64,000 nucleotides of DNA. Origin: Planctomycetota bacterium. Its GTDB lineage: Bacteria > Planctomycetota > GCA-002687715 > CAIWVZ01. Below are positions 1 to 64,000 of the stretch, piece after piece; position 1 is the stretch's first letter; every line of letters starts with the position of its first letter. The DNA is taken from contig JBGANV010000002.1 in the NCBI GenBank assembly GCA_044222185.1, positions 96,001 through 160,000 of the forward strand. The letters run 5' to 3'. The notes below the pieces were generated by a model that saw only the letters and a list, made by a program, of their open reading frames with translations, ran no database searches and was not told the DNA's origin. A program made the position numbers and the translations under genes.

Positions 1-2047
1 GGTCGACCGTGCTCGCACGGGCTTCGGCCGGGTGATTCGTTCCGAGGAGCAGGTCGATCTCCGCGACGTGCGCGCGGAAATCCCCCGGTGCGATCCGGCG
101 GGCCTCGCGGATCCAGGCCTGCGCGCGTGACGGGTCCTTCACGCGATCGAACGCGACGCTCGCGGCGGCAACCCGAGCGGGAACGTTGGTGGGATCGTCG
201 CGACAAAGCCCATCGTAGATCGTGAGCGCCGCCTCGGGGTCGACACGTCCGAGCGCGCGCGCCGCCCAATAGCGCGTCGCGAACGTTCCGGGTACGTGAT
301 CGAGCAGGATCTTCGAGACGTCGCGCGCCAACGCCGGCCGATCCGCGCGTTCGACGGCCTCGGCCAGACGGAAGTAGTAGTAGATCGGCCGATCACCGGG
401 GAACAACACGGCACGCGTGAGGTCGTCGGCGGCACGCGCGGCGTACCCCAGCCGTCCCGTGGCTGCGTGCGACAGCGCGACGGAGCCCTCGACGAACCAG
501 TCGAGAGCGGTGACGGGCTCGCCACATGCGTCGCCCTGCGGAAGTCCGGCCGCCGACGCCAGATCGTTGCGCAGCCGGCGGATCGCGTGGGGCCGCGACG
601 AGACGTCCCTCTGCCCGTCGATGCTATCGATCGCGGCCTTCGCACCATCGGTCGCAAGACGGGTGAGCGCGAGCCCCGTCAGTGCCGATGCGGATTCGGG
701 GTCATCCTCGAGGGCGCGCTCGAAGGCATCGATCGCCGCGGCGTGATCTTCGTTGCCGAGGAGGTTCCACGCGGACTCGAGCCGTGCCTCGCGGGCCTGC
801 GCGCGGGCCGTCTCGCGGCCGGTTCGGATCTCGGGCAGGCGCGCGAGGAGGAATCCGCCGCCTGCGGCCAGCAGCAGGAGGAACACCAGCGCCATGCTCG
901 CGATGGGATGGCGAACCGCCAGCCTCAGTGCGCGCCCGAGCGCCGGCACGGGTCGCGCCTCGATCGGTTCGCCGCGCCGGAGCCGACCCAGGTCTTCGGC
1001 GAATGCGTGCGCAGTCGGGTAGCGGGCCTCGGGCTTCTTCGCGAGCGCCCGCCCGAGGATCGTCCGCACGTCCATCGGCAGCGTCCGATTCAATCGTCCC
1101 GGATCCACGGGATCGTCCTGGAGGATCGCCCGGTAGAGTTCCTCTCGCGTCGCGCCTTCGAAGGGTCGGCGCAGCGTCAGACACTCGTAGAGGACGACGC
1201 CGAGCGCGTGGCCGTCGGCGCGGGCGTCGACCGCTCGACCGCTCCGCTGAATCTGCTCCGGGGCCGCATACGCGGGCGTGCCGAGGACGCCGTCCGTCCG
1301 CGTGATGCCGGTCTCGGACCCTTCGAGATCGCGGGCGAGCCCGAAGTCCACGAGCACGGGCTCTCCGGCGGCCGTCACGATCACGTTGGCCGGCTTGATG
1401 TCGCGATGAATGACGCCCGCATCGTGAGCCGCCGCGGCTGCGCGCGCGATCTTCTCCACGAATGCGACGATGGGGTCGTGGCGCCCGGCGCAGAGGTCCG
1501 CGACGATCGGCGGATCCGTGGGCGCGACCGTTCCGCCGCTCGACCGGATGCTGCGCGCGCGATCGAGCAACGTCGCCAGGTCGAGCCCTTCGAGGTGACG
1601 CATGGCGATGTAGAGGACTCCGCGCTCTTCGCCCGCGTCGAACACCGTGCAGATACCTGGGTGGTCGAGGCGCGCGGCCACCTCCGCCTCCCGTTGAAAC
1701 CGCTCGCTGCCGTCGCGCGAGAGTCGCCCGATCTGCGTGAGGATCTTGAGCGCGACGCGACGCCGCAAACGCGTGTCCTCGGCCAGGTAGACGACACCCT
1801 GCCCGCCCCTGCCGATCTCGCCGATCAGCGCGTACGGCCCGATGCGCCCGTCGCGGACTCCCGGCGGGGAGAGCGACTCGGGGGTCGACGTTTCGGCCTC
1901 CCCGTGGATTTGCGCCCATTCCCGAGCGATGACTTCGGCGTGTTCGGGAAACGACGCCTGATAGTCCTCCAGCGGTCGCGGCGTACCGCGGGCGCGATCT
2001 TCCGTCATCCGGCGGAGAAACTCGTTGACGGCGGTGTCCGAGTCCAT
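1..2047 (-). CDS. Hanks-type Ser/Thr protein kinase with C-terminal helical (TPR-like) region; 3' end beyond the window edge
   Basis: Manual minus-strand translation from ATG 2047 gives IGEIGRGGQGVVYLAEDTRLRRRVALKIL, HRDIKPANV and LVDFGLAR. The codons at the window start also read open in this frame; absence from the ORF track fits a stop lying outside the window. Confidence 0.92.
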   Translation of the reverse strand, partial: MDSDTAVNEFLRRMTEDRARGTPRPLEDYQASFPEHAEVIAREWAQIHGEAETSTPESLSPPGVRDGRIGPYALIGEIGRGGQGVVYLAEDTRLRRRVALKILTQIGRLSRDGSERFQREAEVAARLDHPGICTVFDAGEERGVLYIAMRHLEGLDLATLLDRARSIRSSGGTVAPTDPPIVADLCAGRHDPIVAFVEKIARAAAAAHDAGVIHRDIKPANVIVTAAGEPVLVDFGLARDLEGSETGITRTDGVLGTPAYAAPEQIQRSGRAVDARADGHALGVVLYECLTLRRPFEGATREELYRAILQDDPVDPGRLNRTLPMDVRTILGRALAKKPEARYPTAHAFAEDLGRLRRGEPIEARPVPALGRALRLAVRHPIASMALVFLLLLAAGGGFLLARLPEIRTGRETARAQAREARLESAWNLLGNEDHAAAIDAFERALEDDPESASALTGLALTRLATDGAKAAIDSIDGQRDVSSRPHAIRRLRNDLASAAGLPQGDACGEPVTALDWFVEGSVALSHAATGRLGYAARAADDLTRAVLFPGDRPIYYYFRLAEAVERADRPALARDVSKILLDHVPGTFATRYWAARALGRVDPEAALTIYDGLCRDDPTNVPARVAAASVAFDRVKDPSRAQAWIREARRIAPGDFRAHVAEIDLLLGTNHPAEARASTVD

Positions 2048-2134
2048 CTCAGTCGTTCCATGTCCTGGAATCGTGATTCGGGACGGGAATCTCGAAACTC
2101 GCACCGCCGGACGGGAATGCCGCGCCGGACGCGC

Positions 2135-2758
2135 TCACTCGTCCAGCTCGGAGAAGATCGACTCGGGAAGACGGCGCCGCAGGTTTTCCAGCGCGCGCCC
2201 GTAGCGATGCGAGATCGTGTTGGCCTTCTCGCCGACGAGCTCGCCGATCTCCTTGTTCGACAAACCTTCGATCCCGCGCATCACGAGGATCTGCCGGTCC
2301 GCTTCGTCCAGTTCGGCGACGGCCCGGGCGATCGCAGCCCCGGTTTCATGATGAACGGCTTCGTTCACGGCGCCGACGATCTGGGCAGCGACCTCGTCCA
2401 AGGGGTCGGTGCCGGACCGAGGCCGCCCGCCCATGCGCGCCTCGCCGCGGAGGTGAAGGCGCAACGCATTGTTCGCGACGAACCGCACGGTCTGCGCCAG
2501 GAACGCGAGCACGATCGGCGTGGAACGGCTCGCCCGCGTGTCGAACTCAGGGAGTTTCCGGAGCGCGATCAGCCACGCCTCGGCGACGATGTCGTCCGGA
2601 TCGATGCGTTTCGAAAGCGTGCTGCCGAGTCGGAACGCGGCCTGCACCCGGAGCAGCGGGCTGAAACGGCGCACGATCCAGCCCAGGCTCTCCGAATCGC
2701 CGTCGAGCGCCCTTCGCACGTGAAGGGTCGTGAGGTCGGATCGGGCCGGCGGGTCCAT
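2135..2758 (-). CDS. ECF-type sigma-70 factor (planctomycete STK-associated type)
   Basis: C-terminal 207 aa of the 2135..3178 ORF: sigma2 (RIDPDDIVAEAW...FLAQTVRF) and sigma4 (LDEADRQILVMRGIEGLSNKEIGELVG...RYGRAL). Directly upstream of the kinase. Confidence 0.9.
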   Translation of the reverse strand: MDPPARSDLTTLHVRRALDGDSESLGWIVRRFSPLLRVQAAFRLGSTLSKRIDPDDIVAEAWLIALRKLPEFDTRASRSTPIVLAFLAQTVRFVANNALRLHLRGEARMGGRPRSGTDPLDEVAAQIVGAVNEAVHHETGAAIARAVAELDEADRQILVMRGIEGLSNKEIGELVGEKANTISHRYGRALENLRRRLPESIFSELDE

Positions 2759-2830
2759 GCGCGTGCATGCTGCGCACGCGGCACGCGCGCGGCAACACGC
2801 ACGTTTCGGCCACGGGTATGATCTCGGCCC

Positions 2831-4582
2831 ATGCGCGCCGCCGAATTCTCTATCCTTCTCGTCCTCATGAGCACTGCATTCCACGACTCGATCGGCCAGG
2901 CGCCGCAGGCATCGCAGCCGACGGCCATTGCGACCATGGATCCAGGGCTTCGAGACGTGATCGAGCGTTTCGCTGCGGACGAGGACGCGCTCGAACGCAA
3001 ATACCCACGCCCCCGCTCGGAGCCGCGGCGCAACCGACTGCGATCGTTCTACGCCGAGGCGCAGAAGTCCCTGGCCGCCTTGCCGTTCGACTCGCTCGGC
3101 GTCGATGGCCGCGTCGACTGGCATCTCCTGCGCGCCTACGTCGCGCGTCGCCAGAAGGCGCTCGATCGCGAGCAGCAAAGGGCAGCCGACGCCGCGCCGC
3201 TCCTGCCGTTCCGCGACGCGATCCTCTCTCTCGTGGACGCCCGTCTGCGATTCGAAGCCGTCGTTCCCAAGGACGCTGCGGCAAACCTCGATGCCATCGC
3301 CAAGTCACTCCCCGACGTCGAGCGCCGTCTCGATTCGGGCGAGCTGGATTCCGTCGACGTCGTTCGCGCCAACCGCACCGTGGGCCAGCTTCGCGAACTG
3401 CGTGGCGCGTTCCGCGGCTGGTACGACTACTTCGCCGGATACGAGCCCACCTTCGAATGGTGGTGCCGGAAGCCATTCGAAGCCTGCACCGAGGGCCTGG
3501 ACCGCCTGTCGGCCAAGGTCCAGGAGCGGCTCATCTCGAAGCGAACGCAGAATGCCTCGGCCCCACTGATCGCGGACCCCATCGGCGACGTGGCCTTGCG
3601 CGAGGAGCTCGGATTCGAGTTCATCCCCTATTCGCCGCCGGAGCTCGTCGCGATCGCCGAGCGCGAATTCGCCTGGTGTGACGCCGAAATGGCGAAGGCG
3701 ACGCAGGCCCTCGGTTTCGGCGACGACTGGCGCAAGGCGCAGGAGCACGTGAAGGAACTTCACGTCGAGCCTGGCCGTCAGCCAGACATGGTTCGCGACA
3801 TGGCCCTGGAAGCCATCGACTGGGTGACGAAGCGGGACCTCGTCACCGTTCCAGATCTCTGCCGCGAGACCTGGCGGATGGAGATGATGGCGCCTGCCGA
3901 CCAGCGGGTGAATCCGTTCTTTCTCGGCGGTGAGGTGATCAAGGTCTCGTTCCCGACGGACGCCATGACGCAATCGGAGAAGCTGCAAAGTCTCCGCGCC
4001 AACAACCGCCATTTCTCACGCGCGGTCGTTCACCACGAACTCATACCCGGGCATCACCTGCAGGGGTTCATGCAGCAGCGGTACCGGCCGTACCGTCGGA
4101 TGTTCAGCACTCCGTTCTGGGTGGAAGGCTGGGCGCTGTATTGGGAGCTGCGCCTCTACGACATGAACTTCGCGGCGACACCCGAGGATCGCATCGGCAT
4201 GTTGTATTGGCGCAAGCATCGCTGCGCCCGAATCATCTTCTCGCTGGGAATCCACCAGGGGACCATGTCGCCGACGGAGGCCGTGAAGTTCCTCGTGGAT
4301 CGCGTGGGACACGAGCCGGCCGCAGCCGAGGGTGAGGTCCGTCGCTCGATCAACGGCGACTACGGACCGCTCTACCAGGCGGGCTACATGCTGGGCGGGA
4401 TGCAGATCCGCGCGCTCCAGCGGGAGCTCGTCGAAGGCGGGCGAATGTCCGAGAAGTCGTTCCACGACGCAGTGCTGCAGCAGAACTCGATCCCCATCGA
4501 GCTGATTCGCGCCTCGCTCACGGGGACGAAGCTTGCCGCGGACATGGGCGCGACGTGGCGGTTTGCCGACGGCGGCAAATGA
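2831..4582 (+). CDS. DUF885 family secreted protein (putative metallopeptidase-like)
   Basis: N-terminal signal-like segment; HHELIPGHHLQ and FWVEGWALYWE motifs; C-terminal YQAGYMLG. Confidence 0.85.
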   Translation: MRAAEFSILLVLMSTAFHDSIGQAPQASQPTAIATMDPGLRDVIERFAADEDALERKYPRPRSEPRRNRLRSFYAEAQKSLAALPFDSLGVDGRVDWHLLRAYVARRQKALDREQQRAADAAPLLPFRDAILSLVDARLRFEAVVPKDAAANLDAIAKSLPDVERRLDSGELDSVDVVRANRTVGQLRELRGAFRGWYDYFAGYEPTFEWWCRKPFEACTEGLDRLSAKVQERLISKRTQNASAPLIADPIGDVALREELGFEFIPYSPPELVAIAEREFAWCDAEMAKATQALGFGDDWRKAQEHVKELHVEPGRQPDMVRDMALEAIDWVTKRDLVTVPDLCRETWRMEMMAPADQRVNPFFLGGEVIKVSFPTDAMTQSEKLQSLRANNRHFSRAVVHHELIPGHHLQGFMQQRYRPYRRMFSTPFWVEGWALYWELRLYDMNFAATPEDRIGMLYWRKHRCARIIFSLGIHQGTMSPTEAVKFLVDRVGHEPAAAEGEVRRSINGDYGPLYQAGYMLGGMQIRALQRELVEGGRMSEKSFHDAVLQQNSIPIELIRASLTGTKLAADMGATWRFADGGK

Positions 4583-4933
4583 TCGGGGCGCGGGGCGAGG
4601 TGGCGTAGCGAACGTCGTGCGCGTGGCGTGGGTGCGAGACGGTCGTCGCTCGGGCGGTAGGAGGAGACGAGGCTCGCCGACGTCTCGCGCAAGGCAGAAC
4701 TCCAGGCGTCCGGCCGGGCGAAGCCCGGCGGTCCGACTTCGCCGACGATGACCGAGGCGCATCGTCTTGCGACACGCACGGAGAGTCCGAACCGGCGATC
4801 TGATGAACGCAGCGCCTGGTCCGGTCATCCCCGGGATGCGGCGACCGACGCCGTCAGGCGGCCGCCCGACCTGCTCAGGGCCGTCTGATACGATCCCGGC
4901 CATCCCTCACCGACCTCCTCGCGGCGCACCATC

Positions 4934-6571
4934 ATGCCTCCGACCGACTCACGACCCATTGCCGGGGTTTCCATCATCGCCGGGCGGCACGCTGCGGCCT
5001 CGCCTGCACCGGATGCACGTTTCCACGGCGTCGAGGCCGCGACGGGAGCACCCCTCGCGATCACGTTCGTCGCAGCCTCTCCACAGGACGTGTCGGCCGC
5101 GTGCGAGGCTGGGCGCGGTGCCGAATCCATCCTGCGCGACAGCTCGCCGGATCGGCGTGCGGCGCTGTTGAGAGGCATCGCCGACGGCATCGCGGCCCTC
5201 GGCGATTCGCTCGTGGAGACGGTGTGTCTGGAGACGGGACTCGGCTCCGACCGCATCCGAGGCGAGCGCGACCGCACCGTGTTCCAGCTGCGTACATTCG
5301 CCGATCTGGCGGTTCGAGGCGACTGGGTCGACGCCGTGATCGATCGCGGGAACCCCACGCGCACGCCGCTCCCCAAACCGGACGTGCGCCGCATGCTGCG
5401 GCCGTTGGGGCTCTGCGCCGTGTTTCCAGCGAGCAATTTTCCGCTCGCTTTCGGGGTCGCGGGTGGCGACACCGCGTCCGCCGTCGCCGCCGGTTGCCCG
5501 GTCGTGGTCAAGGGTCACCCGGCACATCCGGCGACCGGTGAGATGGTGGCCACGGTCGTCGCTGCGGCAGTCGCGGGAACCGGCCTTCCCGGCGGCACGT
5601 TCTCGTTCCTGCACGCCGGCGGGGTGCGCGACATCACGGTAGGCGAGGAACTCGTTCGGCATCCGCACGTGCGGGCGGTCGGATTCACGGGATCGAAGGG
5701 CGGCGGACTTTCGCTCGCGCGCCTCGCGGCCTCGCGCGACGAACCGATCCCGGTCTTCGCCGAGATGGGCAGCGTGAACCCGACGTTCCTTCTCCCTGAC
5801 GCCGTCGCCGCCGATGCGGAAGGGCTCGCGACCAAGCTCGCCGGCGCGATCGTCGGCTCGGTGGGACAGCTCTGCACGAAGCCAGGGCTCCTGTTCGTCG
5901 TCGCATCGAAGCCCGCCGAGGCGTTTCTCTTCGCACTCGCCGGACGACTGGCTGCGGCATCGCCCGCGCCCATGCTCACGTCGCGTACGCTCGCGAACTT
6001 CGCAGCCCGCCTGCGGTCGCAGGCGACGATCGAAGGCGTCAGCACCGTAGGCGGAGTCGCCGAGCCCGCGAGCTCGCCAGGCTCCAAGGTCTTGCCAGTC
6101 CTGTTGCGCGTCAGCGCCGACGTCTTCGCGCGGAACCCCACGCTCGCCGAGGAGTGCTTCGGGCCATCCGCGATCGCGGTCGTCTGCACGAGTCCCGAAC
6201 AGATGCAGGCGCTCGCAGCGACGTTGCCCGGCAGCCTCGCGGCGGCGGTGTTCGCCGCAGACTCGGACTCGAAGCACGCGACGATCCTCGCCGACGTCGT
6301 CGCAAGCCGCGTCGGACGCGTCGTCTTCGGCGGAGTGACGACGGGCGTCGAAGTCTGCGCCGCGATGCAGCACGGTGGGCCGTTTCCGGCGACGACCCGC
6401 CCTGAAACCACCTCCGTCGGAAGCGCCGCGATCCGACGCTGGTGTCGGCCGATCGCATGGCAGAACGCGCCCGACGGATTCCTCCCGCCTGCGTTGCGTG
6501 ACGCGAACCCCCTGAACATCGCGCGGACCGTGGACGGACTCCTCGTGCCCGCCGGAATGGCCCCATCGTGA
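4934..6571 (+). CDS. lhpG: NADP-dependent aldehyde dehydrogenase, alpha-ketoglutaric semialdehyde dehydrogenase type
   Basis: ASNFPLAFGVAGGDTASA, GFTGS, FAEMGSVNP, GQLCTKPG (catalytic Cys), EECFGP, HGGPFPAT; first gene of the Hyp operon. Confidence 0.88.
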   Translation: MPPTDSRPIAGVSIIAGRHAAASPAPDARFHGVEAATGAPLAITFVAASPQDVSAACEAGRGAESILRDSSPDRRAALLRGIADGIAALGDSLVETVCLETGLGSDRIRGERDRTVFQLRTFADLAVRGDWVDAVIDRGNPTRTPLPKPDVRRMLRPLGLCAVFPASNFPLAFGVAGGDTASAVAAGCPVVVKGHPAHPATGEMVATVVAAAVAGTGLPGGTFSFLHAGGVRDITVGEELVRHPHVRAVGFTGSKGGGLSLARLAASRDEPIPVFAEMGSVNPTFLLPDAVAADAEGLATKLAGAIVGSVGQLCTKPGLLFVVASKPAEAFLFALAGRLAAASPAPMLTSRTLANFAARLRSQATIEGVSTVGGVAEPASSPGSKVLPVLLRVSADVFARNPTLAEECFGPSAIAVVCTSPEQMQALAATLPGSLAAAVFAADSDSKHATILADVVASRVGRVVFGGVTTGVEVCAAMQHGGPFPATTRPETTSVGSAAIRRWCRPIAWQNAPDGFLPPALRDANPLNIARTVDGLLVPAGMAPS

Positions 6572-7518
6572 ACGCGGTCCGCGTCATCGACTCACACACC
6601 GAGGGTGAGCCGACCCGTGTCGTGATCGATGGTGGACCGGACCTCGGCGGCGGGTCGCTCGTCGAACGACGTGAGATCTTCGCGCGGCACCACGACGCGT
6701 TCCGCGCCGCGGTGGTGAACGAACCACGGGGATCGGACGTCCTCGTCGGCGCGCTCCTCGTACCACCGGCGGACGCGCGTGCGGTCGCCGGCGTGATCTT
6801 CTTCAACAACGTGGGACCGCTTTGGGGATGCGGACACGGCACGATCGGCGTCGCGCGGACCCTCGTGCGGATGGGCCGGATCAAAGCCGGAGAACATCTC
6901 GTCGAAACGCCCAGCGGCCTCGTCACGATTCGCCTCGGCGACGCCGATCCGGCTGGCGGCGACGTGGAGATCGACAACGTCCCATCGTTCCGCCACCGTA
7001 AAGACGTCGTCGTGAACGTTCATGGCATGGGATCCGTCATGGGTGACGTCGCCTGGGGCGGCAACTGGTTCTTCCTCGTCGACGGCCACGGGCTGCGCCT
7101 CGACCTCTCCAACGTCGACGCATTGACGGACCGCGCGTGGAAGATCCGCCGGGCTCTCGCACGCGACGGCATCACGGGCGCGGACGGGGCGGAGATCGAT
7201 CACGTCGAGTTCTTCGGAACGCCGTCGCGGTCGGATTGCCACAGCCGCAACTTCGTCCTTTGCCCCGGTCGGGCCTACGACCGTTCGCCGTGTGGAACGG
7301 GAACGAGCGCCAAACTCGCGTGTCTCGTCGCCGACGGAAAGCTCGCGCCCGGAGTCTGGTGGGGACAGGAGAGCATCGTCGGCAGCGCCTTCCGCGCGCG
7401 CGCACGCCGGGATGGCGAGCGCATCGTCCCGACGATCGCGGGCGCGGCGTGGATCACGGCGGAGGCGACGCTCCTCCGCGACGACCGTGACCCGTTTCGC
7501 GACGGCATCCGGGGCTGA
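6568..7518 (+). CDS. lhpA: 4-hydroxyproline 2-epimerase (proline racemase family)
   Basis: DSHTEGEPTR, CGHGTIG and DRSPCGTGTSAK (both catalytic Cys); GTGA overlap with the upstream gene. Confidence 0.92.
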   Translation: MNAVRVIDSHTEGEPTRVVIDGGPDLGGGSLVERREIFARHHDAFRAAVVNEPRGSDVLVGALLVPPADARAVAGVIFFNNVGPLWGCGHGTIGVARTLVRMGRIKAGEHLVETPSGLVTIRLGDADPAGGDVEIDNVPSFRHRKDVVVNVHGMGSVMGDVAWGGNWFFLVDGHGLRLDLSNVDALTDRAWKIRRALARDGITGADGAEIDHVEFFGTPSRSDCHSRNFVLCPGRAYDRSPCGTGTSAKLACLVADGKLAPGVWWGQESIVGSAFRARARRDGERIVPTIAGAAWITAEATLLRDDRDPFRDGIRG

Positions 7519-7521
7519 GCG

Positions 7522-8643
7522 GTGACGCTCGCGGACGTGATCGTCGTCGGTGCGGGCATCGTCGGTGCGGCGTGTGCCGATGCACTGAGTTCGCGCGGCA
7601 TGCGTGTGACGGTGATCGAGTCCTCGGAGATCGGAGGCAGTGCCACGGCCGCGGGCATGGGGCACGTCGTCGTCCTCGACGACTCGGAACCCGAGTTCGC
7701 GCTCGCTCGCGACTCGCAGCTGCGATGGGCGCGCCTTCTCCCCGAACTGCCGAGCGACGTGGAAGCGCGGGTCTGCGGGACGCTGTGGGTGGCACTCGAC
7801 GACGAGGAGATGGCAGAAGCCCGCCGCAAGGCTGCGTACTTCCAGACGCGCGGCGCGCGGGCGCAGCTGCTGGATTCCGCCGAGACGCGCGCCCTCGAGC
7901 CCGCGCTGTGCGCCGACGTCGCGGGAGGGCTTCTCGTCCCGGACGACGGAGTGATCTACCCGCCGACGGCAGCACGGTGGCTCCTTCGACGCTCGCGGGC
8001 GACGGTGCTTCGCGGCCAGCCCGCGCGACGGATCGATGGCCGCTCGGTGACGCTGCGGGACGGCACGCGCATCGACGGCCACGCCGTCGTCAACGCTGGC
8101 GGCATCCGTGCGCGAGAGCTTTCCCCGTCGCTGCCGTTGCGGCACAAGAAGGGTCACCTCGTCATCACGGATCGCCACCCCGGCTTCCTCCGGCACCAGG
8201 TCGTGGAACTGGGATATGTGAAGTCGGCCCACGCTGGCGCCCGCGAATCCGTGGCGTTCAACGTCCAGCCGCGCGCAACGGGCCAGGTGCTGATCGGCTC
8301 GTCCCGACAGCTCGACGTGGAGGATCCCGTCGTCGAGCCGCACGTGGTGTCCCGGATGCTCGACCGGGCGGTTCGATACATGCCGTCGATCGGTCGACTC
8401 TCGGCAATCCGGACCTGGACGGGCTTTCGCGCCGCCACACCCGACGGTTTGCCCCTGATCGGACGATGCGACGCCGAAGGTGGCACGTGGATCGCGGCGG
8501 GGCACGAGGGGCTCGGGATCACGACGTCGCTGGGCACTGCGGCACTCCTTGCCGACCTGATGACGGGCACGAACCCGTCGATTCCCCCGACTCCTTATGC
8601 TCCGGATCGATTTGCGCGCGCACGGGGAATGGCCCATGACTGA
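7522..8643 (+). CDS. lhpB: D-hydroxyproline dehydrogenase FAD (beta) subunit, DAO family
   Basis: VVGAGIVG, ATAAGMGH, WTGFRAATPDGLPLIG, GHEGLGITTSLGTA; operon context. Confidence 0.88.
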   Translation: MTLADVIVVGAGIVGAACADALSSRGMRVTVIESSEIGGSATAAGMGHVVVLDDSEPEFALARDSQLRWARLLPELPSDVEARVCGTLWVALDDEEMAEARRKAAYFQTRGARAQLLDSAETRALEPALCADVAGGLLVPDDGVIYPPTAARWLLRRSRATVLRGQPARRIDGRSVTLRDGTRIDGHAVVNAGGIRARELSPSLPLRHKKGHLVITDRHPGFLRHQVVELGYVKSAHAGARESVAFNVQPRATGQVLIGSSRQLDVEDPVVEPHVVSRMLDRAVRYMPSIGRLSAIRTWTGFRAATPDGLPLIGRCDAEGGTWIAAGHEGLGITTSLGTAALLADLMTGTNPSIPPTPYAPDRFARARGMAHD

Positions 8644-8887
8644 GCCGTCCATCCAAATCGTCGTGGACGGGAGGTCGATCGCAGCGAGCTCGGGTACGAC
8701 GCTCGCGGCCGCCCTTCTCAATGCGGGCGTCGACGCGTTCCGGCAATCGGTCGACGGGCTCGCGCGCGGACCGGTGTGCGCCATGGGAACGTGTCACGAG
8801 TGCCGCGTGACGCTCGACGGCATGCCCCACGTCCGTGCCTGCCTCGTGGACGTGCGACCTGGAATGCGCGTGGAGACGAGAGCGTGA
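8636..8887 (+). CDS. lhpF: D-hydroxyproline dehydrogenase [2Fe-2S] (gamma) subunit
   Basis: CAMGTCHECRV...RAC four-Cys motif; ATG 8636 overlaps the lhpB end. Confidence 0.85.
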   Translation: MTEPSIQIVVDGRSIAASSGTTLAAALLNAGVDAFRQSVDGLARGPVCAMGTCHECRVTLDGMPHVRACLVDVRPGMRVETRA

Positions 8888-10170
8888 CGCTCTCAGCACG
8901 CATCGCGTGCGACGTGGCGATCGTGGGCGCGGGCCCGGCCGGGCTGTCGGCGGCCGTCGAAGCAGGACGGTTCGGACGTCGCGTGCTGGTCATCGAGGAG
9001 GCGAACGCCGCCGGCGGACAGATCTGGAGGCGGGCGTCGGGCGGGCAAGCCGAGGGCTTGCGAGCCGAAGCCACGAGGCATGGTGTCGGTTTCCATCACG
9101 GCCTCACGCTCGTCGCCGCGGATCGCACGGGTGCAGGACGAACGCTGTGGTGCATTCGGCGCGACGGCGGCGAGGCGGTCCGCGTCGATGCCGCTCGCGT
9201 CGTCCTCGCCACGGGCGCCCGGGAACTTCTCCTGCCGTTTCCCAATTGGACGCTGCCGGGGGTCTTCGCGGCCGGCGGACTCCAGGCGCTCTCGAAAGAC
9301 GGGTTCGACGTGGCGCGAAAGCGCATCGTCGTCGCCGGCTCGGGTCCGCTGCTGATGGCCGTGGCGGCACAGCTTCGGGCCCGCGGCGGCACCGTGATCG
9401 AGATCGCCGAACAAGCGCCGTGGCGCACCGTCGTCCGCTTCCTCGCGAAGCTCACCGCGCATCCCGCGAAACTGGCGCAGGCGTGCGCACTCCGCGGGCG
9501 CACGGCGGGGGCACGCTATCGAACGGGCACGTGGCCCGTTCGCGCCGAGGGTGACGGAAGGATCGAAGCCGTCGTGCTCTCCGACGGCACGCACGAACGC
9601 CGCATCGCGTGCGATGCGCTGGCGGTCGGGTTCGGACTCGTCCCGAACGTCCAGACCGCCGCCCTGCTCGGCTGCGCCATCGACGACGGAGCCGTGCGCG
9701 TGTCGCCGAACCTGGAGACGACGGCGGCAGGGGTGTTCGCCGCCGGCGAAGCCCTCGGTATCGGAGGAGTGGAGTGTGCGCGCGTCGAGGGAGCGATCGC
9801 CGGCCGCGCCGCCGTGGATGCGCTCACGCCGGACGATCCCCTTCTCGCGCGGCGAACGCGAGCGCGCCGGTTTGCACGCGCAGTCGAGGAAGCGTTCGCC
9901 CTTCGGGCCGAACTCTCGGCGCTGCCGGCGCCGGACACGCTCGTGTGTCGATGCGAGGACGTCACCTGGGCGAGGATCCGCGAGTGCCAGTCGTGGCGCG
10001 AGGCGAAACTCATGACTCGATGTGGCATGGGTCCCTGCCAGGGTCGCGTCTGTGGACCCGCGCTGCGCGTCCTCACCGGGTGGAGCGGTGGCGATTCCCG
10101 GCCGCCGTCGAGCCCCGTCGGCGTCGACGCGCTCCGGTGCTTCGGCGTCGACGCCAACCCCACTGCGTGA
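8884..10170 (+). CDS. lhpE: D-hydroxyproline dehydrogenase alpha subunit (FAD/NAD(P) oxidoreductase with BFD-like C-terminus)
   Basis: GAGPAGL, LATGARE, PNWTLPGV, VCRCEDV and CGMGPCQGRVC; GTG start overlaps the upstream TGA. Confidence 0.85.
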   Translation: MTLSARIACDVAIVGAGPAGLSAAVEAGRFGRRVLVIEEANAAGGQIWRRASGGQAEGLRAEATRHGVGFHHGLTLVAADRTGAGRTLWCIRRDGGEAVRVDAARVVLATGARELLLPFPNWTLPGVFAAGGLQALSKDGFDVARKRIVVAGSGPLLMAVAAQLRARGGTVIEIAEQAPWRTVVRFLAKLTAHPAKLAQACALRGRTAGARYRTGTWPVRAEGDGRIEAVVLSDGTHERRIACDALAVGFGLVPNVQTAALLGCAIDDGAVRVSPNLETTAAGVFAAGEALGIGGVECARVEGAIAGRAAVDALTPDDPLLARRTRARRFARAVEEAFALRAELSALPAPDTLVCRCEDVTWARIRECQSWREAKLMTRCGMGPCQGRVCGPALRVLTGWSGGDSRPPSSPVGVDALRCFGVDANPTA

Positions 10171-10203
10171 GGCGCCGGACGGCGGTTCGTTACGATCGCC
10201 GCC

Positions 10204-11118
10204 ATGCTCCGCAAAGACTGGCACGGTGTGATGCCCGCCATCACCACTCCGTTCTCCTCGGATCTCTCGATCGATCACGCGCTCCTCGCCCGGCACGCGG
10301 CCTGGATGGTCGACCAGGGCTGCACGGGAATCGTCGCACTGGGATCGCTCGGTGAAGGCGGAGCTCTCGACGCCGACGAGAAGTCCGCCGTACTCACGAC
10401 GCTCGTCAGGAGCGTGGGGGCACGTGTCCCCGTGATCGCAGGCGTCGCCGCCGTGGGAACGCTCCACGCCGTGAAGCTCGCGCGCGCGGCGCAGGACGCC
10501 GGTTGTCGCGGGCTCATGGTGCTGCCTCCGTACGTGTACCGCGGAGACTGGCGCGAGATGCGCGCCCACTTCGATGCCGTCATCCGCGCGACGCCGCTCT
10601 CGTGCATGCTCTACAACAATCCGATCGCGTACGGCACCGACGTCACGCCGGACCAGATCGCCGAGCTCGCCTCCGCTCACGCGAATCTCCACGCGGTGAA
10701 GGAATCATCGGCGGACGTACGCCGCGTCACGGCAATCCGGCACCTCGTCTCGGATCGTCTCGCGCTGTTCGTCGGAGTCGACGACCTCATCGTCGAGGGA
10801 ATCGCCGCTGGCGCCGTCGGCTGGATCGCGGGACTCGTCAATGCGTTCCCGAAGGAATCGGTCGACCTGTTCGAACTCGCGCGCTCTGGACGCCACGCCG
10901 ATGCGGACGCGCTCTACCGATGGTTCCTTCCGCTCCTTCGAATGGACACCGTTCCGGCGTTCGTGCACCTCATCAAGCTCGTTCAACAGGAGATGGGGTG
11001 GGGCTCGGAGCGGGTGCGTCCTCCGCGGCTCGCGCTCGAGGGATCCGCGCGCGCGGCAGCCCTGATGGCACTCGCGGACGCAAGAAGTTTGGGACGTCCG
11101 GCACCTTCTCGCCCGTGA
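10204..11118 (+). CDS. lhpC: DHDPS-family protein, Delta1-pyrroline-4-hydroxy-2-carboxylate deaminase
   Basis: GVMPAITTPF, GSLGE, LYNNP, VKESSADVRR, GVDD, GWIAGLVNAFP; operon context. Confidence 0.87.
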   Translation: MLRKDWHGVMPAITTPFSSDLSIDHALLARHAAWMVDQGCTGIVALGSLGEGGALDADEKSAVLTTLVRSVGARVPVIAGVAAVGTLHAVKLARAAQDAGCRGLMVLPPYVYRGDWREMRAHFDAVIRATPLSCMLYNNPIAYGTDVTPDQIAELASAHANLHAVKESSADVRRVTAIRHLVSDRLALFVGVDDLIVEGIAAGAVGWIAGLVNAFPKESVDLFELARSGRHADADALYRWFLPLLRMDTVPAFVHLIKLVQQEMGWGSERVRPPRLALEGSARAAALMALADARSLGRPAPSRP

Positions 11119-11311
11119 GTCGCCGCCAGGCCGCCCACGTAACTCCGACGCAGTCTGAGACAGGAACGACACGCTTTTCCGCGCGACTCCACGTGGAGCA
11201 TCGGCCCGACCATGCACGGACCGACACGGTCCCTGTAAGAAGTACCCGCTGCCGCTCATGAGTCACGCAGCCGTATCACCTCCGCCATGACGCGCGGCCG
11301 CGGAGTCGTGC

Positions 11312-11339
11312 TTGACAACACGCCTCGGGCGACGAGACT
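11312..11339 (+). promoter_or_regulatory. Possible sigma70 promoter for the beta-propeller/cytochrome gene
   Basis: Perfect TTGACA at 11312-11317, but only a weak -10 (GAGACT at 16-nt spacing). Confidence 0.3.
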
Positions 11340-11489
11340 CGCCTTCGCTGCGCGCGATACGGACTCGTGCGCAGCAGTGCTCGCAACGTGAACTCGGAGT
11401 GAGGTTCCCCACCTCCTCGCCGGGTAAGGGCGCCCGTCGGGGCACACACGGCCTCACGGGGTTCCGCTCATCGAGCCGGAGGAATCGTC

Positions 11490-14333
11490 ATGCTCTCGCG
11501 TCCCATGTGCGCTCTTCTCGTCGTCTGGTCTTGGAGCGCGGTTGCCACCGCCGTTCTGGCGCAGGGTCAGGAGTACGAGAACAACACCGGTGTGTTCCTG
11601 AACTTCGAGAGTCCCCAGGTCCACCCGATCGCGATCTCGGCCGACGGAACGCGGCTCTTCGCCGTCGACACGCCTGACGCACGGCTTTCCGTCTTCGACC
11701 TCGCTGCACCTTCCAACCCGGTACTGCTCACGGAAATTCCCGTGGGCATCGAGCCGGTGTCGGTCCGCGTCCGCACGCCCGACGAGATCTGGGTCGTGAA
11801 TCACACGTCCGACAGCGTCAGCGTCGTCTCCCTGTCGCTCGGTTCGGTGACGGACACGATCTTCTGCAAGGACGAACCGTGCGACGTGGTCTTTGCCGGC
11901 AATCCGCAGAGGGCCTACGTCACCGTGGCCGGATCGCGCGAAGTGCGCGTGTTCAACGTCACGACGCACGCATTGGTCGCGACGATCACCATTCCCGGAC
12001 AGCAGCCCCGCTCACTGGCGGCGAGCGCGGATGGACTTCACGTCTATGCCGCCGTCGCCATCTCCGGGAACAAGACGACGGTTCTCCCGGCAGCGATCGC
12101 ACCGGCGCAGCCGCCGTCGAACAACGCGAACGTCGGACCGCCGCCGCAGACGGCTCTGGTCATCGATTCGACGAACCCCGCGTATGCCGCATCGATCCCC
12201 TACACGGTGTCGGATAACGACGTCATCGAGATCGCAACGGCGACGAACACGATCTCCCGCCTGTTCACGGGCGTGGGCACCCTGAATTTCTCCGTCACGG
12301 TGAATCCGGTCTCCGGAGACCTCTTCGTCGCGAACACGGACGCACGCAACACGACGCGTTACGAGACGAACCTTCGCGGCCACGCCGTGGACAACCAGAT
12401 CTCGCGAATCGCGATCACGAACGGCGCCGTCACGAAGTTCGACCTGAACGCGGGGATCAGCTACGCGAATCCGGCGAACCCTGCGGCCAAGGCCAACGCC
12501 CTCGCGCAGCCGACGGATGCGGTGTTCACGCCGAACGGCTCGGCGCTCTACGTGGCCGCGTTCGGGACGGATCGCGTCGCGAAGATCAATCCGGCGACCG
12601 GCGCGGTGCTCAACCGGATCGAGATCGGCAACACGCCCGGAGCAGCGACGGATCCTCGCAACAAGCGGGGGCCGCGCGGACTCGCGATGCATCAAACGGC
12701 CGGCCGTCTCTACGTCATGAACCGCATCTCGAACACGATCTCGGTGATCGTGACCGCGACGGACACGCTGGCGGTCGAGGTCCCCGTGGGATCCTTCGAT
12801 CCGACGCCGCCGGCCATCCGCCAGGGACGCGGCTTCCTCTACGACGCCAAGCTCTCCGGCAACGGGACCATGTCGTGCGCGTCCTGCCACATCGACGCGG
12901 AGTCGGACCACGAGGACTGGGACCTGGGCGATCCCGAGGGTCCAGAGATCGAGATTCCCGACCCGTCGAATACCTACGGACTCATCGCCATCCACCCGAT
13001 GAAGGGACCGATGTTCACCCAGACGCTGCGCGGACTCTCGCAGGGGTCGAACCCACTGCACTGGCGCGGCGACCGCTCCGACTTCAACGCGTTCAACTCG
13101 GCGTTCGTCTCGCTGATGGGCGGAACGCAGCTGTCGGCGGTGGACATGCAGACGTTCACCGACTTCATCATGACGTGTGATTTCGAGGCGAACCCCAACC
13201 TGGCCATCGACCGCTCGCTGCCGGCGACATTGAATGGCGGCAACCCGACACATGGCGCGCAGGTCTTCCAGGTGGACTCGGCGACGACACCGCTCGGCAG
13301 CTGCAACTCGTGCCACCACCTCCCGCTCGGAACCGGAAGCAAGATCGTGAACCACACGGTCCTGAACCAGGCGCAGGGGATGAAGGTCCCGCAGTTGCGG
13401 ACCACGTACCAGAAGAACACGTTCAACAACGCCGCGGGTGCCACGTCACTGTCGGGTTTCGGCTTCGCCCATGACGGCGCGTTCCCGACGGTCGAGTCGT
13501 TCCTCTCGAATCCGACGACGTTCGGCTCGTTGGCGACAGACACGGTCGCGAAGCGCGATCTCGCGGCGTTTCTCATGTGCATCGACACGAACACGCCGCC
13601 GGGCGTGGGCTACAGCCGGACGGTGAAGTCCACGAACGCGACGTCGTCGGTCGTAACGAGCGAGGTGAACCTCCTCTTGTCGCGCGCGAACCTCGGTGAG
13701 ATCGACGTCATCATCAAGGGCCGGCTCGACGGCGTCGCCCACGGGCTGCTCTGGGTGCCGGTGAACGGCGAGTTCCAGAGTGACACCGCAGGTTACGGCC
13801 CATTCTCGTGGTCGCAGCTCGTGTCGAAGGCGCAATCGGGCTCGACTTTCACCGTCCTGGGAGTGCCACCGGACTCGGGTCAGCGCATGGGGATCGACCG
13901 AGACAACGACGCCATCCCCGACGGCAATGAAGAGCCGCCATTCGTCGCCGAGTCGTTCGGGCACGCTTCGCCGCCATGCGTCGGCGACATCCACCTCGGC
14001 ACGAACTCGGAGCCTCTCCTCGGGAACTACGGGTTCGCGTTCACCTGCACGCACCTCACGCCGAATACCGACTCGCTCGTGTTCATCGCTGCCGGTCCTG
14101 GCCTGGAGCCCGGTCCGACGATGTTCGACATCACCGTGTGGATCGACCTGAACAACCTGCTCTTCTACCTGCCGATGCCGGCAGATGACCTGGGGTTCGG
14201 CTACACACCGCTCCCAATCCCCACGGATCCGCAGCTCGAGAACCTCGAGTTCTCGGCGATGGTCGTGACGAGCAGCACCTGTTCGATGCTCGGCGCGTCG
14301 CAGGGCATCCGTGTCGAGCTCGCGGCGCCGTAA
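11490..14333 (+). CDS. Secreted YncE/YVTN beta-propeller fused to a di-heme cytochrome c (bCcP/MauG-like) domain and a C-terminal beta-rich module
   Basis: Signal peptide; repeats like EIPVGIEPVSV and EVPVGSFDP; CASCH (12876-12890) and CNSCH (13302-13316); PLHWRGDR, MKVPQLR and FAHDG motifs; DRDNDAIPDG; GGAGGA RBS. Confidence 0.8.
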   Translation: MLSRPMCALLVVWSWSAVATAVLAQGQEYENNTGVFLNFESPQVHPIAISADGTRLFAVDTPDARLSVFDLAAPSNPVLLTEIPVGIEPVSVRVRTPDEIWVVNHTSDSVSVVSLSLGSVTDTIFCKDEPCDVVFAGNPQRAYVTVAGSREVRVFNVTTHALVATITIPGQQPRSLAASADGLHVYAAVAISGNKTTVLPAAIAPAQPPSNNANVGPPPQTALVIDSTNPAYAASIPYTVSDNDVIEIATATNTISRLFTGVGTLNFSVTVNPVSGDLFVANTDARNTTRYETNLRGHAVDNQISRIAITNGAVTKFDLNAGISYANPANPAAKANALAQPTDAVFTPNGSALYVAAFGTDRVAKINPATGAVLNRIEIGNTPGAATDPRNKRGPRGLAMHQTAGRLYVMNRISNTISVIVTATDTLAVEVPVGSFDPTPPAIRQGRGFLYDAKLSGNGTMSCASCHIDAESDHEDWDLGDPEGPEIEIPDPSNTYGLIAIHPMKGPMFTQTLRGLSQGSNPLHWRGDRSDFNAFNSAFVSLMGGTQLSAVDMQTFTDFIMTCDFEANPNLAIDRSLPATLNGGNPTHGAQVFQVDSATTPLGSCNSCHHLPLGTGSKIVNHTVLNQAQGMKVPQLRTTYQKNTFNNAAGATSLSGFGFAHDGAFPTVESFLSNPTTFGSLATDTVAKRDLAAFLMCIDTNTPPGVGYSRTVKSTNATSSVVTSEVNLLLSRANLGEIDVIIKGRLDGVAHGLLWVPVNGEFQSDTAGYGPFSWSQLVSKAQSGSTFTVLGVPPDSGQRMGIDRDNDAIPDGNEEPPFVAESFGHASPPCVGDIHLGTNSEPLLGNYGFAFTCTHLTPNTDSLVFIAAGPGLEPGPTMFDITVWIDLNNLLFYLPMPADDLGFGYTPLPIPTDPQLENLEFSAMVVTSSTCSMLGASQGIRVELAAP

Positions 14334-14363
14334 CGTTCGTCGGTTCGCCGCGCGCTGCCCGAC

Positions 14364-14438
14364 GCCCGCACGCCGCGCTTCGCACAGCGCCCGCACGCCG
14401 CGCTTCGCACAGCGCCCGCACGCCGCGCTTCGCACAGC
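14364..14438. repeat. Tandem repeat, three exact copies of a 25-bp unit
   Basis: gcccgcacgccgcgcttcgcacagc at 14364-14388, 14389-14413 and 14414-14438. Confidence 0.95.
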
Positions 14439-14440
14439 GG

Positions 14441-14611
14441 CGGAGCGCCGCGCTCCAGCGCGGCCGGATGGCGGGGCTCCGCCCCGCCTCTCGTGGCCAA
14501 CCGTTCCTCGCAGGCTCGTCTGCGGCCAACGTCGATCGCTGACGAAGACACTCGGTTTGCCCGGCAGGGCAGAGCCCTGCCGGTCCGGCCGCGCTGGAGC
14601 GCGGCGCTCCG
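14441..14611. repeat. REP doublet (REPIN-like) bounded by a perfect 28-bp inverted repeat
   Basis: cggagcgccgcgctccagcgcggccgga (14441-14468) and its exact reverse complement (14584-14611). Each arm is GGAG-C-GCCGCGCT-CC-AGCGCGGC. Same family as the elements flanking the RAYT at 27.5-28.75 kb. Confidence 0.9.
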
Positions 14612-14624
14612 AGGTCTCCCTCCT

Positions 14625-15983
14625 CTACAGACCGAAGCGCTTCAGCCGCTTCCAGAGCGTCACGCGGCTGATCCCCAGGAGCCTCGCGGCCTCGATGCGG
14701 CTGCCGCCGCATTTCGCCAGCGCATCCTTGATCCGGGCCACGTCGTCGTCGGTAGTCGGCCCGGTGACGGGCCGAGGCGTCTCCATCAGGTCGCCGCAGA
14801 CTTCGGGCGGTAGATCCTCGAGCCGGATCGTGTCGCCTTCACAAACCACCAGACAATGCTCGATGGCATTGCGGAGTTCGCGCACGTTCCCCGGCCAGTC
14901 GTGATCCATGAACGCGTGCAGCACCTCCGGCGCCACGTGCTTCACGACCTTGCCGTACGTGCGCCCCAGATCGGCGACGAAGCGCTCGACGATCAGCGGA
15001 ATGTCCTCGCGGCGCGCGCGCAGCGGCGGGAGCGCGATCTCGAATACACGGATGCGATAGTAGAAGTCCTCGCGCATGGACCCGTCGGCGACGAGACGCT
15101 TCAGATCGCGGTTCGTCGCGCCCACGATGCGCACGTCGATCTTGCGGGCACGGTCGTCGCCCACGCGCCGGATCTCGCGCTCTTGGAGCGCGCGCAGGAG
15201 TTTCAGCTGGAGAAGTGGGGTCACGTCGCCGATCTCGTCCAGGAAGAGCGTGCCCCCGTCCGCCGCTTCGAAGAACCCGATCTTGTCCTTGTGTGCGTTG
15301 GTGAACGCACCCTTGGTGTGACCGAAGAGCTCGCTCTCGAGCAGGGACTCGGGAATCGCGCCGCAGTTGACCGCGAGGAACGGGCGCTCGCGGCGAGCGC
15401 TCTGGACGTGGATCGCCTGCGCTGCCAGCTCCTTGCCCGTCCCGCTCTCGCCGGTGAACAGCACCGTCACATCCGTCTGCGACGCGAGCTTGATTCGACG
15501 GAAAACGTCCTGCATCAGAAGGCTGCGGCCGACCAGTCCCTCGAACGAGGTGTGCACGCGCGTGTGCTCCTCGAGAAGCGACACCTTCTGCTCGGCGAGC
15601 TCGGTCCGACGGTGCAACGACGCGATGCGACCCGCGACGATCAAGCGCACGCTCAGTTCGTCCGCGTCCAGCGGCTTCGTGAGGAAGTCGTCGGCTCCCG
15701 CTTCGATCCCCATCAGCAGGCTGTCGCGGCTGCGGCTCGCCGTGAGCAGAATGAAGTAGGTGTACGTTTCGCGGTTCGCGGCGCGCACCCGCCGGCACAA
15801 CTCCAATCCATCGACCCGGGGCATGAACCAGTCGCTGACGATCACGTCGATCGGCTGCGCGAGGAACGCCTCCCAGGCGAGCGCGCCGTCGGCGGCGACG
15901 ACGACTTCGTGGCCGCGCTGCGTGAGCGCGATCCGCACGACCTCAGAGGCAAACGGGTCGTCTTCGGCGACGAGAATCTTCAC
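14625..15983 (-). CDS. Sigma54-dependent (NtrC/AtoC-family) response regulator
   Basis: REC domain (ILVAEDD...SDWFMP), [35 protein letters not shown], Fis-type HTH. Confidence 0.93.
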
Positions 15984-18205
15984 GCAACACCACTCATCCT
16001 GCCGCGCAAGGCATCGACGACGCGCGCGAACTCCGCCCGCGCGTCACGTAGGACATCTCCGTCGACGACGCCGTTCTGCGCATCTCGTTCCAATCGCTGA
16101 AGAAGCGCCGTGAGCCGCGTCGCGCCGACATAGGCCGCCGCGCCCTTCACTCGGTGGGCCACTGCTCCCACGTTGGCGATGTCCCCATCGAGCGCCGCGC
16201 GATCGAGTTCGACGACACGCTTGGGCGTGTCGTCGAGGAAGACCTTCAGGAGGCGATCCAGCGTCTCGCGATCGCCGCCCGCCGTTCGACGCAGCCGCTC
16301 GAACGCCGCGTCATCGATGGCGTCCGACATCGCAGTGGACGTGCGCGCGATCCACTCACGAAGCGTCGCGTCCAGATGCTCGAGCGTGACGGGTTTCAGG
16401 AGGAATGCATCCATGCCGGCCTTCCGTGCCCGCTCGGCTTCCGCGGGCATGCCAGCGGCAGTCAACGCGATGATCGGCGTCCGACGACCGTCGGTTTCCC
16501 CACTCCTGATTTTCACCGTCGCGTCGAACCCGTCCATGACGGGCATCTGGCAATCCATGAGGATCGCAGCGTAACGGTTCCGCGAGGCCGCTTCGACGGC
16601 CTCCGCACCGTTGCGAACGAGTTCGGCGTCGAAGCCCAGCGACCCCAACATGGCGGATACGACTTCCTGGTTCACGACGTTGTCCTCGGCGACGAGCAGC
16701 CTGGGACGCGTCGCGAACCGTGCGACGTCCTTCGAGGGACTCGCAGAAAGCGAGACCGGTGCACCGTGGGCGACGTCGATCGGAACCTCGAAGAGAAAGA
16801 GGCTTCCCACTCCGATCTCGCTCTCGACGGTGATCGACCCGCCCATGATCCCGACGAGTTTGCGTGCGATGGCCAGGCCCAGGCCCGTCCCGCCGAACCG
16901 TCGCGTCGTCGATGCGTCGGCCTGGGAGAACGACTCGAAGAGCCGCGGGAGCACGTCCGCCGCGATTCCGATTCCCGTGTCGCGAATCTCGCACCGAAGG
17001 AACGACCGCCCATCCGTGGTCGTGCGGCGCGCGAGAGTCACCTGCACAGATCCCCGCTCGGTGAATTTCAGCGCGTTGCTCAAGAGGTTCAGCAACACCT
17101 GTCGGATCCGGACGGGATCTGCGCGCACAACCGTCGGCCCATCGAATCGAACGGTCGATCGCCAATCGAGCCCCTTCGCGCGGGCAGCCTCGCGGAACAT
17201 CTCGACCGCCTCGCCGACGAGCATGACGACGTCGAAGTCGATCGCTTCCAGCATCATCTTGCCCGATTCGATCTTCGACAGATCGAGCACGTCATTAATG
17301 ATCGCGAGCAGGGCCTGCCCCGAGCTGTTCATGATCTCGACGGACCGGCGCTGCTCCGGAGAGAGAGGCGACCGCAAGAGCAGGCTCCCCATGCCGATCA
17401 CTGCATTCATCGGTGTGCGGATCTCGTGACTCACGTTCGCCAGGAATTCGCTCTTGACGCGACTGGCTTCCTCGGCGCGGTCCCGTGCGGCAGTGAGATC
17501 CTCGTTCGCCCGTCGTAGCTGGGCCGTGCGTTCGGTGACACGGTCCTCGAGTTCGTTGGCTCGCGTCTGCATGGTTTGCTGATTGCGGCCGACGCTCAGA
17601 GCGAGCCAGGTGAACATCACGATGTACAGCGCGATGATCGAGCCGTTGAGCCATGCGATCGTGGTGCGGTCCTGGGCGATGACGCGATCCATCACGCGCG
17701 AGAGGTCCTCGCAGAGTCCCAGGATTTCGGTGAACACCGCGTCGAAGTCCTCGTCGGACTTGCCGCCGGCCGCTCCCGTGGTTGCGCGATGAGCCCACCG
17801 GTCGACGGCGATCTCACGGATCCGCGCCAGCTTGGCGCGGATCGCCGCGAAGCGGGCACGCGTCGGCTTGTGAACGACCGGGTCAAAGGCGCCGATCCGC
17901 GTCGTACCGCCTTCGAGGGCCGCGGCGATCAACGCATCGAGTTCGTCCACGTTCGCGAAGAAGTCGCGATCGACCTAGATCGCCGCATCCCCCGCCACGG
18001 CCTCCTCGAACCAGAGGTGGGCCAGGGAGATGCGCCGCTGGATGAGCTCTCCCAGGCGCGAGAGGGCCGTATGGCGGTCGAACGCCGCCGACACGAACCA
18101 CTCGGATCCGATGACGAGCACCAACGTGACGATTCCCGTCTCGATGATTCCGCGGGCCATGGGGACGCGGCGACGCGGAGGTTTGTCCGGGAGCGTGACG
18201 GCCAT
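15980..18205 (-). pseudogene. Membrane hybrid histidine kinase (TM-sensor-TM-HisKA-HATPase-REC-Hpt) split by a single in-frame TAG at 17975-17977
   Basis: ORFs 17975..18205 and 15980..17950 share one frame and read HLWFEEAVAGDAAI*VDRDFFANVDELDAL. Motifs FLANVSHEIRTPMN, NLLSNALKFT, GGTGLGL, MDCQMP, AHRVKGAA. Confidence 0.75.
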
Positions 18206-18390
18206 GAGGGGTCGTTCAGTATGCGCACGCGACGGCGTCGGCGTGCGCGACTGACTATACAGGGCACCCGACCGGGCCGAATCCGCACCGGGACGAACCG
18301 CTGCCCGCCACGACCTTCAGGCGGCATCACGCTCCGCCCCCGTCGGATGCGCCCGTTGCGCGGCCTTCGGGCGGCCACTACGCTGTCCCC

Positions 18391-19620
18391 GTGAAACCCA
18401 CGTTCGCGCTCATCTTCCTGTGTTGCGGGCTCGCCACCGCGTTCGGCCAGGCGCGAGCGGGCAACCAGGTCGCGTGGTGGGGTGGAACGTGGGACGCGGC
18501 GTTGAAGGAAGCCACCGCCCGCAACGTGCCGCTCCTCGTAGGGTTCGTCCAAGACGGTGAAGAAGCGAACGAGCGGTGCGCCACGGGGCTCTTCGTCGAC
18601 CCCGAGTTCGTGAAGATCACCGAACGCACCGTGCCGATCGTCGTCAACATCTCCGACCACCAGAAGAAGAAGCAGGAGGTGAACGGTCAGGTGCTCGCCG
18701 TGTGCGCGAAGTTCGGCGCCATTCCGTGCGCGGCCCATCGATCGCTGGAGGGCAAGGCGCGCGAAGCGTTGTGCGAGGACGAAGTCAAGACACCTCAGAT
18801 CGTCGCCGCACTGCCTACTGGCGTCGCCGTCGCGCGCATCGTCGACGTGGCAGCGCCAAGCCTCTACAACGACCTCGTCCTGAAGGCACAGCAGAAGCTC
18901 GGCGGTCGTGGCCTCACGGCACTGGAGTTCTCGAATGCACGCCGTCTCGTCAAAGCCGCTCGCGAAGCCCTGGAGAAGGAGGACTTCCCCACGGTCCTGA
19001 AGAGCGTCCGCGAAGCCTCGGACCAGGTGAAGGGTTCACCGTTCGCAAAAGAGCCGGAGGCCGTGATGGCCGAGCTCGAGGCACGCGCGAAGAAGGAACT
19101 CGATGCGGCCCGGAGCACGGCCGAATCCGGAGACGTGCTCTCCGCGTTGCGTGCCCTCACCGCATCGAAGGAGCGCTTCGAGGGTACGTCGACGGCGGGC
19201 GAGATGAAGAAGGAAGAGACCCGGCTCAAGGCGACGAAGGCTGGCGGCGAAGCGTCGCGACTGCTCGCGCGCGAACAGAAGGGCATGCCGGCATTTCTCG
19301 CGGGGCAGGCGGCGGAGAAGCAGAAGGACTTCGTCAAGGCGCGTCGCGAATACCTGAAGACGCAGCAACTCGCGCCGGAGACCCCGATCGCACGGCAGGC
19401 GGCCGAACGCATCGCCGAGCTGGCGAAGGACCCGGACGTGAAGAGCCTCTTCGATCGCGACGAGCGCGACTCGGCGGCGACGACCGCGTTCAAGGACGCA
19501 GAGAAGCTGGCGCGGTCGGGTGACAAGGAGAAGGCGAAGGCGGCGTTCCGCGAGATCACCGAGAAGTTCCCCGGTACGAAGGCCGCGGACGACGCGAAGA
19601 AGAGGCTCGCCGAGCTTTGA
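18391..19620 (+). CDS. Secreted thioredoxin-like fold protein with helical TPR-like C-terminus
   Basis: Signal peptide; WDAALKEATARNVPLLVGF (Trx-like start); Ala/Lys/Glu-rich repeats ending ...EKFPGTKAADDAKKRL. Confidence 0.6.
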   Translation: MKPTFALIFLCCGLATAFGQARAGNQVAWWGGTWDAALKEATARNVPLLVGFVQDGEEANERCATGLFVDPEFVKITERTVPIVVNISDHQKKKQEVNGQVLAVCAKFGAIPCAAHRSLEGKAREALCEDEVKTPQIVAALPTGVAVARIVDVAAPSLYNDLVLKAQQKLGGRGLTALEFSNARRLVKAAREALEKEDFPTVLKSVREASDQVKGSPFAKEPEAVMAELEARAKKELDAARSTAESGDVLSALRALTASKERFEGTSTAGEMKKEETRLKATKAGGEASRLLAREQKGMPAFLAGQAAEKQKDFVKARREYLKTQQLAPETPIARQAAERIAELAKDPDVKSLFDRDERDSAATTAFKDAEKLARSGDKEKAKAAFREITEKFPGTKAADDAKKRLAEL

Positions 19621-20573
19621 GAGTCGTCTTCTGCGGGACGGGCGCCTTCGGACTGCCGGCGCTGCGCGCGCTGCGATCCGCGGGTTTCGCCATTCCGCTC
19701 GTCGTCACACAGCCCGACCGTCCGGCGGGACGCAAGCGAGAGTTGCAGGCCTCTCCCGTGAAAGTCGAGGCGCTCGCCGCGGGACTCGCCGTCTTCCAGC
19801 CCGAACGCATCAATCGCACCGAGGCGCTCGCCGAGATTTCCGCCGCGGCTCCGGACGTGCTCGTCGTCGTTTCGTACGGACAGATCCTGCGCCGCGCGGT
19901 TCTCGACCTGCCACCTCTCGGATGCGTGAACATTCACGGGTCACTGCTGCCGCGGCATCGCGGCGCGTCTCCCGTGCATGCGGCGATCCTCGCGGGAGAC
20001 ACCGAGACGGGCGTGACCGTGATGCGAATGGATGAGGGGCTCGACACCGGTCCCATGCTGCTTTGGGCCTCCGAGCCAGTGCGGCCCGACGACACGACGC
20101 CGTCGCTGCACGATCGCCTCGCCGAGCTCGGTGGGAGGTTGATCGTGCCGGCGCTGCGCGGCCTCGCCGACGGCACGCTTCGCCCGATCCCCCAGGACGA
20201 CGCACGCGCGACCCTTTGCCGGGTGATCGAAAAGGACGCCGGACGCATCGACTGGACGAAATCCGCGGACGAGATCGAGCGCGCGACCCGTGCCTACACG
20301 CCGTGGCCCGGCACCTCGGGGGTGTTGCTGCGCGCGGACGGTTCGCGCCTGGAGCTGGGAATCGTCGCGGCAAAGGCCGTCGAATCACGCGGCGATGGTG
20401 CCCCGCCGGGGCGGGTCGTCGGCACCGAAGGCGGCGCCTTGGACGTCGCCACGGGATCGGGACGACTGCGGATCCTGCACGTCAAACCTGCGGGCCGCGG
20501 TGCCATGGACGCAGGCGCGTTCTTGCGTGGATACCGCATCGCCGTCGGTGACGGATTCGTCGCGCACACGTAG
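19617..20573 (+). CDS. fmt: Methionyl-tRNA formyltransferase
   Basis: VVTQPDRPAGR, NIHGSLLPRHRGASP, MDEGLDTG; TTG start overlaps the upstream TGA. Confidence 0.95.
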   Translation: MRVVFCGTGAFGLPALRALRSAGFAIPLVVTQPDRPAGRKRELQASPVKVEALAAGLAVFQPERINRTEALAEISAAAPDVLVVVSYGQILRRAVLDLPPLGCVNIHGSLLPRHRGASPVHAAILAGDTETGVTVMRMDEGLDTGPMLLWASEPVRPDDTTPSLHDRLAELGGRLIVPALRGLADGTLRPIPQDDARATLCRVIEKDAGRIDWTKSADEIERATRAYTPWPGTSGVLLRADGSRLELGIVAAKAVESRGDGAPPGRVVGTEGGALDVATGSGRLRILHVKPAGRGAMDAGAFLRGYRIAVGDGFVAHT

Positions 20574-20584
20574 AACGACGGTCC

Positions 20585-21919
20585 ATGACCGCCGACACCA
20601 CGCGCCTCGCTGCCCTGCGCAGCCTCGTCCGCAACAAACCGGGACGTTCCGATCGCGAGGCCGCCGACCGCACGGCGCTCGATCACAACGCCCGCGAGCT
20701 CGTGGGCGGCGTGCGTCGGCACATGGCGACGATCGACGCCGTCGTCCAGCCGTTCGTGCACCAGCCGCTGGATCGCATCGAAGCCGAACTGCGGGAGGCG
20801 TTGCGCATCGGCGTCTGGGGTCTCCTCTTCGATCGACGGACGCCGCCTCCGCTCACCGTCGCGGCCGCCGTCGAGCTCGCGGGCCCCACGAAACGGCGCC
20901 GTGGATTCCTCAACGCCGTCTTGCGGAAGATCGCGGGCGAGCTCCGCTTCGAGCCCATGCCGTCCGAGCCGATCCGCGCTCGTGACACCATCATCGTCGA
21001 TGCGACGACCGTCGCCCGGCTTCCGACCCCCGTGCTCGCCGATCCGGCGATCGATCTGAAGGCCTACCTCGCCGCCCAGTACAGCGTGCCGCGGTGGTTC
21101 GCCGCCATGATGGAGCCGCTCCTCGGGGACGCCGTCGATGCGTTCCTCGCGAGCTGCAACCGGGCGATTCCGTTGGCTCTCCGGGTGAATCGTCTGCGCG
21201 CGACGCCGGACGAGGCCGCCGCGGCGCTGCGGAGCGCCGGGGTGGACGTCCTCCGCATTCTCGGCGACGTGATCGAAGTGCGCTTCGACGGGCAGATCAC
21301 CACGTGCTCGCCGTTCCGTGATGGACTGGTGACCGTCCAGGATCTGGTGGCGTCGGAGGTCGCGCCGTTCGTCGGTGCCGCCGAGGGCGAGCGCATCCTC
21401 GATCTGTGCGCGGGCGTGGGCGGCAAGTCACTCCACCTCGCCGAGGTCTCCGCCGGAAAGGCGACCGTCGTCGCCGCCGACACGAGCGCCGTCCAACTCG
21501 CCCGTCTGCAAGAGAACGTCACCCGGCTCCGCACGCCGAACGTGACGATCCTCCAGCTCGATGCGGGACCGGGCACGGAACTCGTCGGCCCCTTCGACCG
21601 CGTCCTGGTCGATGCCCCCTGCTCGAACAGCGGCGTACTGATGAAACGGATCGAGGCGCGATGGCGCCTGGATCCGGAGACCGTCGCCAAGCTCGGTGAA
21701 CTCCAGCTCGACCTCTTGAAGCGCGCGGCGCCGCTGGTGAAACCCGGCGGCATCCTCGTCTACTCCACGTGCAGCGTGCTGCGGCAGGAGAACGAGGCCG
21801 TCGTTCGCCGCTTCGTCACCGCCTATCCCGACTTCACGGTGGAGGCCACCCAGCTCCGCTTCCCCCACGTCACGACCCGCGACGGCGGCTTCATGGCGCG
21901 GTTGGTGAAGAAGGCCTGA
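20585..21919 (+). CDS. rsmB: 16S rRNA m5C967 methyltransferase (NusB-like N-terminal domain)
   Basis: LDLCAGVGGKS, VLVDAPCSNSG, VYSTCSV, DGGFMARL; follows fmt. Confidence 0.9.
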   Translation: MTADTTRLAALRSLVRNKPGRSDREAADRTALDHNARELVGGVRRHMATIDAVVQPFVHQPLDRIEAELREALRIGVWGLLFDRRTPPPLTVAAAVELAGPTKRRRGFLNAVLRKIAGELRFEPMPSEPIRARDTIIVDATTVARLPTPVLADPAIDLKAYLAAQYSVPRWFAAMMEPLLGDAVDAFLASCNRAIPLALRVNRLRATPDEAAAALRSAGVDVLRILGDVIEVRFDGQITTCSPFRDGLVTVQDLVASEVAPFVGAAEGERILDLCAGVGGKSLHLAEVSAGKATVVAADTSAVQLARLQENVTRLRTPNVTILQLDAGPGTELVGPFDRVLVDAPCSNSGVLMKRIEARWRLDPETVAKLGELQLDLLKRAAPLVKPGGILVYSTCSVLRQENEAVVRRFVTAYPDFTVEATQLRFPHVTTRDGGFMARLVKKA

Positions 21920-21957
21920 TCGCGCGCCGAGCCTCGCGGACCGACGCGCGCGAAGCC

Positions 21958-24417
21958 TCACCGTCGAACGAACGGGTTGCGGACGGAGAAGGGGACGTGC
22001 GTCGAGCCGCGGGTCGCGACGCCTTCGAGGAATTCCGCCGAGTCCCAATCGGCAGACACCAGCACGACACGGACGGATGACCCCAACGCACCCGCCTCGG
22101 AGCCGATGCCACCGCGCTCTGACTGACTGCGAAATTGGAGGTGCCCGTCGGGCGTGCGCCGGATGGAGAGATAGAGGAACGGCCACAGCGTTCCGCCCTG
22201 ATCATCGGACGCCTGAAGGACGGCTATCCGCCAACTGCCGTCCCACTCCTGATCGAGGTCCAGCATGGATGAACCGGCATGAACGCGAGGCGGGCCCAGC
22301 TCGGCCGAAGCGTCGACCACGATGGACTGCCACGCGCCTCGATCGGGATCACGCCCTGCTATCACGTCGAGCGTGCGATCGAGCTCGAGTCGAAGCCAGG
22401 ACTGCGCCGGCTCCTCGTGCGCCATTTCACGGAGGTCCGGCAGTGCTTCCTCCGCGTCCGGCCCGATCTTGCGAAGTGCCGTGAGAATCGCCCGCGTAGG
22501 CGGTTCGCGGTAGCTGGTCGTCACCGATCGGCGCAGCTCCACGTCGAGGGGATGGAGGCCTGAGTCGCCGGGTTCCCCGCGGGATTCCGCCCGTTCCCAG
22601 TCGCGACGAGTTGCGAGCACCTCGCTGCGCAGCATCGCGACCAGCGTAGGCACGGCAGCCTTGGCGGAAGGACCCAAGCCCCCGAGCGCGCGGATGACGG
22701 GGTCGCGCAGCGGAAGGAACTCCGACCGAAGCGCGACGCGAAGTGCCGGAAGCGCCGCTCCCGCCGCGCGCCCGAGTCTGCGGATGCGGATCGCCGCAAG
22801 CACGGCGTCAGCGGACCTGGTGTCGCGCTCGATCGTGGCCGCGAGGGTCGCCGGATCGACGTTCCAACCTTTGTCGATCCCTTCGATGGCCGAACACGCG
22901 ACCTCCGCCATGCGAGCGTCAGCGTCGACGAGGATCGGCACGAGGCATTCGACGGCGGCGCCAGCCGCAGTCCCCATGGCCTGGAGCGCGTAGATGGCGG
23001 GCTCTCTCGATTCGGCATTCGACCGAACGAGCTCGATGAGCGCGGGCACGGCGGCCGCGGCCTTGGGGCCAATCCGGCCGACAGCTCGGATGGCGCTCTC
23101 TCGAACCGGTCCATCGCCGCTCGACGCGAGATGCACCATCCTCGCGATCACGGCTGGGTCTTCCCGACCCGTCAGGAGAAGCCTGTCGATCATGGCGAGG
23201 CGCAGCCCCGGCTCTCTGCGCTCGAGCAGGCGCAGGCAGAGCCGGAGGAACTCCTCCCTGGGGGCGATGCGAGCGACCGCGTCCACGAGATCGAAGTACG
23301 GCGAGCTCGGGGAATCCCAGGGCTCACCCCACGATCGCGCGGCACTTGCGTCGTGCGAGTCGGCGACGAAGGGTTCGCGGGAGGTAACGGCGATCAGCTC
23401 GGGCAGAACGGCGCGCGCCCGGACGCCGAATCCGGCCAGTTCGGTCGCGGCTGCCGCGCGCGTGAGGGGTGACGAATCCGAGAGATACGCCGCAAGGAGC
23501 GGAATGGCGATCCGACCGCTCGGGTCGATCCAACCCATCAGCGTGAGCGGAACGCGATTTCCACGCGCAACGGCCGCGGCCACGATCTTCGTGACGAGCG
23601 AACGACTGACGTCGCCCGCGCCATCGATCGCCACGACGGTGGCGAGAGCGCGCAACGACCACGGTCGATCGCGCGAGGACTGGGCGACCAAGGCAGGTAG
23701 CGCGGGTTCGGCGATCCGGCCCAACGCGGTCAGTGCGGCGAGCGCCGGTTCGCACGAGTTCCAATCGTCTTCGTCCAAGAGCTGCGCGAGCGCGGGGATC
23801 GCCGGCGCTGCCAGGTCGCCCATGGTGCCGATCGCGTAGCACGCCCCCATCCGCGTCTGGACGTCCGCGTCGGTGAGTGCACGAACGAGCACCGGCACCC
23901 AGGCGGGGGAGTCTGGCCCGATCCGCGCCGCGGCCCAGATCGCCGTCGATCGCGGTTGGATGCGGTCCGCGATGATGGCGTCGAACAGCTGGGGCAGCGA
24001 CGGGCGCGCGAATGGTCCGAGGCGCCCCAGCGCACTGCTGCAGATGCGCCGCACGTCGGCGTCCGGGGCGCGGAGTCCATCCGTGAGCGCCGGGAGGGTG
24101 GCTGCGGCGACGTCCTGCATCCGACCCAGGCGACCCGACAAGCGTTCGAACGCCGTGTCGAGGGCCTCGAGCGCCACGACGTCGCCTGATTTCATCCGAT
24201 CGAGGAGAGTCACCAGGGCCTCGCGGGATGAAACGTCGTCGGGGCGAAGCTGCTCGGCCGTCCGCAGCCGCGTCACCGCCGAAGGATCGCAGAGCCCCCG
24301 AACCAGCGCGGATTCGATGCTCGATGTCGGTCGTGAGGCAGGGGCGGACTCAGACTGCGCGAGCGTCAGCGACGCGAGGGTCAGGGACACCGTGGCGAAT
24401 CCAAGTCTCGACACCAT
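21958..24417 (-). CDS. Exported HEAT/PBS-lyase repeat protein
   Basis: Signal-like N-terminus and many repeats of the type ALGxIGPxAxxAVPAL; start uncertain (24417 or 24429). Confidence 0.75.
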   Translation of the reverse strand: MVSRLGFATVSLTLASLTLAQSESAPASRPTSSIESALVRGLCDPSAVTRLRTAEQLRPDDVSSREALVTLLDRMKSGDVVALEALDTAFERLSGRLGRMQDVAAATLPALTDGLRAPDADVRRICSSALGRLGPFARPSLPQLFDAIIADRIQPRSTAIWAAARIGPDSPAWVPVLVRALTDADVQTRMGACYAIGTMGDLAAPAIPALAQLLDEDDWNSCEPALAALTALGRIAEPALPALVAQSSRDRPWSLRALATVVAIDGAGDVSRSLVTKIVAAAVARGNRVPLTLMGWIDPSGRIAIPLLAAYLSDSSPLTRAAAATELAGFGVRARAVLPELIAVTSREPFVADSHDASAARSWGEPWDSPSSPYFDLVDAVARIAPREEFLRLCLRLLERREPGLRLAMIDRLLLTGREDPAVIARMVHLASSGDGPVRESAIRAVGRIGPKAAAAVPALIELVRSNAESREPAIYALQAMGTAAGAAVECLVPILVDADARMAEVACSAIEGIDKGWNVDPATLAATIERDTRSADAVLAAIRIRRLGRAAGAALPALRVALRSEFLPLRDPVIRALGGLGPSAKAAVPTLVAMLRSEVLATRRDWERAESRGEPGDSGLHPLDVELRRSVTTSYREPPTRAILTALRKIGPDAEEALPDLREMAHEEPAQSWLRLELDRTLDVIAGRDPDRGAWQSIVVDASAELGPPRVHAGSSMLDLDQEWDGSWRIAVLQASDDQGGTLWPFLYLSIRRTPDGHLQFRSQSERGGIGSEAGALGSSVRVVLVSADWDSAEFLEGVATRGSTHVPFSVRNPFVRR

Positions 24418-24550
24418 GAGGAAGGGCACAGCATACCCCGAGCGAGCGCGGGTTTGGCACGATCACGACCCGCGCTCGGAAATCGGCGACGCGTCGCGGC
24501 GCCACGACGCCTGGTCGATGCCGGGCCGTCGCGCGCCCCCGCCGCGCGCT

Positions 24551-25342
24551 TCACTCCGTCGTGCACGCGGTGCCGTCGAGGGCGACGACGGGCGCGCGAT
24601 GCGGCAGCCAGAGGTCGAGGAGGATCAGCAGCGAGGCGAGCACCAATCCACCGGCGAACGCGGCGCCGGAGAGGATCAGGAGCCAGATCATTCCGGCCGA
24701 CTGCCGCGTGAGCCACCACGACGCGAAGTCGAGGAAGAGTCCGAGACCCACGGCAAGCGAGACGAGACTACGCAGCCGACTCGACCAGCGCGTGAACCAC
24801 AAGAGCGCGACGACCACCACGCCCAGCGGGGCGAGCGCGAGCGCGTGCGTGTGCGCCGAGGCCACCACGATCTTGGCCGGCACGGGATCGATCTGGCGCG
24901 CGAATGCGACCTTCTTCACGTCGTCGAAGAACTCGAGCGGGATGCGCTCGCCGATGTGCGAGGGATCCGTCGACTTGCGGCCGTGACACGAGACGCAGTT
25001 CTTCGCGAGGATCTCGGCGGGGACGCGCGCCCCCTGGTCCGGGTCGTCGTACTGCTCGGAGACCTTCGTCCCCTTGAGCCACTTGACGAGATGCTCGCGA
25101 TCGGCAGCGGGCAGCGCCTCCGGGTGACCGCGCTCGAGGGCGGAGACGAGCGGCGCCGGCACGTTGACGCCGTGGTAGGCGCCGACCAGATCATCCAGCG
25201 AGACGCCGGGCCGGTCGTCGCGATTCTCGTGATGATCCTCCAGGTGGATCATCGCCGATGCGATCCCGATGAGCATGACGCCGAGAAGCGCCGTGAGGCT
25301 CAGACGCACGCCGGCCGGCAGCTCGCGGAGGTGGAACGTCAC
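24551..25342 (-). CDS. Polytopic membrane protein with one c-type heme motif
   Basis: Last 263 aa of the 24551..26488 ORF; GTG start overlaps the Gfo stop. N-terminal TM, soluble loop with CVSCH, then SAHTH and three or four TM helices. Confidence 0.75.
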   Translation of the reverse strand: MTFHLRELPAGVRLSLTALLGVMLIGIASAMIHLEDHHENRDDRPGVSLDDLVGAYHGVNVPAPLVSALERGHPEALPAADREHLVKWLKGTKVSEQYDDPDQGARVPAEILAKNCVSCHGRKSTDPSHIGERIPLEFFDDVKKVAFARQIDPVPAKIVVASAHTHALALAPLGVVVVALLWFTRWSSRLRSLVSLAVGLGLFLDFASWWLTRQSAGMIWLLILSGAAFAGGLVLASLLILLDLWLPHRAPVVALDGTACTTE

Positions 25343-26568
25343 TTCCCGCTCTCCTTGAACAGCGCGGGATCGATCGCCTCCTCCTTGCCGCTCGCGAGCG
25401 CCCGCTGCGCGTGAAGGGCGACGACGTTCGCGCGAAAACCGTCCTGCGCCGAACACACGACGGGCTTCTGCTCGAGGGCCGACTTGAGGAAGTCGGTGAT
25501 GGCGAAATAGAGCGGCGTCTCCGGAAGGCCCACGCCTTCCTTCAGCTTGTTCTGCGCCGCGAGCTTCGTGGCGTCGGCGATGAGCGTGATGCCCTGCTCG
25601 GAGTGGAACGGCTCGCGATTGGCGTAGACCTCCCAGCCCTGCGTCGGAGCATCGGCCTCCTTGAAGAGCCAGCCCGCATTCCACGCGAGCTTGATGGCAC
25701 CCATCTCGCCGTGGAACAGCTCGTACGTCCCGTCGAAGGAGTTGCCGAGCGTCGCCGCATACTGCATGCGCAGCCCATCGGCGAATGCGAACTCGCACGA
25801 GACCGTGTCGGGAACGGTGCGGCCATCCTTGTGCAGCCGGATGCTGCCGTTGGCGCGGACGGAGGTGGGGTACGCGTTGATGAACCAATGAACGACGTCG
25901 AATTGGTGGATGCCCCACTCGCCCAGGAGCCCCAGCGACACCTTCTCGTCGAGGCGCCAGTTGGCCTCCGCATCGTCGGCATTGGCGGACGGAGATCGCC
26001 ACGTCGTCTTCTTGTGCGCCTGGGCACGCACGCTCGCGATGTCGCGAATGGCGCCGGCGCGGGCGAAGGATCGGGCCAGTCCGTAGATGGGGTTCGAGCG
26101 GCCCTGCATGCCGGTGTGGAAGACGGTCTTCGCACCGCGGGCCGCGGCCATGATCGCCGTGAGGTCCTCCATCGAGGACGCGAGCGGCGCTTCGCAGAAG
26201 ACGTGCTTGCCCGCGGCGAGTGCGTCGACGCAGATCTCCTTGTGGCGATGCGTGGGCGTCGCGACGAAGACGGCGGTGACTCCCGTCGCCTTGTCGAGGA
26301 GTTCCTTGTGGGTTGCGAATCCCACGGCGTCCTTCGCGCGGCGGATGCCCGACTCGAGGCGACCCGCGTTGGTGTCGCAGAGGGCCGCGACCTTCACGTT
26401 GGGCATCTTCTGCAGCTCGGTGACGATGGCGCGCCCTTGCCGGCCGGTTCCAATGACGGCGACGGACGCGGGATCGCGCGGTTTCCACGTGAGCGATGGG
26501 CGGTCGATCTCGGGGATGATCGCGAGCGCGGCGGCGGCGCGCAGGAAGTCACGACGGCTCTGGGTCAT
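25339..26568 (-). CDS. Gfo/Idh/MocA oxidoreductase with twin-arginine motif
   Basis: SRRDFLR, VIGTGRQG, VATPTHRH, KHVFCEAP, EWGIHQFD. Confidence 0.9.
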   Translation of the reverse strand: MTQSRRDFLRAAAALAIIPEIDRPSLTWKPRDPASVAVIGTGRQGRAIVTELQKMPNVKVAALCDTNAGRLESGIRRAKDAVGFATHKELLDKATGVTAVFVATPTHRHKEICVDALAAGKHVFCEAPLASSMEDLTAIMAAARGAKTVFHTGMQGRSNPIYGLARSFARAGAIRDIASVRAQAHKKTTWRSPSANADDAEANWRLDEKVSLGLLGEWGIHQFDVVHWFINAYPTSVRANGSIRLHKDGRTVPDTVSCEFAFADGLRMQYAATLGNSFDGTYELFHGEMGAIKLAWNAGWLFKEADAPTQGWEVYANREPFHSEQGITLIADATKLAAQNKLKEGVGLPETPLYFAITDFLKSALEQKPVVCSAQDGFRANVVALHAQRALASGKEEAIDPALFKESGK

Positions 26569-27469
26569 GGACGGGCTCCGGTGGGAAGGCGGAGTGTACG
26601 ACGCCTTTCGGAAGATCCGACCACGTGCGGCGACCGCGTTCGCCGACTCCCAGGAATCCGGACAATCCGGACGGCAGGATCCGCGGGTCGAACGTCACGA
26701 GGAGCGCCGTCGACCAGGCGTCGGCGAGCATGCCCGTGGGCGCGAGGGTCGCTGCAAGGCCGTCCGGGCGCGCGCTCACGCCGGTCCGGGGGTCGAGGAC
26801 GTGGCCGGCACCTTCGACGTTGACTCGCCCATGGGACGCCGAAACGGAGAGCGCCGAGTCGCGGAGAGTCACCAGCGGCGCGGCGACGCCGCCCTCGACG
26901 GCCACGATCCACCCCGTCGACCCCGCGGGCGCCCCGATTGCGACGACGGTGCTCGTTCCCCCGTGGAGCAACGCCCGGCAAATGCCGCTCTGCCTGAGTG
27001 TCGCCGCCGCGAGGTCCAGGGCGAATCCCTTGGCAACGGCGCCGAGGTCCAACGACACATCACGACGCAGGAGGCGGATCGAACGCGCGCCGTCATCCAA
27101 GGCGTAGGCCTCCGTCGATGCCGGTTGCGTCGGGCTCGACGCCGCGCCGCTGGGTTCGCCGCGAAATCCGCGCGCGCGCATGAGGTGTCCCACGTCGATG
27201 TCGAATGCGCCACCCGATCGCCGGCGAACGTCAGCGCAGAGTCGAAATAGCTCGAACGTATCTGCGTCGAGCCGGACCTCGGTTCCGATTTCGGCTCGGG
27301 CGAGATGCCCGAGAAGGCTCTCGCGTCGGAAACAACTGAGTTGTCGCTCGCACTCCTCGATCTCAGCCAACGCGGCTTCGCCGGCCGCTCGCAGCTGCGG
27401 TTCCTCGTCGCCCTCGATCAGGATCTCGAAGCGCGTCGCCATGGCGTTCAGCGCGAGTCGGACGGTCAT
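26549..27469 (-). CDS. apbE: FAD:protein FMN transferase (ApbE family), no signal peptide visible
   Basis: AMATRF, GAFDI, LDLGAVAKGFALD, GHVLDPRTG, ADAWSTAL; alternative start at 27493. Confidence 0.88.
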   Translation of the reverse strand: MTVRLALNAMATRFEILIEGDEEPQLRAAGEAALAEIEECERQLSCFRRESLLGHLARAEIGTEVRLDADTFELFRLCADVRRRSGGAFDIDVGHLMRARGFRGEPSGAASSPTQPASTEAYALDDGARSIRLLRRDVSLDLGAVAKGFALDLAAATLRQSGICRALLHGGTSTVVAIGAPAGSTGWIVAVEGGVAAPLVTLRDSALSVSASHGRVNVEGAGHVLDPRTGVSARPDGLAATLAPTGMLADAWSTALLVTFDPRILPSGLSGFLGVGERGRRTWSDLPKGVVHSAFPPEPVHDPEPS

Positions 27470-27506
27470 GTCCGACTCTGCCGCCCATCGCATCGCCCGG
27501 CAACCC

Positions 27507-27680
27507 GGCGCGCCGCGCTCCAGCGCGGCTGGAACGGCAGGGCTCGGACCTGCCGAGATCGTCGGGTGGATCGGCGTCGACTACGGCCGGCGCGCATGCG
27601 TCATCGCGCGAGCTATCGCCTCGTCACGCGCCAGGCCGGGCAGAGCCCGGCCATCCGGCCACGCTGGTGCGTGGCGCTCC
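27507..27680. repeat. REP doublet (REPIN-like) downstream of the RAYT
   Basis: Forward REP ggcg-c-gccgcgct-cc-agcgcggc (27507-27529) and inverted REP (27658-27680), with internal hairpins ggcagg..cctgcc and ggccggg..cccggcc. Confidence 0.88.
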
Positions 27681-27695
27681 TGGTATTAGACGGAC

Positions 27696-28301
27696 TCAGG
27701 TGGCAACGTCGCGAGCGGCGCGACGGCGCGAAGCACTCGACCACGGCCACTCCCAGGCAAGTCGACACAGCCCCGCCTTCACCGGATTTGCTTCCGTGTA
27801 TGCGACGGCGCGCGCAATTTCGTCCTCGGTCCGGAGTTCGCGATCGAAATACTCGCGCTGCCAGAAGCGGCCGGTTTGCCCGAGCACACGGTTCGCCGCT
27901 CGGCCGCTGAAGGCCTTCCAGCTCGCGACGACATCGCGAATGTTCGCGCCTTCGATCAACTCGACCACGGCATGAACGTGATTCGGCATGACGACCCAGG
28001 CTCGGAGCCGGTATCGACGATCGTCGAAGTAGAGCAGCGCTGCCTGTACCTGGTCGGCAACCGCCGGGGTTCTCAGAGAACACGCGCCGAGCCCGGTATC
28101 GAGGGTCTTCTCGAGCGCGTGTCGCATGTGGATCCTCAACACGAGGGCGCGCGCCGGATCGCGAGCCGCGTCCACGCGACGTTGCCATTCGACGAAGAAC
28201 TCGGCGGGCAAGCTGTCCGCAAGCCGAAACGTCACGAACTGCCACCGCGGCAACAACCGATGCGGGAGGTACCCCCGCGATGCAAACGGCACGGGCATCA
28301 T
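27696..28301 (-). mobile_element. rayT: REP-associated tyrosine transposase (RAYT/TnpA-REP, IS200/IS605 Y1 HUH family)
   Basis: GYLPH, FVTFRLADSLP, WVVMPNHVH (HUH), WKAFS, FWQREYFDR, YTEANPVKAGL (catalytic Tyr), WPWSS; GGAGG RBS; REPs on both sides. Confidence 0.92.
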
Positions 28302-28382
28302 CAGACCTCCGGCTGGTAGACGCTGCCATTCGCCAAATGACCAGCCCGCGGTCGAAATTCGGTCGTTCGTGTCGTCGTTCTC

Positions 28383-28753
28383 GGAGCGCTGCGCTCGCCT
28401 GCGGTGGGAACGGTGGGGGTCGGGCCTGCCGGGGATCACGGATGCTTGAAGACACGCGCGCAACGCGAGCTATCGCCTCGTCACGCGCCCGGCCGGGCGG
28501 AGCCCGGCCATCCAGCCACGCTTGAGCGTGGCGCTCCTCGAACATCGCGGGTCATGCCGCCGGGGCGCTGGGCTCCAGCGCGGCTGGAACGGCAGGGCTC
28601 GGCCCTGCAGAGATCGTCGGGCGGATCGGCTTCGACGACGGCAGGTGCGGCTTGTCGTCGCGTTTCGCGCGCATGGTCGTGCGAGCTATCGCCTCGTTAC
28701 GCGCCCGGCCGGGCGGAGCCCGCCCATCCGGCCACGCTGGTGCGTGGCGCTCC
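28383..28753. repeat. Two further REP doublets upstream of the RAYT (28383-28537 and 28562-28753)
   Basis: A ~73-bp block gcgagctatcgcctcgt...gtggcgctcc recurs at about 27607-27680, 28464-28537 and 28681-28753. Forward arms at 28383 and 28562 are degenerate. Confidence 0.87.
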
Positions 28754-28862
28754 GGGAGCAAAAGGGGCGAGAAACGGCCGCAACGAGGCTGGTTTTTTTG
28801 AAGGACTCGACGAACTGGGAGGAGTGGGCACTTTGCTACAAGGGCGCGTGACTAGCGAACCC

Positions 28863-31800
28863 ATGAAGACGCCTGCGCCGGCCGCACGTACGCCGCGTTG
28901 GCTGCCGATTCGATTCGTCCTGATCGGTGCGCTCGCCGCGGGCGCGTGCGCTGTTCTGGACGCTCTCCTCCTCCACCGCGTCCTGCCAGGAAGCCCGCCG
29001 CGCTGGTCGACCCGGACACTGGCGTACGCCGGGTGCATAGCCATCCCGGCCGGCGTCGTCATCGGGTGCTGCGTAGCGATCGTGAACGCCATCGCATCGC
29101 GGCTCGGACGGGGCGGTACGAAACCCGCGCGGGCAGCGCTCCCGTGGGCGATCGTCGGCGGGGCTCTGCTGATCTGGTGGAACCAGGATCTGTTCGACGG
29201 CCCCTGGATCAAGATGCAGTCCTGGGTGGGCCTCGCGAAGGCCGTTTTCATGGGACTGATGCCGGTTTGCGCCGGAATCGCCGCGTGGCTGCTGATCCGG
29301 ATTGCGAACGGCTCGACGGCGCTTCGGCTCGGAGGGGCCATGGTCCTCGCGGCTGCCGCCCTCGTCGTGGATTACCTGAACGGCACGGCGCTTCTCGCCT
29401 ATGCGCGAATCCACGAGCAGATGTCGCTCGCGGTCGTCGGGCTGCTGATTGCCGCCAGCGACGGCCTCGTGGGGCGAATCGTCGGGAGGTATCCCCGCGT
29501 CGGGCTGATCGTCGCACTCGCGCTCGTGGCGGTGTGTCTGGGACTCGGCACCTACCTCCGCGGCCAGAACACCATCTACCGAGTTCGCGGCGCAATCCGG
29601 TCGGGTCCCTATCCCGCCGTCTCGCGGGTCATGTCGAGAGTCGAGGAGCCGATCTTCGACCGGCTCCGACGGATCAAGGAATTCGACGCAGGGAGTTCGA
29701 TCGACCTCACGAAATGGAAGGCACCCGACGTCACCGGCGAGGTCGCGACCATGCGTCGCGACGGCGGCGCGAAGAACGTGTTGTGGATCGCAATCGACGC
29801 GATCCGCGCCGACCACCTGGGCGCCATGGGCTACAACCGACCGATCACGCCCCGACTCGACGCCTTCATCGCGAAGTCCGTGTTGTTCGAGCGGGCATAC
29901 ACACCCGCACCAGCAAGCATGTTCGCGTACTCGTCCATACTCTCCGGCATGCTGGCCCGCGCGTCGGTGGGCTATTCGGCGGAGAACAACGCGGGCTACC
30001 CCGTCCCCGACGACTTCTCCCTCGCATCACAGCTGAAGTCGCATGGCTTCGTGACAGCCGGCTTCATGGCGTTCCATCAGGCGACGCTGAAGAGCACGCC
30101 GGGCTTCGGCACTTTTGCGGCAGGTTTCGACTTCTGGAACCAGGGTCGATCACCGGACGAGATCGCCGGCGACAAGGTGACCGACATCGGCATCTCGTTG
30201 ATCGACAACCTGCGGAAGACGAAGGCTCCCTACTTCGCGTTCATCCACTACATGGATCCGCACGCGCCTTACCGGATCCATGATCAGTTCGATTACGGCC
30301 GGCGCCCGCAGGACGGCTACGACAGCGAAATCGCCTTCGCGGACCGCGAAGTCGGGCGCCTGCTCGACCACGTGGAGGCGACGGGCGGACTCTCGGACAC
30401 GATCATCGTCCTCTTCGGAGATCACGGCGAGTCGTTCGGAGAACACAACGCCCGCGAGCACGGCGGCAGCCTCCACGACCACGAAGCCCGCATCCCGCTG
30501 ATCGTCGCCTGCCCAGGAATACAACCACGGCGTGTGAAAGAAGCCGTTTCGCTCGGTGACCTCATGCCGACGATGCTCCAGCTCCTCGGATTGAAGGACA
30601 AATACGAGCGGCTCGGGCGCGACCTCACTCCGTTGATGCTTGGCCGCACGGATGGATGGTTCGACTACGCGTATGCGGAGCGACCCTGCCGCATCACGAG
30701 GTGGCCCGGTTCGTTCGAGCGCATGGTCGTGCGCAACGATCTGAAGATGATCTGGGACCCCGTCGGTGGCACGTACCGCGTGTACGACCTCGCGCGCGAT
30801 CCGGCCGAGACCGCGGACGTATTCGATGCCGGAAACGCCAAGCATCAGGAGCTCCGCGCCCTGCTCGCAGAGATGGACAAACGGATCGACGGGTATTGGA
30901 AGACGTCGACTGCGAGCCGCCCCGCGCCCCAGGCCTCGGTGACGGATTCACTCCAAAGCCAACTGGACGCTCTCGCGGCAGCCACCGACGATTCCAAGCG
31001 TGTCGCGGTTCTCGCACAGATGTCGTCGCTGCTCCACGGCGACGACGGGTGCTTCCGCGGTGAGCGCACCTTCGCCATCGGCGAGGCGAAGATGAAGGAG
31101 TTCGAGCAACGCCTCGTCGAGCTCGCTCAGCGCGTCGACATCACGGGCCCCGTGGCGAGACCGCTCGTGACACTGCTGGCACTATTCAAGGACCCGGAGC
31201 TCGCGCCCCTGTTCAAGCGATTCGGCACCTCGTCGGCCGGAGACGTCCGCCTCATCTCCGGGTTGGGCCTCGCCGATCTGGGCGACGACGGGTTGCGCAA
31301 CATCCTCGATTTCGAGCAGGACAACGCGGACTTCCGCCTGCGACTCCGGATCCGCGCGGCGCTCGCGAAGCTGGGCGACGAGGACGCGCGCGCCTGGCTG
31401 CGCCCTCACCTCTCGGCGGACACGTCGCCGATCCTCGCCGTCACCCTGCGCGGGCTCGCGGGCACGAAGGATCCGGAGATCTGCGAGCGCTACCTCGCCC
31501 GCATGCAGCACCATTGGCGTGAGGCCGTCGTCGACCGGGCCATGGTCGACGTGTGTGCAGCCGGGACCACGCCCTGGCACGATCTCGCTCTCTATACGGT
31601 GGCGGGAAGCGCGGACGACACCGCGCGGGTCGGCGCCGAACGACTTCTGGCCAGGCGAGGAATCACCACGCTGCCGGACCGCGACCGCAACCGCGCCGAG
31701 ATCTTCTCGACGGTGGCCCAGTCGTCACTGGGATGGGACTGGCCTCTCGCCCTCAAATACCTCTCGGACTGGAAGCTCTACGACGAGGCCGCGCGCCTGC

Positions 31801-32342
31801 CGGAAGCCCTCTGGCGCGTCCGGCTCGCCTGGGAGACGCACGACGCGCCGACCCTCAACGGCGCCATCGCCGATGCTCGAAGCCTGGGCAAGCACCTGTC
31901 GCCGATGGGTGATTCCATGCTCTCGAAGCTCCAGGCCTCCTTCGCGAAGACAGCCTTCACGGAGAACCGGCTCGCGATCAGCGCGGAGATCCTCGATGCG
32001 CCGTTCACGCCTCATATGACGAAGGACTCGCTCGTCATGACGAAGGTCCGCGTCCGAAACACCACCAAGGCCTACCTGTTCGGAGGCTCGTTCACATCCA
32101 ACGTCCGCGTGACGTGGTTCTTCGCGGACGGGACCGGTCAGATCAAGACCCCGGGACTCGTGTGCGAGGTGTTCCTGCCCCGCGAAGGACTGGCGCCCGA
32201 CGAAACGGCCGAGCTCGTCGTGCCGGCGCGCATCCCACGAATGCCCGGCGTGATGACACCCACTCTCGTGGCCGGCGTCGTCGCACAGTACGTCGAGTCC
32301 GCGCACGTCCTGCTGAAGGCGGCGCCGATCACCGTCGATTGA
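28863..32342 (+). CDS. Membrane-anchored sulfatase-like hydrolase/transferase with HEAT-like region and C-terminal Ig-like domain
   Basis: About 7 N-terminal TM segments; IAIDAIRADHLG, IHYMDPHAPY, YDSEIAFAD, FGDHGESFGEH. Start placed at MKTPAP because the upstream part of the ORF runs through REP repeats. Confidence 0.8.
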   Translation: MKTPAPAARTPRWLPIRFVLIGALAAGACAVLDALLLHRVLPGSPPRWSTRTLAYAGCIAIPAGVVIGCCVAIVNAIASRLGRGGTKPARAALPWAIVGGALLIWWNQDLFDGPWIKMQSWVGLAKAVFMGLMPVCAGIAAWLLIRIANGSTALRLGGAMVLAAAALVVDYLNGTALLAYARIHEQMSLAVVGLLIAASDGLVGRIVGRYPRVGLIVALALVAVCLGLGTYLRGQNTIYRVRGAIRSGPYPAVSRVMSRVEEPIFDRLRRIKEFDAGSSIDLTKWKAPDVTGEVATMRRDGGAKNVLWIAIDAIRADHLGAMGYNRPITPRLDAFIAKSVLFERAYTPAPASMFAYSSILSGMLARASVGYSAENNAGYPVPDDFSLASQLKSHGFVTAGFMAFHQATLKSTPGFGTFAAGFDFWNQGRSPDEIAGDKVTDIGISLIDNLRKTKAPYFAFIHYMDPHAPYRIHDQFDYGRRPQDGYDSEIAFADREVGRLLDHVEATGGLSDTIIVLFGDHGESFGEHNAREHGGSLHDHEARIPLIVACPGIQPRRVKEAVSLGDLMPTMLQLLGLKDKYERLGRDLTPLMLGRTDGWFDYAYAERPCRITRWPGSFERMVVRNDLKMIWDPVGGTYRVYDLARDPAETADVFDAGNAKHQELRALLAEMDKRIDGYWKTSTASRPAPQASVTDSLQSQLDALAAATDDSKRVAVLAQMSSLLHGDDGCFRGERTFAIGEAKMKEFEQRLVELAQRVDITGPVARPLVTLLALFKDPELAPLFKRFGTSSAGDVRLISGLGLADLGDDGLRNILDFEQDNADFRLRLRIRAALAKLGDEDARAWLRPHLSADTSPILAVTLRGLAGTKDPEICERYLARMQHHWREAVVDRAMVDVCAAGTTPWHDLALYTVAGSADDTARVGAERLLARRGITTLPDRDRNRAEIFSTVAQSSLGWDWPLALKYLSDWKLYDEAARLPEALWRVRLAWETHDAPTLNGAIADARSLGKHLSPMGDSMLSKLQASFAKTAFTENRLAISAEILDAPFTPHMTKDSLVMTKVRVRNTTKAYLFGGSFTSNVRVTWFFADGTGQIKTPGLVCEVFLPREGLAPDETAELVVPARIPRMPGVMTPTLVAGVVAQYVESAHVLLKAAPITVD

Positions 32343-32586
32343 GCTGAGCGTGCCAGGCTCGCACCTGGCATCTCCGCGTCGAAAGGTCCGGCGTCGAGTA
32401 CGAAACTTGCGGGATGCCTTTCAATTTCCCGCGCCCGACGTTCGATCATTCCCTCCGTCGCGCGGAGGAACTCGCGGCCGTTGCTGGTGGGAATGCGGGG
32501 GCATATGATCTCGCCTTCCCTCCCCCGCCCAGTCGTCCCCCCTCGACTGATTCCGACACCTCCGTCGCGCTCGAACGCCGGTTTCG

Positions 32587-33984
32587 ATGGTCTTCTCCAG
32601 CCAGATCTTCATCTTCTTCTTCCTGCCGGCGGCGCTGATTCTCTATTACCTCACGCCCCGCAAGCTGAAGTCCGCATCGCTCGTCTGCATCGGGTTCGTG
32701 TTCTACGGCTGGTGGCGACCCGACTTCGTCCTCCTGATGATGGTCACGGCGATCATCGACTACGTCGCAGCGATTCGCATCACGAAGGCGAGGGAGGCCG
32801 AGCAAACGGGCAAAGGCTGGCTCCTGCTCTCCGTCATCTCGAACCTGGGTCTGCTCGGCTACTTCAAGTACGCCAACTTCGGCGTCGAAACGTTCAACGC
32901 GCTCGTGACGCAGATGGGTGGCTCACCCGTCGCCTGGGCGGAAGTGCTGCTGCCCGTCGGGATCTCCTTCTACACGTTCAAGACGATGAGCTACACCATC
33001 GACGTGTACTGGGGGCGAGTGCGCAAGGCGCGGAACTTCATCGACTACCTGTGCTTCGTCACGATGTTCCCCGAGCTCGTGGCCGGCCCGATCATCCGCT
33101 ACATCTCGGTCGAAGATCAGCTCGTCAATCGCAAGCACTCGATCGCGAAGTTCATCCAGGGAATCGTGGCGTTCCAGTGCGGCCTGGCGAAGAAGCTGCT
33201 GATTGCCGACGTCCTGGCCTCCCTCGCCGACTCGGCGTTCGCGTCGGGATCGCTCAAGCCCTTGGAAGCGTGGATCGGCATCGTCGCCTACGCATTCCAG
33301 ATCTACTTCGATTTCTCCGGCTATTCCGACATGGCGATCGGGCTGGGGCTCATGATCGGATTCCGCTTCCCGATCAACTTCGATCAGCCCTACCGGTCGG
33401 CCAGCATCACGGAGTTCTGGCGGCGATGGCACATCTCGCTGTCCACGTGGCTGCGTGACTACCTCTACATTCCGCTCGGCGGAAACCGCAAGAGCAGCGC
33501 ACGCACCTACGTGAACCTCATGCTCACCATGCTCCTCGGCGGGCTGTGGCACGGCGCCAACTGGACGTTCATCGCGTGGGGCGCCTATCAGGGCCTTTGG
33601 CTCGTCCTCGAACGGCTCAACGGCGGCCGTGCGCTGTGGTGGTGGGCACCCAAGCCCCTGCGCGTTGCGATCACGTTCGTCGCCGTTCTCGTGGGCTGGG
33701 TGCTCTTCCGCGCCTCGACCATGGAGCTCGCCCTCAAGTACATCCGCATGATGTTCGACGTCCGCCACTACTTCGACGCGCCGTTCGCGTGGCTCGACGT
33801 CCGACCGCTACACGTCGTGATGCTCCTCGTCGCTGGCGTCGTCACCTGGATGTTCACGACCACGCAGAACATCGTGGCCGCGATGAAGCCGGTGCAGGTC
33901 CTCGCGGCCCAGCCACTCTTCGCTCTCGCCGTGTTCCAACTGCTCTACCAGCAAAATGTCCCATTCCTCTACTTCCAGTTCTGA
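32587..33984 (+). CDS. algI: MBOAT O-acyltransferase, AlgI/PatA type
   Basis: LPVGISFYTF, FPELVAGPIIRY, QIYFDFSGYSDMAIG, FWRRWHISLSTWLRDYLYIPLGG, GLWHGANWTF. Confidence 0.9.
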   Translation: MVFSSQIFIFFFLPAALILYYLTPRKLKSASLVCIGFVFYGWWRPDFVLLMMVTAIIDYVAAIRITKAREAEQTGKGWLLLSVISNLGLLGYFKYANFGVETFNALVTQMGGSPVAWAEVLLPVGISFYTFKTMSYTIDVYWGRVRKARNFIDYLCFVTMFPELVAGPIIRYISVEDQLVNRKHSIAKFIQGIVAFQCGLAKKLLIADVLASLADSAFASGSLKPLEAWIGIVAYAFQIYFDFSGYSDMAIGLGLMIGFRFPINFDQPYRSASITEFWRRWHISLSTWLRDYLYIPLGGNRKSSARTYVNLMLTMLLGGLWHGANWTFIAWGAYQGLWLVLERLNGGRALWWWAPKPLRVAITFVAVLVGWVLFRASTMELALKYIRMMFDVRHYFDAPFAWLDVRPLHVVMLLVAGVVTWMFTTTQNIVAAMKPVQVLAAQPLFALAVFQLLYQQNVPFLYFQF

Positions 33985-35926
33985 CGACCGCCCGGTCGGA
34001 TACGACGCACGGGATCTCGTCCCGATCTGCGACTCCGTATTCGGATCGCCGCTCCGCAAGGTCGCCGCCTGGTTCGCGGCCGGCGTCTTCGCGCTCGTCG
34101 TCGGAGGCGGGTGCCTGGTCGATTCGATCTGGCCCCAACCGCTCCCGAAGCTGGTGGGGTTCGAGAAGGACCGCGAAGACAAGATGCGGAGGGACGCGAA
34201 CTTCCCCGACGGCAGCCTCGCGCGCCTCATCGAGCACGACGTGCGTACGCGATCCACGGTGCGGTCGACTCTCCTGCCCTATTACGCCGGAGCCCTCTGC
34301 CAGTGGTTCGCGGAAGCCGACCCCACCTCGGTCCTCATCGGTCGGAACGGGTGGATGTTCATGTTCTCGCGCCTCTATGCGGCGCCGGCGGCACCGGAGC
34401 GACTGACGGACCGTTACGCGGGCATGCTCTCGGCCGCCAACCGTCGCTTTCAGCGGTTCGGGACCGAGTTGCTCGTGCTGCCACTCCCTCGCAAGGAGGA
34501 GATCTACACGGATCAGATGCGTCGCCCCACGCCGCGCATCGGGCTGAAGCTCTATCCGCGGCTGCTTCAGGCCCTCCGCGAACGCGGCGTGCCTGTCGCG
34601 GATCCCGAACCGGTCTGGCGCAAGAACAAGGACGCTGGCGTCTATTGCAAGACGGATTCGCACTGGAGCCCCTACGGAGCATTGCTCGCGGCAGAGCTCA
34701 CGGCGCAACAGGCCGGCATCCTGAAACCCGAGGCAGAACGAAAGACCGTGCGCAAGGAACTCCGCGACGGCTTCCAGCCCTTCGGGGATCTGCTGCGGCT
34801 AGGTGGCATCCTGCGGAGCGACGGCTCGGGCGTCACGTCGATGCGCGAATCGCTGACGTATTTCGGGTACACCACGGCCGCGACCGGCGCCGACTTCAGG
34901 TTCCGCGGTTCGCCCAAGACGACCGACTGCGCGCTCGTGGGAACGAGCTTCACCGCCGACCTCGACCGATTCCCGACCGCGATCACGCACTTCACCGACC
35001 GCGAATGGTGGATCGGCTCGGCGCGCGCCACGGGCCCCATGCAACCCATGCGAAAAGCCATCGGCGAGTTCCTGAAAACGGGGTTCCCCAAGCTTCTCGT
35101 CTGGGAGATTCCGACCCACTACTTCTTCTGCCTGCAGTCCACGTTCGATGGGCTCGGTGACGCGCTCGCGGCCCTCCCGCCCACCGGCCTTCGCGCCGTC
35201 GACGAGAGCGAGGGTTCGCCCGCGGAACCGCTGCTGTCCAACGCGGCCGAGGTCAAGCCGGGCGTACTGCAGGTCGGTGGCCAGGCGAAGGCTGGCTACA
35301 CGACTCCCGGACGCTTCGTCGAGTCGGCAGACGGCACGTTCTCCATCCGGCTCGTGGGGACCGTCGAGAAGGCCTCGGTGATCTTCAACGTCGAGACGCC
35401 AACCGACCGGGTGACGACGACGCTGGCCCCCGGCCGGGTCGACGTTTCCCTTCCGATCACCGGATACGCGCCCATGTCCCGCGTCGGGTTCACCCTCCGC
35501 GCGCCTTCGGGCACGGCGACGGTCACGCTCGACTCGGTCACGATCGTGAGTGGGCTGGAGAAGCGAGGCGCTTCCGTGAAGGACGGCATCCCGCCACCAA
35601 CCCCAGCCGGCGCCGGCTGGGTGCAGGCGTTGGCGTTCACGGCGGACGCGCCCGCGGACCCGAAGAACGGGTGCATGCTGCGGGTCGAGATCGCCGCCAT
35701 GCCGCCCACCGCCTACCCGATCGCCGTGGCGCGCGTCGATGCGAGCGGCAACCCAGCCGGAACGCTGATGGAGATCCCGGAAGGGAAGTCGCGGCACACG
35801 GTGTTCGTCCCGATCCCCGCCGGGCAAGCGGCGGGCACATGGACGGTGGGCGTAGGCAGCCGGACGGGCACCGCTCCCAAGGTCGCCATGACTTCGGTCG
35901 CGCGTTACGACGTCTCGGCGCCCTGA
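33956..35926 (+). CDS. AlgJ/AlgX-like SGNH O-acetyltransferase with C-terminal beta-rich extension
   Basis: N-terminal TM; VLIGRNGWMF, YCKTDSHWSPYGA (DxH), LVGTSF (catalytic Ser), LVWE; follows AlgI. Start uncertain. Confidence 0.8.
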   Translation: MSHSSTSSSDDRPVGYDARDLVPICDSVFGSPLRKVAAWFAAGVFALVVGGGCLVDSIWPQPLPKLVGFEKDREDKMRRDANFPDGSLARLIEHDVRTRSTVRSTLLPYYAGALCQWFAEADPTSVLIGRNGWMFMFSRLYAAPAAPERLTDRYAGMLSAANRRFQRFGTELLVLPLPRKEEIYTDQMRRPTPRIGLKLYPRLLQALRERGVPVADPEPVWRKNKDAGVYCKTDSHWSPYGALLAAELTAQQAGILKPEAERKTVRKELRDGFQPFGDLLRLGGILRSDGSGVTSMRESLTYFGYTTAATGADFRFRGSPKTTDCALVGTSFTADLDRFPTAITHFTDREWWIGSARATGPMQPMRKAIGEFLKTGFPKLLVWEIPTHYFFCLQSTFDGLGDALAALPPTGLRAVDESEGSPAEPLLSNAAEVKPGVLQVGGQAKAGYTTPGRFVESADGTFSIRLVGTVEKASVIFNVETPTDRVTTTLAPGRVDVSLPITGYAPMSRVGFTLRAPSGTATVTLDSVTIVSGLEKRGASVKDGIPPPTPAGAGWVQALAFTADAPADPKNGCMLRVEIAAMPPTAYPIAVARVDASGNPAGTLMEIPEGKSRHTVFVPIPAGQAAGTWTVGVGSRTGTAPKVAMTSVARYDVSAP

Positions 35927-35938
35927 TCGGGCACGCCT

Positions 35939-38086
35939 TCAGCGCGGCAGATCGACGGTGAACCGCCCGAACTTCGGGAGGTTCGTGTCGGTGATCAGCA
36001 CGTGGTCTTCGGGCGCGCGACCCGGGCCCGCACGTCGCATGCCGACCCGCACGGGCTGCATCGGATCGATGCCCACGTTGAAGTAGATGCAGCGGACCGC
36101 CACGTTCGCGCTCGTCCCACCCGCGGGAAGCGGAACCATGGGAAGACTCAGGCTCTGCTTCAGGTCCTTGCCGGAATAGAGCTGGCAGAAGAGCTCGAAC
36201 CCGTCCGGGCTCTTGGCCGTCGGATCCCAGAACGTCGCCACGCAGCCCGTCTTGTCGCTCGCCGCACCGACCTCGACGCCGACGAGATGCCACCCGTTTC
36301 CGAACTTCACGTCGACGCGCTTCACGCGGGGGTCGTCGAGCGCGGACGCCGGCATGACGGGGGCGCGCTCCCCCGGATGAATGAACTGCAACAGCGTCAG
36401 TTCGCATTCCGTCGACATCTTGACCTTGTCGATCGTGAGGACCTGGACACCGAGGGAACGGCAACGGTCGAAGTACTGCGGGAACTGCAGAAACACGTCG
36501 TCCGGCCACCGGCGTAGACCAGGCATGTCGACGATCATGAAGTCGAACTTCGCAGCTTCGGCGAGGAACTCGGCATCGGTGAGCTTCTTGCCGACCGGCA
36601 CGGCCTCGGCGGCGTACGAGACACCGCGCCGTAGGGCGACGTAGCGCATGTTCCCCGTGTTCATGTAGTCGTGGTTGGCGGGCGGCGGACCCTGGCCCAG
36701 CCGAATCTGCTGTCTCGGCAGGTGCACGAGCATGACGTCGAGGAATCGCTCGAGGGGCCACGTCTCGCCTTCCGGCGCGGCATTGACCCCGAGCTGTCGC
36801 GCGAGGACGCCGCCATAGCAGTCGTAGGAGGAGATCACCTCGATCTGACCGATCGTCGGACCCTCCACGTCCTTGTAGAGCGGGCGGTAAACGAGCGCGA
36901 TCGTGCCGATGCACGTCAGGCCGAAGAGGACTGCGAGCGTCGCCCGCAGCCGACCGGGAGCCATGTCCTTGATCACGCAAGCCGTCAACAACAGCGCGAT
37001 CGGCGGCGTGGTGATCATGTACTCACTGTTCCCCGATGCCTGCCCCTTCAGGATGATCAGGAACGCCGCGATGAGACTCCCCGCGAGTGTCCAGCCGGCG
37101 GCGATGTTCAGTCCGGGGACCTTGGGCGTGCGCGTGACGAGTCGCCGCAGGCCTCCAATGGCGCCGGCAATCAACGCCCCGACGATCCACGACGCCAGGA
37201 AGAACCCCGTCCCCTTGTTGACGACGGCGCGCGGGTAATAGATCCACCGCTCCAGGCTCCAGAATGGAACGCCGCCCGAGTACTTCACCTGCCCCGCATC
37301 GCCCGTGACCTCGGTCACGTACTCGTAAGTGACCCGCCAGTGGCGGCCATACCAGATGGCACACACGGCGAGGAGCGCGATGCACGCCGCGACTGCATTG
37401 ATGATCACGGTCTTGCGGGGCCGCGCGCGCAGAAGGCCGACGGCGAGGGCCACGGCCCCGCCGCCCACGAGGTAGAGCGGAGCGAGCATGAACGTGAGCG
37501 TCGCCAAGGCCGACAACACGCCGAAGCCGATGGAGTGACCAAGCCGCGTGAACGCGCGGCTGCGAAGCAGCGAGTCGAGCGCCCAGAGTATGAGCACCGT
37601 CATGGGGAACTTGGCCTGATAGGCCCGCGTCTCCACGAGAAGCACGGGCGCCGACATGATGGCGGCCGACGCGAGAAGGCTGAACCACCGGCCGCCGAAG
37701 TTCCGCGCCAGGCGATAGCCCACGAAGGGCAAGAGCGCGAGGAAGATCATCTCGGCGAGCCATTGGGTCTTCACCGAGACCTCGCCGTAGGGCACCGACA
37801 TGGCGGCAACGAGCATGGTTCCGATGGGTGGATGCGGGCGATCGTGGTCGAGGGCCGACTTGAGCCAACCCATCGGGCCGCCGGACTTCCACGCCTCGAG
37901 CATGCGCCACGAATCGATCCGAAACCACGCCGCGTCCTGATACGGAGGTCGCGCCGAGAAGAAGCCATTGCCATGCATCCACCACGTGGACAAACCGACG
38001 TGGGCGACCATGAGCACCAACAAGAGGGTGAGAACGATGAGTCGCCCCGGCTCACGGGCCGGGGCGGGCGTGGGGGATTCAGTCAT
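35939..38086 (-). CDS. GT-C (ArnT/PMT-like) polytopic glycosyltransferase
   Basis: TM1 followed by PPYQDAA and RPHPP loop motifs, multiple TM helices, periplasmic C-terminal domain. Confidence 0.65.
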   Translation of the reverse strand: MTESPTPAPAREPGRLIVLTLLLVLMVAHVGLSTWWMHGNGFFSARPPYQDAAWFRIDSWRMLEAWKSGGPMGWLKSALDHDRPHPPIGTMLVAAMSVPYGEVSVKTQWLAEMIFLALLPFVGYRLARNFGGRWFSLLASAAIMSAPVLLVETRAYQAKFPMTVLILWALDSLLRSRAFTRLGHSIGFGVLSALATLTFMLAPLYLVGGGAVALAVGLLRARPRKTVIINAVAACIALLAVCAIWYGRHWRVTYEYVTEVTGDAGQVKYSGGVPFWSLERWIYYPRAVVNKGTGFFLASWIVGALIAGAIGGLRRLVTRTPKVPGLNIAAGWTLAGSLIAAFLIILKGQASGNSEYMITTPPIALLLTACVIKDMAPGRLRATLAVLFGLTCIGTIALVYRPLYKDVEGPTIGQIEVISSYDCYGGVLARQLGVNAAPEGETWPLERFLDVMLVHLPRQQIRLGQGPPPANHDYMNTGNMRYVALRRGVSYAAEAVPVGKKLTDAEFLAEAAKFDFMIVDMPGLRRWPDDVFLQFPQYFDRCRSLGVQVLTIDKVKMSTECELTLLQFIHPGERAPVMPASALDDPRVKRVDVKFGNGWHLVGVEVGAASDKTGCVATFWDPTAKSPDGFELFCQLYSGKDLKQSLSLPMVPLPAGGTSANVAVRCIYFNVGIDPMQPVRVGMRRAGPGRAPEDHVLITDTNLPKFGRFTVDLPR

Positions 38087-38176
38087 CGAGTGGGGACCTC
38101 GGCAGCGGAAATCGACTACCGATCGTCGAGTGGTGTGGGCGCGCGCCATGCCCTGCCTCGGCGCGCGGGTTTGAGT

Positions 38177-39847
38177 TCACTTCTTCGCGTCGGTGGCCGG
38201 AGCGCTGGCGGGCGCGCTCGCTGGCTTGGGCAACGCTCCCGGCGGAAGTGTGATTTCGACGAGGTCGCCGCTCACACCCCGAGGCGTGATTCCGACACCG
38301 TTCCCGAAGAGGTTCCGGAACTTGTTGACGACCGTGCGTCCCGCATCCGTCATCTCACGGAAGATGCGATCGGATGTTCGGAGCCTCTCCATGGTCCGCG
38401 CGCTCGCTGCATTGTTCGGGTTGAGGTCGAGCGCGTCGATCACGGGGCGGAAACAGAAGTCGATGCGAATGTTTCCGAACGTGACGATGTTGTCCTTCTG
38501 CGTGAACCCGACTTCCGGGTGCGTGATGAGGTGGAAGGCGTTGGCCGAGATGTCATCCCAGTAGTCGACGATCACGAGCCAGCGCTCCTTGCGGTTCGGG
38601 TCGGCCGCGGCGAGCGCCGCCAGGTCCTTTCCGGCTGCATCCTGCGGGATCGGTTGCCGCGGCAGCGGGAACCACTTCTGCATGATCGGAGCGCCGTAGA
38701 ACTGTCGGCCGTCGCCCGTCGAATACGTCATGGGCTTGAACCAGTCGGATTCGCCGCCCGGCAGTGTTCCCGGCATGGCGCCAGCCTGCGAGATGAACAG
38801 GTGCTGGCAAAGGAGGGCGAACAGAAGGATGAGCCCGGGGACCCGCAGAATCATGTGCCGGCGCGCGAGCGCGCGGATGAAGGCCTCGATCCCGAGCGCG
38901 CCGCAGACGGCGATCGGCATGACGAGGAGCATGGCGTAGCGCGGCGTGGTCGCCCATGTGAAATAGAAGAGGAACGGTGCCCCGGTGGCCAGGAGCAGCG
39001 TCTTCCAAAGCACGGGGAGGCGACCCAGTGCCGGCCAACCGGCTGCGGCCGTCAGCAACACCGTCGGGCCGATGCCCCAGTAGAAGTACGTCATCCAGAA
39101 CCCGCGCGACTCGGTGTTGAAGAGGACGTATGTGATCTGATCCGACAGGAGCTTGGCCCCGATGGCCGCGGCGCCCATGCGCGCGATCCACATCGCGAGC
39201 CCGACGCCGAGGATCACGAGCGGCGTCTGCCGCCAGGAACCGCCTTCACGCTTCCACAGGTAGAAGGCGAGCGCGGGGGCTTCGAGGATGGCATCGGAGC
39301 GGAAGAGCATCGCTGCGGAGTGGAGCACCGCAGCCAGGATCGCTCCGCGCCAACCCGGCAGGCGACTCGCCGCCACGAACGCCGCGAGGACCGCTGTCGC
39401 CGATGGCAGCGCGGTGTTGCCGTAGGTCGTCACCCGCCAGAGCAGCGGGCTCAACAACACGCCGAACCCCACGAGCAGGCGGGCGCGCCGCGAGAGGTCG
39501 CGAGGGAACGCCAGAAGCCCCAGCAGCGTGAGCAGCACGCCACAGGTCGGCGAGATCGCGATCATGATGTCGCGGATCCGCGTCAGGTCGCCGCCACCGG
39601 TCAGGTGATAGAGCCCGCGTGCAAGCCCGTAATACCCGATCTGCTCGGGAAAGTTGTACCGGCGTGCCGGCACGTCCCGCTCGAGCGAGATGGCACCGAA
39701 AGCTATCGCGGCCTGGTCGCCGTCCGTCAGGCGACCGAAGTCGGCGTAAGAGAACCGTAGAAACGTTGCAAGCGCGACAACGGCCAATCCCAGGGTCGCA
39801 AAGACCCTCGGGGAGACGTCGTTGTCGAATCCCGGCCTGGCATCCAT
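38177..39847 (-). CDS. Polytopic membrane protein, possibly GT-C fold
   Basis: TM1 followed by an acidic loop (TDGDQ), many hydrophobic segments, PRY motif before a late TM. Confidence 0.5.
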   Translation of the reverse strand: MDARPGFDNDVSPRVFATLGLAVVALATFLRFSYADFGRLTDGDQAAIAFGAISLERDVPARRYNFPEQIGYYGLARGLYHLTGGGDLTRIRDIMIAISPTCGVLLTLLGLLAFPRDLSRRARLLVGFGVLLSPLLWRVTTYGNTALPSATAVLAAFVAASRLPGWRGAILAAVLHSAAMLFRSDAILEAPALAFYLWKREGGSWRQTPLVILGVGLAMWIARMGAAAIGAKLLSDQITYVLFNTESRGFWMTYFYWGIGPTVLLTAAAGWPALGRLPVLWKTLLLATGAPFLFYFTWATTPRYAMLLVMPIAVCGALGIEAFIRALARRHMILRVPGLILLFALLCQHLFISQAGAMPGTLPGGESDWFKPMTYSTGDGRQFYGAPIMQKWFPLPRQPIPQDAAGKDLAALAAADPNRKERWLVIVDYWDDISANAFHLITHPEVGFTQKDNIVTFGNIRIDFCFRPVIDALDLNPNNAASARTMERLRTSDRIFREMTDAGRTVVNKFRNLFGNGVGITPRGVSGDLVEITLPPGALPKPASAPASAPATDAKK

Positions 39848-40209
39848 GAGGGAGGGGTTCCTTGGAATGTCATCGACCTGGGCACCGGCACCGTGCCGGG
39901 ACCTTGCGGTGAGGGATCATTGGGTGATCGGTCATTTGAGCGCATTGGCCGCGCGCCCGGGTTCAGGCCCGAGCGGCCGGCCGGAGGCCTGCGAGCGGCG
40001 CGCCGCCGAGTCGGACGGAACCAAACGTCCGCTGGACCGGTCGGGGCGCCGACGGGCGCGGACCGTACTACCGGCCTCGGGAAACTGCAAGCGGGAATCA
40101 CTCCGCTGCACCGCAGGGAACGGATCCGCGCGCTGAGAAAAACTGTGCGTCGCAGCACGGTAGCCGCCCGGCCATGCGCGGCATTCGGCCGGGCGGTGCC
40201 ATCACCCGA

Positions 40210-41556
40210 TCAGATCGCCGTGGCCGTCTGCGTCTTCGGGTCGAATCGCCAGGCCTTCCCCTCCCAGAGCGAGCGGGTGGCGAGGTCGACGATGACCATC
40301 ACCTTGCAGGCGAATGCCACCGGGCTGACGTTGGGCTTGCGAGTCCGGATGGAATTCATCCAGTCGACCCGCAGCTCGATCTGGTCGTCCTGCCCCTTGC
40401 ACTCGATCTTCTTCTCCTCGATCTCGTCGGCGAACACGCGCTCGGGCCGCAGGACGCAGTTGTTCCCGCCCAGGAGCAGATTGGCCTGATGCCCGCGGAT
40501 CAGCGTCTCCAGGCCGGACTCGTTGCACGTGGAACCGGCAACGACCATGGTGTGCTCGTTCTCGAACTCGATCGTGAGGTGAACCTGGTCGTGGTTCTCC
40601 ATCTTCTTGTCGACGTAGTGGCCGCCCGCGGCGGAGACGCGCACCGGCCAGCCCAGGTTGGTCGCCCAGATCAACGGCGTCATCTGGTGGACGAGAAGGT
40701 CACCCACGATCCCCGTCGACCACTTCCGATAGCGGCGCCAGCGGTGGAACACCTCGGTGTCGAACGGCTGCGCGCCCAGGGGGCCGCACCAGGCATCCCA
40801 GTCGAGCATCTCGCCCGGCTTCACCTCCGGGTTGATCTTGTAGAGCCACTCGCCGTCTTTCGAATTGCGGCAGTAGCTCGTCTGGCTCAACGTCAGATGT
40901 CCCAGCACCCCCGTGTCGATTATCTTCTTCGCCTCGATGTACTTGGGGGTCAGCATGTACTGGGTGCCGACCTGGAAGATCTGCTCGTTGGCGTCGACGA
41001 CCTTCTTGATGCGGAAGGCATCCTCGAAGGTCAGCGTCATGGGCTTCTCGCAGTAGACGTCCTTGCCCGCCAGGATGCTGTCGATCGACATCTGCGCGTG
41101 CCAGTGCTCCGGCGCCGCGATCAAGACGCCGTGGATGTCGTCCCGGGCGATGAGGTCCTTGTAATTGCGATACCCGTCGACCTTGGTCTTCTGGCGGTCG
41201 CTGCACTTCTTGACCGCGTGGTCGAGGTTCGGCTTGCAGACGTCGGCGACGGCGGCGATCTCGCATTTGACCCGGTTCGAGGAGTTCAGCCCCATGAACG
41301 CGTCCAAGTGCGCCGAGCCCATGCCGCCCACGCCGATGACTCCGATGCGGAGCGGAGCACCCTCATCGAGCTTGGCTCGGGGCTTGGCCTTTTGCGCGGC
41401 GTCCTGTGGGACCACCACCGACGGGCGCGGCTCTGCCGGGACGGACGCGCGGGCGATCCCGCTGGCCGCGGCGAGGACGGCCGCCTTGCGCAGGAAGTCT
41501 CGACGGGAGGAGTTCTCGGGCGATCCCGAACGGTCTGACGGTTTTGTGGGCTTCAT
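40210..41556 (-). CDS. Tat-exported Gfo/Idh/MocA oxidoreductase
   Basis: SSRRDFLRKAAVLAAASG signal; IGVGGMG, APEHWH, KDVYCEKPM, QVGTQ, GDLLVH. Confidence 0.9.
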   Translation of the reverse strand: MKPTKPSDRSGSPENSSRRDFLRKAAVLAAASGIARASVPAEPRPSVVVPQDAAQKAKPRAKLDEGAPLRIGVIGVGGMGSAHLDAFMGLNSSNRVKCEIAAVADVCKPNLDHAVKKCSDRQKTKVDGYRNYKDLIARDDIHGVLIAAPEHWHAQMSIDSILAGKDVYCEKPMTLTFEDAFRIKKVVDANEQIFQVGTQYMLTPKYIEAKKIIDTGVLGHLTLSQTSYCRNSKDGEWLYKINPEVKPGEMLDWDAWCGPLGAQPFDTEVFHRWRRYRKWSTGIVGDLLVHQMTPLIWATNLGWPVRVSAAGGHYVDKKMENHDQVHLTIEFENEHTMVVAGSTCNESGLETLIRGHQANLLLGGNNCVLRPERVFADEIEEKKIECKGQDDQIELRVDWMNSIRTRKPNVSPVAFACKVMVIVDLATRSLWEGKAWRFDPKTQTATAI

Positions 41557-41709
41557 TGGGAGGGCGGCGATTCTATAGGCGCGGTTCAAAAACGGGCAAC
41601 GGGGAACTGCAACAACGTTCGGCGCCTGATCCGCGTAAGCCCGTGACTCAGACCCGGCGACGAGCGCCCAGCCCCGGAACCACACGCTCACCCCGCGGCC
41701 CCACTCCGA

Positions 41710-43140
41710 TCAGAAGTCCAGTTGCGTGTACAAGTCCATCCGCACGGCGTTGCCGAGGTGGAGGTCGACCCACTGGGTCTCCCAGTAGATCACGTCGAGA
41801 CCCGCCTTCCAGCCCGAGCCGATGTCGTACTTCGTCGCAAGATAAAGCGTCCAGTTGAGATCACGGTACCCCGGCGCGAGGTCTTCGGAGTCCGCGTTGT
41901 CGATCGTCCCGCCGAGCGTCACGGTGAAACAATCGGTCGCTTGCAAGACGAGCTCGACCCACCCACCGATGGCATCGATCTCGTGCCCGAACGCCGCGCT
42001 GGTCGGGTCCGTGTTCAGCGTCTGGCCGATGGAGCCGCGGACGTCGCCCAAGGCCGATCCGATCTGCGCCTCCCCGCGAAGGCTCACGGGGCCAAAGAGC
42101 GGCACGGTCCAATCGACGCCGCCGAGCCACGCGGTGAAATCGTGATCGCCGCCGTAGGCGCGATCGGTCTCGTATCCGGCCCAGTACCCCCATGCGCCGA
42201 CGGCGATCACCTTTCCATCGACCCAGGACGGCAGTGTCCCCCCGAACCGACCCTGGAAATTCGGATGCCCTGAGTCGAACCCGTCGCGTTCCGTCGACTT
42301 GTAGGCGACAGGCGGCGGGGTCGTGGCGTCCACGTCCTGGTTCTTCACCGAGCCTGTGGGGCCGGCGTGCAGCCGGAACTGGAACGAGCTCGCCTTGGGA
42401 TCACCGCGATCCCAGATGAACTCCACCTGGGGTCGCCGGTGGCCGACGTTGCCCGCGTCCCACATGATCGTCTCGCCGTTCACCGAAGGAATCAGCGGGC
42501 CGATGGCGTCCCAGTCCTGACCGAAGCGGAGGGAGACCTCGTCGAACTGGGCCGTGAAGTACGCGAGCCGCAACCGCGGGACCGGGAGCGATTCGCCAAT
42601 GCCCGCCGGGAAGTTCGCAAAGTCCATCTCCAGCTTGCCCGTCACGTTGGCGCTCCCGATCTTCCCCGCATCGAGGTCGAATCCAAACCGCGTGAGACGG
42701 GAGTCGAAGGCGAAGTCGTCGTCGTTCGGTTGCGCGTTCACCGAATCCTCGGGCACGACGACGGTCGGCGTGATCTGGCTGTCCTGACGCGCGGTGTTGT
42801 AGTAGGCGTCGAGACGGAAGAAGCCGTAGAACTTCAGCGGGAACCCGGAGCGCGTGAGTTGTTTCCACGTGACGCCGTCGGCTACCCGCGCGGACACGGC
42901 GTTCACCTGCGTCTCGAGCGCTTGCCCGGCCTCGGCCTCGCTACGTTCGGCACGCACGGCGCGCAGCTCGGCCTCGAGCGCTTCGTTGCGCCGCTCGCTG
43001 CGCTCGAGCCGCTCGAGGATCCGCTGGGTGCGGTCCTCAAGCTCCTGGAAGCGGCGATCATCGCCGGCCCGCCCGTCCTGGCCCCGAACACACAGCGCCG
43101 CGAGGCACGCGACGCCGATCACGATCCCGGTCGACTTCAT
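41710..43140 (-). CDS. DcaP-like outer-membrane porin
   Basis: Signal peptide, N-terminal coiled coil, KFYGFFRLDAYY, LTRFG, GKLEMDF, PRLRLAY, GQDWD; terminal beta-signal YTQLDF. Confidence 0.8.
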   Translation of the reverse strand: MKSTGIVIGVACLAALCVRGQDGRAGDDRRFQELEDRTQRILERLERSERRNEALEAELRAVRAERSEAEAGQALETQVNAVSARVADGVTWKQLTRSGFPLKFYGFFRLDAYYNTARQDSQITPTVVVPEDSVNAQPNDDDFAFDSRLTRFGFDLDAGKIGSANVTGKLEMDFANFPAGIGESLPVPRLRLAYFTAQFDEVSLRFGQDWDAIGPLIPSVNGETIMWDAGNVGHRRPQVEFIWDRGDPKASSFQFRLHAGPTGSVKNQDVDATTPPPVAYKSTERDGFDSGHPNFQGRFGGTLPSWVDGKVIAVGAWGYWAGYETDRAYGGDHDFTAWLGGVDWTVPLFGPVSLRGEAQIGSALGDVRGSIGQTLNTDPTSAAFGHEIDAIGGWVELVLQATDCFTVTLGGTIDNADSEDLAPGYRDLNWTLYLATKYDIGSGWKAGLDVIYWETQWVDLHLGNAVRMDLYTQLDF

Positions 43141-43173
43141 GATGTGTTCTCCTATTCCTTCGAGTCCCTCGAG

Positions 43174-43491
43174 TCACGGCTTCCGCTCGATCACGTCCCG
43201 TGCCCAGGCCAGCGCGGCCATCGCTCCGGGAAAACCGATCGTGGGGATGAGCAGGAGCAGCGCGTGGTAGATCTCCTCCTTCGAGACGCCGGCCTTCAGC
43301 GCCTTGCGAACGTGCGCGTGGAGGCCGCCCTCCAGACGCGCCGCCCCCGAGATCGCAACCTTCACGAGCGCCCGCGTCTTCTCGTCGAGTGCCCCGGCAC
43401 CATGCGCCGACTGCCCGAGCGCTTCGTAGGCACGCGCCACGTCCGGGAAGGTCGTCTGGAACCACGCGTAGTGAGATGGCAGTTCGTTCAC
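43174..43491 (-). CDS. Carboxymuconolactone decarboxylase/AhpD-like protein without Cys
   Basis: ALDEKTRALVKVAI, HAHVRKALKAGVSKEEI, TIGFP. Confidence 0.85.
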   Translation of the reverse strand: MNELPSHYAWFQTTFPDVARAYEALGQSAHGAGALDEKTRALVKVAISGAARLEGGLHAHVRKALKAGVSKEEIYHALLLLIPTIGFPGAMAALAWARDVIERKP

Positions 43492-43518
43492 GGTGAAAAT
43501 CCCCGTTTTGGGCCTTAG

Positions 43519-44646
43519 TCAGCGGGCGGATGCCTCTGCGCGAAATGCCGCCAGGAATCGCCACGCGAAGAGACCGAGGGCGCCGGTCAGCGGCGCCAGG
43601 GCGAGAAGGCTCGGCAACGTGAAGGTCGGAAGGAGCGGGGGCGCGAGGATCAGCACGATGTCCACGATCCGCCCGGCCAGGAGCACCCAGCCGACGCGGA
43701 GGATCATGTCCTCGTTCCGACGCAGCGTGCGCGGCATCAGCGTCGCGAAGGGCACGAGCCAGTTGAGTGCGACGTTCACCAGCTCGACCGCGGGCCAGCC
43801 TCCGCCGCTCCGCGCGGTGTACCAGGCCGTCTCCTCCGGCATGTTCGTGTACCAGACGAGCATGTACTGACAGAAACGGATGTAGCCCCAGAACAACGTG
43901 AGCGACAGCGCGACCTTGCCGAGGTCGTCGAAGCCATCCGTCGTGATTCCGCGATGGCTCCCGGCTCGACGAGACAACACGGACATCACCATCACGAGCG
44001 CGACGCCAGACAGCGCGATCCCGCTCATGATGAGGAGGGCGTACATCGTGCTGAACCACGCAGGCTCGATGGACTGGAACCAATCGATCGACGCCACGCT
44101 GAACGTGACGGCAAACACGAGGAGGAACACGGCCGAGTCCCGCAACGCCCGGTACCGACTGCCGGACGATGGCGCGGACGACGCGTGCCGGAGGCTCGCG
44201 CCCAGCCGCGAGGCGAGCCAAAGCCACATCGCGAGGACGAGGAGGAGTCGCGCCGCGAAGAACGGCGTGTTCAACCAGCCCGCCCGATGCGACGTGGCGT
44301 GCGCGCCGTCTCCGCCGGCGTGAGCCCAGGAGTACAGCGCGCTCGTGCCGAAGATGATCAGGACGCCGAAAGCGGCTGCGACGGGCAACGTCCGCCCCAT
44401 GGCGTCGATCACCGGTCGGAACGGGATCGCCCAGCGTGCGCTCGTCAGCTCGCGGATGGCGGCGAAGAACGGACCGGCGACGGCAAACCCGAGAAGCGCG
44501 AGGAATCCCATGAGGACGCCGGCCCACGAGGCCCTGGCATCCAGATAGAGCCCGAGGACGAACACGGCGGCGCCGCCGAGGGCCATCGCACGGAAGACGC
44601 GCTCGAGGCCCGACGCCGGGCCAGTCACCGCGGTGGTGCGGATCAT
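43519..44646 (-). CDS. actF: Alternative complex III subunit F
   Basis: About 10 TM; WLNTPFFAAR, SIDWFQSIEPAWFSTMY, DLGK, QYMLVWYTNMPEETAWY. Confidence 0.88.
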   Translation of the reverse strand: MIRTTAVTGPASGLERVFRAMALGGAAVFVLGLYLDARASWAGVLMGFLALLGFAVAGPFFAAIRELTSARWAIPFRPVIDAMGRTLPVAAAFGVLIIFGTSALYSWAHAGGDGAHATSHRAGWLNTPFFAARLLLVLAMWLWLASRLGASLRHASSAPSSGSRYRALRDSAVFLLVFAVTFSVASIDWFQSIEPAWFSTMYALLIMSGIALSGVALVMVMSVLSRRAGSHRGITTDGFDDLGKVALSLTLFWGYIRFCQYMLVWYTNMPEETAWYTARSGGGWPAVELVNVALNWLVPFATLMPRTLRRNEDMILRVGWVLLAGRIVDIVLILAPPLLPTFTLPSLLALAPLTGALGLFAWRFLAAFRAEASAR

Positions 44647-45194
44647 TTCTTCACCTCCCGCTGAAGGGCGCGCACCCGAAGGATCACCTTCCAGCGATCG
44701 TCGGGCGGAAGCTGGGCCGCGTAGGACGCCATGTTGTTCTGGCCCGTCGTCAGGATGTGGAACATCTCGCCGTCCGTGAGTTTCAGAGCATGCGCGGCCT
44801 TCATCGAGGGCGGCGCCTGCATCCCTCGGAGCACGACGGGCGGCGGCGTTTCGCCGTCAGGGCCGTGGCAGGTCATGCAATAGATCATGAAGAGACGCTC
44901 GCCCCTGGCGAGCGCGCCGGCGTCGTCGGCTCTGTAGGGGTTCGTCAGCTCGCGCCCTGCGCGGGCCTGCTCGTCGAGTCCCTTGGCGAAGTCGAAGACC
45001 TCGCTGCCGACGAGAGCCACGCCGGCCGGGAGCTCCACGGATCGCACGTTCGCCTTCACGGCGGGGGTCCGCGCCATGTCCGGGAAGAACTCGAGCCCGC
45101 GAACGGAGCCGTCGGGTGGCAACGCACTGCGCAGCACGAGAAGCAGGGCGACCGCTGCGAGCGTCGCGACGATGATTCCGCGTGATCCTTTCAT
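44643..45194 (-). CDS. actE: Alternative complex III monoheme cytochrome c subunit E
   Basis: N-terminal anchor, FPDM, CMTCHG, DGEMFHILTTGQNNMASYA, DRWKVILRVRALQ; ATGA overlaps on both sides. Confidence 0.88.
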   Translation of the reverse strand: MKGSRGIIVATLAAVALLLVLRSALPPDGSVRGLEFFPDMARTPAVKANVRSVELPAGVALVGSEVFDFAKGLDEQARAGRELTNPYRADDAGALARGERLFMIYCMTCHGPDGETPPPVVLRGMQAPPSMKAAHALKLTDGEMFHILTTGQNNMASYAAQLPPDDRWKVILRVRALQREVKK

Positions 45195-45709
45195 GCGATC
45201 ACCTCCCAGGTCTTCGCGGCGCCGTGGCGAACGAGGAGGGCCTCCACGTCCACCCATTCCGGCGCGTCGAGGCTGCGGGCGACGATCAAGGCGAAGCGAT
45301 CGTCCGTGACGCCCTCGATCTGCGGCGCCGGGAGTTTCCCAGGGCGAAGCCCCGACCTGACGATCACGGCGAACACGGTCGCGAGCCCGGCACAGAGGAT
45401 CGTGAGTTCGAACGCCACGGGCATGAACGCCGGGAACGAGTTCCACGGCTTGCCTCCCACGTCGATGGGCCAGTCCGCCGCCGAAGCCCAGTACTGCAAG
45501 CCAAACCCGGCGGCGAGCCCGAACAAACCAGCGCACAGCGTCACCCATGGAAGGCGCGAGCGGCGAAGCTGGAGGAGATCATCCAGCCCGTGCACCGGGT
45601 AGGGCGTGTGCGCGTCGAGGATGCGGAGATCCGCACGCCGACAAGCACGAGCCGCCGCGAGGAAGGACGTCTCGTCGGTGAAGACTCCGAACTGCAATCG
45701 GCGGTTCAT
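45191..45709 (-). CDS. actD: Alternative complex III subunit D (DUF3341)
   Basis: DAHTPYPVHGLD, DWPIDVGGKP, PAFMPVAFELTIL, TDDRF. Confidence 0.9.
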   Translation of the reverse strand: MNRRLQFGVFTDETSFLAAARACRRADLRILDAHTPYPVHGLDDLLQLRRSRLPWVTLCAGLFGLAAGFGLQYWASAADWPIDVGGKPWNSFPAFMPVAFELTILCAGLATVFAVIVRSGLRPGKLPAPQIEGVTDDRFALIVARSLDAPEWVDVEALLVRHGAAKTWEVIA

Positions 45710-47139
45710 GAGTGCGCCTCCCGATCGTGCCCGCCGTGTCCCTGGCCGAGCACCGTCTTCACCTCGAACATGGAGATCATGGGTCCGAAGCGACAGAAGA
45801 GCAGGAACGCCGTGAAGAAGAGACCGAAGGCTCCGATCATGGCCCCGCCTTCGATCCACGTCGGGCAGTATCCCGCCCACGTCGACGGGAGGAACTCCCG
45901 CGTGAGCGAGGTGACGATGATCACGAAGCGCTCGAACCACATGCCCACGTTCACGACGAGTGAGAGCACGAAGACGGCGGGGATCGAATAGCGGACGCGC
46001 CGGAACCACAGCAGCTGCGGCGCGATCACGTTGCACGCGAACATCGTCCAGTAGGCCCACGCGAACGGACCCGCCATGCGATTCTTGAAGGCGAATTGCT
46101 CGTAGGGATTGCCCGACCACCACGCCGTGAACAGCTCGGTGACGTAGGCGAGCCCGACGATCGTCCCGGTGAAGACCAGGATCCTGCACATGGCGAGGAT
46201 GTGCCGCTGCGTGATGTAGTTCTCGAACCTCATCACGCGCCGCGCGATGATCATGAGCGTGAGCACCATCGCGAAGCCAGAGAAGACGGCGCCGATGACG
46301 AAGTACGGAGGGAAGATGGTGGTGTGCCAGCCCGGAACGATGGACGTGGCGAAATCCATGCTCACGACGCTGTGGACGGAAACGACGAGCGGTGTCGCCA
46401 GCGCGGCCAGCAGCACGCATGCGATCTCATAGCGGTGCCAGGTTCGCGCCGACCCGCTCCAACCGAGGCTGAGCCACCCAAAGAGCTTCTTGCGCAGGCC
46501 GCGGGCGCGATCCCGGATCGTCGCCAGGTCGGGGATCAGGCCCAGGTACCAGAACAGCAGCGAGATCGTGAAGTACGTCCCGATGGCGAAGACGTCCCAG
46601 AGCAAGGCCGACCGGAAGTTCACCCACAGCGAGCCACGCGTGTTCGGATAGGGAAACACCCAGAGCGCGAGCCACGGCCGCCCCATGTGGATCACGGGGA
46701 ATATGCCGGCACAGATGACGGCGAAGATCGTCATCGCTTCGGCGGAGCGATTGATCGAGGTTCGCCACTTCTGCCGGAGCAGGAGGAGCACCGCCGAGAT
46801 CAACGTGCCGGCGTGACCGATTCCGACCCAGAACACGAAGTTCGTGATGTCGAACGCCCAGCCGACGGAGTTGTTGAGGCCCCACGTCCCGATCCCTGTG
46901 GCGATCTGGTAGCCCACGCACCAGACCCCGTACCCGAGTGCGACGACGGCCGCGACGAACGCGCCGTACCACAGCCCCGTCGGTCGCCCCTCGATGGGCG
47001 AGCACACGTCGCGAGTGACGTCCGACGGGCGAAGCCCTCCCTTGATCACGGGTGCATCGTGTGGGTCGACGTCGTGGGCCGGTGCTTGGGCCGTCGAGGG
47101 GCGACTCGCGGGAACATCGATCAAACCGGACGTCTGCAT
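45706..47139 (-). CDS. actC: Alternative complex III subunit C (NrfD/PsrC family quinol-oxidising subunit)
   Basis: WAFDITNFVFWVGIGHAGTLISA, RSAEAMT, IHMGRPW, LWDVFAI, LVVSVHSVVSMDFA, MWFERFVII. Confidence 0.93.
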   Translation of the reverse strand: MQTSGLIDVPASRPSTAQAPAHDVDPHDAPVIKGGLRPSDVTRDVCSPIEGRPTGLWYGAFVAAVVALGYGVWCVGYQIATGIGTWGLNNSVGWAFDITNFVFWVGIGHAGTLISAVLLLLRQKWRTSINRSAEAMTIFAVICAGIFPVIHMGRPWLALWVFPYPNTRGSLWVNFRSALLWDVFAIGTYFTISLLFWYLGLIPDLATIRDRARGLRKKLFGWLSLGWSGSARTWHRYEIACVLLAALATPLVVSVHSVVSMDFATSIVPGWHTTIFPPYFVIGAVFSGFAMVLTLMIIARRVMRFENYITQRHILAMCRILVFTGTIVGLAYVTELFTAWWSGNPYEQFAFKNRMAGPFAWAYWTMFACNVIAPQLLWFRRVRYSIPAVFVLSLVVNVGMWFERFVIIVTSLTREFLPSTWAGYCPTWIEGGAMIGAFGLFFTAFLLFCRFGPMISMFEVKTVLGQGHGGHDREAHS

Positions 47140-47148
47140 GGCGCCTCC

Positions 47149-50109
47149 TCACGACTCCCGGTTGCGGATTTGAGCGAGGTAACGGACCGACGGTCGCACG
47201 TTCAGCTCCTCGAGGACGCGATAGGACCTCACCGACTCCGCCTTCTTCGAGACCGCGCTCTTCGGATCGGCCAGGTTGCCGAACGTGATGGCGCGCGTCG
47301 GACACGACTGCGCACAGGCGGTCGTGAATTCGCCGTCGCGGAGCGGCTCGCCGCGGCGCTTCGCATCAAGCGACGCATCGCGGATCCGCTGGACGCACAA
47401 GCTGCACTTCTCCATCACGCCACGGCTGCGGACGGTCACGTTGGGATTCAGCGCGAGATTCGCCAGCTGGTCGTCGTGGGGGTAATCGAACCAGTTGAAG
47501 CGACGGACCTTGTAGGGGCAGGTGTTGGCGCAATAGCGCGTGCCCACGCAGCGGTTGTAGACCTGCTGATTGAGCCCGTCCTCGGAATGGACCGTCGCGA
47601 GAACCGGGCACACGGCCTCGCACGGCGCATTGCCGCAGTGCTGGCACATCATCGGCTGATGCGCGACGTGGACGTCGTCGCCGTCGCCTTGCGCATAACG
47701 ATCCACGCGCATCCAGGCCATGTCGCGATGACGGCGAACCTCGTCCCGACCGACGACGGGAATGTTGTTCTCCGCCTGGCACGCAATCACGCACGCGGAG
47801 CATCCGTTGCAGGCATTCACGTCGACGGCGAGACCCCAACGAGGCCCGTCCGTCGTGTGGTCCTCGGGCCACATGCCGGGCTCCGGCCCTCCTTCGAGTC
47901 CGAGCGCCTCAGCCGGGTTGCGGCGGAATTCGCCCAGCGATGCCGAACGCACGGCGTCGCGCACCTCGCCGCCCACCGGCGCGAGATGCGGTGGAATATC
48001 GAGGCTCTGATACTCCTGGACCGTCGCCAGTTCGACGTGGGCGGCGGTGCGCGTGATCCGGCACGTGCGAACGTCGGTGCGGACGCAGCGGTCCGCGAAA
48101 GCGAGGAGCGGCGCGACGTTCACGCCGATCACGCCGCCGGCCGTCACTGCGGGGTGGGCGTCGACCCAGGCGGGACCCGCGTTCGCGAAACGATCGGTCC
48201 CCACGCGTCCATGCCCGAGCGGCATGGCGACGACTCGATCGTGCTGTCCAGGCTGCAGATGTACGGGCAGCTCGACGACGGGCGCTCCCCCACCACACTC
48301 GACTCGCACCACGTCGCCTTCCCCCACACCGATCTCACGTGCCGCGAGCGGCGACAACGACACCCACGACTCCCATGCGAGCCGGGTGACGGGGTCGGCC
48401 ATCTCCTGCAACCACGGATTCTGGGCGTGGCGGCCGTCGAGCAGCGCGGCCGTGGGATGGAGCACGAGCGCGAACGTCCCCGCAGCGGGAGGCGACGTCC
48501 TCGGCGCGGCTGCCAGATCGACGGCACCCGCGCCGCGGCCGCCCGTCGCCGGCGCCGGGACGACGACCGAACCCTCGCGCTGCACCTTGCCGAAGAATCG
48601 CCGGAACGGCCCGCCATCCGTGAACCGTGGATGGATCTCGCGCTCCCACGTCTCGCGCACCAGCTCCGCATCGGATCGTGTATCGCCCATCCATCGCGCG
48701 AGCGAGGCGCGAAGCGTGCGTGTCGAACGAAGCGGTTGCGACGCCGGCTGCTGGAGGCAGAACACGCCAGCCTGGGGCTCGGCATCTCCCCACGCCTCCA
48801 GTGCATGAGGCTCGGGGCACACCCAGTGAGCCAGCTCCGTGGTCTCGTCCTTCAACGACGCGACCGAGATCACGAGCCTGGCCTTGCGCAGTTGTTGCGA
48901 CAACCCGCCCGCACCGGGCAGGTCGTACGCCGGATTGCAGCCGGCGACGATCAACAGATCGACGCCGCCTGCGTCCAGCTCGTCACGAAGACCGGCGAGC
49001 TCGGCGTCGGACCCCCGGCGCTGGAACGACAGTCGTTCCAGGTCGAGGGTCGTGCCGAAGGCACCGAGCGCGCCGTTGATGTTGTCGACCCGAAGCTGGG
49101 TGTCCACGTCGTTGACACCGCACACGACCAGGGCGCGGCCGCGCGCGGCGACGAGCTCCGCCGCCAGCCGCGAGAGTTCCGATGCACGCGGCACTTCTCG
49201 CGCGACGTCCGTCGACCCGCCTCGCAGTCCGGACGCGACGGCCGCGTGGAGGGCAGCAATGGCCCCCTGGATTTCCCAGGGCGCGACCCGGAACCGCTCG
49301 TCGGCGCATCCGCCCGTCACCGTCATGCGTGACTCGAATTGCCAATGGCGCGCCATGCGACTCGACGTGTCGTCGGGGTTGCGGCGCCGAGACCAGGCGG
49401 CCGCGTGTTCCACCGGCGAGATCCACGGTCCGAGGAAGTCCGCCTCGAACGAGGCGATGACGTCGGCCCGGTCGAATCGATGGCGCGGGATGGCGCGGAC
49501 GCCGTGCGTCTTCGAGCAGGACTCGGCCATCGCCGAGGCGGACAGCGCGTCGTAGCTCACGTGCCGCGCGTCTCGGAAGCTCTGGAGAAACCGCCCGATC
49601 ACGCGGTTCGTGCTGGGGCTCGTCACCGATCCGGTGAGGAGCCGCACGCGGCCCCCGCCGTCGCGCACCGCCTGCAGTGCCGCGGTGATCTCCCGGTCCG
49701 CGTCTGCCCACGACGCAGGCTGCCGATTGCGCTGCGGTCCGTCGAAGCGGTGAGAATCGTAGAGGCCGATCACGGTCGCCTGACCCACGGCGCACAATCC
49801 GCCATCCGAAACCGGGTGCCCGGGCAGCCCCTCCAGCTTGACGGGCCGCCCGTCGAGGCACGTGGCGCGGACACCGCACCCTGCCGAGCAGCCCTGGCAC
49901 GTCGTCGCGATGGCGTAGCGGCGGCCCGGAACCACTCCCTCGCTCGGCGCGAGCGGCGCCACGATCTTGGACCCGGGAGCGCGCGAGCACCCGGCGACGC
50001 TCGCGGCTGCGATCCCGAAGCCGACCATCCGCAGGAAGGAACGCCGTGACGGCTCGGTCGTCTCGAACGGGAGGATCACGTCGTCGGCGTTGTGGGATTT
50101 CGCAGTCAT
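47149..50109 (-). CDS. actB: Alternative complex III subunit B (molybdopterin-oxidoreductase-like + 4Fe-4S domains)
   Basis: Tat lipoprotein signal SRRSFL...AGC; GRPVKLEG; CNGCSAC, CQHCGNAPCEAVCP, CVGTRYCANTCPY, CSLC...CAQSCP. Confidence 0.93.
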   Translation of the reverse strand: MTAKSHNADDVILPFETTEPSRRSFLRMVGFGIAAASVAGCSRAPGSKIVAPLAPSEGVVPGRRYAIATTCQGCSAGCGVRATCLDGRPVKLEGLPGHPVSDGGLCAVGQATVIGLYDSHRFDGPQRNRQPASWADADREITAALQAVRDGGGRVRLLTGSVTSPSTNRVIGRFLQSFRDARHVSYDALSASAMAESCSKTHGVRAIPRHRFDRADVIASFEADFLGPWISPVEHAAAWSRRRNPDDTSSRMARHWQFESRMTVTGGCADERFRVAPWEIQGAIAALHAAVASGLRGGSTDVAREVPRASELSRLAAELVAARGRALVVCGVNDVDTQLRVDNINGALGAFGTTLDLERLSFQRRGSDAELAGLRDELDAGGVDLLIVAGCNPAYDLPGAGGLSQQLRKARLVISVASLKDETTELAHWVCPEPHALEAWGDAEPQAGVFCLQQPASQPLRSTRTLRASLARWMGDTRSDAELVRETWEREIHPRFTDGGPFRRFFGKVQREGSVVVPAPATGGRGAGAVDLAAAPRTSPPAAGTFALVLHPTAALLDGRHAQNPWLQEMADPVTRLAWESWVSLSPLAAREIGVGEGDVVRVECGGGAPVVELPVHLQPGQHDRVVAMPLGHGRVGTDRFANAGPAWVDAHPAVTAGGVIGVNVAPLLAFADRCVRTDVRTCRITRTAAHVELATVQEYQSLDIPPHLAPVGGEVRDAVRSASLGEFRRNPAEALGLEGGPEPGMWPEDHTTDGPRWGLAVDVNACNGCSACVIACQAENNIPVVGRDEVRRHRDMAWMRVDRYAQGDGDDVHVAHQPMMCQHCGNAPCEAVCPVLATVHSEDGLNQQVYNRCVGTRYCANTCPYKVRRFNWFDYPHDDQLANLALNPNVTVRSRGVMEKCSLCVQRIRDASLDAKRRGEPLRDGEFTTACAQSCPTRAITFGNLADPKSAVSKKAESVRSYRVLEELNVRPSVRYLAQIRNRES

Positions 50110-50118
50110 GGCACGGAC

Positions 50119-50796
50119 TCAGTAATGGCAAGCCGAACAATCGGTGGTGACGTGCGACGCGACGCGTGTGTGATCGGGAGCCGGCGTGAGTGCGCCCCGG
50201 CCCGCCTTCGCGTTGATCCGATGGCACTCGACGCACCACCCCATGGAGAGGTTCGAGTCCTGACGCACGCGGTCCATCGTCTCCACGGCGCCGTGACATT
50301 GCTGGCACTCGACGCCGCGCGTGATGTGCGCCCGATGATCGAACGCGACGTGATCCGGAAGTCGGTGGACGCGCTCCCACGCGAGTGGGCGCGACTCCGC
50401 ACCGGCGATCGGCTTCTGGTCGTCGTCGAGGCCGAGGGCGCGGTAGATCTTCCCGATCTCGGGCGAGACGATGCGGCGCGGCTCGCGCTTCTCGGCGACC
50501 GCGGCCAGCTTCTCCGTGTCCGCTGCATTCTTGCTCGTTGTCACGACGACGTGGCAATTCATGCAGACCGACGTGGCGGGGATCCCAGCACTCGGGCCCT
50601 TCTCCGCGGCGTCATGGCAATAGAGGCAGTGGATCGCGAGTTCGCCAGCGTGCAGGCGGTGCGAGAACGCGATCGGCTGCGTGGGTTCATACCCCTGGTC
50701 GTTGCCCGGGAGACGGATCGCCGCCGTACTGACGACGACGGCGGCTCCCGGGATCAACACGCAGAAGAAGAAGATCTTCGCGTTGCGGTCAAGCAT
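50119..50796 (-). CDS. actA: Alternative complex III pentaheme cytochrome c subunit A
   Basis: N-terminal TM, PTQPIAFSHRLHAG, five CxxCH (CLYCH, CMNCH, CQQCH, CVECH, CSACH). Confidence 0.93.
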   Translation of the reverse strand: MLDRNAKIFFFCVLIPGAAVVVSTAAIRLPGNDQGYEPTQPIAFSHRLHAGELAIHCLYCHDAAEKGPSAGIPATSVCMNCHVVVTTSKNAADTEKLAAVAEKREPRRIVSPEIGKIYRALGLDDDQKPIAGAESRPLAWERVHRLPDHVAFDHRAHITRGVECQQCHGAVETMDRVRQDSNLSMGWCVECHRINAKAGRGALTPAPDHTRVASHVTTDCSACHY

Positions 50797-50797
50797 G

Positions 50798-52396
50798 TCA
50801 GCACGGAACCTCCGCGTTCTTGCGCGCGTAGAACCACCAGTTCACGACGAGACACGTGGCGTAATAGATCGCGAACCCGTACAGGGCGTTCTCCGGCGTC
50901 TTCGCCTTGATCTGGGCCCCGAAGACCTCGGGGATGATGCAGGCGCCGTAAGCCGCGACGGCCGACGTCCACCCGAGAACGGGGCCCGCCTGATCCGGTT
51001 TGAAGATCATGGGGATCATCCGAAACGTCGAGCCGTTGCCGATCCCCGTGGTGACGAAGAGCACGAGGAACAGCGTCAGGAACATGGGGAAGTAGTCGTT
51101 GGGGTTCGGCGCGACGGATGCCGCCTTCACACACCATGCGACGCCGAGGGCGGCAGCGATCATCAGCACCGTGTCCCATTGCGTGACACGCGCGCCGCCG
51201 AGCTTGTCTGAAAGCCAGCCTCCGACCGGGCGAATGAGAGAACCGACCAAGGGGCCAAGCCACGCATAGGCGAGCGGGCTCGGAGGATTCGGATTGGGTG
51301 CACCGTTCGGAAGCTGGCCGAAAACGTCCTTGATGAGATTGGGGAACGCCTGGCTGTACCCGATGAAGGACCCGAAGGTCATCACGTAGAGCCAGGTCAT
51401 CACCCAGTTGTGTTTGGCGCGGAAGATGGCGAACTGCGCATCCAGGCGGGGGCGGATCTGAGGCGGCGAGAACCACTTCATCGCGCCGAGCGTGACGACG
51501 ATGGTGACCAGCAGCGCGATCCAGATCGACGCCTGCAGTCCGACGCGGAGCCACACGCCGGCGCCGACACCGAGGCCACCGAGAGCGATCAGCCAGAGCA
51601 TCCGGCCGATCGACGTCGACGTGGACGCGGTGCGGTGCTGCGGGAGATTCGTCATCCCGACCCACGCGCAGATGGCGAGCACGGCGAGGATGGGGAGCCA
51701 GATCAATCCGGCATTCTGGATCCACACCTCCGTCCCGGCCGGCACCCCACCCACGGCCTTCGGCAATCTCAGCGCCGTGCCTCCCAGCGCGCCGAACAAG
51801 CCGAGCGTCATGGACCAGGGCAGAAGGACCTGGGCCACGCTCACGCCGAGGTTGCCGAGGCCCGCATTGAGGCCGAGTGCCAGGCCCTGCATCCGCTTGG
51901 GAAAGAAGAACGAGATGTTCGACATGGACGATGCAAACGCGCCACCGCCGAAGCCCGAGAGCGCCGCGAGCGTCACGAACGTCGCGTAGCTCGTGTGCAG
52001 GTCGCGCAATGCGAGACCAACCCCCGCGGCGGGGATCATCAAGAGCAGCGACGTCATCGCGATCACGTTGCGGCCGCCACAGATTGCGATGAGGAACGAG
52101 TTGGGGATCCTCAGCGTCGCGCCCGAGAGCCCCGCGACTCCCACGAGTGTGTAGAAGAGCTGCTTGTTCTGCTGCTCGTTCGGATCGAAGACGAAGCCCA
52201 GGTCCCGCATCTTCGCCGTGATGATCGACCAGTAGACCCAGACCGCGAATCCGCAAAGCAGGTTCGGGACGGAGATCCACAGATTGCGATTGGCGATGCG
52301 CTTGCCGGGGCGCTCCCAGAACGCCGCGTCTTCCGCATTCCACGGAGCCGAGGTGATGCCAGCGGGTCTGGCGTCGACAGGAATGGGGCCGCTCAT
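50798..52396 (-). CDS. narK2: Nitrate/nitrite MFS transporter, NarK2 type
   Basis: WNAEDAAFW, RNLWIS, LRIPNSF, GFGGGAFASSMSNISFFFPK, TFGSFIG, GIGNGSTF. Confidence 0.92.
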   Translation of the reverse strand: MSGPIPVDARPAGITSAPWNAEDAAFWERPGKRIANRNLWISVPNLLCGFAVWVYWSIITAKMRDLGFVFDPNEQQNKQLFYTLVGVAGLSGATLRIPNSFLIAICGGRNVIAMTSLLLMIPAAGVGLALRDLHTSYATFVTLAALSGFGGGAFASSMSNISFFFPKRMQGLALGLNAGLGNLGVSVAQVLLPWSMTLGLFGALGGTALRLPKAVGGVPAGTEVWIQNAGLIWLPILAVLAICAWVGMTNLPQHRTASTSTSIGRMLWLIALGGLGVGAGVWLRVGLQASIWIALLVTIVVTLGAMKWFSPPQIRPRLDAQFAIFRAKHNWVMTWLYVMTFGSFIGYSQAFPNLIKDVFGQLPNGAPNPNPPSPLAYAWLGPLVGSLIRPVGGWLSDKLGGARVTQWDTVLMIAAALGVAWCVKAASVAPNPNDYFPMFLTLFLVLFVTTGIGNGSTFRMIPMIFKPDQAGPVLGWTSAVAAYGACIIPEVFGAQIKAKTPENALYGFAIYYATCLVVNWWFYARKNAEVPC

Positions 52397-52397
52397 T

Positions 52398-53975
52398 TCA
52401 ACGCCCTCCCGGAGTCACGGGCCTCTTCGCCCCGAGGTTCACCTCGAAGTCGGCGATCGCCGTCTTCGCCACGGCCTCGACCGGGCCATGTTCGATCCGC
52501 CGCGCGAGTGCCGGCGATTGTTCGCGGATCATCCGGCGGATCACCATGTGCATCCAAACGAGGCACACGACGGCGAGCGCCAGAAGGAACATCCAGGTCG
52601 TCGTCCAGATCCCGCTCCACTGGAGCAGGTACCCGAAGAGGATCGGACAGATGAACCCGCCGAGCCCGCCCAGCACTCCCACGATTCCGCCGACGACTCC
52701 GACCTCCGTCGGGAAGTAGTCTGGAATGTGCCGGTAGACGGCGGCCTTGCCGATTCCGAGCGCGATCCCGAGCGCGAAGACGAGCGCCGTGAAGATCCAC
52801 ACGTTCGCCTGGAAGTAGATGTGCGTCACGCCGCGCGCGAGCAGCTGCTTCCGTGCGACCTTGTCACCCACCTTGACGACGGGCTCTTGCCAGGCCTGCA
52901 TGGTCGGCAGCACGAGTGCATCCGCGTCGTGAAAGATGTCTGACTCACCCCCGGCCTTGCGCCGCAGCGGCAACCGCAGGGAATCGAGGACGATCTCGCC
53001 GTCCGCGACCGCCGTGATCGTCCCCGGCTTCGGCGCGATGATCGACTCGCCGGGAGCGCGCACGTCCATGCGCGGAACGACGAGCAAGAGACAGCAGATC
53101 GCGCTGATGCCCAGGATCCAGTACATCACGGCCCGCGCCCCGAACTTGTCCGACATCCACCCGCCGATGGCGCGGATGACGCCCGACGGAAGACTGAACG
53201 ACGACGCGAGCACGCCCGCCGCGGCGAGCGACATCCCATAGACGCTGACGTAGTACGGGATCAGCCACTGCGAAAGCGCCACGAAGCAGCCGAAGACGAG
53301 GAAGTAGTAGAGCCCGAACCGCCAGACCCGCATCCGCCCCAACGGCGACAGGCGCTGGCCGAGCGTCCTCCCCTGCGACGCGGCCGCCACGCGATCGAAC
53401 GTCATGAACCAGAAGATGATCGCCATGGCGACGAGGGCGATGGCGTAGATCTTCGGCATGTTCCGCCAACCCTCGAGCCCTTCCGCGCCAGACGTCAGGG
53501 TCTTGAGAAGCTTGGGTGCGCCGAGGCTCGTGATGGCGGCTCCCGCATTACCCGCGCCGAAGATGCCGAGGGCCGTGCCCTGCCGTTCGCGGGAGAACCA
53601 GACGGACGAATAGGCGATCCCGACGGCGAATGACGCCCCGCTCAATCCAAATCCGAGGCTCGCGAGGGCGAACTCCATGAACGTCGTGCAGCTCGACAGG
53701 AACCACATGGGGATCGCCGAGAGCAGCATCAACACGGTGAAGACCCGGCGACCGCCGTAGCGGTCCGTCAGCACTCCGACCGGCAGGCGCATGATCGATC
53801 CCGTGAGCACGGGGATGCCGATCAGCCAGCCGATCTGGACCTTCGACCAGTCGAAGACGCCGCTGTCGACGAGGAACGTCGCCAGCACTCCGTTCGCCAT
53901 CCAGACGGCAAAGCAGATGGTGAACGCGAGCGTATTCGCGGCGAGGACGAGCCCGGCTTTGGCGGAGTCCTTCAT
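52398..53975 (-). CDS. narK1: Nitrate MFS transporter, NarK1 type, with a large loop insertion
   Basis: NTLAFTICFAVW, PVLTGS, GASFAVG, QGTALGIFGAGNAG, RFGLYYFLVFG, GIGKAAVYRHIP; GGAGGGAG RBS. Confidence 0.9.
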   Translation of the reverse strand: MKDSAKAGLVLAANTLAFTICFAVWMANGVLATFLVDSGVFDWSKVQIGWLIGIPVLTGSIMRLPVGVLTDRYGGRRVFTVLMLLSAIPMWFLSSCTTFMEFALASLGFGLSGASFAVGIAYSSVWFSRERQGTALGIFGAGNAGAAITSLGAPKLLKTLTSGAEGLEGWRNMPKIYAIALVAMAIIFWFMTFDRVAAASQGRTLGQRLSPLGRMRVWRFGLYYFLVFGCFVALSQWLIPYYVSVYGMSLAAAGVLASSFSLPSGVIRAIGGWMSDKFGARAVMYWILGISAICCLLLVVPRMDVRAPGESIIAPKPGTITAVADGEIVLDSLRLPLRRKAGGESDIFHDADALVLPTMQAWQEPVVKVGDKVARKQLLARGVTHIYFQANVWIFTALVFALGIALGIGKAAVYRHIPDYFPTEVGVVGGIVGVLGGLGGFICPILFGYLLQWSGIWTTTWMFLLALAVVCLVWMHMVIRRMIREQSPALARRIEHGPVEAVAKTAIADFEVNLGAKRPVTPGGR

Positions 53976-53989
53976 GACGGCTCCCTCCA

Positions 53990-54685
53990 TCACACCGATG
54001 CGCCGCTGCGGTCGGCCGGCAGCGGTCGGTTCCACAGAACGACCTGCGTCTTGCGCCACAGGTACGGGTTCGGAACGACGAGGATGTGGACCAGTCGGGT
54101 GAACGGGAAGAAACCCATGAGCGCGAACGCATTGAGGACGTGGATCTTCGCGAGGAGCGGCATCCCGGCGATGAACGTCACGTCAGGATTGAAGCGTGCG
54201 AGCGACCAGAGCCACGGCGACATCGACGTCGCAAACCACGAACTCCCCCAGCCGTAGAGCAGCGCCACGCCGGCGCCCGTGCCGACCTGCACGACGAGAA
54301 GGGCGTAGAGGAACCAATCGCCCTTCGACGTGACGCGGCGCGCCTTCGGAAACACGCGCCTGCGGATGATCGTGTTCGCGAGTCCGACGAGCGTGAGGAT
54401 CGTGAACGCGAGTCCCGTCACCTCCAGGAGGAACAAGCGCAGCGGCGCGGCGTTCCACGCGAGGATCACGCCGGGCATGAGGAAGGCAAGCAGGTGCCCC
54501 GTCAGCACGGTGAGGATGCCGTAATGGAAGGGCACGGTGCCCCAGAAGTGCATCTGGTTTTCGAGAAACTGCGACGACAGCGTGGAATAGGTGAACTTGC
54601 GCTGCCGGTAGCGCTGGATCGTGACGATCAGGAAGATCGCCGTGACGACATAGGGAACGACCGCGAACAGCAGGACGTCAGGCAT
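53990..54685 (-). CDS. narI: Respiratory nitrate reductase gamma subunit (di-heme b)
   Basis: SSQFLE, FHYGI...GH, KIH...FPFTRLVH (four heme His). Confidence 0.93.
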   Translation of the reverse strand: MPDVLLFAVVPYVVTAIFLIVTIQRYRQRKFTYSTLSSQFLENQMHFWGTVPFHYGILTVLTGHLLAFLMPGVILAWNAAPLRLFLLEVTGLAFTILTLVGLANTIIRRRVFPKARRVTSKGDWFLYALLVVQVGTGAGVALLYGWGSSWFATSMSPWLWSLARFNPDVTFIAGMPLLAKIHVLNAFALMGFFPFTRLVHILVVPNPYLWRKTQVVLWNRPLPADRSGASV

Positions 54686-55214
54686 GGCTCGCCTCCGCGG
54701 GAGCGACGTGTGATTGGAAGACGCGGGCCGCTGCGCGAAGGGCGCCGGTCCATGGCTTGGAGGCATCACCGAGGGATTCGGTGACCTTCTTCAACGCCGG
54801 AAGCGCCACTTCACCGGCCACGAGCGCGGCCGTGTGCGCCGGCACGCGCCCGAGCAGCTGCAGCAGGTGCGTGACGTGGTCCGGCAGCTCACCGTTCTCG
54901 GGGATGCCGTGCTCGCGCAAGAGCTGGCGTACGCGGACGAGGAACGCGCCGCGGGAGTAGTTCTCGCCGAAGAGCTGCCACCCGAGCTCGAGCGCCCGAT
55001 CGGAGGAGTTGTCGAACGTCCCCGTGTAGGACTCCTCGAGTTCCTCCGTCGAGCATCGGGCGACCCAATCCCGGAACTCCGCCAGGTCGGGCCCGAACTC
55101 CGGAGCCACCGTCGCCAGTTCGGCGGCCGCCTCCAGCACGACGGCTTTCCCGATCGTGCCCGGATATCGCAGCAACTCCGCCGTCAGATCGTGCACGTGA
55201 GGTGAGAGGTTCAT
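54678..55214 (-). CDS. narJ: Nitrate reductase chaperone (delta subunit)
   Basis: LLRYP, YTGTFD, LFGENYSRG, ELPDH. Confidence 0.9.
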   Translation of the reverse strand: MNLSPHVHDLTAELLRYPGTIGKAVVLEAAAELATVAPEFGPDLAEFRDWVARCSTEELEESYTGTFDNSSDRALELGWQLFGENYSRGAFLVRVRQLLREHGIPENGELPDHVTHLLQLLGRVPAHTAALVAGEVALPALKKVTESLGDASKPWTGALRAAARVFQSHVAPAEASHA

Positions 55215-55216
55215 CG

Positions 55217-56704
55217 TCAGACGCTCATGGGGAATTCGCGGAAGCCGAAGCCCGTGCTCGCGCGGTGATCGTGCGGGTCCTCGAGCATCTCGATGGCCTG
55301 CTCGCGTTGCATCGGCGGAATCACCACGCGCTCCTCCATCGACGCGAGGGACGTCATCTTGTAGATCGCGTCGGCCTCGATCGGCGTGCTGTCGGCCTCA
55401 CGTAGCGCTCGCTCGGCCGCGTCGCGCGTCACGTCGCCGACGGTCACGTGGCGGCGCCACAATCGAACGGCCATCTGCTTGCGAAGCGCGTAGCGCACCT
55501 TCCCGTCGTTGCCCGCGGCGAAGAGCCGGCCCAGGTAGGCGATGGGGGCACGCGCCTTCTCGATGTCGCCAAACAGACCGTCGATGTCGTTCGTGACGAC
55601 GTTGCCCCGCGACTGCGACATCACCGGCAGGAGCGGCGGCACGTAGAAGAGCATGGGGAACGTGCGGAACTCCACGTGGAGCGGCAGCGCCAGCTTCCAG
55701 ATCTTCGTGAACGAGTAGATGGGCGACCGCCGTGCGGATTCGATGACGGGCTCGGGCACGCCGTTTCGCCGCGCGCCCTCGATGACCTCGGGGTCGTCCG
55801 GATCGAGGATCAGGTCGCGTTCGGCATCGACGAGTTCGTGATCGGGCTTCAGCGCCGCGGCGCGGATCCGGTCGGCGTCATAGAGCACGTTGCCGAGGTA
55901 GCGAATGCGCCCCACGCAGCTGTGGAAGCACGCCGGCGCCTGCCCGGACTCGAGTCGCGGGAAGCACAGGATGCACTTCTCCGACTTGCCGGTCGCCCAG
56001 TTGTAGTACGTCTTCTTGTATGGGCAGGCGGCGACGCACGCGCGCCACGCGCGGCACCGCTCCTGGTTGAGGAGGACGATGCCGTCCTCACCCCGCTTGT
56101 AGAGCGCACCCGATGGGCACGCGGCGACGCAGGACGGGTTGAGGCAGTGATTGCAGATGCGCGGCAGGTAGAAGAACGCCATGCGCTCGATTTCGAGCAT
56201 CTGCTGGCGCACCGCGGGGTCGAGCCCCTCGAGGTTCGGATCGTTCGCGGCATAGACGGACGACCCGCCGAGATCGTCGTCGAAGTTCGGACCCGACTCG
56301 ATGTTCAACTGCTCGCCGGTGATCATCGAGACCGGCACGGCAGTCGGCTGATCGTCACCCTCGGGCGCGTTGAACAGGTCCTGATACTTGTAGGTCCATG
56401 GCTCGTAGTAGTCGTCCATCGAAGGCATGGACGGGTTGTGGAAGATGTTGGGGATGAGGCGCGTCTTGCTCGTCGATCGCAGCCACAACTCGCGCCCGTC
56501 CGTCTGCCAGCCGCCCTTGTAGCCGGCCTGGTCTTCCCATTTGGACGGATAACCGGTCCCCGGTTTCGTCTCGACGTTGTTCCACCACATGTACTCCGTG
56601 CCTTCACGGTCGGTCCATATGTTCTTGCACGCGACGCTGCACGTGTGACAACCGATGCACTTGTCGAGATGGAAGAGGAGGGAGATCTGCGATCGGACGT
56701 CCAT
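55217..56704 (-). CDS. narH: Respiratory nitrate reductase beta subunit
   Basis: LDKCIGCHTCSVACK, PRICNHCLNPSCVAACP, CRAWRACVAACPY, KCILC...CFHSCVGRIRY; alternative GTG start at 56737. Confidence 0.95.
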   Translation of the reverse strand: MDVRSQISLLFHLDKCIGCHTCSVACKNIWTDREGTEYMWWNNVETKPGTGYPSKWEDQAGYKGGWQTDGRELWLRSTSKTRLIPNIFHNPSMPSMDDYYEPWTYKYQDLFNAPEGDDQPTAVPVSMITGEQLNIESGPNFDDDLGGSSVYAANDPNLEGLDPAVRQQMLEIERMAFFYLPRICNHCLNPSCVAACPSGALYKRGEDGIVLLNQERCRAWRACVAACPYKKTYYNWATGKSEKCILCFPRLESGQAPACFHSCVGRIRYLGNVLYDADRIRAAALKPDHELVDAERDLILDPDDPEVIEGARRNGVPEPVIESARRSPIYSFTKIWKLALPLHVEFRTFPMLFYVPPLLPVMSQSRGNVVTNDIDGLFGDIEKARAPIAYLGRLFAAGNDGKVRYALRKQMAVRLWRRHVTVGDVTRDAAERALREADSTPIEADAIYKMTSLASMEERVVIPPMQREQAIEMLEDPHDHRASTGFGFREFPMSV

Positions 56705-56733
56705 TTGGGATTCCTCGGTTCGTGACTTGGCGT

Positions 56734-59700
56734 TCACCAGCTCAGACGTGGAAGCTTGCGGACGAGGATGTGGGTGTCCCGGTTGCAGCCCGTCGGTCCC
56801 CAGTAATTGAAGTGGTAGGTGAACTGGCCGTATCCGCCGACCATGAGGTTCGGCTTGAGCCGCGTTCGTGTGAGGCTGTTGTGCCCGCCCGCGCGGCGGT
56901 CACCGCGCAGCGGAGATCGCGGCACGCCGTAGGTGCGCTCCGGCGAGTGGTAGATGATGCAGATGCCTCGCGGGATGCGTGCACTGACGGCCGCACGCGT
57001 GACGACGACGCCGTGGTCGTTGTGGACCTCGACCCAGTCGTTGTCCTCGATGCCGATGCTGCTCGCGTCGCGATCGTTCATCCAGAACGGGTCGCAGCCG
57101 CGCGAAAGCGTCGTCATCCGTTGGTTGTCGCCGTAGGTCGAATGGATGTGCCATTTCCCGTGCGGCGTGAGGTAGTTGAGCATCAGCGTGGCACCCTCGG
57201 CCGTGCTGAAGCGCAGATCCGAGTACTCGTCGGGCTTGGGCTTCGGTTTGTAGGTCGGAAGGTGCTCACCGAACTGCAGGTAACCCGGGTGGTCCAGGTA
57301 GAAGTGCTGACGGCCCGTGAGCGTGCGCCACGGCACGAGGTGCTCGCGGTTGTAGGTGAACGGCGCATACGCGCGGCCATCGGTGACGAGGCCCGACCAC
57401 ATGGGGCTGTTCAACAATCGGCGCGGCTGCGATTGGAGATCCTGGTAGCGCATCCGCGTGGCGCGGGTCGGATCTGCGAGCTTCGTCAGCGAGAGACCTG
57501 TCTTCTGCTCCATGTCGCGATAGGAGCGCCACGCGAGCTCGCCGTTCGTGACCGTCGCGAGCGTGAGGACGACGTTGGCCGCGTCCTTCGCTTCGGCGAG
57601 CGACGGATACGACTTGCCGGCCCACGTCTGCGTGGGACCCTCACGCGCGAGGTCGTCATAGAAGTCGTCGACCGGGTACCACGTGCCGTGAGCACCGAGG
57701 CCCGTCTCCCGGACTTTGGGTCCATAGGAGACGAACATGTTGTAGAGGTTGGCGTAGTCACGCTCGACGATCTTCATCCCAGGCATGGTCTTGCCCGGAA
57801 TCGCTTCGCATTCGCCGTTGATCCAATCGCGGATCTGCGGCTGCGCGATTTCCGCGGCCGTGTCGTGGGCCAGCGGTGAACAAACGAGATCCCGCGTCTT
57901 GCCCGGGAGATGTCGGACCGCAAGCTTGGAGAACTCGCGTGCGACGGATTTGAAGATGTCCCAGTCGCTTCGTGACTCCCAGCACGGAGGCACGGCTTCG
58001 GCCAGCGGGTGGATGAAGCTGTGCATGTCCGTCGAGTTGAGGTCCGCCTTCTCGTACCAGGTGGCCGCGGGGAGGATCACGTCCGAGTACAGCGCGGACG
58101 TATCCATGCGGAAATTCAGATCGACGACGAGGTCGATCTTCCCTTGCGGTGCCTGGGCGAGCCACTCGACCTGCTTCACGGAGTCCGCGGCCAGGTCCTT
58201 CGACACGCGATTGGTGTGAGTCCCGAGATAGTGATCGAGGAAGTACTCGTGACCCTTGGCGGACGACATGAGCGCGTTGCCACGCCAGATGAACCACACC
58301 CGAGGCCATGAAGCCTCCGCGTCCGGCCGCTCGATGGCGAACTTCAGTTCGCGGCTCTTCAGGCGAGCGACGACCCAATCGACGATCGCTTTCTCGTCCT
58401 TCGCACCGGCAGCTTCGGCCTCCTTGACGAGGTCCAGCGTGTTGCGGTCGAACTGGGGGTAGAACGGCAGCCAGCCGTTGCGCACGGCGCGCACGTTCAC
58501 GTCGACCGTGTGACCTTCCGCCAGGCTACCCGGCGGCTGGTCCGGCGGCACCGTGTGATAGTCGCGGAAGCTCTTCTCGTACCGCCACTGATCGCTGTGG
58601 ACGTAGTGCCAGCTCGGGCCGTTCTGCAGACGCGAGGGTGGGAACCAATCCTTCGCCATGGCGATGTTCGACCATGGCTCCATCGGCGCGAGCTTCTCTT
58701 GACCGACGTAATGCGCGAGACCGCCGCCGTTCACCCCCACGCACCCGCAGAACATCAGGGCGTGGATCGCCGCCCGATACATCAAGTTCGCGTGATACCA
58801 GTGGTTGATACCGGCCCCGATCACGACCGTGCACTTGCCACCAGTGTGCTCCGCCGTCGACGCCCACTCGCGCGCGAAGCGGATCAACGTCTCGCGGCCG
58901 ACACCGGTGTACTTCTCCGCCCACGCCGGCGTGTAGACGCGATCCTCGTCGTACGTCGTCGGATAGTCGCCGCTGAGCCCGCGCGGCACGCCGTATTGCG
59001 CCATGAGCAGGTCGTAGGCCGTCGTGACGACGGCCTCGGTCCCGTCACGCGTTCGCAGCCTGCGAACCGGCACACCGCGCATGACGGACGTCGCATTGGC
59101 GAAGTCATCCAGGCGGACGTCGACAACGTCGTCGTGCTTCTCGAGGAACGTCAGCTCCGCATCGATCGGCGAGCCGTCCAGGCCGTCCTTGGGCTCGAGG
59201 TTCCACTGGCCCTTCTTCTCCTGCCAGCGATGCCCCATGGAACCCATGGGCATCTTGGGCTTGTCGTCACCCCGATCCCATTGCAGGAACTTCCATTCGC
59301 CGTTTACCTCGGCCGCATAGCGCTCGAGGCGCCCCGCGCGAAGCAGCTGCCCCGCCTTCCACCCGCTCGCCGATCGCGTGAGCTCGACCAGGAACGGCGC
59401 ATCCGTGAACCGACGCGTGTAGTCGAGGAAGCTCGGGAGTTTCCGCTCGTAGTGGAACTCCTTGAGGATGACGTGATTGACCGCCATCCACCACGCGCCG
59501 TCCTGCCCCGCGTTGATCGGGATCCACTCGTCCGAGTACTTCGAGACCTGGCTGAAGTCCGGCGAGAACACGACCATCTTCGAGCCGTTGTGTCGCGCTT
59601 CCGCAGCGAAGTGCACGTCCGGCGTGCGCGTCATGTTGAGGTTCGCACCCATGACGGCGAGGAACTTCGCGTTGTACCAGTCGGCCGATTCGTTGACGTC

Positions 59701-60372
59701 CGTCTGCTCGCCCCACGTCTCGGGTGAAGCGCTCGGCAGGTCGCAGTACCAGTCGTAGAACGAGAGGTTCACACCGCCCATCAACTGGAGCATGCGCGAT
59801 CCCGCCGCATACGAGAGCATGGACATGGCGGGTATGGGTGAGAAGCCGGTGACGCGATCAGGCCCGTGCTCCTTGATCGTGTGAACCGTCGACGCCGCGA
59901 TGATCTCGAGCGCCTGGCTCCAGGAAGCGCGGCGCAGTCCGCCCTTTCCACGGGCGCGTTGATACCGGGCCCGTCGCGCCGGGTCGGACATGATGGATGC
60001 CCAGGCGTCGACCGGGTCTTCGTGCTTCGCCCGTGCTTCCTTCCACAGGTCGAGGAGCGCGCCGCGGATGTACGGATACTTCACGCGCAGCGGGCTGTAG
60101 AGGTACCACGAGTACGAGATCCCGCGCTGACACCCGCGCGGTTCGTAACCCGGCAGGCTCTTCTCGAGCGCGGGATAGTCGAGCCCCTGCATTTCCCAGG
60201 TGACGATCCCGTCCTTGACGTGGATGTTCCACGTGCACGAGCCCGTGCAATTCACGCCGTGGGTGCTGCGCACGACGCGATCGTGCTGCCAGCGGTTCCG
60301 ATAGAACTCCTCCCAAGCGCGGGTCTGAGGTTCGTGCGAGTCCTGGATGAATGGATTCTTGATGTCGCCCAC
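56734..60372 (-). CDS. narG: Respiratory nitrate reductase alpha subunit (cytoplasmic-facing NarG/NxrA superfamily)
   Basis: [12 protein letters not shown]...PRGC (FS0), [29 protein letters not shown]; no Tat signal; GAGGAG RBS before GTG 60372. Confidence 0.93.
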
Positions 60373-60377
60373 GGCTC

Positions 60378-61220
60378 TCAACTCCTCGAGACCATCGGAC
60401 GCCGCACGGCACGGAACCGGCGACGCCACAGGAAATCAGCCACCATGAGCAAGAGCGCCGCACACCCGGCGCTCACCAGGAGGAAATCCACGCGCGACGT
60501 GCCTTGCGCAGCGGTGGAAGTCTCCGCGGCGTTCTTGAGATAGGCGACGACGCCCAGGATCTCCTCGCCTTCGAGGGGATGCGTGCGGAAGACCGGGCCC
60601 ATGACCGGCGACGGCGGCGCCGAGAGCCACGCTGCGATCGCCTTGCGGCCTTCGAGACGGGCGTAGGCCGCCGTCAGATCGGGCCCGAGCGCCCCGCCGC
60701 CCAGTCCGCCGAGAGGCGCCGTCGTGTGGCACGAGTTGCACGGAGGTGCCCCGCTCTTGAACGCCGCGCGGCCGGTGAACAGCGCCTCGCCGGTCACGAT
60801 GTCTGTCGCATTCAGGGGGCGATCGCTGATCGTCAGCCCCATGAAGTGAGACTTCTCGAGCTTGGACTCCGCCGCGATCATCGCGACGAGCTTCCCCGCG
60901 AGCGCCGCGTCGATTCCCGGCAGCGTGGGCATCACGACGCCGCGGGCCTCTTCGAGCAACTTGCGGGCGTACGGGTCACCCGAATCGATGACTTTCTTCG
61001 GATCCGGAATGAACGCCGTCAGCCAGGCGCGATCCCGTCGGTCCTGGACGTTCTTGAGATCGGGGCCTGCGAGACGCCCGCCGCCGATCGTGTGGCAACT
61101 GGAGCAGTTGCGCTTGAAGAAGTCGAGCGTCTCCTCCGAAGGCGCGTCCTGGGCCCAGAGCGTGGGACACGAACTGAAGAGGACGACGAAGGTTGCGAGG
61201 GTCGCGGTGATTCGCGTCAC
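60378..61220 (-). CDS. narC: Di-heme cytochrome c with C-terminal membrane anchor, NarC-like
   Basis: Signal peptide, CSSCH...GPDL...MP, CNSCH...GPDL...VM, C-terminal TM; directly upstream of narG as in Thermus narCGHJIK. Confidence 0.85.
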
Positions 61221-61249
61221 GGGTGGTCTCCCGGCTGCCGCGCAGGAAG

Positions 61250-61265
61250 ATCAAACTCCGTGCCA
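61250..61265 (-). promoter_or_regulatory. Candidate sigma54 (-24/-12) promoter of the nar-act operon
   Basis: Minus strand TGGCACGGAGTTTGAT against consensus TGGCACG-N4-TTGCW, about 30 nt before the narC start; adjacent to a sigma54 activator gene. Confidence 0.65.
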
Positions 61266-61307
61266 CTTCGCCGCGCGACTCGCTCTCACGCGGAGGGACT
61301 GACTTGC

Positions 61308-61331
61308 GGCGAAAACCGCGAAGTTTTCGCC
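61308..61331. promoter_or_regulatory. Perfect 9-bp inverted repeat upstream of the sigma54 site (possible regulator binding site)
   Basis: ggcgaaaac-cgcgaa-gttttcgcc. Confidence 0.35.
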
Positions 61332-61460
61332 AGCGGCTGGCGCATGCGGCGACGGCCGGACCATCCCGGCCGCATACGCGTCTATGCACCTCCGCAGCGC
61401 CCGGTATGCGGTCGCGATGCGAGCGTTCGTGCGCCGCCCGACCGACGCGGGGTCGCCCTC

Positions 61461-62870
61461 TCAGTCGAAGTGCGTGCGCTCGATCCCGAGCTGGCGCATG
61501 ATCCGCTGGAGCGCTGCGCGCGTCAGCCCGCAGCGTTCAGCTGCGTGCGAGATGTTCCCCTTCGCGCGCTCGAGTGCGCGCTGCACGTACTCGCGCTGGA
61601 ACCGCTCGATGGCGCGTTGCTTCTCCGCGTTGTAGTCGGCGTCGCCGTCGTCGGCGGCACCCGCCGGTGCCGAGTCCCAGCCGGAGTCACGCAGCCCGAG
61701 GTGGTGCGGGAGGATCCGGTCCCCGGGCGACACGACGACGGCGCGTTGCAACGTATTCGCGAGCTCGCGCACGTTGCCTGGCCAGCGGTGTGCCTTCAGG
61801 GCGCCCAGTGCATCGTCGGACAGAACCGGCTCCGCGGCCCCTGGCGGGAGGCAGGCCTTGGCAGCTTCCGCAAGAAAGTGCCGCGCGAGAGGTTCGACGT
61901 CGCGGGGTCGTTCGCGCAGCGGCGGGATGAACACCCGGACGACGCCCAGCCGATAGAACAGGTCCTCTCGAAACTCGCCTCGGCGGATCATGGGCTCGAG
62001 GTCGCGATTCGTGGCGCACACAAGGCGGAATTCCACGGCGACGTCCGCCGCGCCTCCCAGGGGCCGCACCACGTGATCCTGCAGGACCCGCAGGAGCTTG
62101 CCCTGAAACGACTGCGACATCGACGAGACCTCGTCGAGGAAGACGGTGCCACCGCGCGCCGCGACGAAGAGCCCTTCGCGATCGCGGTCCGCACCCGTGA
62201 AGGCTCCACGCCGATGGCCGAAGAGCTCCGACTCCAGGAGCGTGTCCGGGAGCGCGGCGGCGTTGACCGCGAGGAACGGCCGCGACGCCACGGAACTCCT
62301 CGCGTGGATCGCCCGCGCGACCAGCTCCTTGCCCGTTCCGCTTTCGCCTTCGACGAGCACGGGGACGGGGCTTCGCGCGGCACGATCGACCAGGTCCATC
62401 ACCCGCAACATGGCGGGATCGATTCCGATCAGCGGCGCTCCGCGTGGAACGTCCCGATGCTGCGCCGCGCGCGCCGCGAGCACCTGCAGCCCGAGTCGCT
62501 CGACGACCTGCACGACCTCGTCGTTGTCGAACGGCTTCGTCAGGAAATGCGCGGCCCCCGATCGCAACGACTGCACGGCCGTCTGGATCGTGCCGAAACC
62601 AGTGACGATGACGACCTGCGTCGTGCGCGACCGCGTCTTCACTTCCGTGAGGAGTTCGGTCCCCGACATCCGCGGCATCATCAGGTCGGTCACCACGACG
62701 TCCGCGGGCTCGGCGTCGAACATGCGGAGCGCCTCCGCGCCGTCGCGAGCGGCCCGGACATCGGCGCCGAGACGTTCGAGCAGACGCGTCAGCCCGAGCC
62801 TGATGTCCGCCTCGTCGTCCACGACGAGGATGTGGACGCCTCCGAGGGTCCGGCTTGCCGGCGTCGTCAT
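61461..62870 (-). CDS. Sigma54-dependent (NtrC-family) response regulator
   Basis: ILVVDDE...TDLMMP REC domain, [46 protein letters not shown]; ATGA overlap with the kinase. Confidence 0.93.
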   Translation of the reverse strand: MTTPASRTLGGVHILVVDDEADIRLGLTRLLERLGADVRAARDGAEALRMFDAEPADVVVTDLMMPRMSGTELLTEVKTRSRTTQVVIVTGFGTIQTAVQSLRSGAAHFLTKPFDNDEVVQVVERLGLQVLAARAAQHRDVPRGAPLIGIDPAMLRVMDLVDRAARSPVPVLVEGESGTGKELVARAIHARSSVASRPFLAVNAAALPDTLLESELFGHRRGAFTGADRDREGLFVAARGGTVFLDEVSSMSQSFQGKLLRVLQDHVVRPLGGAADVAVEFRLVCATNRDLEPMIRRGEFREDLFYRLGVVRVFIPPLRERPRDVEPLARHFLAEAAKACLPPGAAEPVLSDDALGALKAHRWPGNVRELANTLQRAVVVSPGDRILPHHLGLRDSGWDSAPAGAADDGDADYNAEKQRAIERFQREYVQRALERAKGNISHAAERCGLTRAALQRIMRQLGIERTHFD

Positions 62871-64000
62871 GCCGCGACTCCGATCCGCCGGCGCAGACGC
62901 ACGCGGAAGACCGTGCCCGCGGGCCCCGTCGAGATCAGTTCGACGCCGCCGCCGTGCATCTCGGCGATTCGGCGCGCCGTCGACAATCCGAGCCCCGTCC
63001 CCTCGCCCCGCGGCTTCGTCGTGAAGAATGGTTTGAAGACCATGTCGCGCGTTTCCGGCGGAATCCCCGGACCCGAATCCGCGATGTCCACTTCGATCCA
63101 ATCGCCGCTCGATCGAGACGTGATCGTCACCGAGCCTCCCCCGCGCGCGCTCATCGCCTGGATGGCGTTCACGATCAGGTTGACGAAGACCTGGCGGATC
63201 TGAACTTCGTCGCCGCTGACGTCGACCGGCTCGGAACCCAGTTCGAGGTTCATCGACACGCCAGCTCGCTCGCGCACGGGCCGCAGGAAACCCGCCACGT
63301 CTTCCAGCACGCCGTTGACGTCGACGGAGGCGACCTCGGGCGTGGCGCCCGTGGCGTAGTCCAGGAGCTCGCGAATCGTGCGCTTGCACGCATCGACGTT
63401 GCGACGGATGACGCTCGTGTGTTCGCGAAGCGGCGACTCCGCTTCGAGATCGCTCTCCAACATCTGCGTGAAGAGGCTGCACGCGGCCAGCGGATTGTTC
63501 AACTCGTGCGCCATCACCGCGGCCACTTCGCCGAGGACCGACAAGCGCTCCTGATGGATCTGCCGCTCGTCCTGCGCGATGCGGTCCGTGATGTCGCGTG
63601 CGACGAGAACGCGGCCCGAACGACCGCGTCCGTCCCGCGGGAGCCGCGTCGTGTGGATCTCGTACGAACCGCCGTCGATGTCCACGATGCAGTTTCGGGG
63701 TGTCGCCTCCGGATCGAAGAGGCACTCACCGCACCCGCCGCGCGCGCGCGTCTCGTGGCAGCGGTGATGGCCGGCGGCCGCATCCTGGTTCTCGATCAGC
63801 TTGAGGAGAGGGCGAGCGGCGGCATTCGCCACGACGGGTCGTCCGTCCGAATCGACCACGACGAGGCCATCGTGCATGGACGAGATCACGGCGGCGAGCC
63901 GGTCGCCTTCCCGCCGAAGCTCGGCCTGCCGCTCCGTCAGGTCGGCAGCGGCGCGCTCGAGGCGCGAGGTCCGTTCCTGGACGGCCGCCGCCATGACGTT
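62867..64000 (-). CDS. Sensor histidine kinase (PAS-HisKA-HATPase), 5' end beyond the window
   Basis: VISSMHDGLVVVD (PAS), MAHELNNPL, NLIVNAIQAM, DSGPGI, PFFTTK, GTGLGL. Confidence 0.92.
   Translation of the reverse strand, partial: NVMAAAVQERTSRLERAAADLTERQAELRREGDRLAAVISSMHDGLVVVDSDGRPVVANAAARPLLKLIENQDAAAGHHRCHETRARGGCGECLFDPEATPRNCIVDIDGGSYEIHTTRLPRDGRGRSGRVLVARDITDRIAQDERQIHQERLSVLGEVAAVMAHELNNPLAACSLFTQMLESDLEAESPLREHTSVIRRNVDACKRTIRELLDYATGATPEVASVDVNGVLEDVAGFLRPVRERAGVSMNLELGSEPVDVSGDEVQIRQVFVNLIVNAIQAMSARGGGSVTITSRSSGDWIEVDIADSGPGIPPETRDMVFKPFFTTKPRGEGTGLGLSTARRIAEMHGGGVELISTGPAGTVFRVRLRRRIGVAA

Follow-up and report, generated by a model that had tools for sequence, protein, structure and literature searches.

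An alternative complex III encoded within a nitrate reductase operon of a wastewater planctomycete and its counterparts in other phyla

Introduction

Why would a bacterium keep a complete alternative complex III (ACIII) among the genes of its respiratory nitrate reductase (Nar), and how might electrons pass between the two? In the usual teaching Nar oxidises quinol on its own, and to our knowledge ACIII has been known only to work together with oxygen reductases or photosynthetic reaction centres. In a planctomycete from wastewater sludge, the nar genes, the genes of two NarK transporters and a complete ACIII gene set are packed tightly together. A widespread nar-act operon hints that nitrate respiration can be wired differently, and possibly more efficiently. 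Its carriers include abundant, poorly cultured bacteria of soil, groundwater and wastewater, and it has a bearing on energy yields and competition in nitrate-reducing communities, for example in activated sludge.

The gene arrangement is already in print. A study of Planctomycetota MAGs found, 13 times, a cluster of six genes with Nar genes immediately upstream (PMC10732223, FEMS Microbiol Lett 2023, section 10 and legend of Fig. 6), the six being given as 5-heme, FeS-molybdopterin, NrfD, ActD, "ccoP" and "quinone-binding subunit 2", an arrangement identical to that of the operon studied here. In that section and legend the cluster is not named ACIII but is guessed to be a novel nitrite reductase or respiratory module, and they mention neither two ACIII types, nor the FS0 site discussed below, nor a spread beyond the authors' own MAGs. 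An earlier note on this DNA had called the combination uncharacterised; this holds for bench work, as the layout is common to many uncultured bacteria and has never been studied at the bench, but not for the arrangement as such.

Results and discussion

Gene content and spacing of the operon

Fifteen genes occupy positions 41710..61220 of the window (the whole 64-kb stretch of DNA that was analysed), all on the minus strand, as the earlier note had it. Open reading frames, Pfam and NCBIfam place narC-narGHJI-narK-narK-actABCDEF head to tail, followed by a gene for a small CMD-family protein and a porin-like gene. The spacing, claimed to consist of overlaps and gaps of at most 33 nt, is tighter still in the core, where genes overlap or are separated by at most 9 nt; 27 nt lie between actF and the CMD gene and 33 nt between the latter and the porin-like gene. 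The larger overlaps (−52, −92 and −70) arise because the longest open reading frame was taken for narG, narI and narK1. Between narK2 and actA there is indeed no room for a promoter, with a single nucleotide separating stop and start (TGA-C-ATG), and the actA ATG is preceded by GGAGG 13 nt upstream. No promoter-like or terminator-like sites above chance were found within the operon. Nor does an oxidase or SCO gene follow actF, in agreement with the earlier note; the CMD gene, the porin-like gene and a Gfo/Idh/MocA oxidoreductase gene come next (Pfam). Sulfatase and sugar oxidoreductase genes are numerous across the window as a whole (Pfam).

The first gene, narC (60378..61220), encodes a predicted periplasmic diheme cytochrome c with two CxxCH motifs, an N-terminal signal-like segment, a C-terminal membrane anchor (TM helix 246-264) and a Pfam Cytochrom_C match. 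In 21 homologues both heme motifs are invariant and the overall layout of the protein is kept. No NarC model of NCBIfam matched, the top model being SoxX-like (44.9 bits), and at its N-terminus NarC has a domain similar to the additional cytochrome c domain in Flavobacterium johnsoniae ActA (6btm_A, E 5.6e-10). The catalytic subunits are encoded by narG (alpha; 56734..60429, start codon uncertain; TIGR01580, 1506.6 bits against a cut-off of 1084) and narH (beta; 55217..56737; TIGR01660, 610.2 bits against 524), followed by the chaperone gene narJ (54678..55214; PF02613) and by narI for the diheme cytochrome b gamma subunit (53990..54769, real start probably later; TIGR00351, 114.5 bits against 105.55). 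With NarG, NarH and NarI above the curated equivalog cut-offs and NarJ present, this is a respiratory membrane NarGHJI of the cytoplasm-facing kind; a motif scan found no twin-arginine motif in NarG. The two NarK-like MFS transporters, encoded by narK1 (52398..54059, real start probably later; PF07690) and narK2 (50798..52396), have TIGR00886 scores of 174.7 bits, the best family match of the former, and 287.8 bits, both below the cut-off of 311.7, and the latter scores 296 bits with NarU.

When NarI is aligned to its Escherichia coli counterpart (3egw_C), the histidines at E. coli positions 56, 66, 187 and 205, which we take to be the heme ligands, are all kept, and a basic residue, Arg, stands in place of Lys86. 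Because these features are kept, NarI need not depend on ACIII, and judging from this alignment it may be able to oxidise quinol itself.

The act half holds the full set of ACIII subunits in the order A-B-C-D-E-F, as identified from reading frames, families and PDB matches. The pentaheme cytochrome c encoded by actA (50119..50796; Pfam cytochrome c7/c3) has an N-terminal anchor (TM helix 8-26) and five heme motifs, all of them CxxCH and none of a special catalytic kind. ActB (47149..50109), predicted to be Tat-exported (SRRSFL motif), combines a molybdopterin-like domain with a four-cluster ferredoxin domain (Fer4 domains at 764-873) and aligns with 6f0k_B across residues 19-983 (E 6.5e-168). 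Its N-terminus carries four cysteines, C71, C74, C78 and C106, that form the FS0 motif of an extra [4Fe-4S] site. ActB has weak matches to the N-termini of PhsA, ArrA and TtrA (NCBIfam), and no Pfam match of the protein to the molybdopterin domain PF00384 was obtained at E 0.001 or better. The NrfD-like quinol-binding membrane subunit is encoded by actC (45706..47139; 6btm_C, E 1.8e-182; 6f0k_C, E 4e-171), whose stop overlaps the start of actD (45191..45709; PF11821, E 4.3e-48) in an ATGA. A monoheme cytochrome c with one CxxCH and an N-terminal TM segment (actE, 44643..45194; PF13442) and a second NrfD-like membrane subunit (actF, 43519..44646; 6f0k_F, E 1.1e-38; BLASTP to ActC, E 9e-7) complete the set.

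Conservation of the linkage between nar and act genes

Among 401 Planctomycetota genomes, 57 carry NarG, and in 41 of these narG is followed on the same strand by ActD at a distance of 7.8-13.2 kb; the count rises to 42 with one genome (G272) linked at a contig edge. The linkage extends beyond the phylum. Across 80 related loci from five phyla, picked by their likeness to ActB of this operon, 42 have narGHI upstream on the same strand, and the nar-act string occurs also in Acidobacteriota, Zixibacteria, Myxococcota and Bdellovibrionota. The actA gene directly follows narK in 24 loci and narI in 26, eight of the latter being Myxococcaceae-type loci without narGH, in which only NarC-like and NarI-like genes stand in front of actA. 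In eight loci a narK gene follows actF, so that nar genes flank the act genes on both sides, and in two of the eight, both acidobacterial (L084 and L103), ActF and NarK are fused in a single reading frame. The search for synteny thus bears out the earlier note: the act genes stand beside nar across phyla, and not by chance.

The gene for NarC is present in all 22 nar-act loci with enough upstream sequence. At least three planctomycete nar operons without act genes in the ~4 kb downstream have it too (L126-L128), so NarC is not confined to the nar-act linkage. Conversely, 11 of the 80 loci have the same ACIII type without nar genes in at least 7 kb of upstream sequence, and in a Myxococcus locus (L077) ACIII and NarC/NarI-like genes lie beside a diheme cytochrome c peroxidase gene, without NarGH.

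A separate type of ACIII

In the other planctomycete ACIII loci that we compared, 20 hand-picked from 207 ActD-positive genomes, coxA follows in 20 of 20. The ActB proteins of such cox-linked loci are 31-37% identical to ActB of this operon, compared with 43-55% for nar-type ActB from other phyla and 32-40% for those of Bdellovibrionota. A branch with SH-aLRT support of 99 splits the cox from the nar types in an ActC tree obtained by a quick search. The types also differ in the four FS0 cysteines, which are present in 30 of 34 nar-linked and seven of nine other nar-type ActB proteins but in none of 19 of the cox type. No further nar-type-specific conserved cysteine able to bind Mo was seen in the ActB comparison. 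Identities, tree and cysteines agree in setting the nar type apart from oxidase-linked ACIII, the comparison that the earlier note had proposed; together with the cross-phylum synteny and the ActF::NarK fusions, they uphold its view of an operon whose ACIII is tied to Nar and not to an oxidase.

The oxidase-linked complexes of Rhodothermus marinus (6F0K), F. johnsoniae (6BTM) and Roseiflexus (6LOD) share the six subunits and their order with the complex described here, as well as the pentaheme ActA, the monoheme ActE and the Tat signal of ActB, and ActC, mapped by eye, is identical at all 23 positions that Table 2 of PMC8076601 gives for the quinol site and proton path of R. marinus ActC. They differ in lying beside cox genes, not within a nar operon, and in their place in the ActC tree, and the FS0 cysteines are absent from 6f0k_B, 6btm_B and 8k9e_B just as from all 19 cox-linked planctomycete ActB proteins. 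Heme-copper oxidase genes alongside and an ActB without FS0 cysteines mark the oxidase-linked subtype, and this operon shows neither.

Related arrangements of known systems

The gene order resembles that of the Thermus thermophilus narCGHJIKT operon, with narC first, then GHJI and two transporter genes, and Thermus NarC is likewise a membrane-bound periplasmic diheme cytochrome c (PMC7694296), so that the likeness drawn here is one of gene order and architecture. The Thermus operon has no act genes, and Thermus uses a dedicated Nrc NADH dehydrogenase. The Qrc menaquinone reductase of sulfate reducers is, like the complex here, an ACIII relative working in anaerobic respiration, and QrcA, QrcB and QrcC are the best NCBIfam models for ActA and ActB, albeit far below cut-off; Qrc has four subunits and reduces quinone, whereas six Act subunits, including ActD, ActE and ActF, are encoded here. 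Haloarchaeal pNar is encoded with the Rieske/cytochrome b proteins NarB and NarC, not with ACIII. In Thermogutta terrifontis, bc1 genes lie beside narGHI, which again joins a quinol:cytochrome module to nitrate reductase, but the module described is of the Rieske/cytochrome b kind and comes without NarC (PMC5673643).

Upstream regulators and a candidate promoter

Upstream of the operon and on the same strand lie a gene for a PAS sensor histidine kinase (62867..63994; Pfam HATPase_c, HisKA and PAS), whose stop overlaps the start of the next gene, and one for an NtrC-type sigma-54-dependent response regulator (61461..62870, start ATG at 62870; Response_reg, Sigma54_activat and HTH_8). Homologues of the response regulator occur near act clusters in four other loci (L084, L099, L057 and L048). 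A sigma-54-like −24/−12 element, TGGCAC-N5-TTGAT, assigned by its match to the consensus, lies on the minus strand at 61250..61265, about 45 nt before the narC start, and is the sole match with one mismatch in the window. Similar elements are found 45-50 nt ahead of narC in three further loci (L028, L029 and L064), and the consensus is matched with at most one mismatch at six of 29 loci compared with 12 of 3000 background windows. The operon, presumably co-transcribed, is probably fired from a sigma-54 promoter under the control of the adjacent kinase and regulator.

Possible routes of electrons between ACIII and Nar

These observations lead us to propose, with about an even chance of being right, a single nitrate-respiration operon in which a Thermus-type NarCGHJI, two NarK transporters and a dedicated nar-type ACIII under sigma-54/NtrC-type control are joined by a route from ACIII through NarC to Nar. 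Quinol would be oxidised by ActC on the periplasmic side, where protons would be released and possibly pumped, and the electrons would follow the iron-sulfur chain of ActB to the hemes of ActA and ActE and on to a docked NarC. From NarC they would enter the b hemes of NarI, cross the membrane to NarH and NarG, and reduce nitrate in the cytoplasm. Such a route from quinol through ACIII, NarC and NarI to NarGH would conserve more energy in nitrate respiration than the plain NarI redox loop. A wider form of the proposal, possible although we doubt it somewhat, is that nar-type ACIII, NarC and NarI make up a cytochrome-c-mediated, proton-pumping quinol:nitrate chain or supercomplex, yielding more H+ per electron than the NarGHI loop, that its ActB is an older, less degenerate form of ACIII, and that this is the common mode of nitrate respiration in Planctomycetota, Acidobacteriota and several other uncultured lineages of soil and sludge. 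A natural variant of ACIII that has an additional iron-sulfur cluster offers a handle on the past role of the "dead" molybdopterin domain, and any carrier that can be cultivated would allow a direct test of the hypothesis.

The part of NarC as a link is favoured by the likeness of its domain to 6btm_A, by the Myxococcaceae-type loci that keep just the NarC-like and NarI-like genes before actA, and by Thermus, whose NarC binds to NarI and passes electrons to and from partners in the periplasm (PMC7694296). Against the route stand the direction of flow proposed for Thermus and Nitrobacter, outward from NarI to NarC and not inward (PMC7694296), the nar operons that have NarC without act, and the loci of nar-type ACIII without nar genes upstream. 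The route would moreover be unnecessary if NarI oxidises quinol itself, as it may.

The rest of the genome bears on the alternatives. No second ACIII was found, a check that the earlier note had thought useful. There are four Rieske/cytochrome b loci, one of them beside an aa3 oxidase away from the operon, and a cbb3 oxidase (C11). NirS, NirK and NrfA were not found above cut-off; in the search for the NosZ propeller the control matched nowhere, and this search thus says nothing on NosZ. The earlier suggestion that ACIII replaces bc1 in supplying downstream denitrification enzymes therefore finds little support, given the absence of NirS, NirK and NrfA above cut-off and the four cytochrome b loci.

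It is conceivable, if rather unlikely, that the two enzymes are co-regulated but work in parallel, Nar taking quinol through NarI while ACIII serves as an anaerobic quinol:cytochrome c reductase for cbb3 at low oxygen, for peroxidases and, where present, for N-oxide reductases, with NarC as carrier or branch point. The quinol-site features kept in NarI, the cbb3 oxidase, the peroxidase beside the Myxococcus ACIII and the 11 loci without nearby nar genes would all suit this division of labour, as would the proposed role of Thermus NarC as an electron branch to Nir/Nor (PMC7694296). However, the Rieske/cytochrome b loci are already available for the job, NirS, NirK and NrfA were not detected above cut-off, and act genes embedded among nar genes, twice with an ActF-NarK fusion, are hard to obtain from shared regulation alone. 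Improbable in our judgement is a working periplasmic molybdoenzyme, in which FS0 would wire a catalytic site in the N-terminal part of ActB, acting on a substrate such as nitrite alongside Nar. The clear conservation of the FS0 cysteines in the nar type and their loss in the cox type, the weak PhsA, ArrA and TtrA matches and the novel nitrite reductase proposed in PMC10732223 speak for it, whereas the lack of a PF00384 match and of a further conserved cysteine for Mo, the ordinary CxxCH hemes of ActA and an otherwise standard ACIII with every listed ActC residue in place speak against it.

Cytoplasmic Nxr enzymes are closely related to those of the NarG type. In Nitrobacter a very similar narC-containing cluster oxidises nitrite (PMC7694296). 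By analogy NarCGHI could be a nitrite oxidoreductase, with ACIII running backwards from cytochrome c to quinone in reverse electron transport. We consider this highly improbable: the operon is carried by heterotroph-like lineages, the Myxococcota and the predatory Bdellovibrionota among them, NarJ and two NarK suit nitrate respiration, sulfatase and sugar oxidoreductase genes abound in the window, and the tests run, on genes other than those of carbon fixation, gave no pointer to autotrophy. Chance adjacency or an assembly chimera at the narK2/actA junction has practically no probability left. The genome is a 16-contig assembly, and independent metagenome runs gave short contigs, none of them listed as bridging the junction; but dozens of further assemblies, spread over five phyla, show a junction of this type, a conserved synteny that refutes this reading, and a Logan contig of 8,957 nt, which may come from the source sample, covers 47638-55000 without difference.

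Genes downstream of actF

The CMD-family protein (43174..43491, minus strand; PF02627) is encoded 3' of actF in one of the 80 related loci, and the porin-like gene (41710..43140, minus strand) in none of them. The conserved unit therefore comprises 13 genes, from narC to actF; the 15-gene unit of the earlier note is contiguous here, but its last two genes are lineage-specific additions. The product of the final gene, with a signal peptide and an N-terminal coiled coil, is a candidate porin-like outer-membrane protein, called a porin in the earlier note, that matches no Pfam or NCBIfam model. The one pointer to a porin comes from feature space, where it scores 0.98 in the atlas to unnamed clusters, including a look-alike cluster in which 40% of the members are DcaP. 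The gene has two paralogues, both in unrelated contexts.

Organisation of the operon

The genome carrying the window is a 7.08-Mb assembly of 16 contigs with a rated completeness of 93.8%. The minus strand of the window carries, between 61220 and 41710 and in this order, narC, narG, narH, narJ, narI, two NarK-like genes, actA to actF, a gene of the CMD family (a small PF02627 protein) and a porin-like gene. NarG, NarH and NarI score above the NCBI equivalog cut-offs (1506.6 against 1084, 610.2 against 524 and 114.5 against 105.55 bits, respectively), ActB (E = 6.5e-168), ActC (1.8e-182) and ActF (1.1e-38) match chains of solved alternative complex III (ACIII) structures, and ActD is identified by its PF11821 match. 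NarC combines a signal-like N-terminus with two CxxCH motifs and a membrane helix at its C-terminus; five CxxCH motifs are found in ActA and one in ActE, and ActB carries a twin-arginine motif. The stop of the second narK gene and the start of actA are joined as TGA-C-ATG, with GGAGG 13 nt upstream, and all genes from narC to actF are separated by 9 nt or less or else overlap. These matches and junctions confirm the proposal in the earlier note that the nar and act genes form one packed string on the same strand. Its claim that no space for a promoter or terminator separates the two halves also stands. No promoter- or terminator-like site exceeds chance within window 41000–60999; the sole promoter-like match is placed after the porin-like gene.

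The same note described a 15-gene unit. The gene order holds, but the last two genes are not conserved members, as the CMD gene occurs in one and the porin-like gene in none of the relatives' loci (best 80 of 122). The name "porin" itself lacks family-model support: neither this protein (window 41710–43140) nor its two paralogues in the same genome (G000:C1:2159949-2161355 and G000:C5:63036-64442, with 55% and 50% identity) matches a family model. The paralogues stand in unrelated gene contexts, which give no functional clue.

Recurrence of the nar-act linkage

The operon is a real, ordinary-looking member of a widespread, conserved and functionally unstudied operon type. We surveyed 401 genomes spread evenly over Planctomycetota, the genome carrying the window included. 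ActD was found in 207 of them and NarG, at a threshold of E 1e-50, in 61; setting aside four weak partial matches from one family left 57 NarG-bearing genomes. In 41 of these 57 (script recount), ActD shares contig and strand with narG and lies 7.8–13.2 kb (median 9.8 kb) further downstream. In nine of the remaining 16, narG or ActD is close to the end of a contig; one of the nine, G272, is in fact linked, running from narC to narK2 and actA before the contig ends. Three others (G123, G301, G295) have narC-GHJI-narK-narK with act genes absent from the approximately 4 kb examined downstream, and G192 has NarG without ActD.

The linkage extends beyond this phylum. Among the best 80 of 122 loci from an ActB scan of species-representative genomes, narG, narH or narI lies upstream of actA on the same strand in 42, with record labels of Planctomycetota, Acidobacteriota, Zixibacteria, Myxococcota and Bdellovibrionota. 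Only narK is found directly upstream of actA in five loci (four with short flanks), and eight, of a Myxococcaceae type, have a NarC-like gene and a NarI-like gene alone; 11 show no nar genes in at least 7 kb of upstream sequence, and 14 have too little upstream sequence to judge. The immediate upstream neighbour of actA is narI in 26 and narK in 24 of the best 80, while narK follows actF in eight. In two of these eight, both acidobacterial, ActF and NarK share a single reading frame (L084:15361-17721, 787 aa; L103:15127-17520, 798 aa). Wherever a nar-act locus has sufficient upstream sequence, narC precedes narG (22 of 22).

The synteny check suggested in the earlier note thus finds act genes after nar genes in 41 of 57 planctomycete NarG genomes and in five phyla. 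Because the linkage recurs in other assemblies, chance adjacency and an assembly chimera at the narK2/actA junction are both excluded. Among contigs from four DNA runs, the junction is bridged only in a run that is possibly the source of the assembly; the independent sludge runs gave short contigs, none listed as bridging it. No RNA data set is listed as covering window 44000–53999.

The four surveyed genomes of the same family (G048, G160, G257, G332) measure 2.4–3.8 Mb, against 7.08 Mb here, and contain neither ActD nor NarG. The genome carrying the window may have acquired the operon, or its family placement or bin may be questionable. In the group of loci L063, L068 and L078, two "uncultured Clostridia" contigs encode ActC near-identical to that of Blastocatellia loci L062 and L102, and a record named as Comamonas sp. 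KCTC 72670 groups within the Myxococcus clade; mislabelling or contamination of these records is probable.

The operon is also less singular than the earlier note supposed, being a common type that is in print once. The available text of PMC10732223 describes the arrangement, reports no match to a described complex and offers as a guess a nitrite reductase or respiratory module; as the earlier note supposed, the combination is functionally uncharacterised. No other published description was found in the full-text literature searched, the Refojo 2010 to 2013 ACIII reviews lying outside that scope. A nar-ACIII link is unmentioned in the portions consulted of accounts of Lacipirellula, Limisphaera, MBNT15, an NO-reducing enrichment, Melioribacter, a sulfate-reducing acidobacterium and Thermus phenotypes, and of an NrfD review, and other genome papers, as far as their text was available, treat ACIII as an aerobic component. 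Thermogutta terrifontis was considered as a further case and rejected, since the published account, in the part available, has bc1 genes rather than ACIII next to narGHI, and no NarC (PMC5673643). The nar-act operon poses a directly testable question in bioenergetics.

A separate type of ACIII

For comparison we took a further 20 planctomycete ACIII loci. Five are second copies in genomes that also have a nar-linked ACIII, two come from genomes with an unlinked nar operon, and 13 were picked by hand from genomes lacking NarG. In every one of the 20, a coxA homologue follows actF at a distance of a few kb. Their ActB is 31–37% identical to that of the window, compared with 43–55% for nar-type ActB of other phyla (32–40% in Bdellovibrionota). 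The comparison with oxidase-linked ACIII proposed in the earlier note places the nar type on a separate side: an ActC tree (95 rows, IQ-TREE quick search, LG+G4) divides the 20 cox-linked sequences from the 75 others, picked by likeness to the window ActB, with SH-aLRT 99.

The types also differ in FS0, an extra N-terminal [4Fe-4S] site. Window ActB has C71, C74, C78 and C106 in the CxxCxxxC...C pattern of the FS0 cluster of molybdopterin oxidoreductases, unlike the solved chains 6f0k_B, 6btm_B and 8k9e_B, which have no cysteine at the four places. Aligning 62 ActB sequences shows the complete set of cysteines in 30 of 34 nar-linked proteins, in 7 of 9 further ones of the nar type and in 0 of 19 that are cox-linked; the nar-type exceptions come from five Bdellovibrionota loci (L073, L074, L075, L079, L097) and from L055. 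The window operon is best filed as an ACIII variant wired to nitrate reductase.

This ACIII is neither the sole complex III of its genome nor placed beside an oxidase, because the genome has four loci that pair cytochrome b with Rieske proteins, one of them divergent from adjacent aa3 oxidase genes, and the oxidases lie elsewhere. The genome also has a cbb3 oxidase and a 794-residue COX1-family protein of no named family; cytochrome bd was not found. The second ACIII that the earlier note proposed to look for does not appear, as tblastn found no further copy of any act gene in the genome. Besides the aa3-linked one, three Rieske/cytochrome b loci lie next to large multiheme cytochromes (G000:C1:2009000-2028999, fetched as L017, and C1:2118000-2137999, L018). 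A 536-aa protein there has a weak hydrazine-dehydrogenase/HAO-like match (66.6 bits, far below the cut-off) and could be an octaheme enzyme acting on N-oxides, served by a bc complex of its own.

Proposed electron transfer between ACIII and nitrate reductase

The suggestion that ACIII replaces bc1 in feeding downstream denitrification finds little support, as no NirS (best 42.8 bits, part of the model only), NrfA (best 20.9 bits, under its cut-off) or NirK (best 55 bits, with the cut-off at 296) was found in this approximately 94% complete genome. A NosZ propeller search gave no match, nor did its control, and it carries no weight.

A more direct connection could run through NarC. The best structure match of NarC (window 60378–61220) joins its residues 32–122 to residues 57–145 of 6btm_A (E = 5.6e-10), the extra cytochrome c domain of F. 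johnsoniae ActA; the next match of its first heme domain is 2l4d_A, a cytochrome c fused to a SCO1/SenC protein. Eight Myxococcaceae-type loci (L077, L078, L080, L087, L091, L092, L094, L095) have NarC-like and NarI-like genes directly before actABCDEF and no NarG, NarH or NarJ. In Myxococcus sp. Y35 (L077:5825-9199) these encode 280 and 205 aa, the latter matching Nitrate_red_gam at 71 bits, and the second gene upstream encodes a diheme cytochrome c peroxidase. That only these two genes are retained suggests that NarC and NarI belong with the nar-type ACIII as a unit. Together with the invariance of narC in nar-act operons and the likeness to F. johnsoniae ActA, this makes NarC most likely the contact between ACIII and Nar. 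A predicted complex of NarC with the soluble portions of ActA and ActE scored 0.00, which weighs neither for nor against binding. In Thermus, according to the available text of PMC7694296, the periplasmic diheme cytochrome NarC is membrane-bound, has a strong interaction with NarI, is required for enzyme maturation and is thought to carry electrons between Nar and periplasmic partners.

Window ActC retains all 23 R. marinus ActC residues listed in Table 2 of PMC8076601 (mapped by eye on the printed alignment). Four of these belong to the quinol site, 13 to the half-channel on the N side and six, Arg395 among them, to that on the P side. The module that oxidises quinol and putatively conducts protons is thus intact. 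Electrons would pass from quinol through ActC and the ActB clusters to the ActA/ActE hemes, and from there through NarC, the NarI hemes and NarH to NarG, and any translocation by ACIII would come on top of the charge that the Nar loop separates. We consider the chances of this route evenly balanced. Against it, narC is not confined to act-linked nar operons, occurring also in G123, G301 and G295 without act genes in approximately 4 kb downstream. The NarC-to-NarI direction is also without precedent in the surveyed literature, as far as its text was available.

Also against the route, window NarI keeps the four heme histidines and has Arg at the E. coli Lys86 position, so it may still oxidise quinol directly; the roles of these histidines and of the Lys86 position are presumed here. 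Nar and ACIII might then function in parallel, a rather less probable arrangement that the same residues favour. It is improbable that ActB is itself catalytic, since the 62-sequence alignment has no nar-type-specific cysteine able to bind molybdenum beyond the four of FS0. A very similar Nitrobacter cluster operates in the opposite direction (PMC7694296, available text), and reverse, nitrite-oxidising operation of the window operon would have this as its precedent; we regard it as highly improbable.

Putative upstream control and neighbouring genes

Directly upstream of the operon and on the same minus strand are a PAS histidine kinase (62867–63994) and an NtrC-type sigma-54 activator (61461–62870) whose start overlaps the kinase stop. 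The 240-nt gap before narC contains TGGCAC-N5-TTGAT (61265–61250, minus strand), approximately 45 nt before the start codon and the only one-mismatch sigma-54 match in the whole window. With up to two mismatches the pattern recurs 48–50 nt before narC in three planctomycete loci (L028, L029, L064) and 75–76 nt ahead of the NarC-like gene of Myxococcaceae; none was found in the 300 nt before actA. Matches with at most one mismatch occur in 6 of 29 loci compared to 12 of 3000 random 300-nt windows, and NtrC-type regulator homologues lie near act clusters in four of the fetched loci. We infer, at the level of the consensus, that the narC promoter may be under sigma-54 control.

Elsewhere in the window (28404–35926), MBOAT and AlgX-like genes, similar to those for polysaccharide O-acetylation, follow the gene for a 1312-aa protein with a sulfatase domain. 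Several Gfo/Idh/MocA oxidoreductases with Tat signals are encoded nearby, a typical feature of planctomycete genomes.
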